The notes beneath the pieces were generated by a model that searched no databases, had not been told where the DNA came from, and was given only the letters and a program-made list of their open reading frames with translations. A stretch of DNA of 64,000 nucleotides from a phage: the NCBI GenBank assembly GCA_029742005.1, contig GCA_029742005.1_4113.1, one strand, 5' to 3'. Positions within the stretch are counted from its first letter, which is position 1, and the number at the start of each line of letters is the position of its first letter. Made by a program: the position numbers and the translations under genes. Positions 1-64,000 of this stretch are shown here, piece by piece.

Positions 1-196
1 TAGCACACTTTACTAGTGATGAATCGCGGGGCGTTCCCTATTGTGCTGTACATGTAAACACTGAGGGTAACTACTGGTTTACGGTTTACGGTTCATATTC
101 ATTTGGACGGCCAGGGCATCAAAAAATTCTGGATAAAGTACAGCCAACGGGTAAAAATATCACTGCTGAAATGTTTTATAAAAAATCATAAAGTAC

Positions 197-256
197 TTGC
201 AATTAGTTTTTAGTACTGTATAATATTTTACATCGCAAGGGGGAGCGGTTCCCCCT
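197..256 (+). promoter_or_regulatory. early promoter plus 5' stem-loop (PeSL-like)
   Basis: TTGCAA 197-202, 16-nt spacer, TATAAT 219-224; stem-loop AGGGGG/CCCCCT 238-256 just downstream. Confidence 0.65.
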
Positions 257-275
257 GGTAACTAAGGATAATCAA

Positions 276-575
276 ATGAAAATTGCAATCATCGCCCTGG
301 CTTTATCTGTTTCCTCTTTCGCTGTTAATGCGTCATTAGATGTAAGTAGTGAAAAATTCATTCAGTGCACTGTTGCAATGACCGATGAAAGTACTGGCGA
401 GATTGTTTTAAAGGATTTAGAGATCCAGCCGGAAGCATTTAAAAACGGGCCGTTCCATGAAGAAGACGAAAAAGGTAGCACGACAATTTATTACGATGCA
501 AGTACTAAACGCGGTTCGGTCACTGTTATGGATACTGAGAAAGTAACTCATACTGGCGTTATTAATTGCCGTTGA
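276..575 (+). CDS. hypothetical secreted protein (N-terminal signal peptide)
   Basis: ORF track; RBS AAGGA upstream; N-terminus MKIAIIALALSVSSFAVNA is signal-peptide like. Confidence 0.7.
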   Translation: MKIAIIALALSVSSFAVNASLDVSSEKFIQCTVAMTDESTGEIVLKDLEIQPEAFKNGPFHEEDEKGSTTIYYDASTKRGSVTVMDTEKVTHTGVINCR

Positions 576-596
576 TAGATACTACGGGGTAACATC

Positions 597-827
597 ATGA
601 CTAAGCGAATTGTTTTACTTAACGAAAGCAGTACTACACAACTACTTAACGCCGTGCATTATGATATTGAAACGAGCGTTAATCTTATCAGTACTGTCGT
701 ACTGTTGGACACTGGAAAGGTCGCCAATGATAAAGCGATTGCAGGTATACTAACGGATCTTGAGCCTGGTAGCAGTGCACCAATAACGTTAAATGGTAAA
801 GTGTTTAACATTTTACTTACTGATTAA
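597..827 (+). CDS. hypothetical protein
   Basis: ORF track; RBS GGGG upstream; followed by terminator. Confidence 0.6.
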   Translation: MTKRIVLLNESSTTQLLNAVHYDIETSVNLISTVVLLDTGKVANDKAIAGILTDLEPGSSAPITLNGKVFNILLTD

Positions 828-833
828 GTACAT

Positions 834-860
834 AGCCCACCCGGTGGGCTTTTTTGTTTT
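834..860 (+). terminator. rho-independent terminator
   Basis: AGCCCAC..GTGGGCT hairpin then T-run. Confidence 0.7.
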
Positions 861-908
861 TGTAGTATCGTAGTACTGAGATACTTTGAAAATAGTTTTA
901 AAAAATAG

Positions 909-936
909 TTGACATTACCGCAGAAAAGCGTAGAAT
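909..936 (+). promoter_or_regulatory. sigma70-like promoter
   Basis: TTGACA 909-914, 16-nt spacer, TAGAAT 931-936; about 120-nt leader before 1060. Confidence 0.55.
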
Positions 937-1059
937 GTATTACATCAAGACGGGGAGCACTAAGTAGACCGCCAGTAAGTCGAACGAAAAACTGGACACG
1001 TCGAGAAAACTTTGATACACTAATAAACGTAAACTAAACTTTAATTGAGGATTTATAAA

Positions 1060-1542
1060 ATGGCTAATGTAAAATCATTCATCAAAGCACTGGTAGCAAA
1101 TGAAACTAACGTCGCGGCAGAGATCCTGGCTGATCTGGATAACGATACCATGAAAGCGGTACGCAATAATTTTAACATCGCTTATAGTACTGCGAAAGAA
1201 CTACAAGCAAATAAAGCGGCAGAAATTGAAGCGGCAAAGGCGGCCCGTGAAGCAGAACTACAAGCAACAATTGAAAGTATCCAGGCGGCAGTAGTTGGAT
1301 TGGATCTGGAAGTAGTTACAGAGATGGCACAAAAAGCCCTGGCGGTTAAGTATGGGGAAGATAAGCCGGAATCTAAGCCTAAAAAATGGATTCAAAAACG
1401 TGTAGCGGTAGTACTGGACAACGGGGAAGAATATCTGATTCCGGTGCGTGGTAACTGCATTGCGGTAGTACTGGATGCGATTAACTCCAGTGGTATGACT
1501 CGCGAGGAATGGATCGAAGCTCATCGCAAAGTGGAAGCATAA
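1060..1542 (+). CDS. hypothetical protein (Ala/Glu-rich helical segment)
   Basis: ORF track frame; start moved to ATG 1060 behind RBS GAGGA; track ATG 1045 has no RBS. Confidence 0.7.
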   Translation: MANVKSFIKALVANETNVAAEILADLDNDTMKAVRNNFNIAYSTAKELQANKAAEIEAAKAAREAELQATIESIQAAVVGLDLEVVTEMAQKALAVKYGEDKPESKPKKWIQKRVAVVLDNGEEYLIPVRGNCIAVVLDAINSSGMTREEWIEAHRKVEA

Positions 1543-1563
1543 CAATTAAAGTACTGAATCACT

Positions 1564-1593
1564 AGCCCACCTTAAACGGTGGGCTTTTTTGTG
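1564..1593 (+). terminator. rho-independent terminator
   Basis: AGCCCACC..GGTGGGCT hairpin then T6. Confidence 0.75.
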
Positions 1594-1609
1594 TTTATCG
1601 TTTACCAGG

Positions 1610-1680
1610 CCACCAGCACCGCCTAGAAACGATTCTAACGCATTAAACTGATTATCTGATGCATTGCCCTAGCTGGTGGC
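1610..1680 (+). repeat. inverted repeat GCCACCAGC / GCTGGTGGC carrying Chi octamers on both strands
   Basis: 9-bp arms about 50 nt apart; right arm contains GCTGGTGG at 1672-1679. Confidence 0.5.
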
Positions 1681-1744
1681 GTTAAGGCTGTAAGAACGCG
1701 ATTGAGAGCGTTTAAAGTATTTTGCAAAAAGTAATAAAAAGTAC

Positions 1745-1806
1745 TTGCACGATTAAGAGATTAGCGTATAATGTTTTACATCGAGAGGGGGAAACGGTTC
1801 TCCTTC
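1745..1806 (+). promoter_or_regulatory. early promoter plus 5' stem-loop (PeSL-like)
   Basis: TTGCAC 1745-1750, TATAAT 1767-1772, GGGGGAAACGGTTCTCC hairpin. Confidence 0.6.
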
Positions 1807-1827
1807 CAAATCAAAGGAATTAAAACA

Positions 1828-2055
1828 ATGGCTATCGTAATCACTCGCGTAACTGGTACTACTGGCAATTCTTCTACTGTTGCTGTAATTACTAATAAGA
1901 AAGGTGCGGAATTGCATTTTGCAATGGATAAATGGGCCGTTAATGAGTTCGGTCAGTGGGCAAGTGTAGCATACATTGAAACCTATCAAGTGCCGTCAAT
2001 TAGTTTAACTGATTTGGGCGTTGAGCGTATCCTTTGCCTGGATGAATTAAATTAA
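1828..2055 (+). CDS. hypothetical protein
   Basis: track ORF 1771..2055 starts inside the -10 box; start moved to ATG 1828 behind RBS AAAGGA. Confidence 0.65.
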   Translation: MAIVITRVTGTTGNSSTVAVITNKKGAELHFAMDKWAVNEFGQWASVAYIETYQVPSISLTDLGVERILCLDELN

Positions 2056-2063
2056 AAAAGTAC

Positions 2064-2122
2064 TTGCAAAGTAAATCAGATAAAGTATAATACATTACAT
2101 CAAGGGGAGAAATGGTTCTCCC
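2064..2122 (+). promoter_or_regulatory. early promoter plus 5' stem-loop (PeSL-like)
   Basis: TTGCAA 2064-2069, TATAAT 2086-2091, hairpin GGGGAGAAATGGTTCTCCC. Confidence 0.6.
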
Positions 2123-2141
2123 TGATAATGAGGAAACTAAT

Positions 2142-2285
2142 ATGAAAACTTGTCAATGTGGTAAAAAATCTATTACTGGTTTAAAGCGGGGCGTTGCACT
2201 TTGCCAGTACCATTATAATTTACAAGTATGGGGTAAAGAATGGGCCGACCAGGTGGAAGCAGCAAAGAAAGCAAAAAGTAAGTAA
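2142..2285 (+). CDS. small Cys-containing protein (47 aa)
   Basis: hand-called; RBS GAGGAA; translation MKTCQCGKKS..CQYHYN; below track cutoff. Confidence 0.45.
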   Translation: MKTCQCGKKSITGLKRGVALCQYHYNLQVWGKEWADQVEAAKKAKSK

Positions 2286-2304
2286 AAATATTATCACAGT
2301 ACTA

Positions 2305-2333
2305 TTGACATAGTTTGATAGTACTGGCATAAT
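2305..2333 (+). promoter_or_regulatory. class-2 promoter (AGTACT-flanked, no stem-loop)
   Basis: TTGACA 2305-2310, 17-nt spacer, CATAAT; same architecture at 5159 and 11379. Confidence 0.55.
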
Positions 2334-2366
2334 AGATTTTATCAAGACAACTAAGAGGAAATTAAA

Positions 2367-2711
2367 ATGGCTAATATCAACACTATCGCAAAACAAAATA
2401 TCAACCTGTCTTCTGTTGAAGTTGTACATATTGCCGCTCGGCGTTGGTTCCAGGCTTCATATGGTAACACTTATTTCTCTTTAAGTGTAGACGTAGAAAT
2501 TGATGGTAATTTTATTGAAGTAGTAAACGTGCCGTTCCAATATGGATACGGGGATCACTTTGACACTGTAGCAATGGAAGAATTTAGCAAGGTTATTAAT
2601 ATGGAAGATAAGGAGTTTACACGCGGAACGTACCTTTCACGTTTTTGCCGTGATAATAATATCACTGTTTATAGTTCTGTTAGTGATGTTAAACGCAAAA
2701 AAGATCTTTAA
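2367..2711 (+). CDS. hypothetical protein (paralog of 8255..8578)
   Basis: ORF track; RBS AAGAGGA; shares GNTY..Y..VKRKKD with 8255 ORF. Confidence 0.7.
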   Translation: MANINTIAKQNINLSSVEVVHIAARRWFQASYGNTYFSLSVDVEIDGNFIEVVNVPFQYGYGDHFDTVAMEEFSKVINMEDKEFTRGTYLSRFCRDNNITVYSSVSDVKRKKDL

Positions 2712-2791
2712 TTAGCTTTACTTTATGCAGATACTTTGATATAGTGTCTGCATAGGGGAAAGAAATTAAATTAACTTAAGAGGATAGTATA

Positions 2792-3061
2792 ATGAAAAAT
2801 ATCAGTACTTTAATCGATGCAGGTACACATGTTCGGCGGTCAATGGTTGCAACCAGTACTACAAAACAAGTAGCGAGCGGTTATCTTGTATTTGTGCACG
2901 ATGGTAAACTCCTGGAACGTTCAATCAATTTTGATGTTAAAAACAATTGCCGTTTTATTATCTTTCGCCGTGAACAATATAAGATCGACATTCCAGCGAA
3001 GCCCATTAGCGGGGCGTATAACGTCTATTCATTGTTTGAGCGTCAACCATACACCTATTAA
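2792..3061 (+). CDS. hypothetical protein
   Basis: ORF track; RBS AAGAGGA. Confidence 0.6.
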   Translation: MKNISTLIDAGTHVRRSMVATSTTKQVASGYLVFVHDGKLLERSINFDVKNNCRFIIFRREQYKIDIPAKPISGAYNVYSLFERQPYTY

Positions 3062-3112
3062 TCAAAACATCGTTAGCGGTTGATTTAGGCCGCTTATATT
3101 GAGGATTATACC

Positions 3113-3385
3113 ATGAACGTTAATCAAGTACTGAATGAGATCGAAAGCATCATTAAACCGATGAAGCGTACTGATGCTATGTTAACACCGGAAGAATGCC
3201 GCCTATATGAGCGTTATAGCGTCGAACAAGTCCAGGCAATGGCTATGGCTACCCCAGCCGTTAAACCGCCTGAGAATGCGTTACAGGACGTTACAGGGGA
3301 TTATATCATCAATCCAGTACTAGGGAAGATGGCTGCAATCACCGAAGATCAACAAGACTACTTAAGCCAGTACTTAAAAGGTTAA
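3113..3385 (+). CDS. hypothetical protein
   Basis: ORF track; RBS GAGGA. Confidence 0.65.
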   Translation: MNVNQVLNEIESIIKPMKRTDAMLTPEECRLYERYSVEQVQAMAMATPAVKPPENALQDVTGDYIINPVLGKMAAITEDQQDYLSQYLKG

Positions 3386-3390
3386 TTAAT

Positions 3391-3600
3391 ATGCTTACTG
3401 TACAGGATAAGATCGACATCTTAAAGGTTAATATGTATGTGATTGATGCCGTACCTGGTAAAGTATTTGCATACGATGATAGTACTGTAAGCGATTTCTA
3501 CTATAGCCAGGACGTGGGGGATCTTTCTGTACAGTCGGTTATTGAAAACGTAGTTAATGCAGCGTATGAGCATTTACTTTCAAATAGTACTTGCAATTAG
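3391..3600 (+). CDS. hypothetical protein
   Basis: ORF track; 3' end overlaps next promoter. Confidence 0.55.
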   Translation: MLTVQDKIDILKVNMYVIDAVPGKVFAYDDSTVSDFYYSQDVGDLSVQSVIENVVNAAYEHLLSNSTCN

Positions 3601-3650
3601 TTTTTAAACGCGTATAATGTTTTACATGAAGGGGAGAAATGATTCTCCCC
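3591..3650 (+). promoter_or_regulatory. early promoter plus 5' stem-loop (PeSL-like)
   Basis: TTGCAA, TATAAT 3613-3618, hairpin GGGGAGAAATGATTCTCCCC 3631-3650. Confidence 0.6.
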
Positions 3651-3669
3651 ACTAATTAAGGAATATGAA

Positions 3670-3816
3670 ATGAAAGCATCAAAAAAGAGTAATACCAAGA
3701 AAGCATGTTCACCTTTCGCTGGGGTATTCCCTTTACGTTTCGTTGATGAAGTAGTTTCCTACCCGCCGGGCCTTACTCCTGAGATGGTAGAAAGTTTGCG
3801 TAAATCTAAAAAATAG
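3670..3816 (+). CDS. small hypothetical protein (48 aa)
   Basis: hand-called; RBS AAGGAA; below track cutoff. Confidence 0.45.
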   Translation: MKASKKSNTKKACSPFAGVFPLRFVDEVVSYPPGLTPEMVESLRKSKK

Positions 3817-3819
3817 TAC

Positions 3820-3879
3820 TTGCAATTAGTTTTTAGTACTGTATAATAGTTTACATGAAGGGGAGAAATGGTTCTCCCC
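3820..3879 (+). promoter_or_regulatory. early promoter plus 5' stem-loop (PeSL-like)
   Basis: TTGCAA 3820-3825, TATAAT 3842-3847, hairpin GGGGAGAAATGGTTCTCCCC. Confidence 0.6.
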
Positions 3880-3897
3880 AATAACAGGAGAATCAAA

Positions 3898-4050
3898 ATG
3901 AAACAATACAACGCTCGGTTTGATGTTACTATCGGTAACGGCAAAGGTCAATTCTCTTTCAGTACTCGCAAAAGTTATACAGAAAACTTCCTGCGTAATT
4001 GTGCACTGACCGCCGCACAAATTAAACATTATTTTCAGGCTAAAAAATGA
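3898..4050 (+). CDS. small hypothetical protein (50 aa)
   Basis: track ORF 3868..4050 starts inside the stem-loop; start moved to ATG 3898 behind RBS AGGAG. Confidence 0.5.
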   Translation: MKQYNARFDVTIGNGKGQFSFSTRKSYTENFLRNCALTAAQIKHYFQAKK

Positions 4051-4136
4051 AAACATTAGCTTACTATAGTTCGGCCCTGGTCGGTGCATTGATCGCGGCG
4101 TTGTTAGTAACCTATCTATTCTTTATGGTGATTTAA
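4047..4136 (+). CDS. putative small hydrophobic peptide (29 aa)
   Basis: hand-called; ATGA overlap with upstream stop; single hydrophobic helix. Confidence 0.3.
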   Translation: MKTLAYYSSALVGALIAALLVTYLFFMVI

Positions 4137-4280
4137 ATGAATCCAACAGGTTTAAACTATAAAAGTTGTTCGGCGTTTACGAAAGCAAATAAAGCGAATG
4201 CACGTAAAGCGAAAGTACAGGAATACATCAAGCAAGGCATGACGCGAAAGGCGGCGATTCTAAAAGCTAAAAATAAATGA
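4137..4280 (+). CDS. small basic protein (47 aa)
   Basis: hand-called; TAAATG overlap; Lys-rich. Confidence 0.35.
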   Translation: MNPTGLNYKSCSAFTKANKANARKAKVQEYIKQGMTRKAAILKAKNK

Positions 4281-4470
4281 AAAAAGTGGTTGACTCCGGT
4301 CAGCCATTTTGCTATTATATATTCATTGAGAGATAGCTCACTAGCCCACAGGGTGCATAAGTGTATCTATTATATAAGTATTGAGTACTGAAAACTATTT
4401 TTAAAAAGTACTTGCAAACTATCTCAATTGGCGTATAATGTTTTACATCGCAAGGGGAAACGGTTTCCCC
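4281..4470 (+). repeat. intergenic cassette copy 1: hairpin, conserved core, early promoter, 5' stem-loop
   Basis: AAAAAG-TGGTTGACTCCGGTCAGCCA-TTTT hairpin; core AGCCCACAGGGTGCATAAGTGTATC; TTGCAA 4412-4417, TATAAT 4434-4439. Confidence 0.6.
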
Positions 4471-4490
4471 TGGTAATAAGGAAACGAATC

Positions 4491-4832
4491 ATGACTATCT
4501 CAATTGCTCAATCTAACTTTGAAAACGAAATCATCGCCCAGGCACTGCGTTTAAATGATGGTCGGGCCGAAATTAATTACGGTTTCAATTCAGGCGGTTG
4601 CGAAAAATATCAGTACTTTGTAACGGCTGATGGCGGTGTCCTGGGGATCAATACAGTTATTGTAAACATTCAGAAAATTAATTTCAATGATCCAGAAGAT
4701 AGCCAGTTTTACATCACGGGTGTGAACGTGAACTATGAGGATGATTATCTAACTGATGATCACACTGGCGAGAAGTTAGAAAGTGCATACGGTGAAGATG
4801 ATTATCAGTCCGGTCCAGAAGATTTTGAATAA
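4491..4832 (+). CDS. hypothetical protein (acidic C-terminus)
   Basis: track ORF 4428..4832 starts in the promoter; start moved to ATG 4491 behind RBS AAGGAA. Confidence 0.7.
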   Translation: MTISIAQSNFENEIIAQALRLNDGRAEINYGFNSGGCEKYQYFVTADGGVLGINTVIVNIQKINFNDPEDSQFYITGVNVNYEDDYLTDDHTGEKLESAYGEDDYQSGPEDFE

Positions 4833-4846
4833 TATTAAAAAATAGT

Positions 4847-4906
4847 TTGACAATAGATTATAGTACTGTATAATAAGTTACATCAAGGGGAGAAATGATT
4901 CTCCCC
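4847..4906 (+). promoter_or_regulatory. early promoter plus 5' stem-loop (PeSL-like)
   Basis: TTGACA 4847-4852, 17-nt spacer, TATAAT 4870-4875, hairpin GGGGAGAAATGATTCTCCCC. Confidence 0.65.
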
Positions 4907-4927
4907 CACTAACAAAGAGAAAACAAA

Positions 4928-5140
4928 ATGGCTAATATCTGCACTGTACTGAAAAATGCAAAACAAGTTTTATTTTCTGATCATGAAAATTTCAACAAGG
5001 ATATTACGGGCGTTCGGAATATCAAAGATGTAAAAAGTGTTATGGGTATCTATTGCAATATGAAACGTGTTGGTACGTTCGGCGACAAAGTACTATACCA
5101 GGCAGGGGATTATAACTTTACATTAACCATTATCAATTAA
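4928..5140 (+). CDS. hypothetical protein
   Basis: ORF track; RBS AAGAGA. Confidence 0.65.
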   Translation: MANICTVLKNAKQVLFSDHENFNKDITGVRNIKDVKSVMGIYCNMKRVGTFGDKVLYQAGDYNFTLTIIN

Positions 5141-5158
5141 AATATATTACCAGTACTA

Positions 5159-5187
5159 TTGACAATGATTGATAGTACTGGCATAAT
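5159..5187 (+). promoter_or_regulatory. class-2 promoter
   Basis: AGTACTATTGACA..GATAGTACTGGCATAAT. Confidence 0.55.
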
Positions 5188-5231
5188 AACTTTTATCAAC
5201 AGTAGTTAACTTAACAAAAGAGAGAAACAAA

Positions 5232-5375
5232 ATGATCGCACTAGATTCATTCATCGACGCAGTACTGGCAAAAACTGGCGAGGATCTGACCGCAGAACAA
5301 TACGCGATGATCGAACAATGTCAGCAAAACGGTAAATCGGTGAAAGATACTGTTAAGATTATCCGCAAGATGTAA
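5232..5375 (+). CDS. small hypothetical protein (47 aa)
   Basis: hand-called; RBS AAGAGAGA; followed by terminator. Confidence 0.5.
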   Translation: MIALDSFIDAVLAKTGEDLTAEQYAMIEQCQQNGKSVKDTVKIIRKM

Positions 5376-5380
5376 GATTA

Positions 5381-5410
5381 TAGCCCACTGGTTAACGCTG
5401 GTGGGCTATA
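5381..5410 (+). terminator. terminator-like hairpin containing a Chi octamer
   Basis: TAGCCCAC..GTGGGCTA stem; GCTGGTGG at 5397-5404; weak T-tract. Confidence 0.5.
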
Positions 5411-5677
5411 ATTCATTACCCTATACAATGCCAGTACTAAACCGTTTATCTCGTTAGAATGCGTTACAGGACGTTTGACAATGATTAGCATGAAATCAGT
5501 ACAAAAACAAATAGAAACATTATCAAAAATTAAACGTAAACAATACTCCTTAGAATATAATATCAATGGTAACTATCATCTAATGAAAGAAAATAATTTT
5601 ATAGTCATTGATGAATCATTGCAAATTATTAGTATAGTACTGAAAGCATTAATCAATGACAGAAAAAAGTTAAAATA

Positions 5678-5935
5678 ATGGCTGTAGGATTCGCGAAAGA
5701 CGGGGCCGAGCAAGACGAGATTAACGCAGTGATTCAGGCCGCCGTAAACCACGCTAGAAAGCAAATTAACGCACAAATAGAATCACTGATACATTGCCGC
5801 GACTGCGGCGATATAATCCCTGAGAAACGACGCCAGGCCGTTAAGGGATGTAAGTACTGCATAACTTGCCAGGAGGATCATGATAGTACTTTTAAACGTC
5901 CCCCGCGTAATTGTTGGCATAGATCTATGAGATAA
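5678..5935 (+). CDS. TraR/DksA-like C4 zinc-finger protein (putative)
   Basis: ORF track; CxxC..CxxC pattern (CRDC..CKYC) in a basic ~85-aa protein. Confidence 0.5.
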   Translation: MAVGFAKDGAEQDEINAVIQAAVNHARKQINAQIESLIHCRDCGDIIPEKRRQAVKGCKYCITCQEDHDSTFKRPPRNCWHRSMR

Positions 5936-5941
5936 AAAGTA

Positions 5942-5999
5942 TTGACAGTACTATCCAGTAGTGTTATAGTACTTACATCAAGGGGAAACATCTTCCCCT
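5942..5999 (+). promoter_or_regulatory. early promoter plus 5' stem-loop (PeSL-like)
   Basis: TTGACA 5942-5947, TATAGT, hairpin AGGGGAAACATCTTCCCCT. Confidence 0.55.
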
Positions 6000-6016
6000 A
6001 CTAAGAGGAAATGAAA

Positions 6017-6205
6017 ATGGAAAACTTATCAAGTATTTTAGTACAAGATGATTTCGGTAATCCTGGAAGTGCTATCATTGTTCGGGGTAATAAAGCAACA
6101 TTTGTTATTGCTGGTGGACCTGTACAGCGTAGCATTAAAAACAATGCCGTTACTATTAATAATGTACGCTATCGCTTAGATAAAGAATTGATTCATAAAC
6201 TGTAA
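6017..6205 (+). CDS. hypothetical protein
   Basis: ORF track frame; second ATG 6017 better spaced from RBS AAGAGGA. Confidence 0.6.
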   Translation: MENLSSILVQDDFGNPGSAIIVRGNKATFVIAGGPVQRSIKNNAVTINNVRYRLDKELIHKL

Positions 6206-6232
6206 TATTAATTTAATAGAGGATAACAATAA

Positions 6233-6556
6233 ATGTACATTCATACTACTATCACAAAGGAAGTCCGTTGCCAGTTCGAAAGTATTCCGGGCGTATGTTT
6301 CATCACTGGTACGTTTTCCCCTGGTGATCGTGATAATCCAGTACTGTTACAATTACGCCATCCATCATGGGATAAAGCATTTGATCTACCGTTGAATGAA
6401 TTCGCAACTACTGCTGAAAAGTACATTAAAAATATTCGCGAGAATGATCGACTATTCATTAATGCTTTTAGTGATTCCGCGTTAAGCGAGATCCACGGCG
6501 TATTGGTTGCAATCATGGAATCAATGGAGAAAACTAAATTCAAACAAGGTGAATAA
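6233..6556 (+). CDS. hypothetical protein
   Basis: ORF track; RBS AGAGGA. Confidence 0.65.
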   Translation: MYIHTTITKEVRCQFESIPGVCFITGTFSPGDRDNPVLLQLRHPSWDKAFDLPLNEFATTAEKYIKNIRENDRLFINAFSDSALSEIHGVLVAIMESMEKTKFKQGE

Positions 6557-6562
6557 AAACTA

Positions 6563-6622
6563 TTGACAATGTAATCTAGTACTGTATAATAAGTTACATG
6601 AAGGGGAGAAATGATTCTCCCC
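6563..6622 (+). promoter_or_regulatory. early promoter plus 5' stem-loop (PeSL-like)
   Basis: TTGACA, TATAAT 6585-6590, hairpin GGGGAGAAATGATTCTCCCC. Confidence 0.65.
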
Positions 6623-6639
6623 ACTGAGAGGAAAGAAAA

Positions 6640-6852
6640 ATGCAAGGTCAACTAATCGTTCGTAAATGGTCTGATACTAACGAAAAACCGTGGGATGTAC
6701 AATACATCGGACCGGACGGTGTTTCACGTTATCAACCTGGCGTAACGCATAGTACTGAGCAATATGCCGCCGCTCACCGCGAACGCCTGTTAGAATCCAT
6801 GAAACAGGGATTCTGTGAAAAATTCATTCAAGATCATTGGCTGAAAGATTAA
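6640..6852 (+). CDS. hypothetical protein
   Basis: ORF track; RBS GAGAGGAAAG. Confidence 0.65.
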   Translation: MQGQLIVRKWSDTNEKPWDVQYIGPDGVSRYQPGVTHSTEQYAAAHRERLLESMKQGFCEKFIQDHWLKD

Positions 6853-6869
6853 TATAAGGAGTACAGCTT

Positions 6870-6962
6870 ATGCAAATGAATCCGATGATTATTGTTTTAG
6901 CTGTACTTATGATCATTCATGCAATTGTAGAAGTATTAACGCAATCAGGAGTAATAAAATGA
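6870..6962 (+). CDS. putative small membrane peptide (30 aa)
   Basis: hand-called; RBS TAAGGAG; hydrophobic. Confidence 0.4.
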   Translation: MQMNPMIIVLAVLMIIHAIVEVLTQSGVIK

Positions 6963-7132
6963 TTCAAGTAGAATTATCAGTACTGAAAGATCTGTTTTAT
7001 CGGATTGGTACTACTGGCGAATATCCGAAGGGTGATAATGCAAAACTTTACGTATCACTCGACTTATGGCAACGCGAACAATTAGCAACAGCGTGGCGTA
7101 AAGGTAAAGCAGATCGCGAGGTGAAAGCATGA
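6959..7132 (+). CDS. small hypothetical protein (57 aa)
   Basis: hand-called; ATGA start/stop overlap. Confidence 0.45.
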   Translation: MIQVELSVLKDLFYRIGTTGEYPKGDNAKLYVSLDLWQREQLATAWRKGKADREVKA

Positions 7133-7278
7133 AAGAATTCTTATTCGAAGTAGTGTTCCAGGGCGTAGGAAGTAACCAACTGATTCGATCAAGTGGTTAC
7201 AATGTTAACCAGGCATGGAATAACATTAAACAAATGTACCCGAACGCTATCACCTATCGCAACCCAAAACAAGTTTAA
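7129..7278 (+). CDS. small hypothetical protein (49 aa)
   Basis: hand-called; ATGA overlap. Confidence 0.4.
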   Translation: MKEFLFEVVFQGVGSNQLIRSSGYNVNQAWNNIKQMYPNAITYRNPKQV

Positions 7279-7494
7279 AAAGAATTGAAAAAGGGATTGA
7301 CTCCGGTCAGTCCCTTTGCTATTATATATTCATTGAAACAATCTAGCCCACAGGGTGCATAAATGTATCTATTGTTTGCTGGTGGCTAGTACTATCAAGT
7401 ACTGAAAACTATTTTTAAAAAGTACTTGCAAAGTATCACGATAAGCGTATAATGTTTTACATCAGGACGGGGAACGAAACAAGTAACTCCCCGT
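7279..7494 (+). repeat. intergenic cassette copy 2
   Basis: GGGATTGACTCCGGTCAGTCCC hairpin, conserved core, Chi GCTGGTGG 7378-7385, TTGCAA/TATAAT 7447-7452, stem-loop ACGGGGA..TCCCCGT. Confidence 0.6.
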
Positions 7495-7543
7495 TAAGTA
7501 GTCCAGGAGTAAGACATACGAAAACCTCCCCTGATAAAATAGT

Positions 7544-7571
7544 TTGACAATAGAAATTAAACGAGTATAAT
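7544..7571 (+). promoter_or_regulatory. sigma70-like promoter
   Basis: TTGACA 7544-7549, 16-nt spacer, TATAAT 7566-7571. Confidence 0.6.
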
Positions 7572-7601
7572 ACTTACATCAACCACAAAGAGGAATACAA
7601 A

Positions 7602-7802
7602 ATGAAACATTTTACTTTCGGTGTAGTAGGCTTTACAGTATCCAGCGGCGTTTATAAATCAGAACGCGGTGCTAAAAATGCAGCAAGTCGGGCGTATGGT
7701 TCACAGCGTGACTTACAGGTCGGTTATATTAGTAACATTAATAACATGTTTATTCCTGTTTCACAGCGTAAAGCGGGTAACATGAAATGGGAAACAATTT
7801 GA
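7602..7802 (+). CDS. hypothetical protein
   Basis: ORF track; RBS AAGAGGAA. Confidence 0.65.
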   Translation: MKHFTFGVVGFTVSSGVYKSERGAKNAASRAYGSQRDLQVGYISNINNMFIPVSQRKAGNMKWETI

Positions 7803-7811
7803 TAAAATAGT

Positions 7812-7870
7812 TTGACAATAGTTTTTAGTACTGTATAATAGTTTACATCAAGTGGGGAATAGTTCCCCAC
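7812..7870 (+). promoter_or_regulatory. early promoter plus 5' stem-loop (PeSL-like)
   Basis: TTGACA 7812-7817, TATAAT, hairpin GTGGGGAATAGTTCCCCAC. Confidence 0.65.
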
Positions 7871-7891
7871 CTAACAAAGAGAGAAATTAAA

Positions 7892-8167
7892 ATGCGGATT
7901 CTACTGACAGCTAACGAAATCGAGCAAGTACTGACTACTAACCTGGAAGACTGGAAACGTGATGCAGATATCCAGGCGGTTCAATGCCTTAACGATAAGT
8001 TAACGCCAGATGACTTAAGCACGATTGTTGATCCACAATTTTATGAAGATATTCACGACATGGATTTAAGCGTAGAGGATGTACTTGATAAGCACTACAT
8101 TGATACTGATTTACAGGTTTACGGTCGTAAAAACTTTATCACTATTCACGACATTTACAATACTTAA
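7892..8167 (+). CDS. hypothetical protein (acidic)
   Basis: ORF track; RBS AAGAGAGA. Confidence 0.7.
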   Translation: MRILLTANEIEQVLTTNLEDWKRDADIQAVQCLNDKLTPDDLSTIVDPQFYEDIHDMDLSVEDVLDKHYIDTDLQVYGRKNFITIHDIYNT

Positions 8168-8170
8168 GTA

Positions 8171-8231
8171 TTGACAAAGTATCTTAGTACTGTATAATAG
8201 TTTACATCAAGTGAGGGGAATGGTTCCCCTC
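8171..8231 (+). promoter_or_regulatory. early promoter plus 5' stem-loop (PeSL-like)
   Basis: TTGACA 8171-8176, TATAAT 8193-8198, hairpin GAGGGGAATGGTTCCCCTC. Confidence 0.65.
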
Positions 8232-8254
8232 CTAACAAAAAGAGAGAAATTAAA

Positions 8255-8578
8255 ATGGCTATGATCCTTACCCAGAAAGTAGAAATGAAAATTGTAACTT
8301 CCTTTGACATTAAAGTTAATCGGTGGACTGATAGCCACGGCAATACTTACCACTCATGCTACGTGTCTGCATTGATTGGTGACCGCTGGGAAGACCTGGG
8401 ACATGAAACCTTTACTTACGGTTACGGTACACAAGGCGAATACACGGGCTTGGAGATCATTAAAGAAACTGTAATAGGTTTCAACCCGAAAGAGAAAGTA
8501 CTACACAGAATTGAGGATGAGATCAACAAAGAAATTACAGTTCGTTACTACGATGTAAAACGTAAGAAAGACATGTAA
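8255..8578 (+). CDS. hypothetical protein (paralog of 2367..2711)
   Basis: ORF track; shared GNTY..YGYG..VKRKKD signature. Confidence 0.7.
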   Translation: MAMILTQKVEMKIVTSFDIKVNRWTDSHGNTYHSCYVSALIGDRWEDLGHETFTYGYGTQGEYTGLEIIKETVIGFNPKEKVLHRIEDEINKEITVRYYDVKRKKDM

Positions 8579-8600
8579 TAGAATCCATTTAAAGTACTAT

Positions 8601-8629
8601 TTGACATTACCCAGATAGTACTTTATAAT
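8601..8629 (+). promoter_or_regulatory. sigma70-like promoter
   Basis: TTGACA 8601-8606, 17-nt spacer, TATAAT 8624-8629. Confidence 0.6.
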
Positions 8630-8677
8630 AGACTCTAACTTGTAGTACTAATTAACTTAACTAATAGGATGTACACC

Positions 8678-9073
8678 ATGATTACTAAATTCTTCGCTAC
8701 CCGTGAACAAGCTCGCATCGTTGCCCGTGAAGAAGGTGAAACATTTAAAGACATGGGCAAAGATGCACCGAAAGGACAACGCTGGGCGGTACAGTTCAAA
8801 GAGATCTCTGATATTGTGAATTCACCTGAACCAGTACTTACTGAAGCAGAACTAAAGCAAGCTCAAGAACTGGCTGAAGTACTGAACGCTCAAGATGACT
8901 TCTTGGAAGGTTCTGATATTCAAGTACAAGTGAATAGTAATGCATGGACTCACGCGGATCACCTGGCAAACCTTAAGCGTCCAAGTGAACTGATTCGTAA
9001 CCAGAAAGAGATCCGTCATGACCGTAAAGGAAACCGTGTAACAGTATACAGTAAACGCCGCCAGGTTATCTAA
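8678..9073 (+). CDS. hypothetical protein
   Basis: track frame 8669..9073; ATG 8678 better spaced from RBS AGGAT. Confidence 0.7.
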   Translation: MITKFFATREQARIVAREEGETFKDMGKDAPKGQRWAVQFKEISDIVNSPEPVLTEAELKQAQELAEVLNAQDDFLEGSDIQVQVNSNAWTHADHLANLKRPSELIRNQKEIRHDRKGNRVTVYSKRRQVI

Positions 9074-9095
9074 TAACTTGCAGTACTAACAACAC

Positions 9096-9122
9096 GGCGG
9101 GTTCAGTTCCCGCCTTTTTTAT
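9096..9122 (+). terminator. rho-independent terminator
   Basis: GGCGGG-TTCAGTT-CCCGCC then T6. Confidence 0.75.
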
Positions 9123-9135
9123 AGGATAAACTAAA

Positions 9136-9390
9136 ATGATGAAGGTACAACTATCTAAAGATAATATCTTGCGGGTACACTATAAAGCACCACAGAGAAT
9201 CATCACAAAGGCCGTACAGCTTGCTAATGAGTTTATTAATGGTAGTCTATTACCCAGGAAGTTAAGCAACGGAAAACTACGTGTTATCGATGTAGACACT
9301 AACAATAGAATAGTAATTGAGAGTACTGGAAAAATTAATCTATATGAACACCAACAATACAATAAAAAAATAAAACTAATATCACGTTGA
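9136..9390 (+). CDS. hypothetical protein
   Basis: ORF track; RBS AGGA; AT-rich. Confidence 0.45.
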   Translation: MMKVQLSKDNILRVHYKAPQRIITKAVQLANEFINGSLLPRKLSNGKLRVIDVDTNNRIVIESTGKINLYEHQQYNKKIKLISR

Positions 9391-9415
9391 CAGTACTCAA
9401 TTGTTTTAGTATTAT
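9387..9415 (+). promoter_or_regulatory. sigma70-like promoter (duplicated at 9666)
   Basis: TTGACAGTACTCAATTGTTTTAGTATTAT. Confidence 0.55.
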
Positions 9416-9446
9416 GTATCTATACCAACACAGAGAGAGAAACAAA

Positions 9447-9665
9447 ATGAAATTATCTAAAATCGAAAAGAAAACTATTGATGAAGCAGTGAAGCACGGT
9501 TATACCTTTCGTAATGATTCACATTTTACCAATTTTCAACAAGGGTATCGTACTATTAAAAAACTAATTGACAAAGGTTTATTAGTTGAAGTCAATAACG
9601 GCAATGGCATTGAGTATCAACCAACACAAGACGCATTATCACTAAAGAAATATTCTATTATCTAA
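9447..9665 (+). CDS. hypothetical protein
   Basis: track ORF 9387..9665 starts at the -35 box; start moved to ATG 9447. Confidence 0.6.
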   Translation: MKLSKIEKKTIDEAVKHGYTFRNDSHFTNFQQGYRTIKKLIDKGLLVEVNNGNGIEYQPTQDALSLKKYSII

Positions 9666-9694
9666 TTGACAGTACTCAAATGTTTTAGTACTAT
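9666..9694 (+). promoter_or_regulatory. sigma70-like promoter (near-identical copy of 9387)
   Basis: TTGACAGTACTCAAATGTTTTAGTACTAT. Confidence 0.55.
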
Positions 9695-9722
9695 GTACGC
9701 ATACCAACACGGGGAAAACAAA

Positions 9723-9950
9723 ATGATTACTTTAGAAAAACGTATCAAAGAGACTACAACGCTGGTGGAACTGTTAACCGTTCTTAAATGCCGGGTAACT
9801 CCATTCAGTACACCGGACTTTATCAACATGGTGGACGTTAACGGTCGATATCGTATTGCGGTCGAACAAGGTACGGCAAAAGTATTCAGTACTAAAAATA
9901 CGCGTGAAGTATTCCACGCAGTTCAAGTAAAAAAAAGTAGTTGCCATTGA
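9723..9950 (+). CDS. hypothetical protein
   Basis: track ORF 9666..9950 starts at the -35 box; start moved to ATG 9723. Confidence 0.6.
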   Translation: MITLEKRIKETTTLVELLTVLKCRVTPFSTPDFINMVDVNGRYRIAVEQGTAKVFSTKNTREVFHAVQVKKSSCH

Positions 9951-9997
9951 TAGTAAAGTACTGTAATATAGTTTCATTAACTCAAGGAGTCAACACA

Positions 9998-10582
9998 ATG
10001 CGTAACTATACTAAATTCATCCGTTCACTTCATGCAATGGAAACCAACAAAGAGATCCTTTCAGCTTGTCGGTTAGCTGGACTGGAGATCGTCGGTGCGG
10101 GTTCTTCCCGTATTGTATTCGCTTTAAATGATCGGTTAGTGATTAAGGTCGCGAATTGTGATGCGGGTGTAGAACAAAATGAAACTGAATGTAAGGTATG
10201 GAATTTTTTAGATTATGACCGTCCGCACCTTAAACAGTTCTTTGCCAAGGTGCATATGCATTTATGCGATCCTGATAATCTGTTTATTGTTATGGATCGT
10301 TTGAGTACTGCAAGCAAAGGCAGTGTAAAGCATGTAAACGCGTGCAATGAGTTAAAGTACAATATTAAACGTAATACGGTAGAACGCCAACACCATTTCG
10401 CTGATGCTCTCAATCACGTTGATGATACATTATCCACACTAACGATAAGAGATATCAGAAAACAGAATATCGGCCAGGATCGCAACGGCTTGATTAAAGT
10501 ACTTGATTACGGTTTAACCCGCAATATCTGGAATCAGTACTATAAAAAACGTGATGTTAACGCGATAACTATAACACGATAA
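9998..10582 (+). CDS. putative protein kinase (eukaryotic-like kinase fold)
   Basis: VIKV (VAIK-like), IRDIRKQNIG (HRD-loop-like), DYG (DFG-like) in order; start moved to ATG 9998 behind RBS AAGGAG. Confidence 0.6.
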   Translation: MRNYTKFIRSLHAMETNKEILSACRLAGLEIVGAGSSRIVFALNDRLVIKVANCDAGVEQNETECKVWNFLDYDRPHLKQFFAKVHMHLCDPDNLFIVMDRLSTASKGSVKHVNACNELKYNIKRNTVERQHHFADALNHVDDTLSTLTIRDIRKQNIGQDRNGLIKVLDYGLTRNIWNQYYKKRDVNAITITR

Positions 10583-10784
10583 AAAAGATTAAAAAAGGGA
10601 TTGACTCCAGTCAGTCCCTTTGCTATTATATATTCATTGAGAGATAACTCACTGACCCATAGGGTGCGGAAGTGTATCTATTATATAAGTATTCAGTACT
10701 GAAAACTATTTGATAAAAAGTACTTGCAAACTATCTCAAAGAGCGTATAATGTTTTATATCGAGAGGGGGAAATGGTTTCCCCT
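10581..10784 (+). repeat. intergenic cassette copy 3
   Basis: GGGATTGACTCCAGTCAGTCCC hairpin, conserved core, TTGCAA 10724-10729, TATAAT 10746-10751, stem-loop GAGGGGGAAATGGTTTCCCCTC. Confidence 0.6.
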
Positions 10785-10803
10785 CAAGTCCAGGAGATAC
10801 ACC

Positions 10804-11067
10804 ATGAACACTATCGAAATCACTATCAATGCACACGTATACGACAACGTAGTACTGCAAACTACTATGACCGCTAACGATACCAGTACTTTGCGGAATA
10901 CTGTTATTAGTGCTGTATGTGCCGCTATCGGTGATGTCGCCCTGGAAAATGCAAAACACGTAAACGATGGTTTCACTATGTGCAAACGTGATAACGCAAA
11001 ACATATCATCGTAGAAGGTTACGGCGGTGTAGAATATAATGTTTATATGAAAAAAGTACTTGCATAG
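10804..11067 (+). CDS. hypothetical protein
   Basis: track ORF 10750..11067 starts in the -10 box; start moved to ATG 10804 behind RBS CAGGAGA. Confidence 0.65.
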   Translation: MNTIEITINAHVYDNVVLQTTMTANDTSTLRNTVISAVCAAIGDVALENAKHVNDGFTMCKRDNAKHIIVEGYGGVEYNVYMKKVLA

Positions 11068-11115
11068 TACTGAATAAAGCGTATAATGTTTTGCATAGGG
11101 GGAGATATCCTCCCC
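11060..11115 (+). promoter_or_regulatory. early promoter plus 5' stem-loop (PeSL-like)
   Basis: TTGCAT, TATAAT 11082-11087, hairpin GGGGGAGATATCCTCCCCC. Confidence 0.6.
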
Positions 11116-11134
11116 CACTAAAAGGAGTATTAAA

Positions 11135-11359
11135 ATGGCTAACTTTGATGAACTGATGCGGGAAGTAGCTAACCTGGCAGAAGAGAAGAAATCATTCGAT
11201 TCTATCTATAACACCGCTCACCGTGATTCAGTACTGGCATGTAACCAGGATCAAAAAGATGAACTAATCGCCACATATCATGAAGCATGGAAGTACTACC
11301 GACAATGGGAGAAAGAAGAAAGCGAGTCTACCATCGAAGGTATCAATAATCTAATCTAA
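11135..11359 (+). CDS. hypothetical protein
   Basis: ORF track; RBS AAAGGAG. Confidence 0.7.
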   Translation: MANFDELMREVANLAEEKKSFDSIYNTAHRDSVLACNQDQKDELIATYHEAWKYYRQWEKEESESTIEGINNLI

Positions 11360-11378
11360 AAGTTTTATTTCAGTACTA

Positions 11379-11407
11379 TTGACATAGCTTGATAGTACTG
11401 ATATGAT
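11379..11407 (+). promoter_or_regulatory. class-2 promoter
   Basis: AGTACTATTGACA..GATAGTACTGATATGAT. Confidence 0.5.
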
Positions 11408-11434
11408 AACTTTACTAACTAAAGGGGAAACATA

Positions 11435-11692
11435 ATGGAACAGTTCACACAATATCGGGTAAATCCTCAAGCGATGGCCTACGTAGAAGACCATAAAACG
11501 TTACCAGTACTGCAACCAGTTAAAGGCCATATCTATCGTGCAATGTCGTGGAGTGCGGCCCAGGATGGATATAAAACCGTCGCCGTGGGGATGTATTGCG
11601 GGAATGGTGAATGGTTTGATCCTAACAATCCGATTGCACTTGACAGTACTGAAAAAATGAAATGGGCCGACTACATCGAAGATATTTCATAA
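11435..11692 (+). CDS. hypothetical protein
   Basis: ORF track; RBS AAAGGGGAA. Confidence 0.7.
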   Translation: MEQFTQYRVNPQAMAYVEDHKTLPVLQPVKGHIYRAMSWSAAQDGYKTVAVGMYCGNGEWFDPNNPIALDSTEKMKWADYIEDIS

Positions 11693-11698
11693 AAACTA

Positions 11699-11760
11699 TT
11701 TGACAGTACTAACCAGTAATGTATAATGTTTTACATAGAGCGGGGGAATAGTTCTCCCGC
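11699..11760 (+). promoter_or_regulatory. early promoter plus 5' stem-loop (PeSL-like)
   Basis: TTGACA 11699-11704, 17-nt spacer, TATAAT, hairpin GCGGGGGAATAGTTCTCCCGC. Confidence 0.65.
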
Positions 11761-11782
11761 CAATAGTTTGGAGTAAAACATT

Positions 11783-11983
11783 ATGTCTATCGCTATCGCC
11801 CTGGTTGAAGTACTGAAAGAAGCTAAAGCCAACCTTATCGATGTACAGATTAAGGAATTGCAAAACGGCTTAATCGGCTGTACTTGTACCGCTGGTGGAG
11901 CGGCAGACTATCGAGAACACGAATCACTCGAATCACTGGTTCGGTATCTTACCATGATCGTTGATGATTGGAGAATCATCTAA
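11783..11983 (+). CDS. hypothetical protein
   Basis: ORF track; RBS GGAG. Confidence 0.65.
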   Translation: MSIAIALVEVLKEAKANLIDVQIKELQNGLIGCTCTAGGAADYREHESLESLVRYLTMIVDDWRII

Positions 11984-12208
11984 CAAAAAAGAATAAAAAA
12001 GGGATTGACTCCGGTCAGTCCCTTTGCTATTATATACGCATAGACAAAAACTAGCCCACTGGGTGCATAAGTGTATCCAAAATATATAGTTAATAACGGT
12101 GAGTAACTATCTGCTGGTGGAGTGAAAACTATTAATAAAAAAAGTATTGACAAAGTATATCAGTACTGCGATAATGTATCTCGTAGGGCGGCAATGGTGC
12201 GACGGCCC
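11984..12208 (+). repeat. intergenic cassette copy 4 (most diverged)
   Basis: GGGATTGACTCCGGTCAGTCCC hairpin, core GCCCACTGGGTGCATAAGTGTATC, Chi 12113-12120, TTGACA/GATAAT promoter, GC-rich stem-loop. Confidence 0.55.
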
Positions 12209-12228
12209 ACAAAGTTAGGAGATTCAAA

Positions 12229-12561
12229 ATGACTACTTCAATCGCTATCGTTAAAGCTTTCATCCGTACTAATGTTTCCTCTGTATTCATCGACGGCCTC
12301 GACCGTAACGTAGAATACTCAATCATTATCGCACAAACGGCAAACGGTTCTCGGTACATCCTGAATGATAGTGAAGCAAATCACTACTACTTCACTAAAG
12401 CCACTGGCTTTAAACGCATCGATGCTGATGTAGTATACGCTAAGATGAATAAGCTGGTAGATAAGATTAACGCTAAAGGTACTATAGATTTACAGTACTG
12501 GACCGAAACCGATCCAGAATATGGATCTCACCGCTACCTGAATCCAGGTATTAAAATGTAA
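12229..12561 (+). CDS. hypothetical protein
   Basis: ORF track; RBS TAGGAGA. Confidence 0.7.
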   Translation: MTTSIAIVKAFIRTNVSSVFIDGLDRNVEYSIIIAQTANGSRYILNDSEANHYYFTKATGFKRIDADVVYAKMNKLVDKINAKGTIDLQYWTETDPEYGSHRYLNPGIKM

Positions 12562-12568
12562 AAAGTAC

Positions 12569-12630
12569 TTGCATAGTACTTAGATTCATGTATAATGTTT
12601 TACATAGAGAGGGGGAAATGGTTCTCCCTC
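12569..12630 (+). promoter_or_regulatory. early promoter plus 5' stem-loop (PeSL-like)
   Basis: TTGCAT 12569-12574, TATAAT 12591-12596, hairpin GAGGGGGAAATGGTTCTCCCTC. Confidence 0.6.
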
Positions 12631-12650
12631 CTAAATTAAGGAGTTTTATC

Positions 12651-13052
12651 ATGACCTTCTCAATCACTTCCTTCGCTGACGTTTTAGTACTGGCTCGGAC
12701 TTTTGGTAAAGATGCACTGGAGTACGCTGTAAGTAATGGCACTATCCAACCGGAACAGTGCCGCATCATTGGAAACTGCAAACGTTGGGCGGTATCCAAT
12801 ACTATTGCACTGGAAAACTTCAACGATGGCAACAATGAATATTCTGTTGATGCAGTATTCGAAGCCGTAGACCTGGGCGGTATCTATAACACTAACCTGA
12901 ATGATGTGCGTATCGTTCGCACTGGCTTCGGTGCTTATGATGTATCTATCCGTGAAGCTATGGACAAGGGATACATTAGCAAGGACCAGTTAGCTTACAT
13001 CATGCAGCAAACTAAGGAGCGTAACGAAGCCCGTACTATCTTAGGGTTGTAA
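12651..13052 (+). CDS. hypothetical protein
   Basis: track ORF 12588..13052 starts in the promoter; start moved to ATG 12651 behind RBS AAGGAG. Confidence 0.7.
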   Translation: MTFSITSFADVLVLARTFGKDALEYAVSNGTIQPEQCRIIGNCKRWAVSNTIALENFNDGNNEYSVDAVFEAVDLGGIYNTNLNDVRIVRTGFGAYDVSIREAMDKGYISKDQLAYIMQQTKERNEARTILGL

Positions 13053-13120
13053 GCGTTACACATCACCAAACATCATAGGCCGCCTTGTAGCGGCCTTAAC
13101 TATATCAGGAGTACATACAC

Positions 13121-13330
13121 ATGATCTATACAGTATATAGCGTTCTAGGTACTATTGCAGGCGTACACGATAACGTCGATAGTGCTATGCGTACAGTACT
13201 GCAACAGGTTCCACTAAAGCCTAAGACCATTAAGCAGATGACAGCACGATTAACCAGGGCGACGGCTGGCGTGGAAGTATGGCAGGACTATGGGGATACA
13301 CAGATAATCGTAAGCGTAACGAAGGATTAA
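13121..13330 (+). CDS. hypothetical protein
   Basis: ORF track; RBS CAGGAG. Confidence 0.6.
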   Translation: MIYTVYSVLGTIAGVHDNVDSAMRTVLQQVPLKPKTIKQMTARLTRATAGVEVWQDYGDTQIIVSVTKD

Positions 13331-13561
13331 TGCGTAAAAGGATTTAGTACTGAATCAAAAAAAAGTCAAGGCATTTTTTTCATGCGTCGAAAAAAAACTT
13401 AACCAGTACACTATCACGCATGAAATAATTTTGACCAGTGATTATATCTCTTGCCCTAAAGGGCGGGTAATGTCTTAGCGAGCATATTGGAGTTCTTGGG
13501 TAGGACAAAATTATTTCTTGTGCTATAATTATATCGAATGTAATCATAGAAAGGAGTCCCT

Positions 13562-13759
13562 ATGCGTATTTTAACTGAAGAAGAGCACAACCACACACTC
13601 ATATCCAACATGGCATATATCCTACATATGTCACATATCCGTGGTATTGCATATAAGCGTGAATTGGTTATGAAACTTTTCATAGGAACTAACTATCAAG
13701 AAAAGTATATCGAACTATACTTACAAGAATTACGAAGGGACATAAAAGGAAGACGATGA
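13562..13759 (+). CDS. fam1 small protein (first array member)
   Basis: ORF track; RBS AAAGGAG; motif FIGTNYQEKY. Confidence 0.65.
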   Translation: MRILTEEEHNHTLISNMAYILHMSHIRGIAYKRELVMKLFIGTNYQEKYIELYLQELRRDIKGRR

Positions 13760-13956
13760 AAATGCGTATTTTAAATAAAGAAGATTATCAAGAACTGTTA
13801 TGTAAAAACATGGTAAAGATTTATAACACAGACACAAACTTAGAACGAATTGAGTTATACCTTTTGATTACATTGGGAACAAGCTATCAGAGAAGATGGG
13901 TGATTCAATATATGGATGCATTGAAAAATGAAATATTGTCCACGAGGAAACAATGA
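13756..13956 (+). CDS. fam1 small protein
   Basis: ORF track; ATGA overlap; motif LGTSYQRRW. Confidence 0.6.
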   Translation: MKMRILNKEDYQELLCKNMVKIYNTDTNLERIELYLLITLGTSYQRRWVIQYMDALKNEILSTRKQ

Positions 13957-14162
13957 AAACTATAACACGAACCCAATCATACGGTCTTATCTTGAGATAC
14001 ATGGACTTAATGTTGGATATCAGCAAAGACCTTCCTAAAACTGCAATTGAAGTTACAAGAGCAGAGATCCGCATGTTGGCTGTACTGAACACAAACCATC
14101 AGGAAGAGTATGTTGATGATTGGATTAATTTTTTAATTCAAGATATAAAGAGTAAACTATGA
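13953..14162 (+). CDS. fam1 small protein
   Basis: ORF track; ATGA overlap; motif LNTNHQEEY. Confidence 0.6.
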   Translation: MKTITRTQSYGLILRYMDLMLDISKDLPKTAIEVTRAEIRMLAVLNTNHQEEYVDDWINFLIQDIKSKL

Positions 14163-14371
14163 TTTTTTTAACACCAGAAGAATATAAGATACGTTTTGTT
14201 TCTGTCCAGAATAAAATCTTAATTATATACAATTCAAATGCAGACCTTAACTTATCAAGGGTATTAGAAAAAGATTTACTTATGGGTGCATTTTTGGATA
14301 CAGACTTTCAGGAGTATTATGTAGGGGAATACTTAATTGCACTCAAGAATTATATTAAGAGTAAACTATGA
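14159..14371 (+). CDS. fam1 small protein
   Basis: ORF track; motif FLDTDFQEYY; close paralog of next gene. Confidence 0.6.
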   Translation: MIFLTPEEYKIRFVSVQNKILIIYNSNADLNLSRVLEKDLLMGAFLDTDFQEYYVGEYLIALKNYIKSKL

Positions 14372-14583
14372 ATATCATTGCAAACTCAAATCAATATACC
14401 GAACGCGTCGCTGCAAGACAACTTGAAATTCTCATAGTATACGAAGAGACTTCTGATTTAAACTTAGCCGAGGTATTGGAAAATGATATACTATTGGGTG
14501 CATTCCTCGGCACAGACTATCAGGAGCACTTCTTGAATGAGTATATAATTGCACTCCAGAAATACATTAAGAGCAAACTATGA
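14368..14583 (+). CDS. fam1 small protein
   Basis: ORF track; motif FLGTDYQEHF. Confidence 0.6.
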   Translation: MNIIANSNQYTERVAARQLEILIVYEETSDLNLAEVLENDILLGAFLGTDYQEHFLNEYIIALQKYIKSKL

Positions 14584-14816
14584 AACATTTAAGTAACTCC
14601 GAGAAGAATAAAATTATCGTTGCTGCAATAAACAAATATTTTACACTTCCTCACACAGAAGGTTTATGTGTAAGAGAACACAGGATAAACACCACCGATA
14701 TACGCATGATGGCTGTACTGGGGACTAACTTTCAGAAGGAGTATGTTGATGCACACATTACCGCACTGATGAACTTTATAATGGGAAAGGTAAATGAAAC
14801 ACTTAACACTAGATGA
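14580..14816 (+). CDS. fam1 small protein
   Basis: ORF track; motif LGTNFQKEY. Confidence 0.6.
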   Translation: MKHLSNSEKNKIIVAAINKYFTLPHTEGLCVREHRINTTDIRMMAVLGTNFQKEYVDAHITALMNFIMGKVNETLNTR

Positions 14817-15051
14817 ATATGAAACTATAGTCCGTAAACTAACCCCTATAGCAAGGATAGTCTACGATGACCCCAGCCTTACATGGAACCAAATGCGAGC
14901 TAAAGTTAATGAGCTATGGTTGCTGTACTTTATGGGAACGCAATATCAAGATAAGTTTTGCACAGAATATGTCGAACAATTAATGAATGTTATACAGGAT
15001 AAACTAGATGATTATTGGCTCGCAAAACATGAAGACTTTATCAGGAGTTGA
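14794..15051 (+). CDS. fam1 small protein
   Basis: ORF track; motif MGTQYQDKF. Confidence 0.6.
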   Translation: MKHLTLDEYETIVRKLTPIARIVYDDPSLTWNQMRAKVNELWLLYFMGTQYQDKFCTEYVEQLMNVIQDKLDDYWLAKHEDFIRS

Positions 15052-15280
15052 GTATCAAACTGCCCTATTCTCTTTAATCCATACCCTTAGAAAAAACAAT
15101 GCCTTACATGGTGCACCTGAAGTGGATGTTATCAACGGTGAACTTTATCTGATGAAATTCATTGGAACAAACTATCAAGATCTGTTCATTCAACGATACC
15201 TATCAGCATTAAGAAACCAAATCCAATATAAAACCATCAAGGCCAAAAAAGAATGGAATAAACAATGCGACACAGACTAA
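15029..15280 (+). CDS. fam1 small protein
   Basis: track frame 15008..15280; start placed at ATG 15029 by paralog alignment; motif IGTNYQDLF. Confidence 0.55.
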   Translation: MKTLSGVEYQTALFSLIHTLRKNNALHGAPEVDVINGELYLMKFIGTNYQDLFIQRYLSALRNQIQYKTIKAKKEWNKQCDTD

Positions 15281-15516
15281 ATCACAAAATGTATTGTAAA
15301 CTATTGCAGACACTGGCACAGAAACACTATGACACGGTATCTGAAATATTACCCTATGATATCATGCGTTTACTTCACTGTGAGGCCGAGATGCTTGTAC
15401 TGATGACAGGCACAGATAAAAAAGCAATTGCCAAATCAATAGATATGTTCATCGAAGCACAATGTCAACACATTAGAACCGAGATATGGAGGCGAGAGAA
15501 TGATAACCCTAAATGA
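15265..15516 (+). CDS. fam1-like small protein (divergent motif)
   Basis: ORF track; motif degenerated to LMTGTDKKAI. Confidence 0.5.
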   Translation: MRHRLNHKMYCKLLQTLAQKHYDTVSEILPYDIMRLLHCEAEMLVLMTGTDKKAIAKSIDMFIEAQCQHIRTEIWRRENDNPK

Positions 15517-15715
15517 GTATCAGTATCATTGGAGGTTACAAGCTATAAGAAGGAAAGTTGTTAGTATTTCTTTAGACAAGTCTATTGCACAAGAGGACAA
15601 ATGTGTTATAATAGCTGAAATGAAGTTGGGTGTTTTCGTAGGGACAAACTATCAAAACATCTACACTGACGTATTGTTAAGTGTCTTACGTAACAAGGTG
15701 ATATCAAAAGAATGA
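15500..15715 (+). CDS. fam1 small protein
   Basis: ORF track; RBS GGAGG; motif FVGTNYQNIY. Confidence 0.65.
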   Translation: MITLNEYQYHWRLQAIRRKVVSISLDKSIAQEDKCVIIAEMKLGVFVGTNYQNIYTDVLLSVLRNKVISKE

Positions 15716-15929
15716 GAAAATTACAAGGCTTTGAATACATCAGGCTCCTGAAAACATGTGGCAGCAGAAGGAGAATGATATCAAGCGATAAGAGCATCTC
15801 TATTGACCTGAAGCACGCAATGAAAGCTGAACTCTATGTATGAGCACTATTGGGGACAAACTATCAACAAATGTATGTAGACCTATGGATTGATGCATTA
15901 GTCAAGGAGGTCCAAAGTAAATGCAAATG
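15712..15929 (+). pseudogene. fam1 pseudogene (in-frame TGA before the motif)
   Basis: ATG 15712 opens a fam1-like frame; TGA at 15841-15843 just before LLGTNYQQMY, which continues in frame to 15929. Confidence 0.55.
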
Positions 15930-16139
15930 ATTAATTTAAGTAAAGATGAATTTTATGTTCTACTGGCGAAAACTTATTCATTACGCAAGGCCGTTTATGA
16001 TAGTCACATTATTGAACCAACAAAGAAGTTGATTTTAGTATCTGAGATAAAGATGCTTTCAGTCTTAGGAACAAACTACCAAGAGAATGCTGTACTGTTG
16101 TTAATTGATGCCCTCAAGAGAGAGATACAAAGTAAATGA
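15921..16139 (+). CDS. fam1 small protein
   Basis: ORF track; motif LGTNYQENA. Confidence 0.6.
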   Translation: MQMINLSKDEFYVLLAKTYSLRKAVYDSHIIEPTKKLILVSEIKMLSVLGTNYQENAVLLLIDALKREIQSK

Positions 16140-16375
16140 TTCATTTATCTTACCATGATTATCAAAAACGTTTAAATGCATCAAGGGATATAAGAATTCA
16201 AATCTTCAATAACAAAAAATTGAAACCTGACACCAGAAGAATCAAAATAATCGAAGCAGAGTTATGCAACTTCCTGGGGACGAACTATCAGGCAGGTAAG
16301 GTAAAAAACTATCTTAGAGAACTCATGAATTGTATCGAAAATAAATGCGATGCTTTGGAGGATAAAAATGATTAA
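16136..16375 (+). CDS. fam1 small protein
   Basis: ORF track; motif FLGTNYQAGK. Confidence 0.6.
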   Translation: MIHLSYHDYQKRLNASRDIRIQIFNNKKLKPDTRRIKIIEAELCNFLGTNYQAGKVKNYLRELMNCIENKCDALEDKND

Positions 16376-16625
16376 TTTAAATTCTGATGAATATCATGAA
16401 CGCATGGCTAAAATCTCAACTAAACGAAATGAAATCTATCACAACCCAGAAATTCAACACAGTAAGAAAATGATTATGATGCGTGAGTTAAAGTTGGGTG
16501 TATTCTTAGGAACAAACTATCAAGAACCAGAGGTCCAACGCGTATTAAATGAATTACTAATGGAAATCAGAGGTAAGCTTTACTTTCATCAAATGACCCA
16601 ACCACTGAGGTGTACTGTGAAATGA
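16368..16625 (+). CDS. fam1 small protein
   Basis: track frame 16350..16625; start moved to ATG 16368 behind RBS GGAGG; motif FLGTNYQEPE. Confidence 0.6.
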   Translation: MINLNSDEYHERMAKISTKRNEIYHNPEIQHSKKMIMMRELKLGVFLGTNYQEPEVQRVLNELLMEIRGKLYFHQMTQPLRCTVK

Positions 16626-16837
16626 TCAACATCACATTACAAGAAAGATTCATCCGAATCAACTATGCAATTTCCAAATTAGATGCTACAATAGGATTTC
16701 AAAGTCTACCGTTCAAAACCAGAATGATATTAGAGTGCGAAGCCAGGTTAGGTGTACTGTTAGGGACGCAACACCAACAACGATATGTGGAAATCTGGAT
16801 TGATCTTTTAACCCAAAATGCACATGAGAGAATGTAA
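16622..16837 (+). CDS. fam1 small protein
   Basis: track frame 16610..16837; start moved to ATG 16622 (RBS GAGG); motif LLGTQHQQRY. Confidence 0.6.
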   Translation: MINITLQERFIRINYAISKLDATIGFQSLPFKTRMILECEARLGVLLGTQHQQRYVEIWIDLLTQNAHERM

Positions 16838-17068
16838 ATGCAAAATGAAATGATATACTTAACACATGATGAATTTCAAGAGAAGATGTTAAAAGCCAAT
16901 AACATTACTCTTAAGTTCGTTCCAAATCAATCAATATATGAAATGTCTGCGAATGTATTGTTTGAGAAGCTACCATACGTTCTTGGAACTGATAAACAAG
17001 AATTTATGGTTCAAAATATGATTGAGCATCTTGCAATGAGTATTATGGAAAAAGTAAATGCAAAATGA
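16838..17068 (+). CDS. fam1 small protein (MQNEM subgroup)
   Basis: ORF track; motif VLGTDKQEFM; N-terminus MQNEMIYLT shared with next two genes. Confidence 0.6.
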   Translation: MQNEMIYLTHDEFQEKMLKANNITLKFVPNQSIYEMSANVLFEKLPYVLGTDKQEFMVQNMIEHLAMSIMEKVNAK

Positions 17069-17318
17069 AATGAAATACTTAACATATAATGAATACGTCG
17101 AGAGATTAGTTAGTGCCAAGAGATATGCCAATCAACTTCCTAATGATCCAAACCAAACCCCAGAGGAAAAGAATGCGGAAGCTCTATTCCAAGCACTACC
17201 ATACCTTCTTGGAACTGATAGGCAGGAGTATCACGTTGAACGTATAATTAAATCTCTTAAAATCACTATTAAGGAAAAAGTAAATGCAAAAGGAAATGAT
17301 ATACTTAACAGACGATGA
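17058..17318 (+). CDS. fam1 small protein (MQNEM subgroup)
   Basis: ORF track; motif LLGTDRQEYH. Confidence 0.6.
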   Translation: MQNEMKYLTYNEYVERLVSAKRYANQLPNDPNQTPEEKNAEALFQALPYLLGTDRQEYHVERIIKSLKITIKEKVNAKGNDILNRR

Positions 17319-17541
17319 GTTAAAAGAACGATTAATTAAATCCAGAAAACTTACAAATCAACTTCCAAACGACACAAACAAGTCACCTGCCGAAAGGAGT
17401 GCAGAAGTTTTATACATTCAACTCATGTACTTTCTTGGAACTGACAGACAAGAGTATTACATTGAAAGTATGCTTCGATATCTTAAATTCTCTATAAAGG
17501 AAAAGATACATGCTCAAGAATTTAAAAATCCTAACAGCTAA
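17284..17541 (+). CDS. fam1 small protein (MQKEM subgroup)
   Basis: ORF track; motif FLGTDRQEYY. Confidence 0.6.
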   Translation: MQKEMIYLTDDELKERLIKSRKLTNQLPNDTNKSPAERSAEVLYIQLMYFLGTDRQEYYIESMLRYLKFSIKEKIHAQEFKNPNS

Positions 17542-17767
17542 TGAATATCATAAGATTGTAATGGAAACTAATAGTGCTTACGCTAAAAAATCAAACCCAA
17601 AGTATATACTGGAACACACATTTGAAGAACGTCAATTAGCTCTAGTTGAAGCAAAACTTCTTGCACTATTAGGAACAAACTATCAGGAAGAATACAATAG
17701 AAAACTAATATACCTTTTAACTAAACACATCAGGAAAAGAAAAAAGCATGAAACACTTGACAGATGA
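17510..17767 (+). CDS. fam1 small protein
   Basis: ORF track; RBS AAGGAAAAG; motif LLGTNYQEEY. Confidence 0.6.
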   Translation: MLKNLKILTANEYHKIVMETNSAYAKKSNPKYILEHTFEERQLALVEAKLLALLGTNYQEEYNRKLIYLLTKHIRKRKKHETLDR

Positions 17768-17978
17768 TGAACATGGGCTTATAGTAATGGATGTAATCAA
17801 CATCGAATTCAAAAAGTTGATACGCTACCGTTGTTATGAAGATAAGCAACTCGTTCTAGCAGAACAGAAGTTGTTTCGACTCTTAAACACAAACTACCAA
17901 GCACAATACGAAGAATCGTATATGTACCTTTTGGCGAGGAAAGCAAAAAGAGATTATGAAAATTTTAAGCCACGATAA
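17748..17978 (+). CDS. fam1 small protein
   Basis: ORF track; motif LLNTNYQAQY. Confidence 0.6.
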   Translation: MKHLTDDEHGLIVMDVINIEFKKLIRYRCYEDKQLVLAEQKLFRLLNTNYQAQYEESYMYLLARKAKRDYENFKPR

Positions 17979-18171
17979 ACAAACAGAATTGTTAATCTTT
18001 AATACAAGTAAATTCTTAAACATAACATTGTCTGATATAGATGAGGATGAAAAAGAGTTACTTAGAGCAGATTTAAGAGTTCTTTTATATATTGGAACTA
18101 ACTTCCAAGAGCAATTCGTTGAGGACTACATCGATGAACTTAAAGAATCTGTACTGAGAACATGCAAATGA
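17956..18171 (+). CDS. fam1 small protein
   Basis: ORF track; motif YIGTNFQEQF. Confidence 0.6.
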   Translation: MKILSHDKQTELLIFNTSKFLNITLSDIDEDEKELLRADLRVLLYIGTNFQEQFVEDYIDELKESVLRTCK

Positions 18172-18413
18172 AAATCCTTTCACCAAGTGAATACCACGAA
18201 CTATTAAGTAGTTTAATTCTAAAATTGTATATAGCAAAGACCACAGATTTACCAGATGAAGAAAAAAATATTCTAATGAGTGAAATCTATGTTAATTCTA
18301 CCCTAGGGACTAACTATCAAGAATGTAATATTAATGATTACATCAAAGAACTAAAAAGGTTTATCCAATGCAAATGCGAATCATTACCGGAGAAGAATAC
18401 CGAACAATCATAA
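18162..18413 (+). CDS. fam1 small protein
   Basis: ORF track; motif TLGTNYQECN; close paralog of next gene. Confidence 0.6.
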   Translation: MQMKILSPSEYHELLSSLILKLYIAKTTDLPDEEKNILMSEIYVNSTLGTNYQECNINDYIKELKRFIQCKCESLPEKNTEQS

Positions 18414-18610
18414 ATGGACTGTTTTTGAAGTTATTTGCCATTAACACATCAAAACTACCAGATACGGATAAAATTATTAAGTTAAATGAAATCTACGTTC
18501 AAGCTACTCTAGGAACTAACTATCAAGAAGCCAATGTGTATAATTACATTAATACACTTAAAAGGGTAATACAATTAAAATGCACAGACAGCACATACAC
18601 AAACCCCTAG
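18368..18610 (+). CDS. fam1 small protein
   Basis: ORF track; motif TLGTNYQEAN. Confidence 0.6.
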   Translation: MQMRIITGEEYRTIINGLFLKLFAINTSKLPDTDKIIKLNEIYVQATLGTNYQEANVYNYINTLKRVIQLKCTDSTYTNP

Positions 18611-18810
18611 GAACAGCAGAATACATTGAACTAATGGCAGCAAACTTCTCATCCTTTCAGAAACTGATGCAAGAATCAAATAATGATTTAGAATATCATA
18701 TCAAAAGTTCAGATTTAAGATTGTTACTCACTCTAGGAACAGACAGTCAGTACAAATTCGTACAGGAGCATATTAGAGCACTTTTAAATGGCATCAGGAA
18801 TAAACTATGA
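18580..18810 (+). CDS. fam1 small protein
   Basis: ORF track; motif TLGTDSQYKF. Confidence 0.55.
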   Translation: MHRQHIHKPLGTAEYIELMAANFSSFQKLMQESNNDLEYHIKSSDLRLLLTLGTDSQYKFVQEHIRALLNGIRNKL

Positions 18811-19022
18811 AGGTAATATCAAACCAAGAGTACTTGGCACTATTCAGAAAAAATAGTCAAGAATTTCTGAATCTTGATACAAGAACTGATATAAGTGAAC
18901 TTGAAAAAAATCTTTTGCGTTCAGAGATGATAGTACTGACACTCTTAGGAACACAGCACCAAGAGAGAACTGTTAATTCACACATAGGGATTCTTATACA
19001 GATAGTACAGGAAAAGATATGA
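18807..19022 (+). CDS. fam1 small protein
   Basis: ORF track; motif LLGTQHQERT. Confidence 0.6.
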   Translation: MKVISNQEYLALFRKNSQEFLNLDTRTDISELEKNLLRSEMIVLTLLGTQHQERTVNSHIGILIQIVQEKI

Positions 19023-19240
19023 GAATCATAACACAACAAGATATTCTTAAGTTCACAAGGGTTCATGCATCTGAATTTGATGCTATATTATCAAAAAGTT
19101 ACAACAACCCTTATACAGAAGATGTACACTACAGTGAATTATGGGTGTATATACTTTTAGGTACAGATCATCAAGAGCAAGCAGTACAGAAGTATTTGTT
19201 AGCGTTAAGTACTGCTACTGCTAATGGAGTATGTGTTTAA
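19019..19240 (+). CDS. fam1 small protein
   Basis: ORF track; motif LLGTDHQEQA. Confidence 0.6.
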   Translation: MRIITQQDILKFTRVHASEFDAILSKSYNNPYTEDVHYSELWVYILLGTDHQEQAVQKYLLALSTATANGVCV

Positions 19241-19241
19241 T

Positions 19242-19484
19242 ATGAAAGTACTGACAGAATTAGAAATGTATCATAGATTTAATAAGTACTATCATTTACT
19301 TAAACCTATACAGAGGATTAAGTGTCCCTTTGTAGTGAAACAGGTATTAATTTATGAGCATAAGTTATTTGTATCATTAGGTACGAATGAACAAGAGTAT
19401 TATTTGAAGTTGTACTTAATTACTTTAATTGAATTGATTAATTACAAAACTCAGAAAGCGAAGAAATCTAAAAATGAAAACTAA
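19242..19484 (+). CDS. fam1 small protein
   Basis: track frame 19224..19484; start moved to ATG 19242 behind RBS GGAG; motif SLGTNEQEYY. Confidence 0.6.
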   Translation: MKVLTELEMYHRFNKYYHLLKPIQRIKCPFVVKQVLIYEHKLFVSLGTNEQEYYLKLYLITLIELINYKTQKAKKSKNEN

Positions 19485-19815
19485 AATTCAACTCAGGGTA
19501 TACATATCGTATGAAAATATATACGTTAAAAGTAGTCTATGTAAAGATGTAATGGACTACAAAGGTAAACCATTCACAGTTACTTACAGTTTAACAGGAG
19601 GTTTATATATCTCTTTTGCTAATTACGAAAATAATATGTACGAACACATTGACATTGAAGATTTAAGTACTTTATCACCAGAGGAATACTTCCAGGAATC
19701 ATTAGTATGGGATTTAGAGTTCCCTATGCCATTAGTACATAAGATGATAGTACTAATGAAAGAATCTAAACAGGAGCCTAATAGTGCTTATGAAGAACAC
19801 ATTATTGAGTATTAA
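19474..19815 (+). CDS. fam2 protein (first member)
   Basis: ORF track; motif PEEYFQESLVWD. Confidence 0.6.
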   Translation: MKTKIQLRVYISYENIYVKSSLCKDVMDYKGKPFTVTYSLTGGLYISFANYENNMYEHIDIEDLSTLSPEEYFQESLVWDLEFPMPLVHKMIVLMKESKQEPNSAYEEHIIEY

Positions 19816-19827
19816 GAGTACTGATAT

Positions 19828-20043
19828 ATGAAAAGATTATCATACAAAGATTACAGTAAACTTATCAGTACTTTACAACCAGAAATTAGAAGAATTAATT
19901 ATCTTCCTATATCTAACGAAGAACGTGTAGTACTGAAAAATGAGTTAATCTTAAAACGCACAGTAGGTACTAACTATCAAGATAATAGTGTTCGCGATTT
20001 AATTAGAGGGTTAATGATCACAATAAAGGCCAAGTGCTATTGA
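19828..20043 (+). CDS. fam1 small protein
   Basis: ORF track; motif TVGTNYQDNS. Confidence 0.6.
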   Translation: MKRLSYKDYSKLISTLQPEIRRINYLPISNEERVVLKNELILKRTVGTNYQDNSVRDLIRGLMITIKAKCY

Positions 20044-20107
20044 CAGTACTTGACGGAGCTTTTCATTACTGATATAGTGCATCAACGTTAATCATAGGGT
20101 ACAGATT

Positions 20108-20353
20108 ATGTTAAAATTTTTAAATTTCCTTATCGTCTTGTGTATTGTTCTTGGAATTGCACCGTTTGTATTAGCGTATCTGGATTCAGATGAAATGCAG
20201 AAGATGAATTGCACAAAGACAGGACAGAGTAGAGAAGAGACGGTTATGATGCCTGTAACGGTTATTGTGAATAACATACCAATTACGAACATGATTCCTA
20301 CCCTAACGACAACGTACCAGTACTCTTGTGCTGACGGAGAGAGGTGGAGATGA
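20108..20353 (+). CDS. putative small membrane protein
   Basis: ORF track; hydrophobic N-terminal helix FLNFLIVLCIVLGIAPFVLAYL; promoter-like TTGACA about 60 nt upstream. Confidence 0.45.
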   Translation: MLKFLNFLIVLCIVLGIAPFVLAYLDSDEMQKMNCTKTGQSREETVMMPVTVIVNNIPITNMIPTLTTTYQYSCADGERWR

Positions 20354-20661
20354 AATTTAATATAGCAAAAACATCGAGTATATGTATTTTTGGTTATTCC
20401 TATGAATTGGGTGATATTGACATTCTATTGTACAAAACGAATGGTGTTATGCATTTCAAGTACCAGGATGAAGAGGCAGACAATTATCTTTTACCTAATT
20501 TAGTACAAATGCAGGAAGAGGAATTATTCCAGTACAGCTTAATATACGACATTGATATTTGCACGATGCCAGTATTAATTAGTATTCAAAAAGTGATGCT
20601 CGATATGTATGATAAGCTAATACAAGGTATGTCAGGGAGGATCATTGAAATCGATATATAA
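20350..20661 (+). CDS. fam2 protein
   Basis: track frame 20344..20661 (GTG); start moved to ATG 20350 behind RBS GGTGGAG; motif EEELFQYSLIYD. Confidence 0.6.
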   Translation: MKFNIAKTSSICIFGYSYELGDIDILLYKTNGVMHFKYQDEEADNYLLPNLVQMQEEELFQYSLIYDIDICTMPVLISIQKVMLDMYDKLIQGMSGRIIEIDI

Positions 20662-20857
20662 GAATTTACCTAATGAATATTTGTTGAAGTACAAAGAGTT
20701 TATTAAAGATGTATATGTAGATCCTTTTAATATCAAATTTGCAGAGTTCGAAGTATCATTTTATCTAGGGACAATAGTACAGGACCAATACGTTGATAAT
20801 CTAATAAGGTGTTTGAAAAAGGAGATACAATGCAGACCCAAATGTACAAAAAAATAA
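20645..20857 (+). CDS. fam1-like small protein (TTG start per track)
   Basis: ORF track with non-ATG start; motif YLGTIVQDQY. Confidence 0.45.
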   Translation: MKSIYKNLPNEYLLKYKEFIKDVYVDPFNIKFAEFEVSFYLGTIVQDQYVDNLIRCLKKEIQCRPKCTKK

Positions 20858-21093
20858 ACTGTTATTTGTATGCATCAAAGTACAGGGATTTTTGTTTACG
20901 AGGGGGAGAGGAAGATTTTGCTCTGAGATTATCGGAATTTAATATGTTATTTTATCTTGGTACATCAGTACAAGAAGAAATGGTACAGAAATTTATCAAT
21001 CACCTTGTACAAAAAATTAATATGCAAATTTTGATGCTTGAGTTACAGAATGAGATAAACAAATATGAACCCAACAATAGTACAGGATCTTAA
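20830..21093 (+). CDS. fam1-like small protein
   Basis: track frame 20809..21093; start moved to ATG 20830 behind RBS AAGGAGA; motif YLGTSVQEEM. Confidence 0.5.
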   Translation: MQTQMYKKINCYLYASKYRDFCLRGGEEDFALRLSEFNMLFYLGTSVQEEMVQKFINHLVQKINMQILMLELQNEINKYEPNNSTGS

Positions 21094-21454
21094 ACAAGTA
21101 ATATTCCTTTTGAATACAAGAAGTGAAATGTATACAGAGTTTAAAGAGATTAATGCATTTTATCAGAATTTTGTAATTCAAGAGTTCAGTGATTTAATTA
21201 CAGATGCATTATTTGAATTATCGGAAAAATACAAAGGAACAGAGTTCAGTGTTAAAAATGTATTACGTTCTTTATCAACGCGTATAATAAAATTAGATCA
21301 TTTCAAATTTGAAAATAAAGATTTATTCAGTCACAATCCAAGTACAGCTTTATATTTTATTCCTGATTCAGACAAAAATCATCCTATTCATTACGGATGG
21401 ATTTTGTCGTACATAGTACAAGGAAAGGAGTATCCTATTAAATGGAACGATTAG
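21065..21454 (+). CDS. hypothetical protein
   Basis: ORF track; no clear family motif. Confidence 0.5.
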   Translation: MNPTIVQDLKQVIFLLNTRSEMYTEFKEINAFYQNFVIQEFSDLITDALFELSEKYKGTEFSVKNVLRSLSTRIIKLDHFKFENKDLFSHNPSTALYFIPDSDKNHPIHYGWILSYIVQGKEYPIKWND

Positions 21455-21602
21455 GGCGATTAGATTATTACACAATTAATACAAATTATTTGTTGCGTAA
21501 TATAAAATCCGATTACAAAATATGGATAAAGAACAGAGATAGTATGTGTTATGAATTTTATTTAGATTATGCCATCAAACGCTTTTTAAGAGAAGAACAT
21601 TA

Positions 21603-21794
21603 ATGCACACACCGCACAAAGAGCACAAAAATACAAAAACGATAAATGTTTTAAATGATTCTTTATTGGTGAGTATAAATTTATATTATAAAATTCATTT
21701 AAATGGTGGTATTGAAAATTTTAGTTATTATTTGAGTGCAATATCGCAAGAGCATTTAATATACCAAGATCATTTATTGCACCCGAATCCATAA
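21603..21794 (+). CDS. hypothetical protein (low confidence)
   Basis: ORF track; AT-rich; weak RBS. Confidence 0.35.
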   Translation: MHTPHKEHKNTKTINVLNDSLLVSINLYYKIHLNGGIENFSYYLSAISQEHLIYQDHLLHPNP

Positions 21795-21802
21795 GGCGAA
21801 TT

Positions 21803-22348
21803 ATGAATGAGATAGAATTATTAGCACACAAGATTAGTACAATAATGCTTATCCTAAATAACAACCATCCTATATCGCAGATAGATGGAATCCTGAGTCA
21901 GAGGACAGGTGGTAGTTTATATTTGACATTAACAGAGGTTATCGCAAGGAATTACATTGATATTGAAATCGAGAACAGTGATGCATCAGGAAAGGTTGAT
22001 GTAGGTGCATTAATCAGTTCAAATCCAGTATCAGCATCCCCATTGACCAAAGGTGTTAGTACAGGATTCGAAGGGTATTTGTGGTACAATACCAATGATG
22101 ATTATTTTATATATCAGCATTCCAATACAAATTATGATGAAGACAAATTTCAGTTCATAGACCCTTATGATGAAGCTGAAGTATTTCAAAAATCATTAAT
22201 CACAAAACCGCATGAGATGATGTATCTAATGTTATTCAGTACAATGCATTTGAATCCATTAATTAAAGGTTTAAAATTTTATATTCAATTGAAATTAGTC
22301 CATGTAGTTTATGATTTATTAATGCAAGGATATAGTTATGAAGTATAA
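21803..22348 (+). CDS. fam2 protein
   Basis: ORF track; motif EAEVFQKSLITK. Confidence 0.6.
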   Translation: MNEIELLAHKISTIMLILNNNHPISQIDGILSQRTGGSLYLTLTEVIARNYIDIEIENSDASGKVDVGALISSNPVSASPLTKGVSTGFEGYLWYNTNDDYFIYQHSNTNYDEDKFQFIDPYDEAEVFQKSLITKPHEMMYLMLFSTMHLNPLIKGLKFYIQLKLVHVVYDLLMQGYSYEV

Positions 22349-22655
22349 AATGCTTAATACAGTATCAGGGATATATGTAGAATTAGAATCCGATTATTCA
22401 GATGGATGGAATTTTATTAAACGACACGATAGAAATACATGGTACATGGCACATTTGGATAATGACGTAATAATAGATAATTTTGTCGATTTTAATACAT
22501 TATCAGAAGAAGAATTTTTCCAAATGCAATTTGTGCTTGATACAAATGGATTTGATTTGCTATTATTAAGGAATATTCAGAAAGCGGTTAATGAATTCAT
22601 AATCCAAAATAATTCAGGTAAAATGGGGATGTTCCATGATCTGGAAGTACAATGA
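22338..22655 (+). CDS. fam2 protein
   Basis: ORF track; motif EEEFFQMQFVLD. Confidence 0.6.
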   Translation: MKYKMLNTVSGIYVELESDYSDGWNFIKRHDRNTWYMAHLDNDVIIDNFVDFNTLSEEEFFQMQFVLDTNGFDLLLLRNIQKAVNEFIIQNNSGKMGMFHDLEVQ

Positions 22656-23193
22656 AATTCAGTACACCTACGCTAATGCAATCCTTATGGGACAAAAGTT
22701 AGCTTGTATTGTTGCAGCCTTATATAATGCACAGAAAGATTACAAGCGTCATATCCACAAATGTATTGGTATTATTCCATCGAAGTACAATACATATATT
22801 GCGTGCACGAGTCATTTTGATAAACGATTCAATACACCTGATACCCCAAATGCCAGTAGTGTTATTGGTCTTTTGGATTTCGCACCTGGTGCTGTTATTG
22901 GAAAGAATGATTTAGAGTACACATGGTATAATAAAAATGCCCCGTTAGTAATGGGAAAATATGATACAGAAACGAACAAAACAATAGAGTACAATACATA
23001 TAAATCAGAGGAAGAATTTTTCCAAGGTTCATTGCTTGTACCAGTGCGTTTGTTGTTTTATAATGTCCTTATTAGTACAGTACACAATAGTCCATTACAC
23101 AAGAATCACAAAATTAATTTCAATTTTTGTGCTTATGCGATTGATGGTGTGTATGAGTGTTTAATGGAGGTATTGAGTTATGAAGCTGAATAA
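22636..23193 (+). CDS. fam2 protein
   Basis: ORF track; RBS GGGGA; motif EEEFFQGSLLVP. Confidence 0.6.
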   Translation: MIWKYNEIQYTYANAILMGQKLACIVAALYNAQKDYKRHIHKCIGIIPSKYNTYIACTSHFDKRFNTPDTPNASSVIGLLDFAPGAVIGKNDLEYTWYNKNAPLVMGKYDTETNKTIEYNTYKSEEEFFQGSLLVPVRLLFYNVLISTVHNSPLHKNHKINFNFCAYAIDGVYECLMEVLSYEAE

Positions 23194-23521
23194 TACATTT
23201 GATATTAATAAGTTAAGAGAATGGTTTTATAGTATTGAAATTGAAGCCATCCCGTATCATAGATATGAACAATATAATTTAACCAGTATTGATATCCGTG
23301 AGTTGTACGCGTATTATCAAAGTGCATTAGAGATGCATAAGTTATTTTTGAGTACAGATTTTGTTATAAATTACAATTTTGAGGAATTTAATAATTATAA
23401 TTTAGTACAGAAATATGTAGTAGCAAAGTACATGTACCTTCAAGGAATTACAAGTAATTTGGAATTCAATACAGTCCTGGCTTTAGTTGAGGTAATTTTA
23501 TGCAGTACATGTATGATTTAG
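23180..23521 (+). CDS. hypothetical protein (possible divergent fam2)
   Basis: ORF track; motif not clear. Confidence 0.5.
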   Translation: MKLNNTFDINKLREWFYSIEIEAIPYHRYEQYNLTSIDIRELYAYYQSALEMHKLFLSTDFVINYNFEEFNNYNLVQKYVVAKYMYLQGITSNLEFNTVLALVEVILCSTCMI

Positions 23522-23895
23522 AGTTTAGTTTAGATGCTGCCTTTAAATTTGTTCACAAGATAGAAACAATATACAGTACATTATGTGCAATACAATCAGT
23601 ATCATCTGAGTTTGATGTTGGTGAAAAATATCAGGTATGGAATAATACATTTCTAAACAAAGAACGTTGCTCTACGGGGTTTAATATTTTAACATTTAAT
23701 CCCAGCAATTGTTACCCAGAGAAGCATGAACGTTATCCGAATGACGACATGTGGTTTGATTACACAAAAGATGGTGATATGTCATCCCTTGTAGTTCCTG
23801 ATGATTTTAATGCCGAAGATTTAACGGAAGAGTGGTGGTTTCAACAGAATTTAGTTCACGATGATATTGATTTATTTTTTTTATGTAGTATTTAA
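23500..23895 (+). CDS. fam2 protein
   Basis: ORF track; RBS GAGG; motif EEWWFQQNLVHDD. Confidence 0.6.
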   Translation: MQYMYDLEFSLDAAFKFVHKIETIYSTLCAIQSVSSEFDVGEKYQVWNNTFLNKERCSTGFNILTFNPSNCYPEKHERYPNDDMWFDYTKDGDMSSLVVPDDFNAEDLTEEWWFQQNLVHDDIDLFFLCSI

Positions 23896-24089
23896 AATGC
23901 TTTATCACAACAATATATTAAAAGATAGTGTGTTTTTTTCATGTCTATATATTGATGATTTGTACAATGAAATCCAAATCAACATTCCCAGCACGCCTGT
24001 ATCGTAAGATATGGGCTTTTTTCGTTTTGGTATTGACAAAGAAGTGCAAAGCTGTTATCATGTGTAATCATTTTAAAGGAGAACATATA

Positions 24090-24602
24090 GTGAGTTTCAT
24101 AATCCCAAGTACATACGAAGATGCATCAAGTGCAGTTCATAAGATTCATTATATTTTTAATTTAATTATTAGATCTGCAAAAATTAAAATGTATGCACCT
24201 CTTGTGGAATACGATAAAAATGAGGAAATTTTTGTTAGCACAGACCAAATTATTTTTCCATATTTCAATGAAGATAGATTGTGGTTCATGCATTTAGCTG
24301 CATTACAAAAATATAAAATGTCAATTCGTAATAATTTGGATATACCGTTATATCATCCTGATATTGGAGAGGATGAATATTTTCAGTACAGTACAGTACA
24401 CCGCCATGAAGATATCTTTGTTGCTATGCTTATTGCTAAATTGAATACCGTTGATTTGGAGCAGTACAAATACAATAATAAATCATGTAAGATCATAATC
24501 CCTGCATTCATAGCTCTTTATGATTATGTGGTGCATAACAAAAAAGATGATACATATGCTTTCAATGAAGAGTATTTGAATTTTTTTAAGGAGAACATAT
24601 GA
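24090..24602 (+). CDS. fam2 protein (GTG start)
   Basis: track ORF 23928..24602 runs through an internal TTGACA promoter; start placed at GTG 24090 behind RBS AAAGGAG; motif EDEYFQYSTVH. Confidence 0.5.
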   Translation: MSFIIPSTYEDASSAVHKIHYIFNLIIRSAKIKMYAPLVEYDKNEEIFVSTDQIIFPYFNEDRLWFMHLAALQKYKMSIRNNLDIPLYHPDIGEDEYFQYSTVHRHEDIFVAMLIAKLNTVDLEQYKYNNKSCKIIIPAFIALYDYVVHNKKDDTYAFNEEYLNFFKENI

Positions 24603-25126
24603 GCAGTGAAGTGCTGAAATCAATGACATTCAATGAAATTGGTGCATTTAAAGATAAGATCATTGATTGCATTGAATACATGATTTGTAGTAATATCGAA
24701 AGTATTGAGATATTTAACAAGACAAATCGCTCTTACCATATGATGTACATTGCAAACAATAATGGTATCATTCCATTTATTTCGGATAGTACAATATGGT
24801 ACGCATGTGATACGAAAAAAACCACAATAGGTTTACATTCATTTGAGACACATTATGATCTAATTATTCCTGAACATTGTATGCAAGAAGAAGAATATTT
24901 TCAAATGCAATGTATACATTCACCATTAGTGTTGTTTAGTTTATATATTATACCTTATATCACCAAATGTGTTCATGAGAATAAAGCTCCGTGGAATCAT
25001 GAATTTGTATCGTTGAAGTTATTGTATAATGTATTAGTAGAATATTATGATTACAGGCACAATGGTACAATCAGTGATGTATGGGATTTTGAATCGCTAA
25101 GGGTGAAAACATACACAGGTGAATGA
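24599..25126 (+). CDS. fam2 protein
   Basis: ORF track; ATGA overlap; motif EEEYFQMQCIH. Confidence 0.6.
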   Translation: MSSEVLKSMTFNEIGAFKDKIIDCIEYMICSNIESIEIFNKTNRSYHMMYIANNNGIIPFISDSTIWYACDTKKTTIGLHSFETHYDLIIPEHCMQEEEYFQMQCIHSPLVLFSLYIIPYITKCVHENKAPWNHEFVSLKLLYNVLVEYYDYRHNGTISDVWDFESLRVKTYTGE

Positions 25127-25127
25127 T

Positions 25128-25742
25128 ATGACCAGAATTAAAATGTATGATTTGATGCAGTACAGTAAAATTGCCATTCCAGTGCTTAATAAAGTGCTGG
25201 ATGCATTCATTGCCAAATACCCTGAGAATTCAGTGTTATGTATTCCATTTAGTGTTCCAGATAAAGATGATATATTCCAAGTGAATGTCAGTACACGTGG
25301 TATTACATTGCAGCAGAAATACATGGATACGGAATATTATGGAATAAAGTTGGATTCAGTACAGGGTTCAAAATCAGCCTATGATTTTTTTGTTCCTAAT
25401 AATATAGAGTCATGGGAAACAAACATTTCAAAGAAAGATGAAAATGATGTTCCTATTAGTGGTGTGTTCAACAATAAAGTTTTTTATTATTACGAAACCG
25501 ACAAATTCCCTGAAGAGTTATATTACAATTCAGAAATGATTGAAGATGTAGATGCATTCATGTTTCAATTATCGTTAGTACATGATATCATTGATGTTCA
25601 AGAGTTAAGAGCAGAAATCAATTTAGCTAAAGAGTTATCGGACATGCTGCCACCGTTTAGTATGCTTTTTTGTGAAGGAGGTTATTTTTCAAAAGAAGTG
25701 TTTGAACATTTCGTAGATGTTGTAAAAGGGTTGGATATATAG
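25128..25742 (+). CDS. fam2 protein
   Basis: track frame 25119..25742; start moved to ATG 25128 behind RBS AGGTGA; motif DAFMFQLSLVHD. Confidence 0.6.
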   Translation: MTRIKMYDLMQYSKIAIPVLNKVLDAFIAKYPENSVLCIPFSVPDKDDIFQVNVSTRGITLQQKYMDTEYYGIKLDSVQGSKSAYDFFVPNNIESWETNISKKDENDVPISGVFNNKVFYYYETDKFPEELYYNSEMIEDVDAFMFQLSLVHDIIDVQELRAEINLAKELSDMLPPFSMLFCEGGYFSKEVFEHFVDVVKGLDI

Positions 25743-25743
25743 T

Positions 25744-25938
25744 ATGCTTACAGTTGATGTTAAACAAAAATACCGTAAGTTTGATTGGTTCACCGACAGT
25801 TTCCAGCTTGAATTATTACATTTGAATATCTGTGAAACATTATGTGCAGAAACACAAGATGAATTTGATGATAGAGTGCTTCACATCGTAGTTCTTTCTT
25901 GCTTTAAACATTTTGGTTATTTTTTCGGACAGAATTGA
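25744..25938 (+). CDS. hypothetical small protein
   Basis: ORF track; weak RBS. Confidence 0.4.
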   Translation: MLTVDVKQKYRKFDWFTDSFQLELLHLNICETLCAETQDEFDDRVLHIVVLSCFKHFGYFFGQN

Positions 25939-25946
25939 GGTAAAAA

Positions 25947-26465
25947 ATGCATCAACACAAGCATCATTCATATGATTTTGCAATTAACATTATGAAGTTC
26001 ATTCGAGCGTTGGAGGATGGGAAGCTTAGTCATAAGTACACCAAAGTGGGTGACAATTGGTTCAGAAATGATGATGATGAGTTCAGAAGTCATAAGATTG
26101 TTTACAGCAATAATTACAGTGCCAATTACCTACAAGATGTAGTGATGTGTTTTGAATACGTGTTACAGTTCAGGGGTTCCATCAGTCCTGAGCTAAGAGA
26201 ACACATGTACATTCGATACCTACCAATGCTTAAGGATGAGAAATCAATATTCAATTCAGTACACCACAGAGTACGAGAGAGAACATTCAGAGATATTTTG
26301 GAAGATGAAGCTGCCTATTTTCAGCAATCATTGATTGATGCTCCTGATGTGTTACAGATGCAGAATTTGTATAATGTATTAGATGCGAACATCGATACGG
26401 ATATCTTTTTTTCCTTAAGTGATTATGAAACATTTTTGGAAGATTTAAAGGAAATAGGATTATGA
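25947..26465 (+). CDS. fam2 protein
   Basis: ORF track; RBS GAGGT; motif DEAAYFQQSLID. Confidence 0.6.
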   Translation: MHQHKHHSYDFAINIMKFIRALEDGKLSHKYTKVGDNWFRNDDDEFRSHKIVYSNNYSANYLQDVVMCFEYVLQFRGSISPELREHMYIRYLPMLKDEKSIFNSVHHRVRERTFRDILEDEAAYFQQSLIDAPDVLQMQNLYNVLDANIDTDIFFSLSDYETFLEDLKEIGL

Positions 26466-26806
26466 GTAGATTTTCAGTTTATATAGTAAACGTCAGTAAA
26501 GATGGTAGTTTAATTGAATTTGATGTAGTTGATAACAATGATAATTCATATGGTATTAAGGTACAGGACAATGATGTACAGTTCAGTACAAGGACAAATT
26601 TTGAGAATCCAGTCCAAGTTCCGAATTTCATAGAAGATGAAGCTGCACGATTCCAATACGAAACGGCCTTTGATAATTTAGCGATGCATATTATTATGCA
26701 AGAAAGTTTAGTTCAATTGCTTCAGGTATTCAGACAAAATATATATGTACATGAAGTGTCGATTAATGGCATTCAAAGTTCCGTTTTGTTCGGTACAAAT
26801 ATGTAA
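26462..26806 (+). CDS. fam2 protein
   Basis: ORF track; motif DEAARFQYETAFD. Confidence 0.55.
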   Translation: MSRFSVYIVNVSKDGSLIEFDVVDNNDNSYGIKVQDNDVQFSTRTNFENPVQVPNFIEDEAARFQYETAFDNLAMHIIMQESLVQLLQVFRQNIYVHEVSINGIQSSVLFGTNM

Positions 26807-26816
26807 GGAAAGTACA

Positions 26817-27371
26817 ATGAGTTCAATGAGTTTATTAGATACATTAGAAAAAGACAGAAGTGCCATTAAGAGATTAAAAAATCTTGTCCAGAGCATTGCG
26901 AACAACGCTGAGAAGTTCAGTGACAATCTTAGTATAGGTGATATAACCAGTACAGGAATAAAATCCCTGAAGTCAGATTTATTAATTCATAAGGAAGATA
27001 AATTATTATTTGTATTGAGTTCAGATTTAATGGTTGCAAGTAATGGTTTCAATTCGATATCAACACAAGATGGTAGCACAGGATTATATCTATCACAGGG
27101 TGTCCAGACGAACGAACAGAAGTGTTTTAGTTCAGGAGTACAGAATCCCTTTAAGTTCAGTACAGAACAAGCTACAGAGCTTTTAGAGGCTTCAGAAGAG
27201 ATGTTATTTCAGTACAAAACGGTTCATACAGATTTTGAATTACGATGCATGTACGCTGTTAAGCATTATGTTCAGGAGTTCGAGGATTTAAGTTATCTTT
27301 TAGTTCGAACGAATACAAAGAACATTGGTGCATTAGAAGATTACATTTCAAAAGTTGTTAAAGGTTGTTAA
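26817..27371 (+). CDS. fam2 protein
   Basis: track frame 26745..27371; start moved to ATG 26817 behind RBS AAGGAAAG; motif EEMLFQYKTVH. Confidence 0.6.
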   Translation: MSSMSLLDTLEKDRSAIKRLKNLVQSIANNAEKFSDNLSIGDITSTGIKSLKSDLLIHKEDKLLFVLSSDLMVASNGFNSISTQDGSTGLYLSQGVQTNEQKCFSSGVQNPFKFSTEQATELLEASEEMLFQYKTVHTDFELRCMYAVKHYVQEFEDLSYLLVRTNTKNIGALEDYISKVVKGC

Positions 27372-27380
27372 AGGGTGCTG

Positions 27381-27542
27381 ATGAAAGAGTTATTTGAAGA
27401 ACAGTTCGATACATATGTGGATAATATTCTTTATTCTAGCCGTGCTAGTCAACGAGGAAATCGTGCTTACAACATAGATTACCTATTAACGGTGCTGAGT
27501 TCACAGTACACCTACGCTGTACAGAGGACATATTATGAATAA
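27381..27542 (+). CDS. small hypothetical protein (53 aa)
   Basis: hand-called; below track cutoff. Confidence 0.35.
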   Translation: MKELFEEQFDTYVDNILYSSRASQRGNRAYNIDYLLTVLSSQYTYAVQRTYYE

Positions 27543-27738
27543 TTTTAGAGATGTTGCAAAGGAGAAGTTCAAGTGCAGTTTAGATTACGGTTTAAATGAT
27601 TTTCTTACATGCACAATGTACAGGAATGATGATTATGAGCAATCCGTAATTTCGTTGCACAGATATTTCGAAATAATTTACGCAAGATATCTTAGAAGGT
27701 TAGAGGGAATAGGGGATTGGAATTATGATTACGTTTGA
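27535..27738 (+). CDS. hypothetical small protein
   Basis: ORF track. Confidence 0.45.
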   Translation: MNNFRDVAKEKFKCSLDYGLNDFLTCTMYRNDDYEQSVISLHRYFEIIYARYLRRLEGIGDWNYDYV

Positions 27739-27949
27739 AGAGCCGGAAGTGGTATATTGCTTTAGTGTGAAAGGTTTTGAATACATGATGGATTCGATTT
27801 TGAAGGATACATATTTGGTTCAGATTGCAGTTACAGATAATACAGATAATGCATTACAGCGTGTAATGAATATGTACGAGAAGACAAGTCGAAGGCTTTG
27901 TGCAATGAAAAGGATTGAAGAAATCAAGGTTTCTAGGCTGAATAAATAG
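27725..27949 (+). CDS. hypothetical small protein
   Basis: ORF track. Confidence 0.45.
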   Translation: MITFEEPEVVYCFSVKGFEYMMDSILKDTYLVQIAVTDNTDNALQRVMNMYEKTSRRLCAMKRIEEIKVSRLNK

Positions 27950-28147
27950 AGACGTTTCATTTTGACAGGCCGCAGGGGGGTCAAAAAAATTTCCGCTGAA
28001 AAACATGCTAAGGTATATGTTTAATATAAAGTTTTATATTGTGTTTTTCAGAGTACAGTTCATGTTTCCTGAAACAAAAAAAATACCCCGCCACCGAACG
28101 TGCTCCTTATATTGGAGTTTACCTTATTAATTATAGTAGAGATTAAG

Positions 28148-28525
28148 ATGGAAATAAAATATAATGAATTTTGTGCAAGGACATGGATGTACACTGGTGA
28201 GTTAGTTACGCACTCTAACTTATACAAGGGTGATTTAAACTACGCTAGGGACAAGATTTTAAAGTACTGGAATGCTGACTTTTATTTGATGGATTTTAGT
28301 ACTGGGTTTAGGGGTAAAGCAACCGAGATGTTGGACTATACAGTACTTGATGATGCTGCACTGTTTCAGGAGGCATTAGTATTTGATAAGAAGTACATCT
28401 GTACATTAGAAGAGATGATTGAATTACAGCGTAGAATTAAATGTATTCACAGGGAATGTATAGATATCTGGTGCAGTACTGGTGAAGTTGATTTTTGTAA
28501 TCATTTCAATCTAGGGGAAGTGTGA
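28148..28525 (+). CDS. fam2 protein (triplet copy 1)
   Basis: track frame 28100..28525; start moved to ATG 28148; motif DAALFQEALVFDKKYICTLEE. Confidence 0.6.
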   Translation: MEIKYNEFCARTWMYTGELVTHSNLYKGDLNYARDKILKYWNADFYLMDFSTGFRGKATEMLDYTVLDDAALFQEALVFDKKYICTLEEMIELQRRIKCIHRECIDIWCSTGEVDFCNHFNLGEV

Positions 28526-28881
28526 TGGAATTTGATTTTTTAATATCAGTACATTCTTTTAAGCACAGTTTTCAGTACTTTTGTAATTTAAACAAAGGTG
28601 ATTTAATGCACAGTGCGAATGAGTATATTCATTTTACTGATGGTAAATTCTCATTTATTGATTACAGTTCATTAGATTTTCCATACACTGATATGCCGGA
28701 CTATACATTGATGGATGCTGGTGAACTATTTCAAGCTGCATTAGTATTTGACAAGAAGTACATCTGTACATTTGAAGAAGTAATTACTATACAAAATGAA
28801 ATGAAGGTGTATGCATCGTTGAATAAACCTAATGAATGTATTAATCAAGAATACAAATTCAATATAGGAATTCCAAAATGA
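28522..28881 (+). CDS. fam2 protein (triplet copy 2)
   Basis: ORF track; motif GELFQAALVFDKKYICTFEE. Confidence 0.6.
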   Translation: MMEFDFLISVHSFKHSFQYFCNLNKGDLMHSANEYIHFTDGKFSFIDYSSLDFPYTDMPDYTLMDAGELFQAALVFDKKYICTFEEVITIQNEMKVYASLNKPNECINQEYKFNIGIPK

Positions 28882-29237
28882 CATATGATTATTCTATGTA
28901 CTATTATAAGTTACCTAAAGGATGGGACTTGTGCTGTAATCTTATTAAGGGAGACTCGGAACATGAGTTGAGTTTATATATGCACTACAAAGATTCTTGT
29001 TTTAAATTTATTCATGTATTACATGATGGCTATGACTATGAATCTGAGAGTCTTATAGATTATACAGTACTGGACGATGGTGAACTATTTCAGGAAGCAT
29101 TAGTGTTTGATAAGAATAAGTACTCCTGTACATTTGAAGAAATGGTTTCTTTGCAAAATGAAATGAAGAGATTTGAAAAAGAAAACGTATTTAATCCATC
29201 CCCATCAAGAACGAATAATTATTATTTCAATATATGA
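28878..29237 (+). CDS. fam2 protein (triplet copy 3)
   Basis: ORF track; motif GELFQEALVFDKNKYSCTFEE. Confidence 0.6.
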   Translation: MTYDYSMYYYKLPKGWDLCCNLIKGDSEHELSLYMHYKDSCFKFIHVLHDGYDYESESLIDYTVLDDGELFQEALVFDKNKYSCTFEEMVSLQNEMKRFEKENVFNPSPSRTNNYYFNI

Positions 29238-29246
29238 GATTATAAA

Positions 29247-29741
29247 ATGACATTACAGAGTTCATTGGAAAAAGCAAAGAAGATTCATGAGTACATGAAT
29301 ATGGCAAAAGAAGGTTCAGTTTACGGTGTTTTCAAAGACACAAGTACTCAATATTATGTGCCAGATAACCTCCTTTATAATGACTGCTCAGATACAGAAA
29401 CGTGCGTACTGGATACAGAAACGTGCATACTAGATACCGACCCTAATGATTATGAATGTTTCATTGATATGCATAATGAGTACATGGTCTATATTAATGA
29501 TGCAGATATTACCATATACAGTACTGACTGCGATTCCGATGACATTATAATTCCGAGTGAAGTACTAGAAGGTCAGTGGGATAGTGAAGAGTATTACTTC
29601 CAACAAAGTACTGTTTACGATGATGAAGTACTTGAAGTATTAGTTATTATGTGGTACTTTAAAAGTATTGGTTCTGGGAACTTCTATTTCGATTACAGAT
29701 ACGTAACGAAAACTGTAGATAACGGTATTAACAGGGGTTGA
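29247..29741 (+). CDS. fam2 protein (MSLxxALE subgroup)
   Basis: ORF track; motif SEEYYFQQSTVYDDEVLEVLVIMWYFKS. Confidence 0.65.
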   Translation: MTLQSSLEKAKKIHEYMNMAKEGSVYGVFKDTSTQYYVPDNLLYNDCSDTETCVLDTETCILDTDPNDYECFIDMHNEYMVYINDADITIYSTDCDSDDIIIPSEVLEGQWDSEEYYFQQSTVYDDEVLEVLVIMWYFKSIGSGNFYFDYRYVTKTVDNGINRG

Positions 29742-29742
29742 A

Positions 29743-30213
29743 ATGAGTTTAGAAAGAGCATTAGAGATTGCGAAGTTAATTGATTTATGCAGCAAAGAAA
29801 TTGTATCAAATTGTCTCAATGGATATCTATTCAAGGAAGGTAAATCATATTGTCGAATGATATACGATGACAGTAGTGAATATATCCATATGTATGAAGA
29901 AAACTTAGATGATTCTGACATAGTACTCACAGGATGTGATGTTAATTTGGAAGATAATTACATGTACTTCTGCCGTGATGCTGATATTTTAATCCAAGAT
30001 TCATTAATTCAAACAGGTGCACCAGAGGTATATCTTCCGTATTCAGTACTGGATAATAACTGGGGTAGTGAAGATTACTATTTCCAGCAGAGTACTATAT
30101 ATAATGAAGATATACTTGACAAACTTGTTATTTCGTGGTACTTTCATAACACGGATTATAGTAGCTTCTACATAGACTTGGATCTACTAAGAGTACTTAA
30201 AGAGGATATATGA
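29743..30213 (+). CDS. fam2 protein (MSLxxALE subgroup)
   Basis: ORF track; motif SEDYYFQQSTIYNEDILDKLVISWYF. Confidence 0.65.
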   Translation: MSLERALEIAKLIDLCSKEIVSNCLNGYLFKEGKSYCRMIYDDSSEYIHMYEENLDDSDIVLTGCDVNLEDNYMYFCRDADILIQDSLIQTGAPEVYLPYSVLDNNWGSEDYYFQQSTIYNEDILDKLVISWYFHNTDYSSFYIDLDLLRVLKEDI

Positions 30214-30650
30214 GTTTAGAAAGAGCACTAGAACTAGCCAACAAAATACATCAGTACTACGATAAAATAAAAAGTGGGTTCTATGGTGATAAAGTACATG
30301 CATATGGGAATGAATATTACCTCACAGGAGTAAAGAGATACTCTAATGATATTTTACTTATGGGTCATGATAAAGACTATACTATACAGTACTCTTCATG
30401 TAGTCAATATACTAGTTTTATGGTATATATTCCTGGTACTAAGATTACTTTTGACACATCAAATACACCTGTTGACTTTGAAGTGTTGGAAGGACCGTGG
30501 GGTACTGAAGAATATTACTTCCAACAGAGTCTCATTTTTAACCAAGAAATGCTTGATTCCTTGGTTGTGTTGTGGTACTTTAAGGAATTGAATTTTGAAC
30601 CATTCTTTCTTGACTGGGGATCATGTGAGTATTTAATTTCAGGGGAATAA
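30210..30650 (+). CDS. fam2 protein (MSLxxALE subgroup)
   Basis: ORF track; motif TEEYYFQQSLIFNQEMLDSLVVLWYF. Confidence 0.65.
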   Translation: MSLERALELANKIHQYYDKIKSGFYGDKVHAYGNEYYLTGVKRYSNDILLMGHDKDYTIQYSSCSQYTSFMVYIPGTKITFDTSNTPVDFEVLEGPWGTEEYYFQQSLIFNQEMLDSLVVLWYFKELNFEPFFLDWGSCEYLISGE

Positions 30651-30652
30651 TA

Positions 30653-31141
30653 ATGTCATTACAAAGTGCATTGAAAGAAGCAAAGAAAATTCATGAGTTC
30701 ATGATTATGGTACAGGAAGGTTCAGTACCAGGTGTATACAAAACATCAGATACGGAATTCTTCGTTAAGGATAGAGATGATTATGACGATTCAGAGGTAT
30801 GTGCAGAAACATTAGTACTGCACACTGATACTGGTGACAGTGATAACTGTGAATATCATATGTACAATCAGTACATTAGTTATTGCCGTAATGAAGATAT
30901 TACCATCTACAACACAGATAGTGATGCTGATGACACTATCATTCCTTATTCAGTACTGGAAGGTCCGTGGGATAGTGAAGAATATTACTTCCAGAATAGT
31001 ACTATCTACAATGAAGAAGAACTGGATGTTATTGTGATTATGTGGTATTTCAAAAGTATTGACTCCAGTAGTTTCTATTTTGATTATGAATATGTAGAGA
31101 ATACAGTAGGAGAAGGTAATGTCATTACAAAGTGCTCTTGA
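30653..31141 (+). CDS. fam2 protein (MSLxxALE subgroup)
   Basis: ORF track; motif SEEYYFQNSTIYNEEELDVIVIMWYF. Confidence 0.65.
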   Translation: MSLQSALKEAKKIHEFMIMVQEGSVPGVYKTSDTEFFVKDRDDYDDSEVCAETLVLHTDTGDSDNCEYHMYNQYISYCRNEDITIYNTDSDADDTIIPYSVLEGPWDSEEYYFQNSTIYNEEELDVIVIMWYFKSIDSSSFYFDYEYVENTVGEGNVITKCS

Positions 31142-31571
31142 AAAAGCAAAAGAACTACATGGATACTTTGAAGATATAAAGGCCGGAAAGTTCAAAGAAG
31201 TGTACAAAGCCGAGAACGGTAACTACTACAAAGATGAAATGTATAATAACTCCGTTGGTGTAAGGGTTATTCTTGGGTTGAATTCCAATAGTCCTATATC
31301 GTTTTCTGAATACAATAGAGATGCAGAATTTATTAGTTATGTTGAAAATGGTAGCATTCGTTTTATTAATAGACAAAAACCATTAATTTTGAATTATGAA
31401 GTACTGGATGGACAGTGGAATAGTGAAGAGTATTACTTCCAAAACAGTACTGTATATGATGATGAAGTACTTGAAGCATTAGTTATTATGTGGTACTTCA
31501 AGAGTGTTAGCTGTCCTCGATTTTATTTGGATTTCGAAGATCTTCGTAAAGATCCAGAAGGTATAGAATGA
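31119..31571 (+). CDS. fam2 protein (MSLxxALE subgroup)
   Basis: ORF track; RBS GGAGAAGG; motif SEEYYFQNSTVYDDEVLEALVIMWYF. Confidence 0.65.
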   Translation: MSLQSALEKAKELHGYFEDIKAGKFKEVYKAENGNYYKDEMYNNSVGVRVILGLNSNSPISFSEYNRDAEFISYVENGSIRFINRQKPLILNYEVLDGQWNSEEYYFQNSTVYDDEVLEALVIMWYFKSVSCPRFYLDFEDLRKDPEGIE

Positions 31572-31882
31572 AAAACTTATTCAGTGTTCAGTACGTTCCT
31601 GGTGAAATTGGTTTATTGTATCTATTTGACCATGATAATTCATTATTACTAGTAGTGAAGAAATGCCAAGCTAGTTCGTTTGTTGAATACATTCACGATA
31701 GTGAATACATTCCTGATTTCCTAGAGTGTGATTATCACGATGAACATGAATCATTTATTTTTCAGGAATCACTCGTTTGGGATAAGTCTATTAACTTCTT
31801 TACGTTAATTGAATTACAAAAGCAGGTGAAGTATCATTGGGATTACTTAATTACACAGGATTACATTGAGATAGAAATATAA
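31568..31882 (+). CDS. fam2 protein
   Basis: ORF track; motif HESFIFQESLVWDK. Confidence 0.6.
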   Translation: MKNLFSVQYVPGEIGLLYLFDHDNSLLLVVKKCQASSFVEYIHDSEYIPDFLECDYHDEHESFIFQESLVWDKSINFFTLIELQKQVKYHWDYLITQDYIEIEI

Positions 31883-32190
31883 TGACTAAAAATGAATTTG
31901 ATTCACTTTGTACGGTTTATAATTCATTGACAGAAATACCTGACTTTATTAATTACATTTCAGCTTTAAATCAAATTATGCATAGTTTTGAACAATCGTT
32001 TGAAGAGAAATATGCAGGTAGAAAAGTTCTATGTCATATGTCAATGTACTTGGGAGATGGTGAGCCTTACACTACCAGTACTACATGTGAAATAAAAAAA
32101 TATAATATATTATTGGGCACAATAGAATTCACAGTATCCAATGGTGGTAGTTATATGTACTTTAGAGATGGAGTGGTTGAATTATTATGA
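31882..32190 (+). CDS. hypothetical protein (non-family)
   Basis: ORF track; no family motif. Confidence 0.5.
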   Translation: MTKNEFDSLCTVYNSLTEIPDFINYISALNQIMHSFEQSFEEKYAGRKVLCHMSMYLGDGEPYTTSTTCEIKKYNILLGTIEFTVSNGGSYMYFRDGVVELL

Positions 32191-32636
32191 GTTACGAAAG
32201 TGCAATCAAGAAAGCAAATGATATTCTAAAAGTTGTTCAGTTCTTCAAAGAAAATCCTGAATACTTAGCTGATGAAAACCATGATCACGATGAGAGATTG
32301 AGACGAAAAATTGTTTCTTTATTTGACACTAATGCAGATAATTATAGTCTAATTGAGTTAGCATACGATTATATTTCATTGAACCGAAACGGACATTTAG
32401 TTAATATAGAAAGACATGCGACTGAAGAATCTTTTAAAATTTCAGACATTTTATCCCTGAGTACTGAAGAAGGGTACTTCCAGGGTAGTACTGTTTATGA
32501 ACAAGGAACGCTTGACAATCTATGCACATTCAGTGTAATATATCAGAAATCAGTACTGGATGTATTTTATCTTGACACTGCTGAACTGGATACACTAATC
32601 AATTTTGTTACTACTGAAGAGGCCACATTCGAGTGA
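32187..32636 (+). CDS. fam2 protein
   Basis: ORF track; motif TEEGYFQGSTVYEQ. Confidence 0.6.
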   Translation: MSYESAIKKANDILKVVQFFKENPEYLADENHDHDERLRRKIVSLFDTNADNYSLIELAYDYISLNRNGHLVNIERHATEESFKISDILSLSTEEGYFQGSTVYEQGTLDNLCTFSVIYQKSVLDVFYLDTAELDTLINFVTTEEATFE

Positions 32637-33169
32637 TGAAAGTTAACATCAATGACTTTGATGCATTACAAGATTTATCAAAAAAGATTCGTATCATCGT
32701 ACCAGTACTAAAAAAATGCAGTACTGGTTTAATTGATCCTAGTACTGTTGTTAATGAGAAGTACAATTTTCATCGTGTATTACAGGGTACAGGTGCATTT
32801 CAGAAGTGTGATGTACGTGAGAAACACGTAATTGATACATCATTGTTTTCTATTGGTGCACCTGTGTCGAATAATTCTATTTTCTTGGATAACGCAGGAA
32901 ATATTCAACAATTAACATTTAAGAAAAGGAAAAAGAACAATAACATTGGTGTGTACGCGATGAAGTGGGGGAAACCTGATTTGAAGCGTGAAATTCACAT
33001 CCCTAAGTACAATTACAATGCATTTGACGAACAGTGTTTTCAACTATCGTGTACTGACCCTGACTATGCAATCATTCAGTTCTATATGGAATTGCAGATA
33101 GCATTTAATAGTAATTTGTATATTAACTTATTGGCGATGAACATCGATGAAGTATTCAAAAACATTTAA
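32633..33169 (+). CDS. fam2-like protein
   Basis: ORF track; motif FDEQCFQLSCTDPD. Confidence 0.55.
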   Translation: MMKVNINDFDALQDLSKKIRIIVPVLKKCSTGLIDPSTVVNEKYNFHRVLQGTGAFQKCDVREKHVIDTSLFSIGAPVSNNSIFLDNAGNIQQLTFKKRKKNNNIGVYAMKWGKPDLKREIHIPKYNYNAFDEQCFQLSCTDPDYAIIQFYMELQIAFNSNLYINLLAMNIDEVFKNI

Positions 33170-33365
33170 TCGAATTGAATACATGAGAACTGTGAGTGCA
33201 GTGTGGGATATATGGTTCACTACTAAACCAAAAATGGATTACCATGACTTTAAGCTATTGTTCTTCATTGGCTCTAACAAACAGGATGTTGCAATGAAGG
33301 GTTATATTCAGCACTTACAGGAACTAATACAGAAGAGGGTTAATGAAAATAATAGACCAAGATGA
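33147..33365 (+). CDS. fam1-like small protein inside the fam2 array
   Basis: ORF track; motif FIGSNKQDVA. Confidence 0.5.
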   Translation: MKYSKTFNRIEYMRTVSAVWDIWFTTKPKMDYHDFKLLFFIGSNKQDVAMKGYIQHLQELIQKRVNENNRPR

Positions 33366-33534
33366 TATTGCTAAACTATTCAATATATATTCTACTAGAA
33401 TGATGCAAACAGACTCATATAGTACTGAATTCAAAGAGTTGAAAGTACTGATGTACTTGGGAACCCAATATCAGGAACAAGTTATTTTGGAATATATTAA
33501 TTCGTTGAAGAAGGATATCCGTTATGTACGATGA
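33343..33534 (+). CDS. fam1 small protein inside the fam2 array
   Basis: ORF track; RBS AGAGGG; motif YLGTQYQEQV. Confidence 0.55.
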   Translation: MKIIDQDDIAKLFNIYSTRMMQTDSYSTEFKELKVLMYLGTQYQEQVILEYINSLKKDIRYVR

Positions 33535-34084
33535 TTTAGATCTTGCGTTTGAACGTATGGTAATTTTAATGCAATGTGCAGAAATGCATGAAACAATCCG
33601 TCGCACCAAAGGGATTGAATATACAAGTAAACTATTCTCATACGAAAGTCGTCGAGGGATGGATCATTTTTACTGCACTGATTGTTCAAAGTTTTCAGTA
33701 CTGAAATATTATCATCCTACTGTTTCCAATAATAGTTTAATATCCACATATGACGGTGATCTGTTTAGTGTAATGTATGACACATTACATCCATCAATTT
33801 CAATCTATAAAGATTGCGATAGTAGTTTATCGTATATAATTGAAGATTACTTATCTCCTAATACTGAAGAGAATATTTTTCAGAACAGTGTGTTGCATGA
33901 TGAATTAAGTATAAAATGCATCTATATGTTCAATAAGTTAAAAGAGTACGCCGATAATAATTACTTCATTGATGATTTAGCGGTATTGTCTGTTTCCGTT
34001 TTTAATACAAATGATATTGATATGAAATACTATAATGAGATTTGTAAAGTACATCATATGTATAAGGAACTATTATGTCAATAA
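33524..34084 (+). CDS. fam2 protein
   Basis: ORF track; motif EENIFQNSVLHDE. Confidence 0.6.
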   Translation: MYDDLDLAFERMVILMQCAEMHETIRRTKGIEYTSKLFSYESRRGMDHFYCTDCSKFSVLKYYHPTVSNNSLISTYDGDLFSVMYDTLHPSISIYKDCDSSLSYIIEDYLSPNTEENIFQNSVLHDELSIKCIYMFNKLKEYADNNYFIDDLAVLSVSVFNTNDIDMKYYNEICKVHHMYKELLCQ

Positions 34085-34677
34085 ATGCAAATAAATGTTG
34101 TAGTGCAAATGTGCATTTGTTTTTTAAGAAATTAGCAAATGATATTATATATATGCAGGAAATGATTTATCACAAACGAGCGGATTTAGAAAAAGCATTA
34201 GTACAGTTCTCATTTATGCTTGATGGTGATATATTTCTAGAGAGTGATGCATTGCGAATAGTATTAGACAAAAATGCTAAAAGATTTTTATTTCATATAG
34301 ATAATAAATTATGTTCCTCCGTATGTCGTACTTTTTATAATCGTGATTCGGACTTATATCAATTCCTTTATTCCAAAGGTGCAGTAGAAGCATCATATGG
34401 TGATGGTTATGCCCTAGGAAAGAGTATTCCATTTATGAAATCATTTAAAATAGAACACATCAGTACTGATGAAGATGCAATGTTCACAAATGATATAACT
34501 ATGGGACGTGAAGATGCAATGCGATATATTACAAATTCTATGCATACATTCTTTCAACGAACAGAATTTGATAATGTATATATATCAAATGTAAATATTT
34601 TCAATGACCTGTGTCAGTACTTGAGAAGTGTTTGTGACTTCGATGAAAGTTATTGTAAGCTATACACTGAGGTATAA
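34075..34677 (+). CDS. fam2-like protein (divergent motif)
   Basis: ORF track; RBS AAGGAA; motif DEDAMFTNDIT. Confidence 0.5.
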   Translation: MSINANKCCSANVHLFFKKLANDIIYMQEMIYHKRADLEKALVQFSFMLDGDIFLESDALRIVLDKNAKRFLFHIDNKLCSSVCRTFYNRDSDLYQFLYSKGAVEASYGDGYALGKSIPFMKSFKIEHISTDEDAMFTNDITMGREDAMRYITNSMHTFFQRTEFDNVYISNVNIFNDLCQYLRSVCDFDESYCKLYTEV

Positions 34678-34682
34678 AACAA

Positions 34683-35045
34683 ATGAACACATTAAGTATT
34701 ACATACTATACAACTAAAAAATTAGTTACTTGTTTAATATCTTTGAAGACAAACCATGATGATATGTTTGATATGGCTGCATATGAATTAGAATTATCAG
34801 AAGATGGCTTCAAGAGCTATGAATTATATAGCTATGTCCGTGAAGATGTAATTGACACTACACTAATGCAAGAGGATGAGTTATTCCAAGAAAGTTTAGT
34901 ATGGGATAATAAGTACGATTGTAACTTTGATTTCTTATGTTTAATCCAGAAAGAAATGAAAAGAATCTTTGATAATTATCCAATCAAACGTTTCAGTACT
35001 GCACCTGAGCAATATAAAAGGATTATATTCACCTATGAAGATTGA
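34683..35045 (+). CDS. fam2 protein
   Basis: ORF track; RBS GAGGT; motif EDELFQESLVWDN. Confidence 0.6.
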   Translation: MNTLSITYYTTKKLVTCLISLKTNHDDMFDMAAYELELSEDGFKSYELYSYVREDVIDTTLMQEDELFQESLVWDNKYDCNFDFLCLIQKEMKRIFDNYPIKRFSTAPEQYKRIIFTYED

Positions 35046-35412
35046 ATTTGAAGTTATTACATATAGTATAGGTGATGGTATCCGTTGCTATGTACAAGCA
35101 AGGCATATGGTTCCTGATGATAAACTGTCACCCAAAAGCTTCTGTATCACACAAGATCTCTTAGATATCAACGGAGAGTACAAGTACATATATTATCTTA
35201 CTAAGGGTTATTGTAGTACACGTGGTTTTAATATTGTAGCTGTTTCTAGAGATGAAATTGATGATTTAACTGAGTACGGGGAAGAAGAGATGTTCCAGTA
35301 CAGTACTGTTTTTAATGAACTGGATGTGTTTCTGTTACGAAAAATACAACACATTATGCAAGAATGTTTGCATCATAAGAGAGGTATTGTATGCGACGTG
35401 AATCTGAATTAG
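35035..35412 (+). CDS. fam2 protein
   Basis: track frame 34969..35412; start moved to ATG 35035; motif EEEMFQYSTVFNE. Confidence 0.55.
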   Translation: MKIEFEVITYSIGDGIRCYVQARHMVPDDKLSPKSFCITQDLLDINGEYKYIYYLTKGYCSTRGFNIVAVSRDEIDDLTEYGEEEMFQYSTVFNELDVFLLRKIQHIMQECLHHKRGIVCDVNLN

Positions 35413-35732
35413 TTAAAGTAATGTACGCTACTCATATTAAACTACTACTTGTTAAATTTGATTATAATAAAAAACATAATGATTTCTATACTTTAATTCG
35501 TGATGAAAATACATTCTCCTTGCGATGCAACAATATACCCTTGAAGATAAATGATTTTACTTCACTTGACGAGGGGGAATTATTTCAAGAATCATTAGTT
35601 TTTAATAGTAATATAAAAATTGATATAGAAGTTATTAAAAAATACCAGATTCTATTGAACAAAATTATGAATTGTTATCCATGTGAAATAGGTGGTCATA
35701 TGCAGTTCAAATCAAAAATGTATGAATTATGA
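35391..35732 (+). CDS. fam2 protein
   Basis: ORF track; RBS GAGAGG; motif DEGELFQESLVFN. Confidence 0.6.
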   Translation: MRRESELVKVMYATHIKLLLVKFDYNKKHNDFYTLIRDENTFSLRCNNIPLKINDFTSLDEGELFQESLVFNSNIKIDIEVIKKYQILLNKIMNCYPCEIGGHMQFKSKMYEL

Positions 35733-35739
35733 GGTTTAT

Positions 35740-36276
35740 ATGTTAGATAAAAAAATGAACTCTGGAACCCAATATAATCATCTTAAGTTGGATACATTCG
35801 AATCAGCTATCAGTACAGCACAAGATATAATTGATATTATCAAGTTCATTAAAAAAGATAAGTTCAAATGTTTGAAAATACTAAATCGTTCAATGTACCG
35901 TGATAAAAATATTCATGTATCAGTACGTAGACCGAAAGATCAAGAAAGTGGGAGAGATTTCTATAACAACAGTGAGCAGTTCGAATGTGAATATGATCCA
36001 GAATTTAGAGGTGGTTTCATGTGTTACAGTATGAAGGATACCTCACACATTGAGATACGTTCATCGAAAGGTGGCATACGTACATTAGAGTTTATTGATA
36101 TAGTTTTAAATCAGGAATACTACTTTCAACTATCATTATTGTTTCCTGCATACGATTTAGGAGTTCTATTCATGTATAAGTACTTTCATGAGCACTGGAA
36201 TGAAGACTTCTATCTGGACTTAGAAGATTACCAATTAGTTTGGGAAGAAATGGTAGAACTTCGCAACCACTCTTGA
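35740..36276 (+). CDS. fam2 protein
   Basis: track frame 35692..36276; start moved to ATG 35740 behind RBS GAGG; motif NQEYYFQLSLLFP. Confidence 0.6.
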   Translation: MLDKKMNSGTQYNHLKLDTFESAISTAQDIIDIIKFIKKDKFKCLKILNRSMYRDKNIHVSVRRPKDQESGRDFYNNSEQFECEYDPEFRGGFMCYSMKDTSHIEIRSSKGGIRTLEFIDIVLNQEYYFQLSLLFPAYDLGVLFMYKYFHEHWNEDFYLDLEDYQLVWEEMVELRNHS

Positions 36277-36330
36277 CACCCACCGATTTTTTGTGATATA
36301 ATCCCTTTATATTAATTGTAAAGGGTTATA
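36273..36330 (+). promoter_or_regulatory. internal promoter (TTGACA plus extended -10 TGATATAAT) and 5' stem-loop
   Basis: TTGACA, about 18-nt spacer, TGATATAAT; hairpin CCCTTTA..TAAAGGG before the RBS of 36336. Confidence 0.55.
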
Positions 36331-36335
36331 ACACA

Positions 36336-36812
36336 ATGTCCAAAGACCTATCATTTAGCAATGCACAAAAAATAGCAAAAGACATTATCAGGGTTTATAA
36401 ATTCCTTGCGAATGTTACTGAAGATTTTTTAATTGATAAAAATAAAGTTATTAAACGAAATGGATATCTTTCCTTTATGGATGGGTTACTCTATAGCTCA
36501 GATGAATCAACTTGTAGTATTAGAGTGCTTGATGAAGTACCAAGTGGTGATTTTATTTCATACCATTTCCCAAGTTCAGATAATTTCAAATACTACAATC
36601 ATCTTCTTATAAATGAAGCATTTGATACGATTGTAATTAACACTGAAGAAGAGTTCTTCCAGTACAGTACTGTGTATCCAGAGAGGATTGTTTTCAGTTC
36701 AGTGATTTTAACAGCCCTTAAAAATGAACTAAATTCCGATAGTGATCATTTCTACTTGGACCTGAACAATGTCGATTGTATTATTGAGTACCTGGAGAAA
36801 AATGGTTTATGA
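36336..36812 (+). CDS. fam2 protein
   Basis: ORF track; motif EEEFFQYSTVYPE. Confidence 0.65.
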   Translation: MSKDLSFSNAQKIAKDIIRVYKFLANVTEDFLIDKNKVIKRNGYLSFMDGLLYSSDESTCSIRVLDEVPSGDFISYHFPSSDNFKYYNHLLINEAFDTIVINTEEEFFQYSTVYPERIVFSSVILTALKNELNSDSDHFYLDLNNVDCIIEYLEKNGL

Positions 36813-37303
36813 TTACTACAGAATATGATTACGATGGTGTTTTAGAATTTGCAGAAAATATCTATCGCATTGCAAAGGAGTTCAGAAGTCCTAAACCTTT
36901 TGGTGGTATGTTTCAATACGATGAGTTCAGTTCATCTAAAGGAAGACTAGCATTTACTAATGGTAGAGGTAATCAAATCTACGCGGAGTACTTTGATGAT
37001 AATGACTTTCATTACAAAGCAGAATACATTTCATATTGCCCTGGGTCTGATTTGAAGATTAATATTGATACATTTAGAGAAGCAGTACAAGTTCCATATA
37101 ATGATTTAGTATTCATGTCAGAGGAAATGTACTTTCAGAAATCATTGATTAATGATACAAAAGTACTTAATGCTATGTTATTTTATGGTGCACTACTTCA
37201 TCATTACAAATACAAACAACGATTCTTTTTAGATTTAGCAGTATACTATAAATGCGTGGATTATTTGAATGCAAAATACGACAACAATTCAGTACATGAC
37301 TGA
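36809..37303 (+). CDS. fam2 protein
   Basis: ORF track; motif SEEMYFQKSLIND. Confidence 0.6.
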   Translation: MITTEYDYDGVLEFAENIYRIAKEFRSPKPFGGMFQYDEFSSSKGRLAFTNGRGNQIYAEYFDDNDFHYKAEYISYCPGSDLKINIDTFREAVQVPYNDLVFMSEEMYFQKSLINDTKVLNAMLFYGALLHHYKYKQRFFLDLAVYYKCVDYLNAKYDNNSVHD

Positions 37304-37631
37304 TGGTACTGAATACTTTGTTTCAAGATATGTAATCAACCACAACCATTATGTAACCTATATTCCAGAATACAATCAATTTTATATCCAGATTTATCAA
37401 TATAATGGAAAGATAAATGATATATATTCAGAAATAAAAATCCCTGATTATAGTACTTTATCAGAAGAGGAATTATTTCAGGAGAGCACTATAAGTACTG
37501 AAGATGTGTACGAAATAATGGAATACCAGAAGGTACTTAAACATTTTCATGAAGCAAATGATATACAAATCGATATTGTTAAACCGTGGTGTTACAATAC
37601 ATATGAGGTAAATTATGTTAGAAATGATTAA
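37269..37631 (+). CDS. fam2 protein
   Basis: ORF track (start uncertain; alternative ATG 37296); motif SEEELFQESTIS. Confidence 0.55.
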   Translation: MQNTTTIQYMTDGTEYFVSRYVINHNHYVTYIPEYNQFYIQIYQYNGKINDIYSEIKIPDYSTLSEEELFQESTISTEDVYEIMEYQKVLKHFHEANDIQIDIVKPWCYNTYEVNYVRND

Positions 37632-38028
37632 AATTATGCAACGTTGTGTTGTTGACCAACACGGGATATATGGATATCGTTTAAGTGCTCCTATTGACAA
37701 AAATAAAACAACCTATGTAAGCTATAATGCTGTACAAGGATTTGATATATTCATTAGTACTAATTATCAAATCAAACAAGCTAAAGATGTGTCTATAATG
37801 ACCCCTGATGAGTTATTTCAGTACAGCTTAGTCTTTCCTACATGTATCGATTTACAACGTCTAGGAGCGATACAGAAGGTTTTACGCGAACATAAAGTAC
37901 AACCCAATAAAGTCACACACATTCCAGAAACAATCTTCAAAACCATAGAAGTAGAAACTCCTGATTATATGTTAAGTGATGATGAGTACTACGAGAAACG
38001 CTTCCCTGGTAAAGTTTGGAGAGACTAA
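37615..38028 (+). CDS. fam2 protein
   Basis: ORF track; motif PDELFQYSLVFP. Confidence 0.6.
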   Translation: MLEMIKIMQRCVVDQHGIYGYRLSAPIDKNKTTYVSYNAVQGFDIFISTNYQIKQAKDVSIMTPDELFQYSLVFPTCIDLQRLGAIQKVLREHKVQPNKVTHIPETIFKTIEVETPDYMLSDDEYYEKRFPGKVWRD

Positions 38029-38519
38029 TGAACCGAAAGTACAGAGAAACTATGAAGTTCGCTAAGGAGTGTTTAGAAGTGTTTGAGTTCATCAATGCTC
38101 ATAAAGATTTACTCCATAGATACATTGCAATCAGTGAGACAGATGACCATAGGTACATATGTTCTCGAATTCAAGATAAGATATATAAGATTGTGTTCTC
38201 GGAAACATACACAGATACATCTAATTCACTATATGATTTTGCACGTACTGATTACGTTTCATACAAATCTTGGTCTGATAGTATTAAAATTGTGCACAAG
38301 CAAAATACATTTTATTCTTTTCTTACGGACATTTCCGAAGAAAGTTACTTTCAAAACAGTTTAATTTATACAGAAAAAGAACTCAAAATGTTATATATTA
38401 TGTCGTACTTTAAAAAGTACTGCAAATTTAATACATTATCTTTTGAGATTTCTGCAATGAAAGTATTCATTAAAAATGTAAAAGAATTAAAGAGGGCTTT
38501 TAATGTACATAGAAAATGA
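38028..38519 (+). CDS. fam2 protein
   Basis: track frame 38016..38519 (TTG); start moved to ATG 38028 behind RBS GGAGAG; motif EESYFQNSLIYT. Confidence 0.6.
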   Translation: MNRKYRETMKFAKECLEVFEFINAHKDLLHRYIAISETDDHRYICSRIQDKIYKIVFSETYTDTSNSLYDFARTDYVSYKSWSDSIKIVHKQNTFYSFLTDISEESYFQNSLIYTEKELKMLYIMSYFKKYCKFNTLSFEISAMKVFIKNVKELKRAFNVHRK

Positions 38520-39045
38520 GAATGTAAAATGCATTACTGACATTTGTATAAAATTAATGAAAATTTTCATTAACCCAAAATACAAAAAACGTTCATTACA
38601 TCATAATATTGATGAGCATTGTACCATTAATATACTAGGTAGTATTCTTGATGTAAAATATGATGGTAAACTGTTATTCGGTATAAGAGAAGAGAAAATA
38701 GATGATGCATTCTTTTCCTGTAAAGATAAATTTGAACCTTCTGATTATAAAGTAATTATTCGTGATGATAGCATCTACATTAGTAGTGATTATTCAAATT
38801 ACTTCGATAAAATATACACTGAAAACGTTGACTACCATTATGAAATGATAGATTTACCAGTAACAGACATTGATATGGAGAGAATCAAATTTTCATTATC
38901 AGATAATGAGTACTTAGGTATACAAACATATTATTCACTACAAGGAAAGATTCCACCTGCTATGTATATAAGGATTGAGATTGGTAATGTATTCAATGAT
39001 AAGGTTATATCAATTGCTGATAAAATATTGAGGGTTGAATTATGA
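38503..39045 (+). CDS. hypothetical protein (possible divergent fam2)
   Basis: ORF track; RBS AGAGGG; motif not clear. Confidence 0.5.
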   Translation: MYIENENVKCITDICIKLMKIFINPKYKKRSLHHNIDEHCTINILGSILDVKYDGKLLFGIREEKIDDAFFSCKDKFEPSDYKVIIRDDSIYISSDYSNYFDKIYTENVDYHYEMIDLPVTDIDMERIKFSLSDNEYLGIQTYYSLQGKIPPAMYIRIEIGNVFNDKVISIADKILRVEL

Positions 39046-39605
39046 ATATCAATGATTACCAATTTCATAGGCTTGAATTTCGTCATTGTGTTGCATTTGC
39101 AAAAACATTGATGTGCATCATTGACACTCTTTCATCCAAACAATTTCGTAAGGATAATGATTTATTTCTGAAAAAAGGTCGTGTAACATCAACCGATATC
39201 GGTATTGAACTATTTGTTGATATCAGTGTTGATACCGGAGACAGTACAAGGGTTGGTTGTATAGGTCATATTGGTACACATTGCTTCACATGGAATCCAA
39301 ATACAAGTCAAGTGCGAATTGATTATAGAAATTCACGTTGGGTTGATCTTAGTACTGAATCAGATTTAGAATCAGCTATGTTCCAGCTAAGTTTAATTCA
39401 CAATCCTAATGAACTTCTTTACATTATTACTTTCAGTTATCTGTTACAAAACTACGATAATCCATCAGGGTTTTTCATAGAATCGGATATAGAAGAAATT
39501 ATGGCAGTGTTTCCTAGTTTAAAGGATATTCTGGAAGAAAAAGATTTCTATGAAGACTTCAGAGATTTATACGACATGCACTTGGAGTTATTTAAGAATG
39601 GATAA
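39042..39605 (+). CDS. fam2 protein
   Basis: ORF track; motif LESAMFQLSLIHN. Confidence 0.6.
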   Translation: MNINDYQFHRLEFRHCVAFAKTLMCIIDTLSSKQFRKDNDLFLKKGRVTSTDIGIELFVDISVDTGDSTRVGCIGHIGTHCFTWNPNTSQVRIDYRNSRWVDLSTESDLESAMFQLSLIHNPNELLYIITFSYLLQNYDNPSGFFIESDIEEIMAVFPSLKDILEEKDFYEDFRDLYDMHLELFKNG

Positions 39606-40113
39606 AGATGATATTCTAATTAGACTAATTAATAGTTTAATAAAGTTCTCAAATAATGATGTCGATACATACAAAGTAGGGGATATTGAATTTAAATCAT
39701 TTGGTATGTACGGTGATAAAACATATTATGCGTCAATGAAATTTCAAGATTTTCACGAGATGTTAATATCGTTATCATATGAAGATGTTGATCCAAGATG
39801 GAGTTCCAGTATTTCACTATCGAGAATGGTAATTCGTAGTAAGCATCGTTATATTTCGTCAAAGAATACTCCTAACTTGATTAATATTGTGTTGAATGAA
39901 AATACAAATCCCCTATCTAAACATGATATCGTACCGTTAACCGATGAAGTTCTTTTTCAATTGAGTACCATTTGTGATGAAGATGTGATATCATGTATGA
40001 AAATTTATGAGAAGGTTGGGAGTGATATTCCCATGAACTATTACCTAACTATAGATGGAACGTACCTTCGAGATGAGGTTCTAGCGTACATTGACAGTGT
40101 TTTACCCAAATAA
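39598..40113 (+). CDS. fam2 protein
   Basis: track frame 39550..40113; start moved to ATG 39598; motif DEVLFQLSTICD. Confidence 0.55.
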   Translation: MDKDDILIRLINSLIKFSNNDVDTYKVGDIEFKSFGMYGDKTYYASMKFQDFHEMLISLSYEDVDPRWSSSISLSRMVIRSKHRYISSKNTPNLINIVLNENTNPLSKHDIVPLTDEVLFQLSTICDEDVISCMKIYEKVGSDIPMNYYLTIDGTYLRDEVLAYIDSVLPK

Positions 40114-40140
40114 AGACCCGTATGGGTCTTTTTGTGTTTA
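40114..40140 (+). terminator. rho-independent terminator
   Basis: AGACCCGTATGGGTCT hairpin then T-run. Confidence 0.7.
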
Positions 40141-40145
40141 TGGCT

Positions 40146-40175
40146 TTACAAGAGCATTCAGGTGTGTTATACTTG
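40146..40175 (+). promoter_or_regulatory. sigma70-like promoter
   Basis: TTTACA, 17-nt spacer, TATACT with upstream TG. Confidence 0.5.
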
Positions 40176-40200
40176 ATTTTAAATAGAGTTGGAGGAATCT

Positions 40201-40767
40201 ATGAGTACTGAATTAATTAAAGAAGTCACATTACTTCTGAAGCATTGTTTTAAGTTCATTCCTGATACTGGTTCCCGCCAGTACATTAAAGTTAATGAGA
40301 AATATAACATCAATATCCTTGTATCTGAAACTGCGAGCAGTTATGCTAACATTGAGTTGGATTCTGAAGAAAAATATACAGTATTACAAATCATAGCAGA
40401 TGTACAACGTAAACAAGATTATCGTTCTTCATTTTACAACGATCATCTGTGTGTTTGCTCAAACTTCAGTGAGAATAAAATTGTGTATAAGAATTTATAC
40501 ACACATGAAGTGATTGATACATATAATTATAAAATTTCATCTGATGAATACAATGTTCTAATGTTCAACGCAAACCTTTTGTATGATGCCAGTACTGTAC
40601 GCTGTTTAGAGTTAGCATATAAAATTCCAAAGATCATGGAAAGAAAAGATTTGATTCACTTTAAAACTATTTTAAAATACAGTACAAAAGAATTAGAGGA
40701 TTTAGTACAGGCTCTTAAGAATTTCATTAATGAACATGTACCTGTTAAATTCGAGGATGCACAATGA
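40201..40767 (+). CDS. hypothetical protein (possible divergent fam2)
   Basis: track frame 40189..40767; start moved to ATG 40201 behind RBS GGAGG. Confidence 0.6.
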   Translation: MSTELIKEVTLLLKHCFKFIPDTGSRQYIKVNEKYNINILVSETASSYANIELDSEEKYTVLQIIADVQRKQDYRSSFYNDHLCVCSNFSENKIVYKNLYTHEVIDTYNYKISSDEYNVLMFNANLLYDASTVRCLELAYKIPKIMERKDLIHFKTILKYSTKELEDLVQALKNFINEHVPVKFEDAQ

Positions 40768-41348
40768 ACCATATCAGAACTAAAATTTTGAGACTCATGC
40801 ATGACATTGCAGAACTTTCAGAGATTCATGACATTACGGAAATTGTTGAATTTGATAATTATCGACTGAAAATTGAAAACAAATCCAAACATCGTTTTGG
40901 TTCAGTTCAGTTGGATGTATATAAAACTTATGAATTTTCTAAAAAAATTAAAAGTTCATGGGATACGATTACTATGTACATTCGCACATCCAGAAATCGT
41001 GAACGTATTGGTTCTATTTCTTATAATATGGTATTTGCGAATGCATTACATGAAAAAATGAATAAAATTGTAGAATCTAATTTCAGTGAAGATGATGGTT
41101 TTATTGGTTTGGAAGTTCCACCAGAATTAGACCAAAGTGAAGATATTCGAGATGCATTCATTTTCCAGAAATCATTGTTGGACAATTACAAAGAATTCGA
41201 GTACTTAATGCTTTGTTACGATACTGCAAAAGTTCTTGATTGTGGTGAACTAGTTATGTACAATGATTTTATCAATTGCAAGACTGATGTTCTGAATACA
41301 CTACTTCAAAATATAGAATCTGTTAAGGAAAAATATGAACGCTTATAG
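40764..41348 (+). CDS. fam2 protein
   Basis: ORF track; RBS GAGGA; motif RDAFIFQKSLLDN. Confidence 0.6.
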   Translation: MNHIRTKILRLMHDIAELSEIHDITEIVEFDNYRLKIENKSKHRFGSVQLDVYKTYEFSKKIKSSWDTITMYIRTSRNRERIGSISYNMVFANALHEKMNKIVESNFSEDDGFIGLEVPPELDQSEDIRDAFIFQKSLLDNYKEFEYLMLCYDTAKVLDCGELVMYNDFINCKTDVLNTLLQNIESVKEKYERL

Positions 41349-41913
41349 TTATATGACAGAACGCCATCAGTTATTATATGATATCAGTAAAAAAATGCTA
41401 TCAATTGTTGGTAGTGCGAAAGAAATTGAAAAACAATATCTCATCCGTGATGTAGCAATTTCATCTAAATGTTGGTCAAATGAATATTACGACCACGGTA
41501 TTCTTACTATTTCTGGGGCCAGAAATATTTGTATTGTAAAAAATAAAAGTAAAAGTAATGAAGAGTGTGAGATTAGAACCGATATACAAATTAAGGATGA
41601 TGGAAGTTTTTCACATCACCCATTCCATATTAGTACTGTTGGTGTTTTATATAATATTAAAGTTCTATTCGGTGATGAAGAGTATGTGTTAAAAGCTATC
41701 AATCCAGATTCAAGTACAGTTGAAGAAGAACTGTTCCAGATGAGCACTGTTATACCTGAAGAGGTTCTTAGTACTGTTATTTTTTGTAGTTTAATTTATC
41801 ATGAATACAAAAAGAACCAGTTCGATTTCCACATGTTAGGAACGTACATCTTCAATAATTTGAATGTAGATCGTTTAAAAGCATTAAATTCAGCAATGGA
41901 TAAGGTGCTATAA
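41335..41913 (+). CDS. fam2 protein
   Basis: ORF track; RBS AAGGAA; motif EEELFQMSTVIPE. Confidence 0.6.
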   Translation: MNAYSYMTERHQLLYDISKKMLSIVGSAKEIEKQYLIRDVAISSKCWSNEYYDHGILTISGARNICIVKNKSKSNEECEIRTDIQIKDDGSFSHHPFHISTVGVLYNIKVLFGDEEYVLKAINPDSSTVEEELFQMSTVIPEEVLSTVIFCSLIYHEYKKNQFDFHMLGTYIFNNLNVDRLKALNSAMDKVL

Positions 41914-42341
41914 TGACAAGAGATGATTGTTTGTACATATGGGATATAATTGAAACTACACTTTCAAATCCAGAAAATTATAAAACACAAAAAAGACAAC
42001 GACACAAAACATGGATAGATTTGTTCGTTGAGGACATACACGCAGTGACTATTTGGGATTCACCGAGGACATCAGCATCTACTCTGTTGGACAATGAATG
42101 CATTGATTGTATTAATTCCACTTTTCATCTCCACGGTACTACAATTTTTGGTACATTTCTGGATATTGAAAGTAAAGATGATATTGATTCACTTGCGTTA
42201 CAATACCAAGTACTGTATAATACTAAATTAATTTACGATTTAGTACTAGCTTCTTATGTGTATAAATTAATGATGAAATATAATCATATTTCTGTTTCAG
42301 TTTATACTAAGGATATTCTTTCATTAAGAGACAAAACATGA
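41913..42341 (+). CDS. hypothetical protein (possible divergent fam2)
   Basis: ORF track; TAATG overlap; LQYQVLY variant. Confidence 0.5.
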   Translation: MTRDDCLYIWDIIETTLSNPENYKTQKRQRHKTWIDLFVEDIHAVTIWDSPRTSASTLLDNECIDCINSTFHLHGTTIFGTFLDIESKDDIDSLALQYQVLYNTKLIYDLVLASYVYKLMMKYNHISVSVYTKDILSLRDKT

Positions 42342-42847
42342 GTTTATTAAATGCACGCGAATTGGTTGAGATGTATGAGATTTTGTCTTCATATAAAAAT
42401 TCTCATGGAGATGTGATTCTCGACAAAAAGTTCCATGTCAGTGTTGAAAATATATCAAATATAGATATGATTTCTTTGGTGGAAAGTAATAAGTCAGGTC
42501 TTGAACGCGATATCATGCGTTTGATTTATATTCCCAAACCATCATATACTAATGATAGTTCAATTAGTAATGAGACATTCATGTATAGTCCTGGTACGGA
42601 TTCTACTATAGTATCGCTGTCCAATAAATCAATGGGTACTTTCCAATTCATCTATACCAGTACTGATAACATTGAAGAAATTGAATTTCAAAACAATACA
42701 TTAAGTCCATGTAGTAGTGTTATAACCTTTATGTCATATCTATGGTCAACTAAAACAAGTGCTGTTGTATATAGTTCAAATTATACACAAGATAGTATTG
42801 TTGAATCATATAAAGTTCTAAAGGAATACTATGAAAATAACAAATGA
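42338..42847 (+). CDS. fam2-like protein
   Basis: ORF track; motif EEIEFQNNTLSP. Confidence 0.55.
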   Translation: MSLLNARELVEMYEILSSYKNSHGDVILDKKFHVSVENISNIDMISLVESNKSGLERDIMRLIYIPKPSYTNDSSISNETFMYSPGTDSTIVSLSNKSMGTFQFIYTSTDNIEEIEFQNNTLSPCSSVITFMSYLWSTKTSAVVYSSNYTQDSIVESYKVLKEYYENNK

Positions 42848-43412
42848 TTTTATTAAAAGTGTAGTACACCCTATGCTTAGTATTATGAAAAAAATACAGA
42901 ATCTACCGGAAGATAACGATTACAAGTTTAATCGTTTTGATTCAGATGTGTTTTGTATTGAAATTGAAATTAATAACAATCGCAATTTACATTTAAAATT
43001 CAAAGAATCGTCAAGTCCGTACTACAACTTTGATATGAATTTTAAAATAGATACTGACATTGAAGAAAACGTAATATCAAATCATACTAGCAAAAATGGT
43101 TTTATGCATAGAACTACTATGTACAATAATAAAAATAGTATTATATCTAAATGGAATCATCAATTCACTAAAATTTGTGAAATTGAATATAGTGATTTTG
43201 GTGAAGAGAATTACTTTCAGTTAAGTACAATTCATGAACTTCCACCGTATGATTATGTTAAAACATGGTTTGATATTCATAATATAATTGATGATGCAAT
43301 CAAACTTCCATTTGGTGTGTCAATATCATATACTGCTCCTAAAACATTTGTTTTTACTGAAGATATGATTATGAAAAAGATATGGGCAATTATCCCACTT
43401 ATGATGGATTAA
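42831..43412 (+). CDS. fam2 protein
   Basis: ORF track; RBS AAGGAA; motif EENYFQLSTIHE. Confidence 0.6.
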   Translation: MKITNDFIKSVVHPMLSIMKKIQNLPEDNDYKFNRFDSDVFCIEIEINNNRNLHLKFKESSSPYYNFDMNFKIDTDIEENVISNHTSKNGFMHRTTMYNNKNSIISKWNHQFTKICEIEYSDFGEENYFQLSTIHELPPYDYVKTWFDIHNIIDDAIKLPFGVSISYTAPKTFVFTEDMIMKKIWAIIPLMMD

Positions 43413-43417
43413 ATTCG

Positions 43418-43445
43418 TACCAGGGGTTGACTCTGGTATTTTTGT
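43418..43445 (+). terminator. rho-independent terminator
   Basis: TACCAG..CTGGTA stem (loop GGGTTGACT) then T5. Confidence 0.65.
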
Positions 43446-43473
43446 ATGATACATTGTCCTAAAGGAGAATTTT

Positions 43474-44025
43474 ATGAACTACAATCATGATCTTTTTACA
43501 TTATGTGCATCCAAATGTGTTGATGGATGGACAGATAAAATCAATACCATAATTCATCGATATCTGGTCTTTAGTTCTCGTGCACGAAGTGAGGGGGCTA
43601 TGGATTTCAAATATACACTATCTATTGATGGTGTAACTATCCATGCAGACGAAGAACGTCTGAGCATTAATTTGTATGATTCCTGTGTATTTGCTATTCA
43701 CCAAAAGATGGGGAAAGGATGGGGTTGTAATAACATTAACTCAAAAGCTATCTTTTGGGTTGGTCACCACCAGACAGTACTTGATCCTTCAATCAAATCT
43801 AATCTTTTATCCGATAATATGGTTTATGATTTATTGTACTCCGAAGAACAACATTTTCAGTTAAGTACATTACATGATCTGGCACAGTACGAGGATTGTT
43901 ACAAAACATTAGAACTATGCCATTCCCTTGAACTTAAAGATAAATTGATACAAGTTTACCCTTCATTCTTTCATGAAGAAGTACAAAGTACACTAGATCA
44001 TATTTTATATGGATACGATAAATGA
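43474..44025 (+). CDS. fam2 protein
   Basis: ORF track; RBS AAAGGAG; motif EEQHFQLSTLHD. Confidence 0.65.
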   Translation: MNYNHDLFTLCASKCVDGWTDKINTIIHRYLVFSSRARSEGAMDFKYTLSIDGVTIHADEERLSINLYDSCVFAIHQKMGKGWGCNNINSKAIFWVGHHQTVLDPSIKSNLLSDNMVYDLLYSEEQHFQLSTLHDLAQYEDCYKTLELCHSLELKDKLIQVYPSFFHEEVQSTLDHILYGYDK

Positions 44026-44624
44026 GAAAAAGTTATCAAGAAGCTATTGACTTAATTCGTGAAGTTATCAAGGTGGCTCCTGCTGCTATTGAGTTCAAGA
44101 AGTCCATATACAAGAAGTATGGTTCAATGTCGAGTATGTGCTTTCAAAAGAAACGTAGAGCATTCACTACCCAGTACTGGAATGATTCTATCATCCTGAG
44201 CAATGAGACTCAGCGTATTTTAACACTAGAATCTGAACCTAATGAGTACGGGGAAGGGAACATTTGTGTACCTGATTATGATGAAATTAACTTCAACTGC
44301 GGTGATTTTGAAACAACATTATTACTTCATGAGGGTTATCCAGAAGGTGATGTATTAGCTGAGTACAATCCAAAAACTAAAATTCTCAAAAGAGGAATCC
44401 AGTTCACTATTAATAACAAAGATGATGTTCAAGCAGCACTGATGCAACTGAGTACAAGTGAACCTATCACTATTAGTGTAGAAGAGTTATGGGGAATTAT
44501 TTCAGTACTCAATGAGTGCTATAAAGTAAAATCATTGCGTAAACACAGCATTATATTACATACCAATATGGCAAATATAAAATGTAAGCACATTCAAGAA
44601 ATGGTGGTTCCAGATGGACTTTAA
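44022..44624 (+). CDS. fam2-like protein
   Basis: ORF track; variant motif AALMQLSTSEP. Confidence 0.55.
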   Translation: MRKSYQEAIDLIREVIKVAPAAIEFKKSIYKKYGSMSSMCFQKKRRAFTTQYWNDSIILSNETQRILTLESEPNEYGEGNICVPDYDEINFNCGDFETTLLLHEGYPEGDVLAEYNPKTKILKRGIQFTINNKDDVQAALMQLSTSEPITISVEELWGIISVLNECYKVKSLRKHSIILHTNMANIKCKHIQEMVVPDGL

Positions 44625-45198
44625 AGAAATTGAAAGTAAATTAAAGTACTTCAAAGATATCAAACTTCTTTGGGAAAAGTATAAAGTTGATTACAATTTC
44701 AGTGATGATGACACTGTAAAAACAATTGAGATTAATATCAAAATCAAGTTCAAGAATAATAATTATGGTGAAGTAACCTTAAATCATACTGGTATATCAC
44801 TCAAGGACTATGATGGTTCAACACTCGCATATTTTGACTTCACACCAGAACCAGGTGAAACACTACTTAGTGAGATAAATTCCTATGACATGGAAGTGTT
44901 CGGCGGGAATCCGTTACTGTTCCGACTTTCTGAAGATTGGAGTGAAGAATACTACACTTACAAAGATGGTGTAGTACTTGACATTAATGGTGAAGTTGTG
45001 AATGACTTGGAAGAACGCTTGTTCCAAGAATTGTGTGTTTCAAATACTTCATATGCATACAATCATATCCTTGACATGTTTGATTTATATAGTAAAATAG
45101 ATGCTGAAATGAATGCACATGGTATTCATTATCTTACAATCAACGACTATGCTCAACTTGAAACTGTAGTGAAAGCATTGACTAAAGTACTGAAATAG
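44614..45198 (+). CDS. fam2-like protein
   Basis: ORF track; motif EERLFQELCVSN. Confidence 0.55.
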   Translation: MDFKEIESKLKYFKDIKLLWEKYKVDYNFSDDDTVKTIEINIKIKFKNNNYGEVTLNHTGISLKDYDGSTLAYFDFTPEPGETLLSEINSYDMEVFGGNPLLFRLSEDWSEEYYTYKDGVVLDINGEVVNDLEERLFQELCVSNTSYAYNHILDMFDLYSKIDAEMNAHGIHYLTINDYAQLETVVKALTKVLK

Positions 45199-45207
45199 GA
45201 ATGAAAT

Positions 45208-45621
45208 ATGAAACTGTATCATGCGAGTACTGTAAAAATTGATAACTTTTATATCCCGTATGGTGGTCTTCATATGGGAGGTAAACACAGTGCTTTGGAA
45301 GCTGCATTACGCAAGCTCAGAAGTCCACTGAACGTAGTAGACGCATGTACAGTATACTTGCATACCTTAGAAGTTGATGTTGATAACGTGCTTCTGTGTG
45401 AAGATTTAGGTAGTGATGATGAGTGGCGTTCACTTATTGAGAATTGCACTGCTCAAGGTTATGATGCTGTTCAGTACAAAAATGATTACGAGCCAGACAA
45501 TGTTCCTAGTTTTATGATTTGGGATGCATCTAAAGTTCGCATCATTGAAGTTGATGCTATGCATATGGATGAAGCTGAAATGATTATCGAAGATTTTCTT
45601 GATGAATATGAAGGTGTATAA
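45208..45621 (+). CDS. hypothetical protein (non-family, acidic C-terminus)
   Basis: ORF track; RBS AGGAA; no family motif. Confidence 0.6.
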   Translation: MKLYHASTVKIDNFYIPYGGLHMGGKHSALEAALRKLRSPLNVVDACTVYLHTLEVDVDNVLLCEDLGSDDEWRSLIENCTAQGYDAVQYKNDYEPDNVPSFMIWDASKVRIIEVDAMHMDEAEMIIEDFLDEYEGV

Positions 45622-46139
45622 TGATTGAACCTATGACAGTACTAGCACGTACTAAATTATTATTGAGGATTGGTGAGATATTCACTGATATTTTGTACAG
45701 TGGGATTGATATACTTGAATTAGGCATTAAGCAACCGTGGGAATTAACCAAGTTCTCTGCGTTCCATCGTTTATCCTATAAAGGGGAAACGGTTCTTGAC
45801 TTGAACCCCAAAGCCAGATTCATGGACTATGCAGCTTTATATGGAACATGTGGAGGAATAACAAATGATTTCAAAGAAATTAAAGTTCAAACAGCGTCAC
45901 ATGAATTTAATGATTTATTATATCCAGAATTTAAGTTAACAGAAGAATCATTCTTCCAGTACTCATTGATTTTAAAAGATCTTAATGATTTAGAGTACTA
46001 CAAAGAGTTAGTAGATATTTTTATTAATACACGACTTTCAAAAGATATTGTGATATTCTGGTATACAGAGCATGTTACGGAGGAATTGCTTACTGAATTT
46101 CTTCTAAATATGACAGCTATAAAGGAGAAGTTATGTTAG
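45621..46139 (+). CDS. fam2 protein
   Basis: ORF track; motif EESFFQYSLILKD. Confidence 0.6.
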   Translation: MIEPMTVLARTKLLLRIGEIFTDILYSGIDILELGIKQPWELTKFSAFHRLSYKGETVLDLNPKARFMDYAALYGTCGGITNDFKEIKVQTASHEFNDLLYPEFKLTEESFFQYSLILKDLNDLEYYKELVDIFINTRLSKDIVIFWYTEHVTEELLTEFLLNMTAIKEKLC

Positions 46140-46606
46140 ATATTTTAGGAAACATCGACACTGCAAATTATTTTATTCAAGATGCATTGTTTAATACAGT
46201 ACAACAAGGTTTAGAAGTTCACCACAATGTTTATCAGGGTGATGGATATTTTGTTGATATTATCGAGACACGTAAAAATACATTTAATGTTAACATTACG
46301 ACGCTTGGAAGACAGAACATTGCACGAATTTTAGTAAGTAAAGATGAAATAGTACTGAGATACAGTGCTAAGTTTATGTTGACTTATAAGAAAAAAACTG
46401 ATATGTTCAGTACTAATTTATTTGATGAGCCATTTGACCTTGAAGATATTGAAGCTACTTTCTTTACTCAAAGTACTATGGTAAAATACACTGATGTTCA
46501 ATTTTCTGCTGATGTAATGTCAGAAACATTACAAATGATCAAGGTATTATTTTATGCATTTGAGCAATTTAGAGAAGAAAGAAACAAGGTTAACAACCAC
46601 AGATGA
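46133..46606 (+). CDS. fam2-like protein
   Basis: ORF track; RBS AGGAGAAG; variant motif EATFFTQSTMV. Confidence 0.55.
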   Translation: MLDILGNIDTANYFIQDALFNTVQQGLEVHHNVYQGDGYFVDIIETRKNTFNVNITTLGRQNIARILVSKDEIVLRYSAKFMLTYKKKTDMFSTNLFDEPFDLEDIEATFFTQSTMVKYTDVQFSADVMSETLQMIKVLFYAFEQFREERNKVNNHR

Positions 46607-46967
46607 ACTAATAGAGGCGATCACTAAGGAGTCAAAATACCATAAAGGTATTCGTCTATACTTTATAGATACTGGTTCGATGGAAGGTACATACATTTAT
46701 GGTTCACAATCGTTGTCTTATGATGCAATGCCAAATAAACATGTTAAAATCTTTTTAGGTTCAAGTAATAAAACTTTCTTGACAATTAATGATAGCAGTG
46801 TTATTATGAATTCGTTGGGTCATGATAAGGTGGAAATTGATCTAAACACGCTGGAGGATATTGATTTTTTTCAATACGAGTGTTTAGGTGTTGACTTACA
46901 TGGCATTAGTAGCGATATGATAAAATCATTAATCAAATATTTCGAAGGTGTTCATAAATGTATCTAA
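46554..46967 (+). CDS. fam2-like protein (start uncertain)
   Basis: ORF track; 52-nt overlap with upstream gene; motif EDIDFFQYECLG. Confidence 0.45.
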   Translation: MHLSNLEKKETRLTTTDELIEAITKESKYHKGIRLYFIDTGSMEGTYIYGSQSLSYDAMPNKHVKIFLGSSNKTFLTINDSSVIMNSLGHDKVEIDLNTLEDIDFFQYECLGVDLHGISSDMIKSLIKYFEGVHKCI

Positions 46968-47455
46968 CTAAATCAATGAAAAATTCATTTGATAAAATCA
47001 AGAGTTGTCTTGATGGAGAAAATATTACAAGTGTTACACAAACTGCTGACCAAATTCAAAGCAGTTCAAGTGATTGCACTGTTATTTTTGGTTTACATAG
47101 TCTGCGTTTATCAATAGTAAATAATATTGACAACACTGCTATTGTAATCACACCATGCAATATTCAAAATGAGAATGGTGTATATCTTCATCACATGGGA
47201 ACAGTATTTCACATTTTCAATTCAAACGAAAACATTGTTAAGGAATACAATACTCTTAATATTGATTCAGGTGAATTATTTCAAATGAGTACTTTGTACT
47301 CATGTAATTTTACAGATACTTCATGTATTTTGCCATTTTTCTTGGAAATTATTAAGAAAATGGAAAATTTAAAACGTGAATACAATAAAGAAATGGTTCC
47401 TGAAGCTATATTAAATATTACTAATGCTATAGAGAAGTATAATGCAGTGACTTAA
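46958..47455 (+). CDS. fam2 protein
   Basis: ORF track; motif SGELFQMSTLYS. Confidence 0.6.
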   Translation: MYLTKSMKNSFDKIKSCLDGENITSVTQTADQIQSSSSDCTVIFGLHSLRLSIVNNIDNTAIVITPCNIQNENGVYLHHMGTVFHIFNSNENIVKEYNTLNIDSGELFQMSTLYSCNFTDTSCILPFFLEIIKKMENLKREYNKEMVPEAILNITNAIEKYNAVT

Positions 47456-47497
47456 TAAAAACGCACATGGAGTGCATTAGAAGATCAAGGATAGATC

Positions 47498-47971
47498 ATG
47501 GAGATTAAAACTGTTGAAAATGGGAAAATTGATGACATTTTAGAGTTGGACGCATTCAAAGTTCATGATATAATGTTTAATGTGAAGGACATTATTCAAT
47601 GTCTATTTTTGTGTAGCAAGACAATGCATGATTTTTTTCACAACCCAAATACTAACGTTTTTATACTAACAATCAGTACTGAAAACTCGTTTATCATGGG
47701 TATGCCTATGAGTACAAATGAACAATATATTGATTGTGTTATTCGTAATAACGATAGTATTACGCCACAATCTGAAGTACGTAAAAAGAAAAACACCTAC
47801 ACAATCAAAGATGATAAAATTATGATGTGCTGTAGTAAAGGGTTTATATTAGATAATTTTATCGTAAAAGACAGTTATCACGACTTTAAAGTATCTGAAA
47901 ATCAATCCAATGTAGTTCTTTATGCGAGTGACATAGAAAGTCTAACAGTTAAAGATCCCAGTTTGGAGTAA
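47498..47971 (+). CDS. hypothetical protein
   Basis: ORF track; RBS AAGGA; no family motif. Confidence 0.55.
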   Translation: MEIKTVENGKIDDILELDAFKVHDIMFNVKDIIQCLFLCSKTMHDFFHNPNTNVFILTISTENSFIMGMPMSTNEQYIDCVIRNNDSITPQSEVRKKKNTYTIKDDKIMMCCSKGFILDNFIVKDSYHDFKVSENQSNVVLYASDIESLTVKDPSLE

Positions 47972-47973
47972 GT

Positions 47974-48105
47974 ATGGCTAAGAAAGTAAACAATTTCGTA
48001 CAGAAACACATGAATGAGTTTAACAAGCCTCAGACACATGTGGATCGTAAAAAAGAAATGAAAAATGGTAAAGTAAAACACAAGTCGAGATTTATTCTCG
48101 ACTAA
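47974..48105 (+). CDS. small basic protein (43 aa)
   Basis: hand-called; RBS GGAG; Lys-rich MAKKVNNFVQKH.. Confidence 0.4.
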   Translation: MAKKVNNFVQKHMNEFNKPQTHVDRKKEMKNGKVKHKSRFILD

Positions 48106-48134
48106 TTTTTTGTATAAATTTATGAGGATTGTAT

Positions 48135-48983
48135 ATGTTAGACATTTCAGATTTTCTTAATTTTAAAAAGTATTCAGTACTTGAACATATCAACGAATTT
48201 CTGAATTCTACTACACCATTTGGTATCAGTACATCAGATGTATACGATGGATATACAATCTTCCCATACAATGACTTTCAAATTTCCGTCAAAAAAGGTT
48301 TTACAAAAGAAGTTGCAATTCGTGATGTAGTAATGTATAGCGATTCTTCTATTTCTTACTGTCATGATGTGAACAAGTTTGAATCTCTTGCAACACCTAA
48401 TTGTTCATACTACAAATCCCATGACACGATGATGTATAAAGAACAACATATCAATGGTGTTTCGTTCTATAAAACTAGCAGTGATAAATCATATACATCT
48501 AGAGATGATTTTGGAAAATACACATGTACTATGCACACGGATAATGAAAAAACAAATTACACTCATTCATTCGAGTCCAAATTCCAAGAGAGTGAAGTTT
48601 CAAATATCACTATACAAGAACAGGTTTCAGAAGGCATTGTATATCGTAGCACTGCATTCTTTCGCATGAAAGATATTGTCACAGGCAGACCAATGATGTA
48701 CAATATTGACATATACATGAAAGGTGATATATCCGAAGTAGTGATTAGTACTGGTTATCGTGAAAAATATACAGTTACAATGGAATCACCAGATGCATCA
48801 TTAGTTCACCTCTTTAACAATTTATATACATTCCAATTCGAACTTAGTTTCGATCCAAATGAATATCAAATATTTGATATATTAAAAAGTAATATTATTA
48901 ATAAGTTAGAATATTACTACAAGTTAGGTGGTAAGATGTGCATAGTTAATACTATGTTACATAACATAAAAGAAACATTATAA
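48135..48983 (+). CDS. hypothetical protein (282 aa)
   Basis: track frame 48129..48983 (TTG); start moved to ATG 48135 behind RBS GAGGA. Confidence 0.6.
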   Translation: MLDISDFLNFKKYSVLEHINEFLNSTTPFGISTSDVYDGYTIFPYNDFQISVKKGFTKEVAIRDVVMYSDSSISYCHDVNKFESLATPNCSYYKSHDTMMYKEQHINGVSFYKTSSDKSYTSRDDFGKYTCTMHTDNEKTNYTHSFESKFQESEVSNITIQEQVSEGIVYRSTAFFRMKDIVTGRPMMYNIDIYMKGDISEVVISTGYREKYTVTMESPDASLVHLFNNLYTFQFELSFDPNEYQIFDILKSNIINKLEYYYKLGGKMCIVNTMLHNIKETL

Positions 48984-48999
48984 ATCTGGAGGATTTGGT

Positions 49000-49293
49000 A
49001 TGGATACTAAATTCAAAATTATTTTTAAAACTAAGCCGTATATTCCACATACAGCAGAACGTTTTATACCACATGGTGCTGAGGAAATTATTCACCAAGA
49101 TGGTACTAAGTTATACCTTGTTCCTTGTTCTTATGAACGTGCAGTAGAAATGTTGCTAATGAATGCTAGACTATGCAAAAACAAGTACATTAGTTACCTA
49201 TACAATGAACATATTTTAGATTTCAATGATGAAAATATGTTCATTCTAGCAATTGAGGATTTTGATAACTGGTACAATATTATTAAAATCTAA
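49000..49293 (+). CDS. hypothetical protein
   Basis: ORF track; RBS GGAGGA. Confidence 0.6.
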   Translation: MDTKFKIIFKTKPYIPHTAERFIPHGAEEIIHQDGTKLYLVPCSYERAVEMLLMNARLCKNKYISYLYNEHILDFNDENMFILAIEDFDNWYNIIKI

Positions 49294-49301
49294 TGAAAAT
49301 A

Positions 49302-49348
49302 ATGTGAACATATTAGATTCTTGTGATATAATGTTCACATCTTTTTTT
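49302..49348 (+). terminator. terminator-like 10-bp perfect inverted repeat overlapping a TGATATAAT box
   Basis: ATGTGAACAT 49302-49311 and ATGTTCACAT 49331-49340 flank TTGTGATATAAT; followed by CTTTTTTT. Confidence 0.5.
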
Positions 49349-49364
49349 GATAACGGAGATATAG

Positions 49365-49751
49365 ATGAATACAAGTTCAGTCCTAAAAGCAATTGGTGGT
49401 GTTTTACTCATTGAAGTAAAAGGTGAGCCAAAGCTATGCTGTTTAGAAGATATGAAGAATACAAAACACTTCAGTACTGGTCAGATTTTCAATGCCATTC
49501 GTATTCTAAATGACAAATCCATTGCTGATTATGGAAAAGTTTGGCCTGTATATCAAAATGCTGATGGTGATATCAGTACTGATTGGAAAACAATTGAGGC
49601 GGTACGACAAAGTTGTGAGAGTGATTGGGACTTCATTGTTGAAGTTTGTGATCAACTACAAGAAGATGTTCCAGAAATTGTTGAACGAAAAGAAGTTCTA
49701 GCACGACTTGAAAAATTCCGTCACGGAACACTACAGTATGACACAATCTAA
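49365..49751 (+). CDS. hypothetical protein
   Basis: ORF track; RBS GGAGA. Confidence 0.6.
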   Translation: MNTSSVLKAIGGVLLIEVKGEPKLCCLEDMKNTKHFSTGQIFNAIRILNDKSIADYGKVWPVYQNADGDISTDWKTIEAVRQSCESDWDFIVEVCDQLQEDVPEIVERKEVLARLEKFRHGTLQYDTI

Positions 49752-49800
49752 TCTGCTTATTAAAAATATCTAATTAACATTATATAAAAGGAATTTAAAA

Positions 49801-50106
49801 ATGGAAGACAATGGAATGAAATTTGATATGTTTGAAGGTGTACCAGAGTTCGATTTCAACAAACTTGAAGAAGGTGAGGAATCAGAACTAGTTAGTGTTA
49901 CACTTAAAGCAGATTCTAAAAAGAAATATTCATCATCAGTACGTTCACGTTCACAAGAAGAATACGAATCATTTATTGAAAGTATTCATTATGAAACATT
50001 CCATCACGCAGATGGAACTCCATATGAAGTACGTGTAACAGTACTGAAGCCTGAAGTAAATCCAATGGAAAATCTACGTCCTGTTTACTGCTGGGCAAGT
50101 CACTAA
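49801..50106 (+). CDS. hypothetical protein (acidic)
   Basis: ORF track; RBS AAGGAA. Confidence 0.6.
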   Translation: MEDNGMKFDMFEGVPEFDFNKLEEGEESELVSVTLKADSKKKYSSSVRSRSQEEYESFIESIHYETFHHADGTPYEVRVTVLKPEVNPMENLRPVYCWASH

Positions 50107-50114
50107 TAAACCAA

Positions 50115-50147
50115 AGGACGGGATTTGTTATCTCGTCCTTTTTTTGT
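50115..50147 (+). terminator. rho-independent terminator
   Basis: AGGACG..CGTCCT hairpin then T7. Confidence 0.7.
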
Positions 50148-50157
50148 CTGGAGATGT

Positions 50158-51012
50158 ATGAAACTTTATCTAATCGTTGACTACAATAAGGATTATGCTG
50201 GTAACTTCACCGAAGATTCGGATGGATATTGCACATCGACTAATGTCAATGTACGTAGCAGTAGTGCTCATGAACATGAATCTTGTAAAAATCTAAAAGA
50301 TTTTATCGCATACCGAGCATTTGAAAAGAACTTCTGCCGCAGTAGATATTCGAAGTTTGAGTACCCGTTAATTGATGTTCCTGATGATTTAATGTTCCAG
50401 TTAATGCTGACTGGAGTTCAAGATTATGATTACATAGCGTATAATCATATTACTAAGAAAATTTATATTGGTACATCATCACATGACACTTCTATGTATG
50501 CATCATGCCCAGATGATCGAATGAATGATAGAAAATCATACTATAGTGGGTCAGTTGGTTTAAATGATTCATTAAATAAAAATTCATTCTTTGAGTATGT
50601 TTATGATTACCATCATGAGAAAAAAGAACGTGAAGATTACTGTATAGCAATTGATAGTACTAATGGTTATGAAGACGTGAAAGAAGCACTTATGCCGTAC
50701 ATTATTGAAAAGTACTACAAAGATTTTCAGTACTGTAGTAATTTTCTAATCAGAAATTCTATTATAATCGGTCGCCAATCTAGTGCATACTCTCAGTACT
50801 ATAATGATTCACCAGTAGCATCGGCAAATGAAATGTGTGATATTTTACAAATTCCACGTGAAGATATGGCATTCATTTTTACATCTTTTATTGAAGATGA
50901 TGAGTTGTATATTAAAAATAAACACCGTTTCATGCCAAGCAAGATTGAGGTTATTCGAAGTTTTAGTGTTGATATACTAACAAATTTCACAGAAAAAACC
51001 GAATATAACTGA
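50158..51012 (+). CDS. hypothetical protein (284 aa, fam2-like motif)
   Basis: track ORF 50125..51012 starts in the terminator; start moved to ATG 50158 behind RBS GGAG; motif DDLMFQLMLTG. Confidence 0.6.
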   Translation: MKLYLIVDYNKDYAGNFTEDSDGYCTSTNVNVRSSSAHEHESCKNLKDFIAYRAFEKNFCRSRYSKFEYPLIDVPDDLMFQLMLTGVQDYDYIAYNHITKKIYIGTSSHDTSMYASCPDDRMNDRKSYYSGSVGLNDSLNKNSFFEYVYDYHHEKKEREDYCIAIDSTNGYEDVKEALMPYIIEKYYKDFQYCSNFLIRNSIIIGRQSSAYSQYYNDSPVASANEMCDILQIPREDMAFIFTSFIEDDELYIKNKHRFMPSKIEVIRSFSVDILTNFTEKTEYN

Positions 51013-51042
51013 GACAAATGATAAGTTAATGATATAATATAA

Positions 51043-51075
51043 GGTGACAACATAATATGTTAGTCACCTTTTTTA
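51043..51075 (+). terminator. rho-independent terminator
   Basis: GGTGAC..GTCACC hairpin then T6. Confidence 0.7.
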
Positions 51076-51690
51076 ATCCTGAAAGGTTCCCATAAGGAAA
51101 TGATTAAAAGCCTAATCCACTCGAAAATGTAGAGGGTAGATGAGTAGTCCTTTCAGTACGAACAGCAGATGAAACCCGTTAGATGATGGCATAGTTTGAA
51201 CCACTCACGGCAATGCGGCTGTATAAAGAACTCCAATAGGATAAAGAGAGTTCCTCGATAGACATATAAGGATCGCACCTTACCAATTATCTAAGGGAGA
51301 TTTCATAAGAAATATGCGGTCGGAATTATACAATATAGTTGCGTCCAAATTTTGTGAAATCAAATACAAGTACTGGTCATATGGTATTTGTATTATGTGT
51401 CGGGATGTTTAAGACCGACGACCGTTGCTACAAGAACCGCGATAGAGAGAAACAGAGCAACCCGCTTTCGTCTCGTAAGAGAATTCGTGATATGAACTAT
51501 GTGAAGGCCACCAGCGTCAAACTTTTTTTGTTCTTTCCCCTGCGGGGGGATGAAATATGCTCAAGCAAACCCCGTCAATATTAATTAAAAGAAAATAGTA
51601 CTTGTAGAATTAGACATGCGTAGCATGGTAATTCTACTGATGTTGATGCAATCAACGTCACGTATATTCATTGATGTTTCCATAGGAATA

Positions 51691-52236
51691 ATGATGGCAT
51701 TTATTAGAAAAGAAAAAACTGTTACTTATAAAACTTTGAATTTTGATGATTGCATTAATCAATCACAAGACGAAGATATCTTTACTGGATATGTGGTTAT
51801 TAAAGAAAAAGGATGCATTTCTTATATAAAGGAATTACAAAATGGAATTGAAGTGACTTCAGTTAAATTACTTCCTACTCAAAAACCAACAATATCAAAA
51901 GCCCAGTATGGTAATTATTTTGAAGAAAGATATAGTAATAATTCAATAAGTGTTAAGGCTCATATTATTAAAGGAGAACTAGAAGGAGAATATAGAAAAT
52001 ACAACCCACAAGGAAAATGTGTTTGGGTTAAATACTTCAATTCAGGATATGATGTAACATCTGAAATTATAGAATTCTTGGGTTTAAAATGTACCCCTGA
52101 GACTATTCATGATTACAAGTTCAATACTGAAGAAGAGTTTAATCTGATGATGCGTTACGGTTCACATTTTAAATTTTTATATGAATATAACATTGACAGT
52201 AGTACTTTTGATAAGATAGTACACAACTGTCTCTAA
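51691..52236 (+). CDS. hypothetical protein
   Basis: track frame 51616..52236; start moved to ATG 51691 behind RBS AGGAA. Confidence 0.55.
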   Translation: MMAFIRKEKTVTYKTLNFDDCINQSQDEDIFTGYVVIKEKGCISYIKELQNGIEVTSVKLLPTQKPTISKAQYGNYFEERYSNNSISVKAHIIKGELEGEYRKYNPQGKCVWVKYFNSGYDVTSEIIEFLGLKCTPETIHDYKFNTEEEFNLMMRYGSHFKFLYEYNIDSSTFDKIVHNCL

Positions 52237-52252
52237 CAAAAGGAATTATATA

Positions 52253-52774
52253 ATGTCGAAGAAGGATGCTTCGAAAAAACATTCAGTACATTTCAGTACT
52301 GGAAAAGATAACTGGACAACTCCCAAAGATTTCTTTGAAGATTTGGATGAGTTATGGGGATTTACACTTGATGCTGCTTGTGTAGATGAGACTGCATTGT
52401 GTGATAATTTTTTCACTCCAGAAGATGATTCACTATCACAGGATTGGGGAAATAATATAGTTTGGTTGAATCCACCATACAGTGACTTGAAAACTTGGTT
52501 ATCTAAAGCAGTAGATGCATATAATAACGGGGCAACTGTAGTTATTCTTGTACCCTCAAGAACCGACACAATTGCTTTTCAGGATTATGCTGCTAAAATA
52601 TGTGATTGTATTTGTTTTATTAAGGGAAGATTACGATTTGGTATACCAGAAGAACCCGATAAGAAAACAGATTCAGCACCATTTCCTTCGTGTCTGATAG
52701 TACTGGATAAGTACTTAACCACTGCTAAAATCAATTATCTTAAATCTCTTGGGTTGGTGATGAAGAATTTATGA
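52253..52774 (+). CDS. dam: DNA N6-adenine methyltransferase (small phage Dam family)
   Basis: ORF track; RBS AAAGGAA; NPPY catalytic motif (LNPPYSD) in a ~170-aa protein. Confidence 0.75.
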   Translation: MSKKDASKKHSVHFSTGKDNWTTPKDFFEDLDELWGFTLDAACVDETALCDNFFTPEDDSLSQDWGNNIVWLNPPYSDLKTWLSKAVDAYNNGATVVILVPSRTDTIAFQDYAAKICDCICFIKGRLRFGIPEEPDKKTDSAPFPSCLIVLDKYLTTAKINYLKSLGLVMKNL

Positions 52775-53304
52775 AAGAAACATGTGTATTAACGTTTGGT
52801 CGTATTAATCCTGTACATCGTGGACATGGTTTAGTTTTTGAAAAGGCCAAAACATTACAAGAACAGTACAATGCTGATTTAAAAATATATCTAAGCACCA
52901 GTACTGACAATATAAAAAACCCACTCCCACCTGAACTAAAAATGTATTATACAGAGGGATTCTATCCTTCAGTGCAAGAGAACATCTACACAGAAGACAA
53001 TCTGTTTGATATAATGAGAGAACTGGATGGAAAGTACTTAGATGTTCTTTTCATATGTGGTTCTGACCGTATTGAATCTTTTCAAAAAACTCTTGACATG
53101 TACAATGGTAAGTTGTATAATTTTTGTAGTATAAAAGCAATTCAAGCAGGTATTGACCGTAATGTAAGTCAATATAGCTCAACACAAATGCGTAACTTCG
53201 CAAAAAATGAAGATTTTGATAGTTTTCGTGAGTTTTTACCTGGAAATGACGAGGACTTAAAAATACAATTATTTGAAGACGTTATAAAATACATGAGGAA
53301 ATAA
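52771..53304 (+). CDS. nucleotidyltransferase, HxGH superfamily (cytidylyl/adenylyltransferase-like)
   Basis: ORF track; ATGA overlap with dam; N-terminal LTFGRINPVHRGHG matches the (T/H)xGH signature. Confidence 0.55.
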   Translation: MKETCVLTFGRINPVHRGHGLVFEKAKTLQEQYNADLKIYLSTSTDNIKNPLPPELKMYYTEGFYPSVQENIYTEDNLFDIMRELDGKYLDVLFICGSDRIESFQKTLDMYNGKLYNFCSIKAIQAGIDRNVSQYSSTQMRNFAKNEDFDSFREFLPGNDEDLKIQLFEDVIKYMRK

Positions 53305-53306
53305 TT

Positions 53307-53600
53307 ATGTCAGTACTGTTCAAAACCAATCCAGTACTTTGGGATCAAAATGAGCAATCAGGATTTCGTTCCATCCATGTTGAATACAAAGGTAATACTG
53401 TAGTTGCAATTATTGCTAACAAAACTCTAGGAAACTGGACTGCACAGGTTGTTCCTATGGGATATTCTTACACATCTGATGAGGTTCAATTCCTGGCTGA
53501 ACTATATCGTCAAGTGCCGTTTATCATTAATGTACTAGAAGGTAATGATACATTATCACATGAAGATGTGATTAATTTTCTTGGAAACTTACATGTGTGA
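53307..53600 (+). CDS. hypothetical protein
   Basis: ORF track. Confidence 0.55.
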   Translation: MSVLFKTNPVLWDQNEQSGFRSIHVEYKGNTVVAIIANKTLGNWTAQVVPMGYSYTSDEVQFLAELYRQVPFIINVLEGNDTLSHEDVINFLGNLHV

Positions 53601-53880
53601 TGAAATAAATCTTACAGGATATTTTTTACAAGAATCAATGATTAAATTTAGTGATAAATTTTCAGTACTGGATGGTATCGAAATGTGGCATGTCAAACCA
53701 CTGTTCCACACTTTCAGTAAAGAGCACAAAATGTTATTGACTGAAGCCAGTAAATCAAATAACATATGTGAAATCAAAATTGGTGTAAATGTCTATAAAG
53801 GGATGGTTATCTTTTTTGACAATAACAGCAACTACTTTTATATTGTTAAGGAGCATTACGTTGACAAATACAAATACTAA
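53581..53880 (+). CDS. hypothetical protein
   Basis: ORF track. Confidence 0.5.
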   Translation: METYMCDEINLTGYFLQESMIKFSDKFSVLDGIEMWHVKPLFHTFSKEHKMLLTEASKSNNICEIKIGVNVYKGMVIFFDNNSNYFYIVKEHYVDKYKY

Positions 53881-54475
53881 TACATATTTCCGTTATCTTC
53901 GCTTAGGTCTTTCCCTACGTCCGATCCGTGGAAAGTGCGATTCACTCGCTGACCTTGACTATGCATATGCATTACATCATGAAGGTGTACAGTATGTATT
54001 GGGTGATTATGGTGAATTTGAAGAAACAAATGACAGTACTGGAATTAATGCTGGTGTAGAAAATCTTAACAACATTGCTAACAGTTCTCGCCATGACATT
54101 GTGTTACAGATTCAAAACTTTATTGAGCAGCACACAGGTAAACGTGTTTGGTGCTATGTCGGTACGGATGCACAAATGTCAATTTCATTCGGTAACGATG
54201 AAGGATATGTTGCACAGCTTATTATGGATTTTGAATCTGAAGAGAAGTTTTTAGAATTCAAAGAAAAGATTATTCAGTCACTTGTTGATATGGGTATCCC
54301 CGAAGATAAAATGCCAGAAGTCCAAAACATTGATGAATTTGTTTTGATTCCATCTGATGAGAAATATGATGCAATGTTTACTGCTCTTAATATTCCAGGA
54401 GTTATTGTGGAGTACTTTGATGATGGTGATGATAGTATCTATATCGATCTAGATGACGATGACGACGATGAATAA
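53861..54475 (+). CDS. hypothetical protein with poly-acidic C-terminus (TTG start inferred)
   Basis: track frame 53789..54475 overlaps upstream gene; RBS AAGGAG precedes TTG 53861; ends DLDDDDDDE. Confidence 0.45.
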   Translation: MTNTNTNTYFRYLRLGLSLRPIRGKCDSLADLDYAYALHHEGVQYVLGDYGEFEETNDSTGINAGVENLNNIANSSRHDIVLQIQNFIEQHTGKRVWCYVGTDAQMSISFGNDEGYVAQLIMDFESEEKFLEFKEKIIQSLVDMGIPEDKMPEVQNIDEFVLIPSDEKYDAMFTALNIPGVIVEYFDDGDDSIYIDLDDDDDDE

Positions 54476-54481
54476 TGTACA

Positions 54482-54510
54482 TAGCCCGACATAAGTTCGG
54501 GCTATTTTTG
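54482..54510 (+). terminator. rho-independent terminator
   Basis: TAGCCCGA..TCGGGCTA hairpin then T5. Confidence 0.7.
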
Positions 54511-54521
54511 TAAGGGGATAT

Positions 54522-54797
54522 ATGAATTATAAAGTTCTACAATATACATACAGTGTTTTGTTTGATTTACATCACAATGGAAGATATCTCAATACAATAC
54601 GAGAAAACACATTCACTCATACTATCTGGATTAATCACTTAATAATGATACGTGAATATTTTGTTAATAGTGAGATAATCATTCGTGGTAAAAAACAGAA
54701 GATAGAACAAGTTAATAGTTTTGGTGGTAAATTAGTACTATCATTTATAGATAGTAATACTAATGAAAGATATAGTATAGATTTGGTGGACATATGA
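54522..54797 (+). CDS. fam3 small protein
   Basis: ORF track; N-terminal LQYTYSVLFDL signature. Confidence 0.55.
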   Translation: MNYKVLQYTYSVLFDLHHNGRYLNTIRENTFTHTIWINHLIMIREYFVNSEIIIRGKKQKIEQVNSFGGKLVLSFIDSNTNERYSIDLVDI

Positions 54798-55059
54798 ATT
54801 ATAAAGATTTCCTACTAACATACAAGATTATTCGAGATTTAGCACACGACAATGATAGCCCTAGTCTAGAAGACACATGCACTGAAATGATTCATACGAT
54901 TCGTGGTAAGATTAAAAAAAATTCAGTACTGTTATTATTGGTGATGACCATGCAGAATTTTCTGATATAATCATTAGACGTGATGGTAAAGTTGAGGTTC
55001 AGTACTACACTGATTTTGGATTTACCAGTATTCCGTTGGAGATATTCCCTTGGGATTAA
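54794..55059 (+). pseudogene. fam3 copy disrupted by a frameshift at an A8 run
   Basis: ATG 54794 opens a fam3-like frame that stops after about 58 codons; the rest continues in another frame across an A8 homopolymer near 54919. Confidence 0.4.
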
Positions 55060-55361
55060 ATTTAAATGATATACAATTCACTTATAAGATCCTATATGAT
55101 TTGTATGATTTATACCTTGTTAGTAACAAAATAGGTTCACATAACTCATCCAAAGAACAACCATTTATTGATTTATATATTGAGTACTTAGATTCAGTAG
55201 GTGAATATATAAAAAAGAATTACAGTACTTTTAACGATGGAAATGATATATTCGAGTTCTCTGGAGTTAAATCATACAATGGGATTATCCATGTTGAATT
55301 TCTTGAAATAACCGATAGGGGATTTATCGAGATTAAAGTTGTGAAGTTGGTGAATTTATAA
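55050..55361 (+). CDS. fam3 small protein (TTG start per track)
   Basis: ORF track with non-ATG start; signature LNDIQFTYKILYDLYDLY. Confidence 0.5.
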   Translation: MGLNLNDIQFTYKILYDLYDLYLVSNKIGSHNSSKEQPFIDLYIEYLDSVGEYIKKNYSTFNDGNDIFEFSGVKSYNGIIHVEFLEITDRGFIEIKVVKLVNL

Positions 55362-55371
55362 GAGGTTACAT

Positions 55372-55683
55372 ATGTTATTAAATGATATACAATTCACATA
55401 CAAATTTTTGTATATCCAATACGCTACGGTTGATGCTGGAGAATATCTCTACGGTGAAATCTATCGTTCGGTATGGATAAAGTTTTTGGATGAATTACAT
55501 GAATATTACCATGATTTGTGTATAGTTCGTGATAATAAAATATACAAATTCCTCGATATTGTTAGTCATAGCGGTAAGCTACGATTGGAATTAAGTACTG
55601 ATAGTGATGTTGATTGGATTGGTGTAAATTTACTGGAGTTGGAGAATGAAAAACAACTTAAAGGAAATACAAGTATTTTATAA
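55372..55683 (+). CDS. fam3 small protein
   Basis: ORF track; RBS AGAGG; signature LNDIQFTYKFLYIQY. Confidence 0.6.
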   Translation: MLLNDIQFTYKFLYIQYATVDAGEYLYGEIYRSVWIKFLDELHEYYHDLCIVRDNKIYKFLDIVSHSGKLRLELSTDSDVDWIGVNLLELENEKQLKGNTSIL

Positions 55684-55930
55684 ATTCTTATACTTGTCAT
55701 ATGTAAAAGATGAGTACTATGAAAGTGTGTATTATTTTTTATGGCAACATTACCGTACTATAGTAAGAGATTTATATATAGGAAAATCTATCATATCCAA
55801 TGGTGAAAAATGTATATGTACTGATGTTGTTAGTTTTAATGGTTCGTTAACACTGTGTTTCAGATGCGATAATAATAGTGGGTCATTTTCATTAAACGTA
55901 TATCAGTTAGAAGGAATAAATTTTGAATAA
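55646..55930 (+). CDS. fam3 small protein
   Basis: ORF track; signature EIQVFYKFLYLSY. Confidence 0.55.
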   Translation: MKNNLKEIQVFYKFLYLSYVKDEYYESVYYFLWQHYRTIVRDLYIGKSIISNGEKCICTDVVSFNGSLTLCFRCDNNSGSFSLNVYQLEGINFE

Positions 55931-56123
55931 ATGTCCATATTGTAACAGTACTCAATTAGCTCGTTTCCGTTTAGATTCAGACTGGGCGACTGGTGCTGGT
56001 GATTTCTTCCCTATTAATGATGATGCGGAATACACCGAAGAACAGCACAAAGATTTTGATAAATCATGGCGACCTGACATTGAGTGCATTTATTGCCTTA
56101 ATTGTGAGCGTGTTCATGACTAA
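55923..56123 (+). CDS. small zinc-ribbon protein
   Basis: ORF track; CPYC..CIYCLNC (two CxxC pairs). Confidence 0.55.
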   Translation: MNKCPYCNSTQLARFRLDSDWATGAGDFFPINDDAEYTEEQHKDFDKSWRPDIECIYCLNCERVHD

Positions 56124-56379
56124 AGCTGAACTAATAGTTCATACATATAAAATGATATCAAGTACTAAGTTATCATATAGTGAAGATAATCCAGTACTGG
56201 ATTATTTTGTTGAATTATTGAAAGAGCATTATATTGGTAAATCACTGATTCTTAATAATATTAATTTCACGGTAAAGGATGTAGCACCTGGAAAAAACGT
56301 ACTAATAGTATGTGTTACTTCATCTGATAACCCAGTATACCCAATATCAATAATTTTTGAGATATTAGGAGATTTATGA
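56116..56379 (+). CDS. fam3-like small protein
   Basis: track frame 55993..56379 overlaps upstream gene; start moved to ATG 56116. Confidence 0.5.
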   Translation: MTKAELIVHTYKMISSTKLSYSEDNPVLDYFVELLKEHYIGKSLILNNINFTVKDVAPGKNVLIVCVTSSDNPVYPISIIFEILGDL

Positions 56380-56666
56380 ATATCATTTTAATGCAGAAAA
56401 CATATGCTATATTGGTGAAAGATTATTCCATTACTTTCGATTCACAAGAAAGTGCTCTACATAACCTATACAAAAACGTAACACAAGAATACAGAAATAT
56501 GTTTTCTGACTTAGTAGTAGGAAGGTATTTCAGTACTAGAAAATACCCAAAACTTCAAATAGTTGATGTTTCTTTTTATTTCAATGGTCATATTACTATT
56601 CATACTTTAGACCAAGATTCAACAACGTACTTAAACTTTTCATTTGATGAGGTAACATTTTTATGA
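56376..56666 (+). CDS. fam3 small protein
   Basis: ORF track; signature MQKTYAILVKDY. Confidence 0.55.
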   Translation: MNIILMQKTYAILVKDYSITFDSQESALHNLYKNVTQEYRNMFSDLVVGRYFSTRKYPKLQIVDVSFYFNGHITIHTLDQDSTTYLNFSFDEVTFL

Positions 56667-56839
56667 GAGCAGTATTTTTTATCTGGAGTCTTTTTTCATT
56701 GGCAGTACTGACAGTATGTGGGATTTGTTTCCTTTCATCAATTAATACTTGGTATATCAATTTACTATTTCCATTTGTCTGTGTTGGTTTAGGGTTTACT
56801 TTGCATAGTGTATGTAAGGATTACAATGAGAACAAATGA
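56663..56839 (+). CDS. putative small membrane protein (58 aa)
   Basis: hand-called; ATGA overlap; two hydrophobic segments. Confidence 0.4.
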   Translation: MRAVFFIWSLFSLAVLTVCGICFLSSINTWYINLLFPFVCVGLGFTLHSVCKDYNENK

Positions 56840-57104
56840 AGTACTTATTGCTGAAACAATGAAGATGATTTACAATATCACGTCAGCACAGAATATGCCC
56901 TATCCAACTAAGTCTTTATTGAGGACTGTGTATCTGGGGATAGTACAGGAGTACTACAAATCCAAGCACCGAAGCATTATTAGTGTTTATCGTGATTATG
57001 AAAGGATTCGTATTTTATTCTGGAACAAGAATCGAGTACGTTCTGAATGTGACCTAGTGGACTTTAAATTAGAGAATCTTTATTGCTATAAACAGGGACA
57101 ATAG
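56826..57104 (+). CDS. fam3-like small protein
   Basis: track frame 56808..57104 (GTG); start moved to ATG 56826. Confidence 0.5.
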   Translation: MRTNEVLIAETMKMIYNITSAQNMPYPTKSLLRTVYLGIVQEYYKSKHRSIISVYRDYERIRILFWNKNRVRSECDLVDFKLENLYCYKQGQ

Positions 57105-57162
57105 TTTAATTCATGATATAATAATGGGTAAGGAACAATAATTAACACAAGGAGTGTGTGAA

Positions 57163-57891
57163 ATGCTTGACCGTATCCGTTTCGCTACAGAGATGGCGAA
57201 TGAATTAAACATGGCAAATTTCCAAATGTTAACATCAGTAATGGCTGAACATGCATGTGCTTATTCTGTAAGTGGTGTGCAGTGTGGTCAGGAGAATATG
57301 TTAGCAGATGTTTATAGTGAAGTGCAAAGTAAGCAATATAGTGTAAAGACATATAAGGATAAGTTTGTTAGTCTTTATATGAACGAAGATATTGCCGAAG
57401 ACCGTAAATTCACTGATTTTATTATTGAACGCCGAGTATCAGGTGTATCTAATCCTAATGCATCAAGCGAGGAAGTTTTTGCAGAAGTACTGAAAGATAT
57501 ATACGAAAATGAATTAAAAAGTAAGAATCATTACAATGTACGTGAAACTAACACAGTGCTCTTGGGATATGATGAAGACGAAGAATACTATTATTTTCGT
57601 ATGACTGAAGTTCCTTTTGAATACAAATCTCCATATACAACTACAGTGAAAGAATTTACTGAAAAAAGTAAAAACTTCATGAAGCATGAAGGAAATCGTT
57701 GTAGTATAAATGGTTACGACGAAAATGGCATTCACATTTATGAGTGGGTTCACCCAAATTGTCAGACATACACTCGTTGCTTGAAAAAACGTTATAATTT
57801 AGAAGAGCATGAATCATTCTATTTTAAAGTTAAGAAGCAAGGTTACACTCGCCCCGCCGATTCTGAATTGATGGGTATGATATATTTCTAA
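57163..57891 (+). CDS. hypothetical protein (242 aa)
   Basis: track frame 57154..57891; start moved to ATG 57163 behind RBS AAGGAG; TGATATAAT promoter-like box about 45 nt upstream. Confidence 0.6.
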   Translation: MLDRIRFATEMANELNMANFQMLTSVMAEHACAYSVSGVQCGQENMLADVYSEVQSKQYSVKTYKDKFVSLYMNEDIAEDRKFTDFIIERRVSGVSNPNASSEEVFAEVLKDIYENELKSKNHYNVRETNTVLLGYDEDEEYYYFRMTEVPFEYKSPYTTTVKEFTEKSKNFMKHEGNRCSINGYDENGIHIYEWVHPNCQTYTRCLKKRYNLEEHESFYFKVKKQGYTRPADSELMGMIYF

Positions 57892-57901
57892 GGAAACTTC
57901 T

Positions 57902-58183
57902 ATGGATTTTTATCTACACACATGGACATACGAACAATATATTACATTATATCTTGAAATTATTAACACAGAACCTAGGTGTGGTTGTTGGTTCGCAGAT
58001 ATCATAAAAGAGTATGCTGACGAGTTCGAGTTTGTGTATCTTGGGTCTGATATATTTGTAAAAAGTGTAGGTAAAACCGGACGAATCACTGATATAGATT
58101 ACGACACTGTTAGTGTGAATTTCTATGTTGATTTTCCTGATGCTGGAGTTGATGGTGTATATTGTCTTTATGAAATAATTTAA
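57902..58183 (+). CDS. hypothetical protein
   Basis: ORF track. Confidence 0.55.
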   Translation: MDFYLHTWTYEQYITLYLEIINTEPRCGCWFADIIKEYADEFEFVYLGSDIFVKSVGKTGRITDIDYDTVSVNFYVDFPDAGVDGVYCLYEII

Positions 58184-58189
58184 ATTCTT

Positions 58190-58216
58190 AGGCCAGCGTT
58201 TGCTGGTCTTTTTTCG
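58190..58216 (+). terminator. rho-independent terminator
   Basis: AGGCCAGC..GCTGGTCT hairpin then T6. Confidence 0.7.
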
Positions 58217-58227
58217 CAGGTACAAAG

Positions 58228-58530
58228 ATGTTCAGTATAGATTTAATTAACAGTACTATCAAAATGTTGGCTGATTTGGTGAGACAATCCAATGGAACTT
58301 TATATCCATCAATGTATAAAATGTTTGACCGATACATCAAGGATTGTAACATATCATTATATGGACTTACTGTTGATATAGACGATTACTATGGAATTAA
58401 TACTTCATATAAAACAGGAATTTTAATTGGTATTAATATAAAGATGGGGTATTTCCCTTATTACTGTATAGGATTACCAGATAATACTTTGGTAGAATAT
58501 CCAGCCAGTACTATTAAATTAAGAGGATAA
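58228..58530 (+). CDS. hypothetical protein
   Basis: ORF track. Confidence 0.55.
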   Translation: MFSIDLINSTIKMLADLVRQSNGTLYPSMYKMFDRYIKDCNISLYGLTVDIDDYYGINTSYKTGILIGINIKMGYFPYYCIGLPDNTLVEYPASTIKLRG

Positions 58531-58537
58531 AACTAAA

Positions 58538-59116
58538 ATGAATGTATTAGAATTAAGTACTAAGCTGATTAGTATGCGTAATGAGTGGTACGATTGGTTT
58601 TATAATGGTACTGATATGAATTTTTCAAAATATCCATTTATGGAATCAGGATGTGATTCAAGATACCGCTGGTTGAGCAAAAGTGATTCTGGTTTACATA
58701 TTAGAATCGATGATAGTGGTCGAGGAATTATACACGATTTACTTCAAGTTGATCAATTCGTCCATGACAATTGGTGTGATAACGATCCATACCTTGGAAA
58801 TATGATTTATATAAGTGAAGATGATTGCGTATTCGTTATCCAGCGACATGGTAATTCTATGTTTTATGTAGCAGACAGCAGTACACCAGAAGGTGCAGCA
58901 GCCGATGGACTTATGCCTAAAATTGATATATTGGAATTTGGATTACCTGAGCACTTCCAGATTAGTACTTTATACGATATTCCACCACTTGAGTTCTTTG
59001 AAGAATTTAAATTGTACTTCAATGATCTTCAAAAATTGAGTACTGATAGACGCATTGAAATAACTGTTAAGTACATGGACGGAACGAAATTAACCGATAC
59101 GGGGATAGAATTTTGA
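58538..59116 (+). CDS. fam2-like protein
   Basis: ORF track; motif LPEHFQISTLYD. Confidence 0.55.
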   Translation: MNVLELSTKLISMRNEWYDWFYNGTDMNFSKYPFMESGCDSRYRWLSKSDSGLHIRIDDSGRGIIHDLLQVDQFVHDNWCDNDPYLGNMIYISEDDCVFVIQRHGNSMFYVADSSTPEGAAADGLMPKIDILEFGLPEHFQISTLYDIPPLEFFEEFKLYFNDLQKLSTDRRIEITVKYMDGTKLTDTGIEF

Positions 59117-59802
59117 TTAAAGATTTAGATAGAATTTTATATGTACTAAGGGGTGTAATTACATTACATCCACAAATCAATCGAATTGAAAGTACATTTC
59201 AGTTGGAGTCAAGAGAAACTCCATATTCACATATATCAAATGTAGTTGGTTCACTCAGTACTGAAGACTCGTCTTACGATATTTGTGTATGTGAAGTACA
59301 ACCAAGTTCGGATCTTGGATTTGCTATTTTTGATAAAAATCAAAATCTCATTAGTATGTTTCAGTGCAATAATCCTTTTTGGAAAACATGCCTGTATCCA
59401 GAGTGGGCTATGCTTGATCCAACCAAGAGTACCATTAAAGTTTATGACTCTAAAAATGATGAAGTCGTTATTGATTTGGATGAGTCAATGTCAGAGGAAG
59501 AACACTTTCAGCTAATGATGATGCGTGCTATGCCTGAATACAATGCAATGATTAACACAGTGCAATACATTAAGGATACCATGCCATCGTTGCGTACACA
59601 TGAGTTTTGTCATCCGGTATTGTATGAACATCTAGATTTAGACTTCAGTACTATTAAATTTAAAGATAGTGTTATTAGATATATCCAAGAAGTTACTAAA
59701 TTTAATTTCATTAGTACAATGAATAATAACCCTGAAACAAATTTCAGACGACAATATAATGAATCTTTGTCTAATGGACGTGATACCAGTTGGTGGAAAT
59801 AA
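59113..59802 (+). CDS. fam2-like protein
   Basis: ORF track; motif EEEHFQLMMMRA. Confidence 0.55.
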   Translation: MIKDLDRILYVLRGVITLHPQINRIESTFQLESRETPYSHISNVVGSLSTEDSSYDICVCEVQPSSDLGFAIFDKNQNLISMFQCNNPFWKTCLYPEWAMLDPTKSTIKVYDSKNDEVVIDLDESMSEEEHFQLMMMRAMPEYNAMINTVQYIKDTMPSLRTHEFCHPVLYEHLDLDFSTIKFKDSVIRYIQEVTKFNFISTMNNNPETNFRRQYNESLSNGRDTSWWK

Positions 59803-59803
59803 T

Positions 59804-59956
59804 ATGAATATCCAAGATAGATTACAATTACTGTACACACTTGAACAGGCTGCTTATGAACTTGTTCGAAAAATCTCTGAAGAACTCCCTAAAGGAACTA
59901 AAGTTCGTGTACGTGAGATGAATTATTTTTCTGGAAAATTGAAGAACAAGTACTAA
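59804..59956 (+). CDS. small hypothetical protein (50 aa)
   Basis: track frame 59759..59956; start moved to ATG 59804 (TAATATG junction). Confidence 0.4.
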   Translation: MNIQDRLQLLYTLEQAAYELVRKISEELPKGTKVRVREMNYFSGKLKNKY

Positions 59957-60062
59957 CAGTGAATAAAGTAACATACTATGAATCTGAGTTGTCTATTCAG
60001 TGTGAATCAGATGATGGATTAATATCATATTATGGGACTGATATAGACATAGAGGTAATAAA

Positions 60063-61205
60063 ATGACCCTTTTGCAAATATATGAAGATTTAATGCACTT
60101 ATGTAATACAAACGATGCATTCTTTTATGTGGATCATAAAAGTCCTGCTGGTGGCACGTATCGTGTATTCAGTTATCGTCTAGCATCATACACTGATTTC
60201 ATGCAACCAAATGCGTTGGAAACCCGTGGCTCTATGTGGGAAATTGATGAAGAAGGTGAAATGATACGTTGTGCAGCACGTACAATGAAAAAGTTCTTCA
60301 ATGCTTACGAGAATCCTGCTACAATGTTCCCTGCTAACACCACATGCGATGACATTGCGGTAGTGATGCCTAAGTTGGATGGTTCGATTATCAGTACTTA
60401 CCGTGATAATGATGGTGAGATTCGTTGTAAATCACATACTGCATTGTATTCTGACCATGCGATTAATAGTACTCGACTTATTAACGAGAACCAGAATTTG
60501 TATCAGTACATCGACGAAGCGGAACGTTTAGGTTACACAGTTAATATGGAGTATACAAGCCCAGAGTACCGAATTGTATTACCATATCAGGTAGAACAAC
60601 TGTTTGTACTGAACGTTCGTCATCGTGTGAGTGGTGAGTTGCTATGTGGTAAAGCACTACGTGATAAGTTTCCATGTCTTGCACAGTACAGTACTAATAT
60701 GACTGGAAAAGATATTCATCACACTTTTCCGGTACGAAATACCTTCCGTGAAAGCGTGGAGGAAGTTCATAAAATGCTTGATATTGAGGGTTTTGTGTGC
60801 ATCCTAAATAATGGGACAATGTGTAAAATAAAGACTGACTGGTACAGTTCATTACATCTTACAAAAGATAGTATTATTATTGATTCTCATTTATATGAAG
60901 CAGTATTAAATGGTTCAAGTGATGATTTAAAACAATTGTTCAGTACTGATGAATATGCTATGCAAAAGATATTAAGAATGGAACAATTGGTATTTTCGTG
61001 CTATAATGCATTACAAGATGAAGTAGAAAGCTTCGTCAAGGAACACAAGCACTTGGAGCGAAAGGAATTCGCAATGAAGGTTCAGGAGTGTTTAACTAAT
61101 GAACTGAATCGTCAGGGCTTGGCCTTTGCAATGTATAACAATAAGAAAGTTGATTACAAAGAGACTCTTATAAAATACATGAAAATTGTACTAAAGGATT
61201 TTTAG
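60063..61205 (+). CDS. rnlA: RNA ligase 1 (T4 RnlA-like)
   Basis: ORF track; RBS GAGG; KxDG adenylation motif (PKLDGS); YRVFSY, EKFFN..ENP, KIKTDWY..LH..K and SDDLK blocks match recalled T4 RnlA in order; T4-like length 380 aa. Confidence 0.8.
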   Translation: MTLLQIYEDLMHLCNTNDAFFYVDHKSPAGGTYRVFSYRLASYTDFMQPNALETRGSMWEIDEEGEMIRCAARTMKKFFNAYENPATMFPANTTCDDIAVVMPKLDGSIISTYRDNDGEIRCKSHTALYSDHAINSTRLINENQNLYQYIDEAERLGYTVNMEYTSPEYRIVLPYQVEQLFVLNVRHRVSGELLCGKALRDKFPCLAQYSTNMTGKDIHHTFPVRNTFRESVEEVHKMLDIEGFVCILNNGTMCKIKTDWYSSLHLTKDSIIIDSHLYEAVLNGSSDDLKQLFSTDEYAMQKILRMEQLVFSCYNALQDEVESFVKEHKHLERKEFAMKVQECLTNELNRQGLAFAMYNNKKVDYKETLIKYMKIVLKDF

Positions 61206-61235
61206 TACTATCTAGCCTAAGCACAAGGAGAAGTG

Positions 61236-61490
61236 ATGGCTAAACCTAAGTATAAAAATGACGGTTCCCTTTCTCCGACTGAGTTCAGGAAAATACAAGA
61301 AGAAATCGATGAATTACAGCACAAACGCTCAATGAAAGGTGTGAAGATAAGTAAGAAACGAATCGAGAATACCTTCGGATGTAGTAGTACTGAATACAAG
61401 AAGAAAAGGAAACCAAAAGGTGTTAAGCCGAGAATACATGATGTAACTCGCTATACATCGAAACGTGAAAATAAATTTGATCCACTATAA
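61236..61490 (+). CDS. hypothetical basic protein
   Basis: track frame 61233..61490 (GTG); ATG 61236 behind RBS AAGGAGAAG. Confidence 0.55.
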   Translation: MAKPKYKNDGSLSPTEFRKIQEEIDELQHKRSMKGVKISKKRIENTFGCSSTEYKKKRKPKGVKPRIHDVTRYTSKRENKFDPL

Positions 61491-61499
61491 GGAGTTCAT

Positions 61500-61730
61500 A
61501 TGAAAGTTGAAGTTCAGCATAGTATTGTTCAGGATATGTCAGTAGTTAAATTTCTTTCTCTGAAAGATTACTTCAGATGTATCAAGTTCCTAGAAGAATC
61601 TCAATTACAGTGGACCCCATTAAAGTACAGTTCATCCAATGATACTGCTAGTATTCGTTGTGATGAATCTGTACTTGTGAAAATCTCCAAGCGATTTGGA
61701 GTAGGAAAAGTTAATGAGCACAGTAAGTGA
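61500..61730 (+). CDS. hypothetical protein
   Basis: ORF track; RBS AAGGAG. Confidence 0.55.
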   Translation: MKVEVQHSIVQDMSVVKFLSLKDYFRCIKFLEESQLQWTPLKYSSSNDTASIRCDESVLVKISKRFGVGKVNEHSK

Positions 61731-61968
61731 CCTAAAATACTACAACAAAACTGCGGATACGTTTATTACTCATTTATATGAAGAATTTAGTCGTATCCGT
61801 AAGGAATATACAGGTAAATGTATTTTATATAGTTCTTATCATAGTGGTGGAATTGAAAGTGCTTACATTACTAAAGTGAAGTTTTCTGATGACTATCAAT
61901 TACTCTTTGAATTAGATGATTGTTTCGTTATTGAAGCTTGTTTGATAGTGGATGTTCTAGATAATTGA
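61714..61968 (+). CDS. hypothetical protein
   Basis: ORF track. Confidence 0.5.
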   Translation: MSTVSDLKYYNKTADTFITHLYEEFSRIRKEYTGKCILYSSYHSGGIESAYITKVKFSDDYQLLFELDDCFVIEACLIVDVLDN

Positions 61969-61974
61969 GGACAT

Positions 61975-62289
61975 ATGAATAAAGAACTTGCATTTGAGAG
62001 GATCGAAAAGTTAAAGTACATTGAAAAGGAACTAATAGAATCTGTCGAATCAATGGTCGAAGATTACGTTTTCGATTTTAAGAAAACATTGATTGGATGT
62101 AAAGTTAAATGCTGGGATCATACAATCAGAGAATGGTTCAGTACTATAATTCTTGATGTTAAAGTATCGCGTACTGCTATTGGTAATTTAGTAAATGGTG
62201 AATGCTTTGTATACACTGAATACAATAACGGAACAAGAAACCTTTCAAGAGGATGGCACAAACTCGAAGATGTAGAATTCATTGAGTAA
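61975..62289 (+). CDS. hypothetical protein
   Basis: ORF track; RBS GAGGA. Confidence 0.55.
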   Translation: MNKELAFERIEKLKYIEKELIESVESMVEDYVFDFKKTLIGCKVKCWDHTIREWFSTIILDVKVSRTAIGNLVNGECFVYTEYNNGTRNLSRGWHKLEDVEFIE

Positions 62290-62301
62290 CAAGGAGTAAT
62301 A

Positions 62302-63234
62302 ATGCCAACTATTACACTAACAGTTGGATTACCTGGGTGTGGTAAAACCACATGGGCAGTTCAAGAAATTAAAAATGCCAAATCCAAGACTATCAACATC
62401 AACCGTGATGATATTCGTGAATCTATGGCTGGGTCACATGATGCTTACAAATTCAACGATGCTAATGAGCAGTACGTAACTAATTTACAGTTCAGTGCAG
62501 CAAATTCAGCAGCAGAGAATGGTTGGAACATCATCATATCCGATACAAACCTTAAACAACATTTCCGTAATCTCTGGAAAGTATGGGCTAAAGATAATGG
62601 TTATGATTACAAAGAAAAGAACTTCTATGATGATTTTGTACCTAATGAAGACCGTGGTGCAGATGTTCATGAATTCTTTAAGATTAAAGAGTTCGTAAAA
62701 CTTTGTAAGAAATATAACCTTCAGCGTGAGCGTTCAGTACAAGATAATATCATTGACACAATGGCAGATACGTACTATTATAGTAAGGCATTGCACATTG
62801 GTTACTATGGTAATTCACGAGAAGCTGCTGTTATCGTTGATATTGACGGTACTCTTGCTCATAAATGGGGTCGTAATCCTTACGATGAAAGTACTGTTCT
62901 TCAGGATACACCTGATGAAGAAGTTATTTTGTCTATTATCGCTGAAGCAGTTTTTCATAAACGCAAGATTATCGTCATGAGTGGGCGTACTGAAGGGTGT
63001 CGTACTGACACCGAACAGTGGCTTAAGAATTGGGGTGTTCCTTACGATGCATTGTTTATGCGAGGCATCGATGATAAACGTCCTGATGATGTTGTTAAAT
63101 TCGACCTGTACATGAAAAATGTGGTTAATCAATACGATGTTAAAAAGGTATATGATGACCGCGAAGCCGTGACGTTCATGTGGCGTAAGCTACTTGGTTT
63201 GAAGGTATTTCAAGTAGATTTTGGACGTTTTTGA
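62302..63234 (+). CDS. pnk: polynucleotide 5'-kinase / 3'-phosphatase (T4 Pnk-like)
   Basis: ORF track; RBS AAGGAG; N-terminal P-loop GLPGCGKTT; C-terminal HAD-type DxDGT (VDIDGTLA); blocks match recalled T4 Pnk in order. Confidence 0.8.
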   Translation: MPTITLTVGLPGCGKTTWAVQEIKNAKSKTININRDDIRESMAGSHDAYKFNDANEQYVTNLQFSAANSAAENGWNIIISDTNLKQHFRNLWKVWAKDNGYDYKEKNFYDDFVPNEDRGADVHEFFKIKEFVKLCKKYNLQRERSVQDNIIDTMADTYYYSKALHIGYYGNSREAAVIVDIDGTLAHKWGRNPYDESTVLQDTPDEEVILSIIAEAVFHKRKIIVMSGRTEGCRTDTEQWLKNWGVPYDALFMRGIDDKRPDDVVKFDLYMKNVVNQYDVKKVYDDREAVTFMWRKLLGLKVFQVDFGRF

Positions 63235-63274
63235 TAAAATAAATAGTGCATATATGACAAAAAGGACTTTCTAT

Positions 63275-63961
63275 ATGCACTATTATATTATATATAAAAT
63301 AACCAATTTAATTAATAATAAAATTTATATTGGTGCTCATATGACTGATGACATAAATGATGAATATATGGGTTCAGGTGTTCTGATAAAGAAATCCATT
63401 AAGAAATATGGAATTGAAAAATTCAATAAAGAAATACTTTATATTTTTGATAATAAAGAAGAAATGTATAACAAAGAAAGAGAAATTGTTAATGAACAAT
63501 TTATACAAAGAAGCGACACATATAACATCAAACGTGGTGGAGAAGGTGGCTACGGCGTAATTGATAAAGAAAATTGGAAAAAACAAATATCAACGACACA
63601 AAAGAAGCGATATTCTTCAGGTGTTGTGGCTTGGAATAAAGGTAAATCTGTATCAGAAGAAACACGTATTCAAATGAGTCAGAGGATGAAAGGTCGTTTC
63701 CCTGGAGATAAAAATCCTATGCATGGTAAACCCTGTACATATAAAATGACAGATGAAGAAAAAACATCATGGTCCAACAATATAAAGAAATCAAACACTG
63801 GTAAAAAGAGAACTGATGTTCAAAAACAAAAATATTCTTCGGTCGCGTCAAAACGAATTTGGTTAGTTCATAAAAGTGGTAAAGTTACTAATACACAAAA
63901 TGAAAATGACCCACGTTTGAATGATCCAGATTGGCAACGTGGTCAAAAGTGGAGAGAATGA
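63275..63961 (+). CDS. GIY-YIG homing endonuclease (Seg/I-TevI-like)
   Basis: track frame 63221..63961; start moved to ATG 63275 behind RBS AAAGGA; IYKITN..KIYIG..NIKRGGEG pattern; basic C-terminal half; locally very AT-rich. Confidence 0.65.
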   Translation: MHYYIIYKITNLINNKIYIGAHMTDDINDEYMGSGVLIKKSIKKYGIEKFNKEILYIFDNKEEMYNKEREIVNEQFIQRSDTYNIKRGGEGGYGVIDKENWKKQISTTQKKRYSSGVVAWNKGKSVSEETRIQMSQRMKGRFPGDKNPMHGKPCTYKMTDEEKTSWSNNIKKSNTGKKRTDVQKQKYSSVASKRIWLVHKSGKVTNTQNENDPRLNDPDWQRGQKWRE

Positions 63962-64000
63962 ATATTTTTATGGATTATAATTTTTGAGGGATCATAATTT

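Follow-up and report, generated by a model that had tools for sequence, protein, structure and literature searches.

Over-represented functional words are known from bacterial genomes, among them Chi (GCTGGTGG), DNA uptake sequences and KOPS. In cyanobacterial chromosomes, the Highly Iterated Palindrome HIP1, GCGATCGC, is a hyper-abundant word (PMC5861425; PMC4390886), and a long-range periodic distribution of 10–90 kb has been reported for it. A further reference case is the SlmA-binding sequence of E. coli, GTGAGTACTCAC, whose consensus is a 12-bp palindromic site, GTRAGYRCTYAC, with G1, T2, A4 and G5 required for binding (PMC3020112).

The window analyzed here, a 64,000-nucleotide stretch of a jumbo E. 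coli phage (Asteriusvirus, 121Q/PBECO4 group) with all its genes on one strand, is rich in the palindrome AGTACT. As in HIP-type sequences, this palindrome is over-represented, occurs as dispersed single copies and is conserved at individual sites. On sequence comparison, it is probably the recognition word for a putative DNA-reading protein. We give roughly even chances to the explanation that AGTACT, with CAGTACTG as its optimum form, is a highly iterated palindrome, i.e., a DNA-level word kept genome-wide by direct selection on sequence.

Extent of the AGTACT excess and its controls

An initial annotation of this DNA had reported strong over-representation of GTAC and AGTACT, and the excess is real. 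Positions 1..64000 hold 557 GTAC against ~196 expected from base composition (2.8x) and 223 dispersed AGTACT against 21.4 (10x). For the tetramer alone, the annotation's figures of a 5- to 15-fold excess and one copy every 50–70 bp were too high, since GTAC occurs every 96–115 bp, the densest 1-kb windows holding 15–17 copies. In a maximal-order Markov model, GTAC is the top over-represented 4-mer (z=14.6), while the top three 6-mers are AGTACT, CAGTAC and GTACTG. The excess persists when codon usage and dinucleotide composition are controlled, a check that the annotation had proposed. Synonymous-codon shuffling within genes predicts 345 GTAC and 52 AGTACT against 503 (z=11.8) and 178 (z=20) observed, and codon permutation predicts only 229 and 23. 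GTAC is spread evenly over the three codon phases (163/169/162), and the intergenic DNA of the first 13.4 kb has 36 AGTACT against 1.7 expected. The 24-nt flanks differ at 223/223 AGTACT sites, which fall into 204 clusters at ≤6/24 flank mismatches; repeats and paralogues are therefore not behind the excess, repeated sequence being limited to promoter cassettes. A repeat element (REP/MITE-like) or paralogue-borne motif is ruled out in the same way, because the copies have no common extended flanks. Site spacing, examined up to 100 bp alongside 10-kb density profiles, is Poisson-like save for a promoter bump at 20–22 bp, with no sign of cooperative arrays over that range. About 80% of the sites are intragenic, and density ranges from 2.6 to 6.4 per kb, or roughly 900 sites per genome.

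The unit of enrichment is AGTACT, not GTAC, whose excess is a by-product. In a related whole genome, AGTACT is found 919 times against 101 expected (9x), whereas GTAC variants without both the 5′ A and the 3′ T reach only 1.07–1.6x, two absent restriction sites being set aside. Single-mismatch neighbors of AGTACT are mildly enriched (1.2–2.1x), and no depleted precursor class was found among near-cognate sequences. The motif is two-fold symmetric (C-A-GTAC-T-G), and its optimum form CAGTACTG is present in 42 copies in the window and in 204 copies against 4.4 expected (46x) in the related whole genome. Across the genomes tested, over-representation is 46–79x for CAGTACTG and 9–15x for AGTACT. 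The flank preference for C is equal on both half-sites, whichever way transcription runs. Two-fold symmetry, together with graded and independent half-site preferences, implies a recognizing protein that would read double-stranded DNA symmetrically, and these sequence features indicate that the putative reader would be either a DNA-binding dimer or a type-II-like modification enzyme.

Within genes, the AGTACT excess acts at the DNA level, reshaping the choice of codons as well as the dipeptide make-up. AGTACT encodes 52% of Ser-Thr dipeptides, against 16% expected, and opportunities in the other frames are used in 37–42% of cases, against 6–9%. The share of opportunities written AGTACT is 51% in late genes and 62% in early genes. 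Moreover, ST, VL and QY occur at 1.4x their expected frequency as dipeptides, against ~1.0 for TS, LV and YQ; this excess is directional (ST, not TS), as it would be if DNA drives protein and not the reverse.

Promoters, gene arrays and an ACT-free block

The enrichment claimed for the whole of positions 1–64,000 is present overall but is not uniform. The densest zone is an early, terminal-repeat-like region (1..13400, + strand) whose small genes all have individual sigma-70-type promoters; its counterpart in fEgEco12 lies in the 20,993-bp direct terminal repeat (PMC13070987). It contains 86 AGTACT, i.e., 6.4 per kb, rising to 11 per kb between genes. The mean spacing of 156 bp over these first 13.4 kb agrees with the 100–200 bp given by the annotation, which was also correct in placing the motif at fixed promoter positions. 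Of 22 promoter-like sites that precede genes in the first 13 kb, 15 have AGTACT at fixed offsets, and the promoter cassettes are repeat families. Among the promoter strings, AGTACTGTATAAT and AGTACTTGCAA have 7 copies each and AGTACTATTGACA has 3. In the two-site cassette at 3811..3884 (+), an example of family D1, one AGTACT shares the first T of the -35 element (AGTAC-TTGCAA) and the other shares the TG of the extended -10 (AGTAC-TG-TATAAT), after which comes a conserved 5′ hairpin. The 13 copies of this family are at 188, 1736, 2055, 3582, 3811, 4403, 4838, 6554, 7417, 7803, 10715, 11691 and 12560. The class-2 promoters that had been described, with AGTACT on both sides of the -35, were found as family D5 (AGTACT-A-TTGACA-N10-AGTACT-GG-CATAAT). 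In its copy at 2285..2345 (+), the two flanking AGTACT are 22 bp apart; further copies lie at 5139–5199 and 11359–11419, with a related copy near 8590–8630. The arrangement AGTACTG-N-ATAAT is conserved across genera, including the RaK2 genus.

Downstream, a module of paralogous ~75-aa genes (13400..18800, +) is essentially without AGTAC and has no AGTACT, a pattern also seen in the relative TH47; its few GTAC are conserved coding TGTACT. No AGTACT occurs between 20,320 and 28,262 either. In the tightly packed gene arrays that make up the rest of the window (28263..64000, +), 124 AGTACT lie in coding sequence, in all phases, at 3.3 per kb.

The gap at 20.3–28.3 kb brought to light a separate oddity. 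A 7,334-nt zone within it (20859..28192, +) has no sense-strand ACT, against about 143 expected (P about 1e-62), while AGT, the reverse complement of ACT, is present at its usual frequency. When a 352-kb relative was checked for all trinucleotides on both strands, no second gap of this kind emerged. The ban on ACT means that AGTACT is forbidden there. Throughout the AGTACT-less block (20320..28262, +), which is conserved in the related genome ECO103 and in TH47, sense-strand AGTACA, often as CAGTACA, stands in its place. We counted 44 AGTACA (5.6 per kb, a 12x enrichment), distributed over all three codon phases, and no TGTACT at all; the homologous ECO103 block uses AGTACA for 90% of its Ser-Thr dipeptides. 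Sense-strand AGTAC is as frequent in the block (5.8 per kb) as in its flanks (6.1 per kb). This shows that near-cognate AGTACA replaces AGTACT at the same density where the palindrome is forbidden.

Like ACA-less mRNAs in relation to MazF, the ACT-free block shows a strand-specific, frame-independent and total loss of a 3-nt word over whole transcription units. By this analogy, such a pattern is what immunity to an RNase cutting at ACT would be expected to leave. T4 RegB targets GGAG, and we know of no ACU-specific enzyme in E. coli or in these phages. Among toxin endoribonucleases, the target of ChpBK is ACY and that of Kid is UUACU (PMC5408214), and other specificities have been compiled (PMC5408214; PMC10864209). 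Natural operon-scale blocks free of an RNase site are not described in the literature that we searched.

Conservation of sites and spread among genomes

Site conservation was measured against local phase-matched 6-mers. In TH47, which has 87% nucleotide identity, AGTACT is conserved at 48/52 sites against 36.2 expected (z=3.6) in one comparison and, across the arrays at 28263..64000, at 43/63 against 25.4 (z=4.5). When pooled, 91/115 sites are conserved against 61.6 expected (z about 5.8). GTAC sites without the A/T flanks show no extra conservation in TH47, and conservation of AGTACT in ECO103 is weaker but in the same direction. This shows, at the level of sequence comparison, that the excess is kept by selection, individual sites appearing to be under purifying selection. 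Conserved sites could, in principle, also stem from site-restoring repair.

The AGTACT excess holds across RaK2-like jumbo phages and is thus clade-wide. It reaches 13–15x in GAP32/CBB-type relatives, and a RaK2-like Klebsiella phage has 945 copies against 80 expected. It is also found in a family of ~33-kb lambda-like prophages of the Enterobacteriaceae Leclercia, Enterobacter and Phytobacter, unrelated to the jumbo phages, where AGTACT is enriched 15x and writes 67% of Ser-Thr dipeptides; these temperate prophages come from contigs of bacterial chromosomes into which they are integrated. Among T4-like phages infecting the same hosts there is no AGTACT excess, a phi92-like coliphage has 0 copies against 9.3 expected, and a 50-kb sample of E. 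coli K-12 has 0.22 per kb. Phages usually deplete short palindromes, as the annotation had pointed out, and they do so strikingly here. GCGC is absent (0 against 160–290 expected), as are 19–23 of the 64 hexamer palindromes across these genomes (23/64 in this one), including GGTACC and CGTACG, and AGTACT is the lone exception. The sets of absent palindromes vary by host while the AGTACT excess is constant. In addition, E. coli Chi sites are enriched in these phages.

Candidate readers, rival explanations and known systems

The jumbo clade has two conserved orphan DNA methyltransferases. One, encoded at 52253..52774 (+), is a PF05869 (Dam-family) N6-adenine enzyme and a candidate reader or modifier, with close homologues found in RaK2-like jumbo-phage contexts only. 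For the C5 methyltransferase, a 51%-identical homologue is present in the phi92-like coliphage without AGTACT. Published digests used ten enzymes, none cutting at GTAC (PMC13070987). As an unrelated family of prophages shares the enrichment, a host-encoded or mobile reader is as possible as a phage factor. As for the role of the word, a modification mark is a tentative possibility, a site for an abundant binding protein of phage or host a somewhat weaker one, and a nuclease, topoisomerase or recombination site is doubtful. The purge of other palindromes and the lack of AGTACT in the phi92-like coliphage imply that the ~900 sites per genome would have to be masked, which methylation or a bound protein might achieve. 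Reading of such a dense mark would then serve a genome-wide function, protecting, identifying or organizing phage DNA, and occupancy of the copies fused to the -35 and extended -10 could additionally tune early transcription.

Several other explanations have to be weighed. In Elhai's model of HIP1, biased repair or mutation makes the word, and here methylation-linked very-short-patch-type repair or a polymerase bias would keep turning near-cognate sequences into AGTACT as a neutral excess. The orphan methyltransferases and the mildly enriched single-mismatch neighbors fit this model, as does the nesting GTAC < AGTACT < CAGTACTG, which parallels GATC < CGATCG < GCGATCGC (PMC4390886). We nevertheless consider it unlikely, because depletion is seen in no precursor class, AGTACA, a precursor one step from the palindrome, is enriched rather than avoided in the ACT-free block, and gains and losses between relatives are balanced (25 vs 31) and involve many mismatch types. 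It also sits poorly with the low density in E. coli K-12, with the persistence of AGTAC-free modules within the same genome, and with an equal excess in the small integrated prophages, whose examined parts yielded no canonical methyltransferase motif. Far less probable still is a motif acting in RNA (AGUACU), or an artefact of repeats or of codon, dipeptide or dinucleotide usage. Strand alone cannot exclude the former, as all genes in the window share one, and Ser-Thr, Val-Leu and Gln-Tyr are over-represented; however, symmetry relative to transcription, intergenic enrichment, even codon phases, distinct flanks, the directional dipeptide excess and survival of the excess in every shuffle and Markov model have already largely refuted both.

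A per-strand signal, with CAGTAC as a one-strand unit serving an enzyme that translocates or primes (for instance a nuclease regulator of the Chi type, or a primase at its start site), seems improbable to us, if less so than biased repair. The palindrome would be the most compact way to put CAGTAC on both strands, the outer-flank preferences of the two half-sites are statistically independent and fit this model as well as a dimer, the ACT-free block keeps the unit on one strand, and Chi sites are many in these phages. Against it, AGTACT beats its one-sided variants far beyond independence (919 observed vs about 750 expected), the ACT ban leaves the block no choice but the one-strand state, and there is no orientation bias outside the block. 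No requirement for priming sites or Chi-like sites at this density is known. If AGTACT were instead the operator of an early-gene regulator, its intragenic copies being incidental, this would explain the fixed positions at the -35 and extended -10, the paired sites of class-2 promoters, the conservation of the arrangement in the RaK2 genus and the density peak in promoter DNA. Such an operator is about as unlikely as biased repair, since it leaves roughly 900 sites per genome unexplained: most are intragenic and themselves conserved, late structural genes use half of the synonymous opportunities (51%), and promoter placement may reflect letters that can be shared with constrained hexamers. Of the three readings offered by the annotation, a recognition word, read by a factor or as a modification target, is thus the one that our sequence evidence favors over mutational bias, which is disfavored by site conservation, balanced gains and losses, AGTACA substitution and the prophage excess.

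Comparison with known systems places the proposed recognition word as follows. The SlmA-binding sequence has the central hexamer AGTACT in common, and cells infected by the Asteriusvirus Sharanji filament (PMC11895373). However, the flanks that SlmA requires (G1, T2, purine 3) are missing here, the favored flank being C, a pyrimidine; no full site occurs in ECO103 or the window, and half-site flanks are under-represented (19 vs 51.5 expected), so we rejected this candidate. Restriction-site avoidance is extreme in these genomes, and in the phi92-like coliphage AGTACT is itself among the avoided sites, yet here the palindrome does the opposite and is enriched. Chi, DNA uptake sequences and KOPS are, like AGTACT, short words held dense by selection, in their case because a protein reads them genome-wide. 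They are asymmetric and orientation-dependent, whereas AGTACT is palindromic without orientation bias, its flanks are symmetric relative to transcription and the sole asymmetry is AGTACA in the ACT-free block, which argues against a Chi-like word. HIP1 shares more: like CAGTACTG, it is an octameric palindrome with a nested core (15–300x for HIP1, 46–79x for CAGTACTG) and, like AGTACT, it is found within and between genes, is conserved beyond background, arguing for selection, and has orphan methyltransferases in the same genomes, although for AGTACT this tie is conjectural and partly contradicted. HIP1 is GC-rich and found on bacterial chromosomes. In contrast, the AGTACT word is AT-rich, belongs to phage and prophage genomes, is far denser, stands against extreme depletion of other palindromes and is built into promoters.

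The AGTACT excess and its place at early promoters

The palindrome AGTACT is found 223 times in the window, where base composition predicts 21 copies, and its core GTAC is found 557 times, where 196 are expected. A maximal-order Markov model ranks GTAC first among over-represented 4-mers (z=14.6), and puts AGTACT, CAGTAC and GTACTG in the first three places among 6-mers. When synonymous codons are shuffled gene by gene, 52 AGTACT and 345 GTAC are expected, compared with the 178 (z=20) and 503 (z=11.8) observed, and codon permutation yields only 23 and 229. GTAC starts are equally distributed over the three codon phases (163/169/162), 36 AGTACT lie between genes in the first 13.4 kb where 1.7 are expected, and the flanks differ at all 223 sites. 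The Markov, codon-shuffle and flank comparisons rule out a codon, dinucleotide or paralogue artefact. Since the excess outlasts these controls for codon usage and composition, a comparison that had been set beforehand as the one able to refute the claim, the over-representation reported in the initial annotation is real, and it is unusual. The figures proposed for GTAC were too high, its actual spacing being ~105-115 bp rather than 50-70 bp and its excess 2.8-fold rather than 5- to 15-fold. The spacing of AGTACT is Poisson-like, with a promoter bump at 20-22 bp as the sole departure, which speaks against periodic or cooperative arrays over the short distances (100 bp or less) covered.

The window, whose genes are all on the + strand, is matched at 93-98% identity by the Asteriusvirus jumbo coliphages 121Q, PBECO4, phAPEC6 and slurp01. 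Its first ~13 kb, composed of small genes each with its own sigma-70-type promoter, maps inside the 20,993-bp direct terminal repeat of fEgEco12 (PMC13070987), and tightly packed arrays of small genes follow on the 3' side. An array of ~75-aa paralogous genes (13,400-18,800) is essentially devoid of AGTAC between saturated flanks, as it is in the related genome TH47; this module may have been acquired more recently, or may answer to constraints of another kind. Recognizable genes include a tRNA repair pair, T4-type RNA ligase 1 and polynucleotide kinase/phosphatase (60,063-61,205 and 62,302-63,234), an early gene with weak protein-kinase likeness (9,941-10,582) and an ORF with the NUMOD3 motif of homing-endonuclease DNA binding (63,221-63,961). 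No tRNA and no Rfam match were found in the window. GAGGAG is absent from it (13 expected), and TATTTA (6 vs. 44.5) and TAAATA (12 vs. 36) fall far below their Markov expectations. Words that resemble strong Shine-Dalgarno sequences or T4 late promoters may be selected against within early genes.

A 74-nt cassette that joins a promoter to a 5' hairpin is present 13 times in the early region, together with three class-2 promoter cassettes. As had been proposed, AGTACT occupies fixed promoter positions, at a few offsets that overlap or abut core elements: it overlaps the TG of the extended -10 (AGTAC-TG-TATAAT), shares the first T (AGTAC-TTGCAA) or the last A (TTGAC-AGTACT) of the -35, or directly abuts the -35 (AGTACT-A-TTGACA). 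The arrangement AGTACTG-N-ATAAT is found again in the early regions of ECO103 (4-12-1), a complete related genome, and of RaK2-type phages. This placement fits either an operator role or a word simply set where its letters are shared with constrained hexamers.

Several other elements were seen in the same region. A conserved GC-rich hairpin of the GGGGAGAAATGATTCTCCCC type lies directly 3' of early promoters (188-261 and 12 more copies), where early transcripts are predicted to start. An intergenic element of ~93-138 nt, present in four copies (4270-4407, 7277-7369, 10581-10718 and 11985-12077) and without any Rfam match, has its own promoter (TTGACT-17-TATTAT) followed by a conserved segment containing AGCCCACAGGGTGCATAAGTGTATC; the four copies may represent a family of small RNA genes. 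The E. coli Chi sequence GCTGGTGG is strongly enriched and oriented, with eight forward (+) sites in the window (1672, 5397, 6110, 7378, 9761, 11891, 12113 and 60147; 0.22 expected) and two reverse (-) sites (1610 and 51508). Seven of the forward sites lie within the first 12.2 kb, i.e., the terminal-repeat region, and there are 28 Chi in ECO103 and 20 in a RaK2-like genome, which suggests protection against RecBCD.

A symmetric word, probably under selection

Information around GTAC falls off symmetrically, as C-A-GTAC-T-G. In the 351,992 bp of ECO103, AGTACT occurs 919 times (101 expected) and its optimal 8-nt form CAGTACTG 204 times (4.4 expected). GTAC with a single A/T flank is enriched 1.6-2.1-fold and with neither flank about 1.1-1.6-fold, while GGTACC and CGTACG are missing. 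The preference for C is equal on both half-sites whatever the gene direction, which indicates that AGTACT is read in symmetric, double-stranded DNA rather than in RNA.

The pressure is strong enough to rewrite codon choice and the dipeptide content of proteins. Genome-wide, 389 of 742 Ser-Thr dipeptides are spelled AGTACT (16% expected from codon usage); of the sites possible in the two remaining frames, 37% and 42% are taken up, against 6-9% expected. Synonymous opportunities are used at 51% in middle/late genes and at 62-64% in early genes and arrays. Moreover, the dipeptides ST, VL and QY are 1.4-fold over-represented while the reversed TS, LV and YQ are not, which shows that the DNA word shapes proteins. 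When compared with TH47 (87% nucleotide identity), using local, phase-matched 6-mers as controls, AGTACT was kept at 48 of 52 and at 43 of 63 sites (36.2 and 25.4 expected; combined z ~5.8 by our own arithmetic), while flankless GTAC sites exhibit no excess conservation. Lineage-specific sites are balanced (25 vs. 31 in the comparison with TH47), and their counterparts are varied one-mismatch sequences with no single mutation type. Three explanations had been offered for the excess: a site for a phage factor, a modification target or a mutational bias. Our comparisons best support a selected, symmetric DNA recognition word with a putative reader protein; mutational bias is disfavoured, as are RNA motifs and compositional artefacts.

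The same excess is found across the clade. In GAP32-, CBB-, Serratia BF- and Yersinia-type relatives (58% RNA-ligase identity), AGTACT is enriched 13-15-fold and GCGC is missing, and a complete RaK2-like Klebsiella phage has 945 AGTACT (80 expected), 246 CAGTACTG (3.1 expected) and no GCGC (131 expected). T4-like phages of E. coli and Klebsiella have no AGTACT excess and normal GCGC, and a sample of E. coli K-12 has 0.22 AGTACT per kb. The Escherichia phage pEC-M2929-1AR.1 (phi92-like, L027) has none in 31 kb, where 9.3 are expected; other hexamer palindromes are missing from it too.

Phages are textbook cases of palindrome avoidance. GCGC is absent from the window and from whole 350-kb clade genomes, where 130-290 copies are expected (scope: the whole window and loci L002-L009, L011-L016, L020-L026 and L148), and GATC stands at about 0.6-fold. 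Of the 64 hexamer palindromes, 23 are missing from ECO103 and 19 from the Klebsiella phage. These sets vary with the host, GGTACC being at 0/33 (observed/expected) in ECO103 and 44/26 in the Klebsiella phage, and CTTAAG at 52/89 and 0/80, whereas the AGTACT excess is constant across hosts. Genomes purged of GCGC and of a third of hexamer palindromes retain one palindrome, the lone exception, in ~900 copies.

The ACT-free block

There is no AGTACT between 20,320 and 28,262 of the window because ACT is missing from the sense strand: over 7,334 nt (20,859-28,192, + strand) it does not occur once, while ~143 copies are expected (P about 1e-62). Its reverse complement AGT, as well as ACA, ACC and ACG, are at normal frequency. 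The block, which spans 7.3-8.2 kb and about 19 Asteriusvirus-specific genes, is conserved in three Asteriusviruses (the window; ECO103 285,452-293,663, L007; TH47 L017 15,701-22,675), and no such zone was found in the RaK2-like Klebsiella phage. In ECO103, the ACT-free span of 8,212 nt is the sole trinucleotide gap of this kind on either strand of the 352 kb. The zone starts ~0.8 kb downstream of a sigma-70-like promoter (20,050-20,078), with two ACT in between, and ends near an intergenic region.

In the AGTACT gap, the sense strand has 44 copies of the nearest permitted variant, AGTACA, spread over all three phases, and not one TGTACT. In the corresponding block of ECO103, AGTACA spells 90% of Ser-Thr dipeptides. 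Such sense-only AGTACA might seem to call for a strand-specific RNA or Chi-like reading, but it is accounted for by the ban on ACT. Sense AGTAC density is 5.8 per kb in the block and 6.1 in the flanks (per strand). That the variant is kept at flank-like density in a zone closed to the palindrome favours selection acting directly on the sequence over a process of conversion. Judging from its sequence, the block resembles a group of transcripts freed of ACU and so protected from a sequence-specific RNase, which points to a testable, possibly new, RNase axis in infection.

An unrelated carrier, candidate readers and known systems

Scanning IMG/VR for two CAGTACTG within 38 bp returned jumbo-phage fragments and a family of ~31-35-kb contigs (GC 0.40-0.44; L032, L042, L043, L058, L064, L066, L067, L098, L107, L128, L129, L131-L133, L138 and L139) encoding a lambda-type gpA terminase, a lambda-family portal and an HK97-type capsid. 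Close terminase relatives are found on chromosomal contigs of Leclercia, Enterobacter and Phytobacter (L148-L151). The family, so far uncharacterised, is one of lambda-like temperate phages of Enterobacteriaceae, ~33 kb long and with a GC of about 0.42. The family pooled has 708 AGTACT (47.6 expected, 15-fold), no GCGC, no GGTACC (23 expected) and 67% of Ser-Thr dipeptides spelled AGTACT. The chromosomal terminase loci have 42-110 AGTACT per 21.8 kb, the Leclercia locus lacks GCGC (36 expected), and distant terminase homologues in Sphingomonas have no AGTACT. At 7,120-7,165 of the prophage locus L148, two CAGTACTG copies form a terminator-like hairpin (GGGGCAGTACTGG...CCAGTACTGCCCC), within 190 bp of intergenic DNA that holds seven clustered AGTACT sites and precedes a promoter. 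Since this prophage carrier is unrelated, AGTACT is not tied to the jumbo-phage replication machinery, and its putative reader may be host-encoded or mobile. The presence of one word in lytic jumbo phages and small temperate prophages implies a strong, so far unrecognised phage-DNA-protein interaction.

Which protein might read the word? Of two orphan methyltransferases, one is a Dnmt3-sized C5 enzyme and the other belongs to the Dam family (PF05869; window 52,253-52,774). Both are conserved in the RaK2 genus (64% identity), and neither could be linked to AGTACT outside the clade. Dam-family homologues of at least 48% identity occur in jumbo-phage synteny only, and phage pEC-M2929-1AR.1 encodes a 51%-identical homologue of the C5 enzyme with no AGTACT, which speaks against either as the shared factor. 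No DNA-binding, nuclease or RNase lead came out of Pfam and PHROG scans of early-region, ACT-block and prophage early proteins, the early-region proteins of the prophage family having no Pfam match. The half-site geometry of AGTACT presumably does not fit LexA or TrpR-type operators. SlmA nucleoid-occlusion sites share the AGTACT core, but the flanks they require are missing and even under-represented (PMC3020112). In ten-enzyme digests, fEgEco12 DNA behaves as unmodified, none of these enzymes testing GTAC (PMC13070987).

We tentatively propose, as a reading that we consider rather unlikely, that AGTACT/CAGTACTG is a shared identity tag and, independently, that the ACT-free operon produces mRNAs immune to an ACU-specific endoribonuclease. 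The former would imply a reader common to unrelated Enterobacteriaceae phages, host-encoded or on a mobile gene, and a new genome-wide cis-signal protecting or organising phage DNA without wholesale base modification. The latter would imply an undiscovered ACU-specific endoribonuclease active during infection, with other phage and host transcripts as substrates. In practice, once its reader is found, AGTACT excess would offer an inexpensive way to flag this phage lifestyle by computation, and recoding AGTACT-rich genomes for engineering or therapy may break the signal. Full-text literature searches, including Asteriusvirus and its relatives, returned no prior description of GTAC/AGTACT over-representation in phages. 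The closest analogue is cyanobacterial HIP1, likewise a hyper-abundant, intragenic and conserved palindrome (PMC5861425, PMC4390886). Identifying the AGTACT reader could bring to light a novel principle of self-marking or anti-defence, and help to explain the 30-year-old HIP1 puzzle.

Follow-up and report, generated by a model that had tools for sequence, protein, structure and literature searches.

Based on the comparisons made in this study, the promoter-hairpin repeats of a jumbo E. coli myovirus of the 121Q/phAPEC6 group (Asteriusvirus) are understood as expression cassettes in which the stem is selected for pairing, with structure conserved and sequence not, and in which the selected structure is that of the mRNA leader. 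As to function, we tentatively propose, at a little under even confidence, that the cassette hairpin is a sequence-independent 5' leader element that would stabilise and insulate early mRNAs, within a self-contained expression unit that also serves recombination. Fifteen canonical cassettes, all 15 on the + strand, lie at positions 197-12630 of the window (the whole 64,000-nucleotide stretch analysed). They share the order TTGACA or TTGCAA, 16 nt, TATAAT, nnTTTACAT, a hairpin of 7-9 bp with a G-run and a C-run arm, a linker of 17-23 nt containing an unpaired Shine-Dalgarno (SD) sequence, and ATG:

197..256, +: cassette 1, TTGCAA-N16-TATAAT, -10 end 224; hairpin 238-256 AGGGGGAG-cgg-TTCCCCCT, dG -14.1; ATG 276
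1745..1806, +: cassette 2, TTGCAC-N16-TATAAT; hairpin 1785-1806 GAGGGGGAA-acgg-TTCTCCTTC, two G·U pairs; ATG 1828
2064..2123, +: cassette 3, TTGCAA-N16-TATAAT; hairpin 2104-2123 GGGGAGAA-atgg-TTCTCCCT; ATG 2142 (the AUG in the loop, at 2112, is probably not where translation begins)
3591..3650, +: cassette 4, TTGCAA-N16-TATAAT; hairpin 3631-3650 GGGGAGAA-atga-TTCTCCCC, z -2.6; ATG 3670
3820..3879, +: cassette 5, TTGCAA-N16-TATAAT; hairpin 3860-3879 GGGGAGAA-atgg-TTCTCCCC; ATG 3898
4412..4471, +: cassette 6, TTGCAA-N16-TATAAT; hairpin 4453-4471 AGGGGAAA-cgg-TTTCCCCT; ATG 4491
4847..4906, +: cassette 7, TTGACA-N16-TATAAT; hairpin 4887-4906 GGGGAGAA-atga-TTCTCCCC, z -3.4; ATG 4928
5942..5999, +: cassette 8, TTGACA then N16-TTATAG or N17-TATAGT; hairpin 5981-5999 AGGGGAA-acatc-TTCCCCT; ATG 6017
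6563..6622, +: cassette 9, TTGACA-N16-TATAAT; hairpin 6603-6622 GGGGAGAA-atga-TTCTCCCC; ATG 6640
7812..7870, +: cassette 10, TTGACA-N16-TATAAT; hairpin 7852-7870 GTGGGGAA-tag-TTCCCCAC, z -3.2; ATG 7892
8171..8231, +: cassette 11, TTGACA-N16-TATAAT; hairpin 8213-8231 GAGGGGAA-tgg-TTCCCCTC; ATG 8255
10724..10785, +: cassette 12, TTGCAA-N16-TATAAT; hairpin 10764-10785 GAGGGGGAA-atgg-TTTCCCCTC; ATG 10804
11060..11116, +: cassette 13, TTGCAT-N16-TATAAT; hairpin 11098-11116 GGGGGAG-atatc-CTCCCCC; ATG 11135
11700..11760, +: cassette 14, TTGACA-N16-TATAAT; hairpin 11740-11760 GCGGGGGAA-tag-TTCTCCCGC, z -3.1; ATG 11783
12569..12630, +: cassette 15, TTGCAT-N16-TATAAT; hairpin 12609-12630 GAGGGGGAA-atgg-TTCTCCCTC; ATG 12651

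The cassettes constitute dispersed direct repeats of about 74-75 nt in a region of small ORFs, with an A-rich region upstream of the promoter and a likewise A-rich linker downstream of the hairpin; for their genes we infer an early timing. The canonical hairpins (stem 7-9 bp, dG -10.6 to -16 kcal/mol) start 10-14 nt past the -10 box, with a mode of 12, and end 17-23 nt before the ATG; the same range and mode hold over 109 copies. When the promoter and initial transcribed motif were searched for on their own, as TTGMMA-N16-TATAAT-NN-TTTACAT with at most two mismatches and the hairpin left out of the pattern, 16 matches were obtained, all on the + strand from 197 to 12605, against 0.03 expected from shuffles. 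The hairpin is present at 14 of these 16 and at the 5942 cassette, giving the 15 canonical members; by chance such a hairpin is expected at 0.0033 per site (binomial P = 2e-33). The coupling of promoter and hairpin on which the original prediction was built is therefore real, with small corrections. Three of the stems it named (GGGGAGA/TCTCCCC, GTGGGGA/TCCCCAC and GAGGGGA/TCCCCTC) stand as given, and the fourth, GCGGGGG/CCCCCGC, is actually GCGGGGGAA/TTCTCCCGC with a G·U pair. Its count of at least 17 copies is about right if three further sites join the canonical ones:

909..1060, +: variant, TTGACA-N16-TAGAAT and ACATCAAGACGGGGAGC, long leader of ~115 nt without canonical hairpin, z +0.8; ATG 1061
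7426..7543, +: variant, cassette promoter and ACATC start, then an 83-nt closed structure 7461-7543, dG -20.3, z -2.45
12147..12228, +: doubtful member, TTGACA-N17-GATAAT; hairpin weak and imperfect (GGGC...GCCC), z -0.1

The 7426 variant, which scores 28 bits and is conserved in L001-L004, has no ORF ahead of the next promoter (7544) and may be a small RNA. Past 12.7 kb, a covariance model of the cassette found no match in the window. Within the first 12.7 kb there are 30 sigma70-like promoter sites, and the canonical hairpin accompanies 15 of 18 with a 16-nt spacer as opposed to 0 of 12 with a 17-nt spacer (Fisher P = 1e-5), an association that recurs across loci with an odds ratio of 28. 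The predicted spacer of 16-17 nt thus narrows to 16 nt for the hairpin class, the 17-nt promoters being without canonical hairpin. Leaders of the hairpin-less promoters in the same region are unstructured in predicted folds.

Covariation with pairing kept, as originally claimed, was borne out on 84 distinct cassette copies. Of the cells in their alignment, 93% are paired, all eight modelled stem pairs show changes on both sides, and 63 cells carry double changes compared to 13.3 ± 6.9 in shuffles and at most 12 in slid controls, in an alignment that, being derived from the covariance model, is biased towards structure and contains register errors at 9-bp stems. Folding z-scores of individual canonical hairpins are modest, at -0.8 to -3.4. 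Across relatives, 55 stem/loop combinations occur, and the cassette architecture with other stems extends to RaK2, Serratia BF, Salmonella 7t3 and rV5-like phages; wholly different stems take the same position in RaK2 (GGGGATACA/TGTATCCCT and GGGAATGAA/TTCATTCCC) and in Serratia BF (GGGTAAGC/GCTTACCC). Between orthologues, the stems change only from C to T, creating G·U pairs.

Regarding the nature of the selected molecule, which the original prediction had left as either the RNA 5' end or DNA, the evidence supports RNA over DNA. Where internal positions depart from Watson-Crick pairing, they mostly form G·U on the sense strand (25 G·T and 3 T·G versus 8 A·C plus C·A; P = 0.001), and therefore the selected structure is assigned to the mRNA leader. 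The sense hairpin is more stable than its complement in 33 of 52 cases and the reverse holds in 2 of 52. A structure working as DNA, be it a cruciform or single-stranded hairpin in replication, recombination or packaging or an N4-type hairpin promoter, is accordingly very improbable: an inverted repeat can form in DNA as well as in RNA, and the long terminal repeat of related genomes contains cassettes according to the annotations of the matches, yet the complementary strand folds less well, orientation follows transcription (145 of 146 covariance-model matches in the window and seven related loci are on the + strand, 1 on the - strand), and the hairpin is locked in position to a sigma70 promoter and a ribosome-binding site.

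The restriction of the hairpin to a single promoter class also bears on the idea of a specific handle for a phage or host RNA-binding factor (a lambda N/boxB-like antiterminator, a translational repressor or an early-gene shut-off nuclease), which would define a 16-bp-spacer regulon distinct from the hairpin-less 17-bp-spacer promoters. We regard such a handle as unlikely, even though the promoter-class restriction agrees with it, as do the resemblance of the Asteriusvirus upper stem and loop to GAA-(A)NRG-UUC, the reappearance of UAG and ACAAC as loops across genera whose stems differ, which could point to recognition of the loop by something, and the sigma factor and other transcription regulators that phages of this kind are reported to encode in published papers. 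A fixed recognition element is opposed by loops that vary in length (3-6 nt) and sequence even within one genome and drift freely among atga, tag and aaac between orthologues, by stems that differ entirely between genera, and by genes that can lose the hairpin without replacement; no candidate binding protein was identified.

In the leader-hairpin explanation that we tentatively prefer, a strong host sigma70 promoter, with 16-bp spacer and A-rich upstream region, would initiate most likely at the A of ACAT, 8 nt after TATAAT. The hairpin would then work in cis by structure, not sequence, hindering 5'-end-dependent decay (RppH, RNase E access or scanning) in the manner of the ompA, papA and T7 gene 10 leader hairpins, and it would sequester the G-rich initial transcript, so that the ribosome-binding site stays open whatever ORF is downstream. 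In the predicted folds, SD and AUG are unpaired and 0-5 nt are unpaired at the predicted 5' end, with 5 unpaired nt at the predicted start in 9 of the 15 canonical leaders. With five unpaired 5' nucleotides, the limit up to which a hairpin blocks the RNase E 5' sensor and RppH is reached or passed, and the predicted overhang (0-5 nt) may be too long for full protection. The probable role of the hairpin is to shield the beginning of each early message or to make it uniform. Purines invariably dominate the 5' arm, which is SD-like (GGGGAGAA, GAGGGGGAA), and pyrimidines the 3' arm, a composition that together with the fixed distance from the -10 box and the coupling to one promoter class would also fit a co-transcriptional role: the purine-rich initial transcript would aid promoter escape, as in T5 N25, and the 3' arm would fold the emerging G-rich RNA, so that R-loops, backtracking or spurious binding of ribosomes to the SD-like GGAG/GGGG arm would be prevented. 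We consider this role improbable, to a greater degree than the binding handle; it is purely inferential, the RaK2 and BF stems (GGGAATGAA, GGGTAAGC) are far less G-rich past the first three G, and with the leader-hairpin explanation it has more overlap than conflict.

The cassettes behave as recombination modules, in agreement with the original prediction. Comparison with three relatives gave 39 synteny breakpoints; 25 of them lie within cassette intervals, which make up 22.6% of the region, and the overlapping junctions at 5159 and 10724 have a cassette in common. A gene may be identical in relatives and yet have another cassette (the cassette 12 gene is identical in phAPEC6 and G17, with a different hairpin there), and the genes of modules 1745 and 7812 are found behind a hairpin-less promoter in a relative, hence no individual gene strictly requires the hairpin. 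The repeated cassettes mark sites of gene swapping between phages; because they are dispersed direct repeats, they would serve as homologous exchange sites at which small early genes are added, removed or re-cassetted. A comparable role has been proposed for the promoter-early stem-loop (PeSL) cassettes of the T4-type phages RB49/Phi1, PST/T4 and nt-1/KVP40, whose stem-loop is described as a terminator of transcription from upstream and varies in position: it may lie in the -35/-10 spacer, overlap one of the two boxes, be found upstream, or come immediately ahead of the start (Arbiol et al. 2010, PMC2839356; Comeau et al. 2014, PMC4122927). Both kinds of cassette combine a sigma70-like early promoter, A/T-rich upstream, with a G-run/C-run stem-loop containing G·T pairs, followed by SD and ATG; both are dispersed in many copies around small ORFs without known function, within a hyperplastic early region, with indel or replacement breakpoints at the cassettes. 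The G-run/C-run stem with its G·T pairs, the 74-nt direct repeats among small ORFs, the breakpoints with their overlapping junctions and the cassette swaps on identical genes speak for a stem-loop acting as terminator or attenuator of upstream transcription in a cassette kept mainly for modular ORFan shuffling, a reading to which we assign low probability, similar to that of the binding handle. A related PeSL stem-loop, PeSL211/210, strongly reduced lacZ expression (Arbiol et al., PMC2839356), and the stem-loops of the Phi1 PeSLs that we read beside the homologue of the gene downstream of cassette 15, which in T4-like Phi1 lies behind a genuine PeSL, are likewise without clear U-tract. However, the Phi1 stem-loop (GGGAGTA/TACTCCC) extends across the -10 box and so precedes the start site, whereas the cassette hairpin invariably begins 10-14 nt after the -10 box, past the predicted start and within the predicted transcript, where an efficient terminator would abort the cassette's own message. 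It lacks a U-tract (0-3 T in the 8 nt after the hairpin in 106 of 109), and a + strand terminator scan returned no cassette hairpin and detected canonical terminators at 834, 1564 and 9096; such separate terminators and terminator-like palindromes occur in the cassette region itself. Recombination driven by DNA homology needs no selection for sense-RNA pairing, and a recombination role is compatible with, and already part of, the leader-hairpin explanation. The predicted match to T4-type PeSLs is thus not upheld: the phage is an Asteriusvirus, the lineage of the cassette comprises Asteriusvirus and other jumbo or rV5-like phages as opposed to Straboviridae, its hairpin is tied to the 16-bp spacer, and the cassette model has no match, in sequence or structure, in the Phi1 PeSL region. 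Given its different geometry, the cassette is a PeSL-like analogue and not a member of the PeSL family, and its stem-loop probably does a different job.

Among promoter-proximal RNA hairpins, lambda nut/boxB and HK022 put, which modify RNA polymerase, resemble the cassette in being encoded just downstream of early promoters. In boxB, a conserved loop is read by N, with boxA in addition, and put is an RNA of ~70 nt with two hairpins; the cassette loops, by contrast, vary even between orthologues, and every gene has its own copy. Cassette 6 (AGGGGAAACGGUUUCCCCU) resembles the T7 gene 10 (phi10) leader, GGGAGACCACAACGGUUUCCC, in which a G-rich 5' arm pairs with a UUUCCC-type arm before a strong ribosome-binding site and which is reported to be stabilising. 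Unlike the cassettes, the T7 leader depends on the phage's own RNA polymerase and on late promoters, and the resemblance is probably convergent. Stabilisation of E. coli mRNAs against RNase E by 5'-terminal stem-loops is described in PMC3997798, as summarised there from Emory 1992, Bouvet 1992, Arnold 1998 and Bricker 1999. The ompA and papA leaders (Emory, Bouvet and Belasco 1992, as presented in PMC3997798) share with the cassette a stable hairpin of small size placed at the 5' terminus of the message, or close to it (for the cassette, as predicted), a dependence on structure and not on sequence, and a free ribosome-binding site downstream; they belong to single cellular genes with mapped 5' ends, whereas the cassette is repeated, mobile and coupled to its promoter, with a predicted start.

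The early-region cassette is a real genetic unit that recurs much more often than chance allows and is selected for pairing in its RNA; the conserved feature of its hairpin is structure, not sequence. Sequence reading combined with a scan places 30 sigma70-like promoter sites at 197-12600, all on the + strand, with 7 perfect matches (12/12) and 26 at 10/12 or better. The cassette copies among them are the following.

197-12630, + strand: 15 canonical cassettes, each a 16-nt-spacer promoter, hairpin, SD and ATG; the last, cassette 15, occupies 12569-12630
909 and 7426, + strand: two variant copies, with a longer and different leader
12147, + strand: a doubtful member, with a weak hairpin

A pattern restricted to the promoter (TTGMMA-N16-TATAAT-NN-TTTACAT, up to two mismatches allowed) gives 16 matches against 0.03 expected, which lie between 197 and 12605 and are all + strand. 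Downstream of 14 of them, and of the copy at 5942, is a 7-9 bp hairpin with four or more G-C pairs; shuffles put the per-site chance of one at 0.0033, leading to P = 2e-33. The original prediction had at least 17 genes preceded by promoter and hairpin, a number that is about right once the copies at 909, 7426 and 12147 are added to the 15 canonical cassettes. Upstream of the cassette -35, the tract AAAAAGTAC constitutes an A/T-rich region. The hairpin of a canonical cassette begins 10-14 nt past the -10, never upstream of the predicted transcription start, and ends 17-23 nt before the ATG, with the SD in between; its folding energy is -10.6 to -16 kcal/mol, and the minimum-energy fold leaves SD and AUG free of pairing. 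A repeat search recovers the cassette as 13 dispersed direct copies of 74 nt that are 61-88% identical. The covariance model built from the 15 copies (R1) finds no further match beyond 12.7 kb in the 64-kb window, and 145 of its 146 matches in the window and seven related loci are on the + strand. Single-sequence folding z-scores (-0.8 to -3.4) are weak evidence, given that shuffled G-run/C-run sequences refold easily, and the case thus rests on position, recurrence and covariation. For annotation it is useful that many hairpin loops read AUGG/AUGA: the phAPEC6 counterpart of window 2112-2285 (L001:15745) is annotated as starting at the loop AUG (ATGG/ATGA), and the true start is more likely the in-frame ATG at 2142, which has GAGGAA upstream.

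Covariation was assessed in 84 distinct copies, drawn from the window, phAPEC6, WPEC3, G17, an rV5-like phage, Serratia BF, Salmonella 7t3 and RaK2. Standard pairs occupy 93% of the cells, each of the 8 modelled pairs has changed on both sides, and there are 63 double-change cells compared to 13.3 +/- 6.9 in shuffles, none of 500 of which reaches 63; sliding the 3' partner by 1-3 columns leaves only 0-12. The compensatory stem changes originally noticed are thus confirmed. Aligned with plain MAFFT, the 15 copies had their 8-bp and 9-bp stems out of register, so that this alignment served only as seed for the covariance model. Because some 9-bp stems are misregistered in the model-fitted alignment also, the apparent A·C cells (columns 20/65) being artefacts, hairpins were additionally counted sequence by sequence, independent of any alignment, which gave 55 distinct stem/loop combinations. 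Behind promoters of 16-nt spacing, the corresponding position is occupied in RaK2 by GGGGATACA-tag-TGTATCCCT and GGGAATGAA-tga-TTCATTCCC, and in Serratia BF by GGGTAAGC-aatacc-GCTTACCC and GACAGGAGA-tag-TCTCTTGTC. Stems of orthologous cassettes in close relatives differ by C-to-T changes that leave G·U pairs, while the loops drift freely (e.g., atga, tag and aaac on one gene).

Selection had been proposed to act at the RNA 5' end or on the DNA, and the two can be told apart by strand. Internal non-Watson-Crick positions comprise 25 G·T and 3 T·G as compared to 4 A·C and 4 C·A (P = 0.001), in a count that allowed any isolated mismatch and in which several of the A·C/C·A come from spurious stems. 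Of 52 variants, 33 fold better as sense strand than as complement and 2 fold worse, a comparison partly biased by the hairpins having been found on the sense strand. The G·T excess and the better sense fold, together with the strict orientation of the cassettes, point to sense RNA as the selected structure. A structure formed in DNA, be it an N4-type hairpin promoter or a cruciform, is rejected on account of the strand bias; of the two possibilities proposed, the RNA one is favoured.

Transcription usually starts 7-8 nt after the -10, at a purine following a pyrimidine. With the conserved ACAT 6-9 nt after TATAAT, this rule would place the start at the A of CAT, about 8 nt after the -10, and 0-5 unpaired nt would precede the stem. 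Among the functions considered for the leader hairpin, the most likely is that of a sequence-independent element that protects and insulates the early mRNAs, a mechanism we infer. The reading as an intrinsic (Rho-independent) terminator was rejected, as the 8 nt after the hairpin contain 0-3 T in 106 of 109 cases, hence no U-tract, and as the + strand terminator scan does not list the cassette hairpins; it does list canonical terminators at 834, 1564 and 9096 and four terminator-like 12-bp palindromes. An RNase III site of the T7 early type involves double-stranded RNA of about 20 bp or more, for which the stems, almost all of 7-10 bp with one of 12 bp, are too short. A lambda nut/boxB-like site has a conserved loop that the antiterminator recognises, and is rejected since the loops, of 3-6 nt, vary between orthologous cassettes. 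The Rfam search of 1-14000 returned two chance-level matches (E 0.3-0.4), both unrelated to the cassettes.

Hairpin and promoter spacing go together. The hairpin had been assigned to promoters with spacers of 16-17 nt, and this holds for 16 nt: of 18 such promoters in the window, 15 carry the canonical hairpin and 2 the long variant, as compared to none with the canonical hairpin among 12 promoters of 17-nt spacing (Fisher P = 1e-5). Over all loci the odds ratio is 28, a value to be taken with caution for including some chance 17-nt matches outside early regions. Leaders of the hairpin-less class are unstructured in predicted folds. Further hairpin-less 17-nt-spacer repeats with unstructured leaders are found at 2285-2345, 5139-5199 and 11359-11419 (TATTGACA..GATAGTACTGGCATAAT) and, as a pair, at 9365-9455 and 9644-9734 (TTGACAGTACTCAA..TTTTAGTA(T/C)TATGTA). 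A far-reaching interpretation, which we consider improbable, would make the leader hairpin the mark by which a dedicated early regulon is recognised, instead of a passive stabiliser. The 16-bp promoters with hairpin and the 17-bp promoters lacking it would then be two separately controlled classes, with a phage or host factor reading the hairpin to time, silence or anti-terminate the first, and the cassette would be a portable unit exchanged among unrelated families of large enterobacterial phages (Asteriusvirus, Alcyoneusvirus, Eneladusvirus, 7t3-like, Vequintavirinae).

The role of the cassettes in recombination was also upheld. When the first 13.4 kb are aligned colinearly with phAPEC6, WPEC3 and G17, 25 of 39 internal breakpoints fall inside cassette intervals (from -20 to +80 relative to every -35), against 22.6% of the region taken up by these intervals (P = 4e-8), the 39 being non-independent among the three relatives and intergenic placement being expected anyway. 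More telling than this count are the junctions at 5159 and 10724, where adjacent alignment blocks overlap on a shared cassette, with two cassette copies in the relative separated by an additional 227 bp or 785 bp. Moreover, genes with 60/60 identical starts carry different hairpins, as seen in module 10724, where the window carries GAGGGGGAA-atgg, phAPEC6 CGGGGGAA-tag and G17 GCGGGGGAA-tag, and modules 1745 and 7812 have a hairpin-less promoter instead in some relatives. Breakpoints, overlaps on shared cassettes and swapped hairpins on identical genes together identify the cassettes as exchange points, as the promoter-early stem-loops (PeSLs) of T4-type phages were proposed to be. The whole cassette thus has a second role as a recombination module, besides the suggested protection of the message.

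The first 12 kb of the window are 90-95% identical to the 121Q/PBECO4/phAPEC6/G17 group (Asteriusvirus, jumbo myoviruses of E. coli), with mosaic coverage, each genome among the listed records aligning in 4-14 pieces. The equivalent region of the relatives is a run of small hypothetical genes on a single strand; in records that include the genome ends, the annotations under the matches place it inside a long direct terminal repeat, and such records have roughly double the cassette copy number. With one cassette as query, 10-30 copies per Asteriusvirus genome were retrieved. Weaker matches came from rV5-like phages, at 83% identity across promoter plus hairpin, and from Eneladusvirus, the Salmonella 7t3/Munch group, Klebsiella Muenster and RaK2/K64-1. 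A promoter-motif scan of IMG/VR yielded for the most part single matches due to chance, real cassettes being limited to 121Q and two uncultivated viral contigs (L009 and L011) with several copies each. A literature search on Asteriusvirus, PBECO4 and 121Q turned up no usable transcriptome or start-site data; the genome papers examined, on CBB, rV5, CB7, RaK2, Sharanji and PA5oct, describe sigma70-like early promoters, if any regulatory element, and do not mention a coupled hairpin.

Several other elements lie in or next to the early region.

4270-4407, 7277-7369, 10581-10718 and 11985-12077: second repeat family
7426-7543: cassette-type promoter followed by an 83-nt closed structure
12651-13052: gene of a 133-aa protein behind cassette 15
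13562-14798: start of a tandem array of at least six paralogous 65-72 aa ORFs

In the second repeat family, a 12-bp palindrome with a terminator-like score (AAAGGGATTGACTCCGGTCAGTCCCTTT) overlaps the -35 of a TTGACT-N17-TATTAT promoter, a geometry closer to the classic PeSL; about 25 variable nt, the invariant CCCAYAGGGTGC and then GTATCTAT follow. Asteriusvirus, RaK2, Serratia BF and Salmonella 7t3 together contain 32 distinct copies; these show no covariation and no Rfam match, the consensus fold of the CCCAYAGGGTGC element being an invariant 4-bp hairpin only, and the family may represent a conserved small RNA or a protein-binding site. The structure in 7426-7543, closed by pairing of 5' AUCAGG with 3' CCUGAU (dG -20.3, z -2.45), is followed by the promoter at 7544 without an intervening ORF. 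Conserved also in phAPEC6, WPEC3, G17 and the rV5-like phage A73, it is a small RNA candidate. The tandem ORFs have overlapping ATGA stop/starts and share the motif G-T/A-x-Y/F-Q-E/K-x-Y; cassettes are absent from 13400-16000, and GC content falls from 38.6% to 32.4% at about 13.4-16 kb, the end of the early region. AGTACT is the top hexamer of the whole 64 kb (223 copies, 86 of them in 1-13.4 kb, vs 21 expected from base composition), and GTAC occurs 557 times vs 196 expected in the 64-kb window. AGTACT is found in promoter spacers (e.g., 203-223, TTAGTTTTTAGTACTGTATAAT), overlaps -35 boxes (e.g., 192-197) and is frequent within genes too; it could serve for binding or modification, or reflect the reverse of restriction avoidance.

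If our reading is right, the cassette is a compact natural unit of promoter, insulating hairpin and ribosome-binding site that works with any small gene and is common to several families of large enterobacterial phages. It would offer a concrete system for how phages keep immediate-early messages alive during host mRNA degradation and how new genes are plugged into early regions, as well as ready-made parts for synthetic biology.

Regarding known systems, the match to PeSLs initially proposed is partial. A PeSL is defined by a sigma70-like promoter with A/T-rich upstream sequence, a G-run/C-run stem-loop, and SD with ATG; the stem-loop can occupy five positions, mostly between -35 and -10 or over the -10, and in phage PST just upstream of the promoter (PMC2839356, PMC4122927). 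It is described as terminator or attenuator of upstream transcription, and PeSL cassettes mediate indels and mini-circles in hyperplastic regions (PMC2839356, PMC4122927); the stem-loop of PeSL211/210 was reported to lower expression (PMC2839356). The window cassettes share the strong promoter with its A/T-rich upstream region, the adjacent stable G-run/loop/C-run stem-loop, SD and start codon at the 3' end, the clustering among small ORFans of a hyperplastic region, and the association with indels and replacements that set close relatives apart. They differ in hairpin position, genome type and homology. Phi1, the phage in which PeSLs were defined, has three consecutive PeSLs with GGGGGTA/TACTCCC-type stem-loops across the -10 box, then CCCATCGAAACG, likewise without a clear U-tract; a stem-loop spanning the -10 precedes the start site, whereas the window hairpin follows it. 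The genome is that of an Asteriusvirus and not T4-type, and model R1 gave no credible match on the Phi1 PeSL locus. In the strict sense, therefore, the window cassette is not a PeSL. The 133-aa protein behind cassette 15, which has a Phi1 homologue (ORF225, L008:6915-7375, 38% identity), is common to Asteriusvirus, rV5-like phages, Eneladusvirus, RaK2 and the T4-like Krischvirus (Phi1), each lineage having its own type of promoter/stem-loop cassette in front of the gene. For the suggested function, PMC3997798 provides precedent in E. coli messages stabilised by 5'-terminal stem-loops. Stabilisers of the ompA/papA type place their stem-loop within a few nt of the 5' end and lengthen mRNA half-life in dependence on RNase E/RppH; the overhang of the window leaders is predicted at 0-5 nt. 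Like these stabilisers, the window cassettes conserve structure instead of sequence.

Follow-up and report, generated by a model that had tools for sequence, protein, structure and literature searches.

The Chi octamer GCTGGTGG was found 10 times (eight on the plus and two on the minus strand) in the 64,000-nt stretch of phage DNA analysed here, hereafter the window. Eight of the ten sites lie within positions 1610-12120, a zone that falls, by homology to phages fEgEco12 and vB_Ec-M-J, in the inner two-thirds of a direct terminal repeat (DTR) of about 21 kb. Chi is an eight-letter signal of the host, which halts the degradation of DNA by the RecBCD nuclease and turns RecBCD to recombination. 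On balance, the cluster is probably a host Chi array that is maintained by selection in the long DTR of a Rak2-like jumbo phage, where it would make RecBCD a loader of RecA within the repeats. The packing of Chi into the end repeats of related giant phages suggests a use in protecting or joining genome ends.

Dinucleotide shuffles gave an expectation of 0.23 sites for the window, which a preliminary description of this DNA had put at well under one, and 10 sites were reached in none of 100 shuffled windows. The seven coordinates listed in that description were all correct by recount, but the list was incomplete, the plus-strand sites at 6110, 9761 and 11891 having been missed. The excess, which it had claimed over positions 1610-60154, is real and stronger than stated. 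In positions 1-13500, seven plus-strand sites and one minus-strand site were observed against Markov expectations (order 0-4) of 0.07-0.28 and 0.04-0.09, respectively, while positions 13501-64000 carried one site on each strand against about 0.15-0.32 expected on the plus strand. The excess is therefore the cluster at 1610-12120, and is not spread over the whole range; the two outlying sites, 51508 (minus) and 60147 (plus), show no significant excess when taken alone. When octamers were ranked under a Markov-3 model, the background proposed in the preliminary description, Chi was the third most over-represented in positions 1-13500, only words of the promoter and terminator repeats being higher. 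The density of Chi in the DTR part of the window is about one per 1.7 kb at 38% GC, compared with one per 4.6 kb in E. coli, and in the terminal repeat Chi is about 100 times denser than expected by chance.

Judged from its sequence, the phage is a Rak2-like jumbo phage of E. coli (Asteriusvirus), and positions 1-13473 (plus strand) correspond to the inner 13.5 kb or so of the DTR. Position 1 of the window is about 6.7 kb into the repeat, and the boundary motif CTAAAGGGCGGGTAA at 13456-13470 places the DTR boundary at about 13,473; judging from relatives, a copy of 1-13473 would be present at the opposite genome end. The DTR of fEgEco12 is 20,993 bp as determined by PhageTerm plus restriction digests, and its authors have independently proposed DTR-mediated circularisation (PMC13070987). 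In the record of vB_Ec-M-J, a feature 'Direct Terminal Repeats' is annotated at 1-21525. The DTR part of the window consists of single small early genes, all on the plus strand and every one having a sigma-70-type promoter and a terminator to itself, and contains 14 plus-strand promoter matches scoring 11-12 of 12. Nearly all the DTR proteins, searched as 30 ORFs, are of unassigned function. The coincidence of the cluster with the terminal repeat, which the preliminary description did not recognise, is the key to interpretation.

The restriction to the DTR was also observed in related genomes. In vB_Ec-M-J, 11 Chi sites are present in the annotated DTR and none in the 8.5 kb that follow it. 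In EC22.5-2 (351,992 bp), 11 of 28 sites are located in the 21-kb DTR equivalent against 0.24-0.39 expected, and the remaining 331 kb contain 17 against 2.2-9.8 expected. Comparison with composition-matched octamers had been put forward as a test that could refute the excess. The excess survives it in the terminal repeat, where Chi ranked 2nd-23rd among about 11,600 octamers and first among 168 composition-matched permutations (11 against 4 for the runner-up and a permutation mean of 0.4), but not in the other 331 kb of this related genome, where permuted words are as frequent as Chi, such as GGTGCTGG with 22 occurrences. The exact word is the enriched one, as each DTR contains 7-10 exact plus-strand Chi compared with 2-6 for all 24 one-mismatch variants summed. 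In the vB_Ec-M-J DTR, 65% of which is coding, seven of the 11 sites fall outside coding sequence, and the coding sites are in different reading frames; Chi is therefore not codon-driven.

The leftmost site of the cluster, 1610-1617 (minus strand, family B-), is in the orientation active for a rightward-moving RecBCD and is intact in six of eight relatives, being mutated in 121Q and G17. With 1672-1679 (plus, family B+) it makes up an inverted pair, of which it is the left arm, the 9-bp inverted arms standing 52 nt apart with a predicted stem GCCACCAGC/GCTGGTGGC. The site at 1672, in intergenic DNA, is flanked by a terminator (1564-1585) and the promoter that follows. The site at 5397-5404 (plus, family C), also intergenic, covers the loop and 3' arm of a terminator hairpin at 5378-5412 (TATAGCCCACTGG-TTAA-CGCTGGTGGGCTATA, dG -25.7 kcal/mol). 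Three plus-strand sites are in coding sequence: 6110-6117 (family D) in ORF 6011-6205 (GCT GGT GGA, A-G-G; orthologue within EcMJ_031), 9761-9768 (family F; acG CTG GTG Gaa, T-L-V-E; orthologue within EcMJ_041) and 11891-11898 (family H) in ORF 11783-11983 (A-G-G). Two more on the plus strand, 7378-7385 (family E) and 12113-12120 (family G), are intergenic and lie in copies 2 and 4 of an intergenic repeat of about 130 bp. The site at 12113 is about 1.35 kb from the right boundary of the DTR and therefore would be the first Chi for RecBCD entering the right genome end. Outside the cluster and the DTR, the isolated site at 51508-51515 (minus) has a vB_Ec-M-J orthologue (record position 59,909) between annotated genes. 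The other isolated site, 60147-60154 (plus), is inside rnlA (ORF 60063-61205), in frame as GCT GGT GGC within S-P-A-G-G as had been described; the rnlA protein is 100% identical to its SHEFM2K phage counterpart. The earlier placement of Chi mostly in intergenic hairpins and cassettes is thus half right, four of the eight plus-strand sites being intergenic (1672, 5397, 7378 and 12113) and four coding (6110, 9761, 11891 and 60147).

The repeat copy at 7290-7430 (plus strand) is one of four, the others beginning at 4283, 10594 and 11998. Its layout is a hairpin AAAGGGATTGAC-TCCG-GTCAGTCCCTTT, then GCTATTATAT, then CTAGCCCACAGGGTGCATAA. Only two of the four copies (7290 and 11998) carry Chi. Since 7378 and 12113 occupy different alignment positions in the repeat, the claim that two cassette copies carry Chi at the same relative position holds only roughly. 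The DTRs of four genera are enriched in its core words CCCACAGG and CAGGGTGC, and no match of the repeat was found in Rfam.

The octamers themselves are conserved. Among 6-8 Asteriusvirus genomes, eight of nine plus-strand octamers are invariant, with 5-34% of flanking columns variable (P = 0.003 against local 8-column windows). Those at 1672, 5397, 6110, 7378, 9761 and 12113 are unchanged in all eight genomes, about 29% and 30% of flanking columns being variable around 1672 and 6110, respectively. The site at 11891 is present in six of seven genomes, 121Q having a replaced, divergent segment there. Indels come as close as one or two bases to sites E and G: 7378 has substitutions directly 5' and a 10-bp indel two bases 3', and 12113 a 12-bp indel one base 3'.

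Arrays of the same kind recur in other lineages. The numbers of Chi on the plus and minus strands are 8 and 1 in the RaK2 cassette region, 7 and 2 in GAP32, 7 and 2 in the annotated 22,456-bp repeat of CBB, 6 and 0 in Erwinia phage pEa_SNUABM_50, and 9 and 3 in Xanthomonas phage XaC1, in which every site is within the 32,031-bp DTR and 11 of 12 are at lineage-specific positions. Spread over five lineages of the clade, the DTR-specific, plus-biased arrays comprise about 45 non-homologous sites. An unbiased scan for octamers enriched in all four DTRs yielded only three motif families, of which Chi was one; AGTACT is a further DTR-enriched word intrinsic to the clade. Over four lineages, the strand totals are 31 plus and 5 minus (p = 6e-6 against 0.5; p = 0.006 against the composition-expected 0.66). 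The bias stems partly from G-rich coding strands, for which about 2:1 is expected, and in the region examined the minus-strand Chi outside the DTR fall in minus-strand genes. In the window, fEgEco12 and CBB alike, 1.35-1.43 kb separate the right terminus from the first correctly oriented Chi, and the two ends are asymmetric, with about 10 active Chi at the right and 2 at the left.

RecBCD reads Chi only on approach from the 3' side of GCTGGTGG (PMC12315714; bioRxiv 10.1101/2021.07.08.451572), and therefore RecBCD from the right physical end would meet 9-10 correctly oriented plus-strand sites. In the proposed mechanism, RecBCD would load on this right end, the end toward which the DTR is transcribed, and reach the first plus-strand Chi about 1.4 kb in; from the left end, only the two minus-strand Chi would be met, at distances of about 0.6 and 6.6 kb in fEgEco12 coordinates. 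On reaching Chi, RecBCD would destroy less of the 3' strand and load RecA on a 3' tail lying in the repeat, which would be homologous to the DTR copy at the opposite end of the same or a sister genome. Unique DNA would be spared and strand invasion between DTRs favoured, which would yield circles or concatemers and also prime recombination-dependent replication, by a route that could operate before any phage protein is made. The logic would be that proposed for the terminally redundant ends of P1 and for LLS-type lambdoid phages. That the Chi sites modulate degradation or recombination by RecBCD, as had been suggested, is the best-supported reading, in view of their location in the DTR, their conservation and orientation, their presence in several genera and the precedents of P1 and LLS.

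Several observations run counter to reading by RecBCD. T4-like recombination genes are present, the set annotated in fEgEco12 being gp46/47-like SbcCD, a RecA/UvsX-like protein and a UvsY-like protein, whereas P1 and LLS-type phages are Chi-rich because they lack such a module. A DTR-specific Chi array also occurs in XaC1, whose only reported host, Xanthomonas vesicatoria, is non-enteric and has 65% GC; this would not be expected of a motif read by enterobacterial RecBCD. Active Chi at the left end number only two. An end-binding protein or base modification could shield the virion DNA ends from RecBCD. Finally, a DTR by itself is not predictive of Chi, as the long-DTR E. coli phage T5 illustrates.

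The octamer might instead be read by a phage factor, as a signal for DTR-specific binding, nicking, packaging or injection, with its identity to host Chi a coincidence; the strand-specific nick sites and the injection stop signal of T5 would be analogues. We consider this unlikely. It would suit an array that is a clade trait, kept in XaC1 on a non-enteric host with its lineage-specific positions, and the strict DTR limitation and strand bias are as for a cis signal of end-related processes. Furthermore, AGTACT indicates that phage-specific motifs exist here, and the phage has no obvious need of host recombination. However, a chance match to all 8 nt of the enterobacterial Chi has odds of 1 in 65,536, and the known hosts of the clade are nearly all Enterobacterales. 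The sites stand at irregular distances from promoters and terminators and half of them are in genes in varied frames, unlike an architectural signal, while site positions turn over freely, as expected where only number and orientation count. No candidate reader was found among the 30 DTR ORFs.

Sites acting on RecBCD could also have been selected for protection rather than recombination, halting degradation of the first-entering DNA and starving processes that depend on RecBCD, CRISPR spacer acquisition for instance. This would take place with no inhibitor protein of RecBCD, which might trigger abortive-infection systems guarding the enzyme. Levy et al. in 2015 reportedly found that RecBCD-derived spacer acquisition is limited by Chi, and Millman et al. 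in 2020 are said to have found RecBCD guarded by retron Ec48. The same statistical evidence applies to this proposal as to the RecBCD-RecA array, and the phage's own recombinase set makes a recombination benefit less obvious. No recognisable RecBCD inhibitor was found among the 30 early ORFs of the DTR, but absent PHROG hits are weak evidence because so few DTR proteins have an assigned function. Selection for protection nevertheless appears rather improbable, since shielding of the whole genome predicts equal armour at both ends, against the count of about 10 versus 2, and, according to Subramaniam and Smith, Chi is no simple off-switch for degradation in vivo, its effects needing RecA.

A functionless excess, arising from local composition, codon usage, GC-rich terminator stems (TAGCCCAC...GTGGGCTA gives GGTGG), duplicated intergenic elements or host-acquired genes, is very improbable and largely refuted by the present computations: the GC fraction is indeed higher in the DTR (0.38-0.39) than in the rest of the window (0.31-0.33), 5397 overlaps a terminator arm, 7378 and 12113 are in a repeat family and terminator words such as TAGCCCAC are over-represented too, but DTR composition up to order 4 predicts only 0.1-0.4 sites, Chi is on only one of many terminators, the contexts of the eight cluster sites are mutually unrelated save that 1610 and 1672 form an inverted pair and 7378 and 12113 share a repeat, and the permutation maximum, the rarity of one-mismatch neighbours, the drift of flanks around conserved octamers, the non-homologous sites of five lineages and a density above that of E. 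coli itself all stand against it.

The array of the RecBCD-RecA reading can be compared with known systems. The E. coli chromosome has the identical octamer, with a bias co-oriented with the G-rich, mostly coding strand, but its Chi are near-uniform and 13 times denser inside ORFs, which codon usage can explain, whereas those of the phage are confined to 6% of the genome, mostly intergenic and denser than in the host. T5 has a long exact DTR (10.2 kb) with the first-expressed genes, and Rak2-like termini are assigned by PhageTerm to 'long ends type T5'; unlike in the phage here, the first 50 kb of T5 hold just 2 Chi, both of them in the repeat, a count that is not significant. T5 counters host nucleases by pre-early proteins, and a phage with a DTR thus need not have a Chi array. 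LLS belongs to the lambdoid class with 'no Rec module, high Chi'. Its 23 Chi gather at the right end, and 20 have the orientation that is active for RecBCD coming from there (Zheng et al. 2025, PMC12315714), as compared with 9-10 of 11-12 here, at a similar density of one per 1.86 kb. LLS differs in its cohesive (cos) ends and in having no DTR, recombination module or RecBCD inhibitor, and RecBCD was shown to enhance its growth; the phage here does possess a recombination module. P1 carries 50 Chi, which are dense toward the terminally redundant ends, and circularisation of this phage needs RecA and RecBCD (bioRxiv 10.1101/2021.07.08.451572). In P1 and its relatives (P7, D6), Chi occurs about once per 1.9 kb, above E. 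coli, with many sites non-coding (Subramaniam and Smith, bioRxiv 10.1101/2021.07.08.451572), and, as here, is concentrated at the ends or terminal repeats of packaged DNA, for which RecBCD/RecA recombination between repeats of the injected linear DNA was proposed. P1 is, however, temperate, with variable headful redundancy, Chi on both strands and a need for host RecA and RecBCD, whereas the phage here is virulent, with a genome of 350 kb; its DTR of about 21 kb is fixed and exact and made up of early genes, and the phage has a strong single-strand Chi bias and its own UvsX-like and gp46/47-like genes.

An exact search of the 64,000-nt window detected ten matches to the enterobacterial Chi sequence 5'-GCTGGTGG-3', the RecBCD signal given as "GCTGGTGG in enteric bacteria" in PMC13181404: eight on the plus strand (1672, 5397, 6110, 7378, 9761, 11891, 12113 and 60147) and two on the minus strand (1610 and 51508). 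All seven coordinates listed in the preliminary description were correct, but the plus-strand sites at 6110, 9761 and 11891 had been overlooked. Its estimate that well under one Chi is expected by chance agrees with dinucleotide shuffles of the window, which gave a mean of 0.23 and a maximum of 2 against the ten observed. Eight of the ten sites are clustered within 1610-12120. The segment 1-13500 contains seven plus-strand and one minus-strand Chi, compared with 0.07-0.28 and 0.04-0.09, respectively, expected from Markov models of order 0-4 fitted to that segment itself, while the remaining 50 kb contains one on each strand against Markov expectations of about 0.15-0.3 (plus) and 0.07-0.12 (minus). 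Under a Markov-3 background, Chi is the third most over-represented octamer of 1-13500, and those ranked above it are solely words from repeated promoters and terminators.

Sequence similarity places the source of the window in the 121Q/PBECO4/G17/phAPEC6 group of Asteriusvirus jumbo coliphages. The closest records are E. coli phages, positions 50000-63216 are 98-99% identical to several of them, and phage SHEFM2K has an identical rnlA protein; mosaicism marks the first 14 kb, where the best match shows 92% identity over 93% coverage. In phage vB_Ec-M-J, the stretch homologous to the start of the window lies within a feature of 21,525 bp annotated as "Direct Terminal Repeats". The direct terminal repeat (DTR) of fEgEco12 is 20,993 bp as determined by PhageTerm, with confirmation from restriction digests (PMC13070987), and G17 has a terminal redundancy of about 20 kb, estimated from coverage. 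The right end of the fEgEco12 repeat corresponds to about 13,473 in the window, with the motif CTAAAGGGCGGGTAA at 13456-13470. The plus strand of the window is that of the vB_Ec-M-J and fEgEco12 records, and the window starts about 6.7 kb into the repeat. The genes before about 13.4 kb are small and single, with a near-consensus sigma-70 promoter for each and a terminator for many, and those beyond this point are tightly packed and overlapping. From the boundary mapping and this change in gene organisation, all eight clustered Chi are located inside the DTR. Judging from the relatives, a second copy of 1-13473 would be present at the other genome end.

The cassettes of this region show further common features. 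Nearly all early promoters are followed by "TTACATCA/TACATGA" and then by a conserved 5'-UTR hairpin, GGGGAGAAATGRTTCTCCCC, right before the ribosome-binding site (for instance at 3630-3650, 3858-3880, 4885-4907 and 6600-6622), apparently a leader structure that the DTR cassettes have in common. Within 1-8000, single cassette genes show 70-80% DNA identity to unrelated coliphages of about 145-155 kb, including phAPEC8-like phages (Phapecoctavirus), muut and ukendt, and to records labelled "Campylobacter phage", a doubtful label; this sharing suggests that promoter-gene-terminator cassettes may move between phage groups.

For the count of Chi along a complete genome, the 351,992-bp genome of the relative EC22.5-2 was assembled. 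Of its 28 Chi, 11 (9 plus, 2 minus) fall in the 21-kb DTR equivalent, or 6% of the genome, where 0.24-0.39 are expected, an excess of 28-45 times. Chi ranks 2-23 among about 11,600 octamers of this DTR, and the best other word among the 168 permutations of its letters occurs 4 times. The remaining 331 kb contains 17 Chi, against 2.2 expected under Markov-1 or 8.6-9.8 under Markov-3/4 (1.7-2 times expectation under the latter), and the permuted words GGTGCTGG (22) and GGTGGTGC (18) are equally frequent there. The comparison with composition-matched octamers, proposed at the outset as a refuting check, thus spares the excess in the DTR, where Chi tops its permutations, and refutes a genome-wide one, which we reject. 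At about one Chi per 1.7-1.9 kb, the DTR is denser in Chi than E. coli (one per 4.6 kb). Directly upstream of the right DTR, three minus-strand Chi lie within 14 tandem paralogous RCC1-like ("regulator of chromosome condensation") genes on the minus strand (vB_Ec-M-J 337.8-338.8 kb; EC22.5-2 9277-9790).

The Chi octamer shows signs of selection in the DTR. Orthologous Chi sites are common to the eight Asteriusvirus genomes compared (the window, vB_Ec-M-J, EC22.5-2, fEgEco12, TH47, G17, phAPEC6 and 121Q). Eight of nine plus-strand octamers are invariant in all 6-8 genomes having the locus (P = 0.003 against invariant 8-column windows of the same alignments), whereas 5-34% of the flanking columns vary and indels occur within 2 bases of Chi at 7378 and 12113. 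The exception is 11891, where 121Q has a replaced segment; the minus-strand octamer at 1610 is also mutated, in 121Q and G17. In six genomes, exact plus-strand Chi number 7-10 per DTR, compared with 2-6 for all 24 one-mismatch variants summed. The coding Chi are read in differing frames, as A-G-G at 6110 and 11891 and as T-L-V-E at 9761, and in vB_Ec-M-J 7 of the 11 DTR Chi are non-coding in a repeat that is 65% coding (p = 0.05).

The sequence contexts of the sites are mutually unrelated, except for the inverted pair 1610/1672 and a repeat element containing 7378 and 12113. The early view of the sites as mostly belonging to intergenic hairpins and cassettes applies, as far as hairpins go, to 5397, in a terminator stem, and to the inverted pair 1610/1672; the others have no convincing hairpin, and Chi as a hairpin by-product was rejected, the terminator stem holding 5397 only. 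Chi as a repeat by-product was rejected as well: two of the four copies of the intergenic repeat (starting at 4283, 7290, 10594 and 11998) do carry Chi, as had been noticed, but at different alignment columns rather than at the same relative position. This element of about 130 bp (4283-4420, 7290-7430, 10594-10730 and 11998-12150) consists of a hairpin with a 12-bp stem, AAAGGGATTGAC-TCCG-GTCAGTCCCTTT, also readable as TTGACT-N17-TATTAT, after which come CTAGCCCACAGGGTGCATAA and a tail of variable sequence. The DTRs of the four genera tested all contain its core words CCCACAGG...CAGGGTGC, in 3-4 occurrences, and an Rfam scan of window 1-14000, including the element copies, gave no match; the element might function as a small RNA or as a regulatory site.

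Because Chi is active solely for RecBCD approaching from its 3' side, functional sites are expected to face a DNA end. In the frame of fEgEco12, the termini of which are experimentally verified, the plus-strand Chi face the right terminus and both minus-strand Chi face the left. Measured in the right DTR copy, the ten plus-strand sites are 1.4, 1.6, 3.2, 5.1, 7.4, 8.7, 9.6, 10.1, 14.3 and 20.4 kb away from the right terminus; the two minus-strand sites are 0.6 and 6.6 kb away from the left terminus. In the window, 1.35 kb separate the last clustered plus-strand site (12113) from the DTR boundary, and the equivalent spacing in Pectobacterium phage CBB is 1.43 kb. Over four lineages the ratio is 31 plus to 5 minus (p = 6e-6 against equal orientation), and the bias relative to the packaging ends, a proposed check, holds against the approximately 2:1 predicted by the G-rich composition of the plus strand (p = 0.006). 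Both Asteriusvirus minus-strand Chi are halves of inverted pairs with a plus-strand Chi, one being 1610/1672 in the window and the other, CCACCAGC-nnnn-GCTGGTGG, lying about 590 bp from the DTR left end in the relatives. The latter pair is located at 588-607 in vB_Ec-M-J and at 578-597 in another phage; its 4-nt loop is ACAA in vB_Ec-M-J and TTGT in five others, an inversion characteristic of loop flipping in a hairpin or cruciform.

Similar arrays, restricted to the DTR or to the cassette region and biased to the plus strand, were detected in other genera. Klebsiella phage RaK2 carries 8 plus and 1 minus Chi within 14 kb (10 in the 44.5 kb examined, against 0.30 expected), Cronobacter phage GAP32 a cluster of 7 plus and 2 minus, and Erwinia phage pEa_SNUABM_50 a cluster of 6 plus and 0 minus. 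In CBB, the repeat annotated at 22,456 bp contains 7 plus and 2 minus Chi, and the 27.5 kb that follow contain 3; in Xanthomonas phage XaC1, all 9 plus and 3 minus Chi lie in the DTR of 32,031 bp, and the 13 kb beyond it contain none. Comparison of the flanks of about 45 Chi positions showed nearly all to be non-homologous between genera, indicating that the array is kept by turnover and not inherited site by site. Phage T5, an unrelated coliphage with a long DTR, was dropped as a positive comparator and serves as a negative control, since its 2 Chi in the first 50 kb are not significant. A minus-strand Chi at orthologous positions in a Dam-type N6-adenine methyltransferase gene (GAP32 36633, CBB 33818, Erwinia phage 31278) is probably just a conserved codon string (P-P-A).

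In an unbiased scan for plus-strand octamers over-represented in every one of four DTRs, just three motif families were obtained: AGTACT words, Chi and the intergenic-repeat core. The top shared octamers are CAGTACTG and AGTACTTG, the latter part of the -35 region "AGTACTTGCA". The AGTACT palindrome (ScaI site) is found in promoters, coding DNA and spacers, with 86 copies in the DTR part of the window against about 4 expected (6.4 per kb) and 2.4-2.7 per kb elsewhere in the genome, about 8 times expectation. It occurs 129-145 times per approximately 20 kb of DTR in four genera, 241 times in the XaC1 DTR and 10 times in 50 kb of T5. A literature search gave no description of this over-representation; a binding site and a modification site are candidates.

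How the array might act can be outlined as follows. At a DTR Chi, RecBCD that has loaded on a genome end would cease to be a destructive nuclease and begin to load RecA. The resulting 3' tail, coated with RecA, would fall inside the repeat and be homologous to the opposite DTR copy of that genome or of a sister genome, and its strand invasion would circularise or concatenate the genome and also yield a 3' primer directed into unique DNA. As no phage protein is required, the mechanism could act on the incoming molecule. If each Chi is recognised with a probability of about 0.3, a general figure for RecBCD, the ten sites facing the right end would stop about 97% of the enzymes that enter there, and the two facing the left end about half. 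The same model was proposed for P1, with 50 Chi dense near terminally redundant ends and RecA/RecBCD-dependent growth (bioRxiv 10.1101/2021.07.08.451572), and for LLS-type lambdoids, with 20 of 23 Chi in active orientation and a right-end cluster (PMC12315714); the authors of the fEgEco12 study independently propose DTR-mediated circularisation (PMC13070987).

We tentatively propose, as one possible reading, that the one-directional DTR array of about ten Chi, kept by turnover across the clade (Asteriusvirus, RaK2, GAP32/CBB, Eneladusvirus and XaC1, all virulent jumbo phages), is a protein-free cis device directing RecBCD into DTR x DTR invasion. It would tame RecBCD at the genome ends, initiate concatemer replication and be active before any phage gene expression; because RecBCD is left uninhibited, it would evade RecBCD-guarding defences. 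A RecBCD-inhibitor or end-protection gene was sought among 30 DTR ORFs against PHROGs and none was recognised, which is weak evidence, all but a DksA-like zinc finger and a weak "DNA ligase" family match being of unknown function. The term "End protect" is absent from the fEgEco12 annotation table, and no report of Asteriusvirus plating on rec mutants was found in the literature searched.

XaC1, reported on Xanthomonas (65% GC), was intended as a negative control for host specificity and failed to discriminate, its DTR containing 12 GCTGGTGG and zero Pseudomonas-type GCTGGCGC. Its array weighs against reading the octamer simply as host Chi. Three explanations present themselves: Xanthomonas RecBCD might recognise the word too, the association with this host might be recent or incomplete, or a phage factor mimicking or co-opting Chi recognition might read the octamer. 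The last is favoured by XaC1, yet we consider it unlikely overall. It is likewise doubtful that the sites serve only RecBCD-mediated protection or a role against CRISPR adaptation, although protection and recombination roles cannot be separated from sequence data. An origin as a by-product of composition, codons or hairpins is very improbable, being contradicted by the DTR-specific excess, the signs of selection on the octamer and the recurrence across genera.

If the proposed cis device is real, it would break the published rule that Chi-rich phages are those without their own recombination module. The finding bears on how long-DTR jumbo genomes circularise or concatemerise, on which end meets host nucleases and on whether cis-acting Chi is an alternative to RecBCD-inhibitor proteins. 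As fEgEco12, UE-S1, Sharanji and phAPEC6 are under development for therapy, their efficacy could be influenced by the recBCD status of the host or by defences linked to RecBCD.

The literature searched covers the P1 and LLS work, and within it Chi arrays of Rak2-like or jumbo phages are not described. Chi arrays near the ends of temperate P1-like and lambdoid phages have been explained by the lack of phage recombination genes. The Asteriusvirus array belongs to these already known Chi-enriched phage termini: Chi is far above expectation and among the top octamers inside the DTR, though not outside it, and the sites lie in terminal repeats, as in the recorded DTRs of CBB and XaC1. The phenomenon is thereby extended to lytic 350-kb phages carrying recombinases, in at least five lineages. 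Asteriusvirus departs from the P1 and LLS classes in having a recombination module, a feature that weighs against the mechanism outlined, since fEgEco12 carries genes that are T4-like by annotation (gp46/47-like, RecA/UvsX-like and UvsY-like), annotated as a recombination endonuclease subunit, an SbcC-like protein, a RecA-like protein (Gp372) and a recombination/ssDNA-binding protein (Gp373). P1 and LLS equal the Asteriusvirus DTR in Chi density. The present array is unusual in belonging to virulent jumbo phages with their own recombinases, in occupying a fixed DTR of 21-32 kb and in being conserved clade-wide by turnover.
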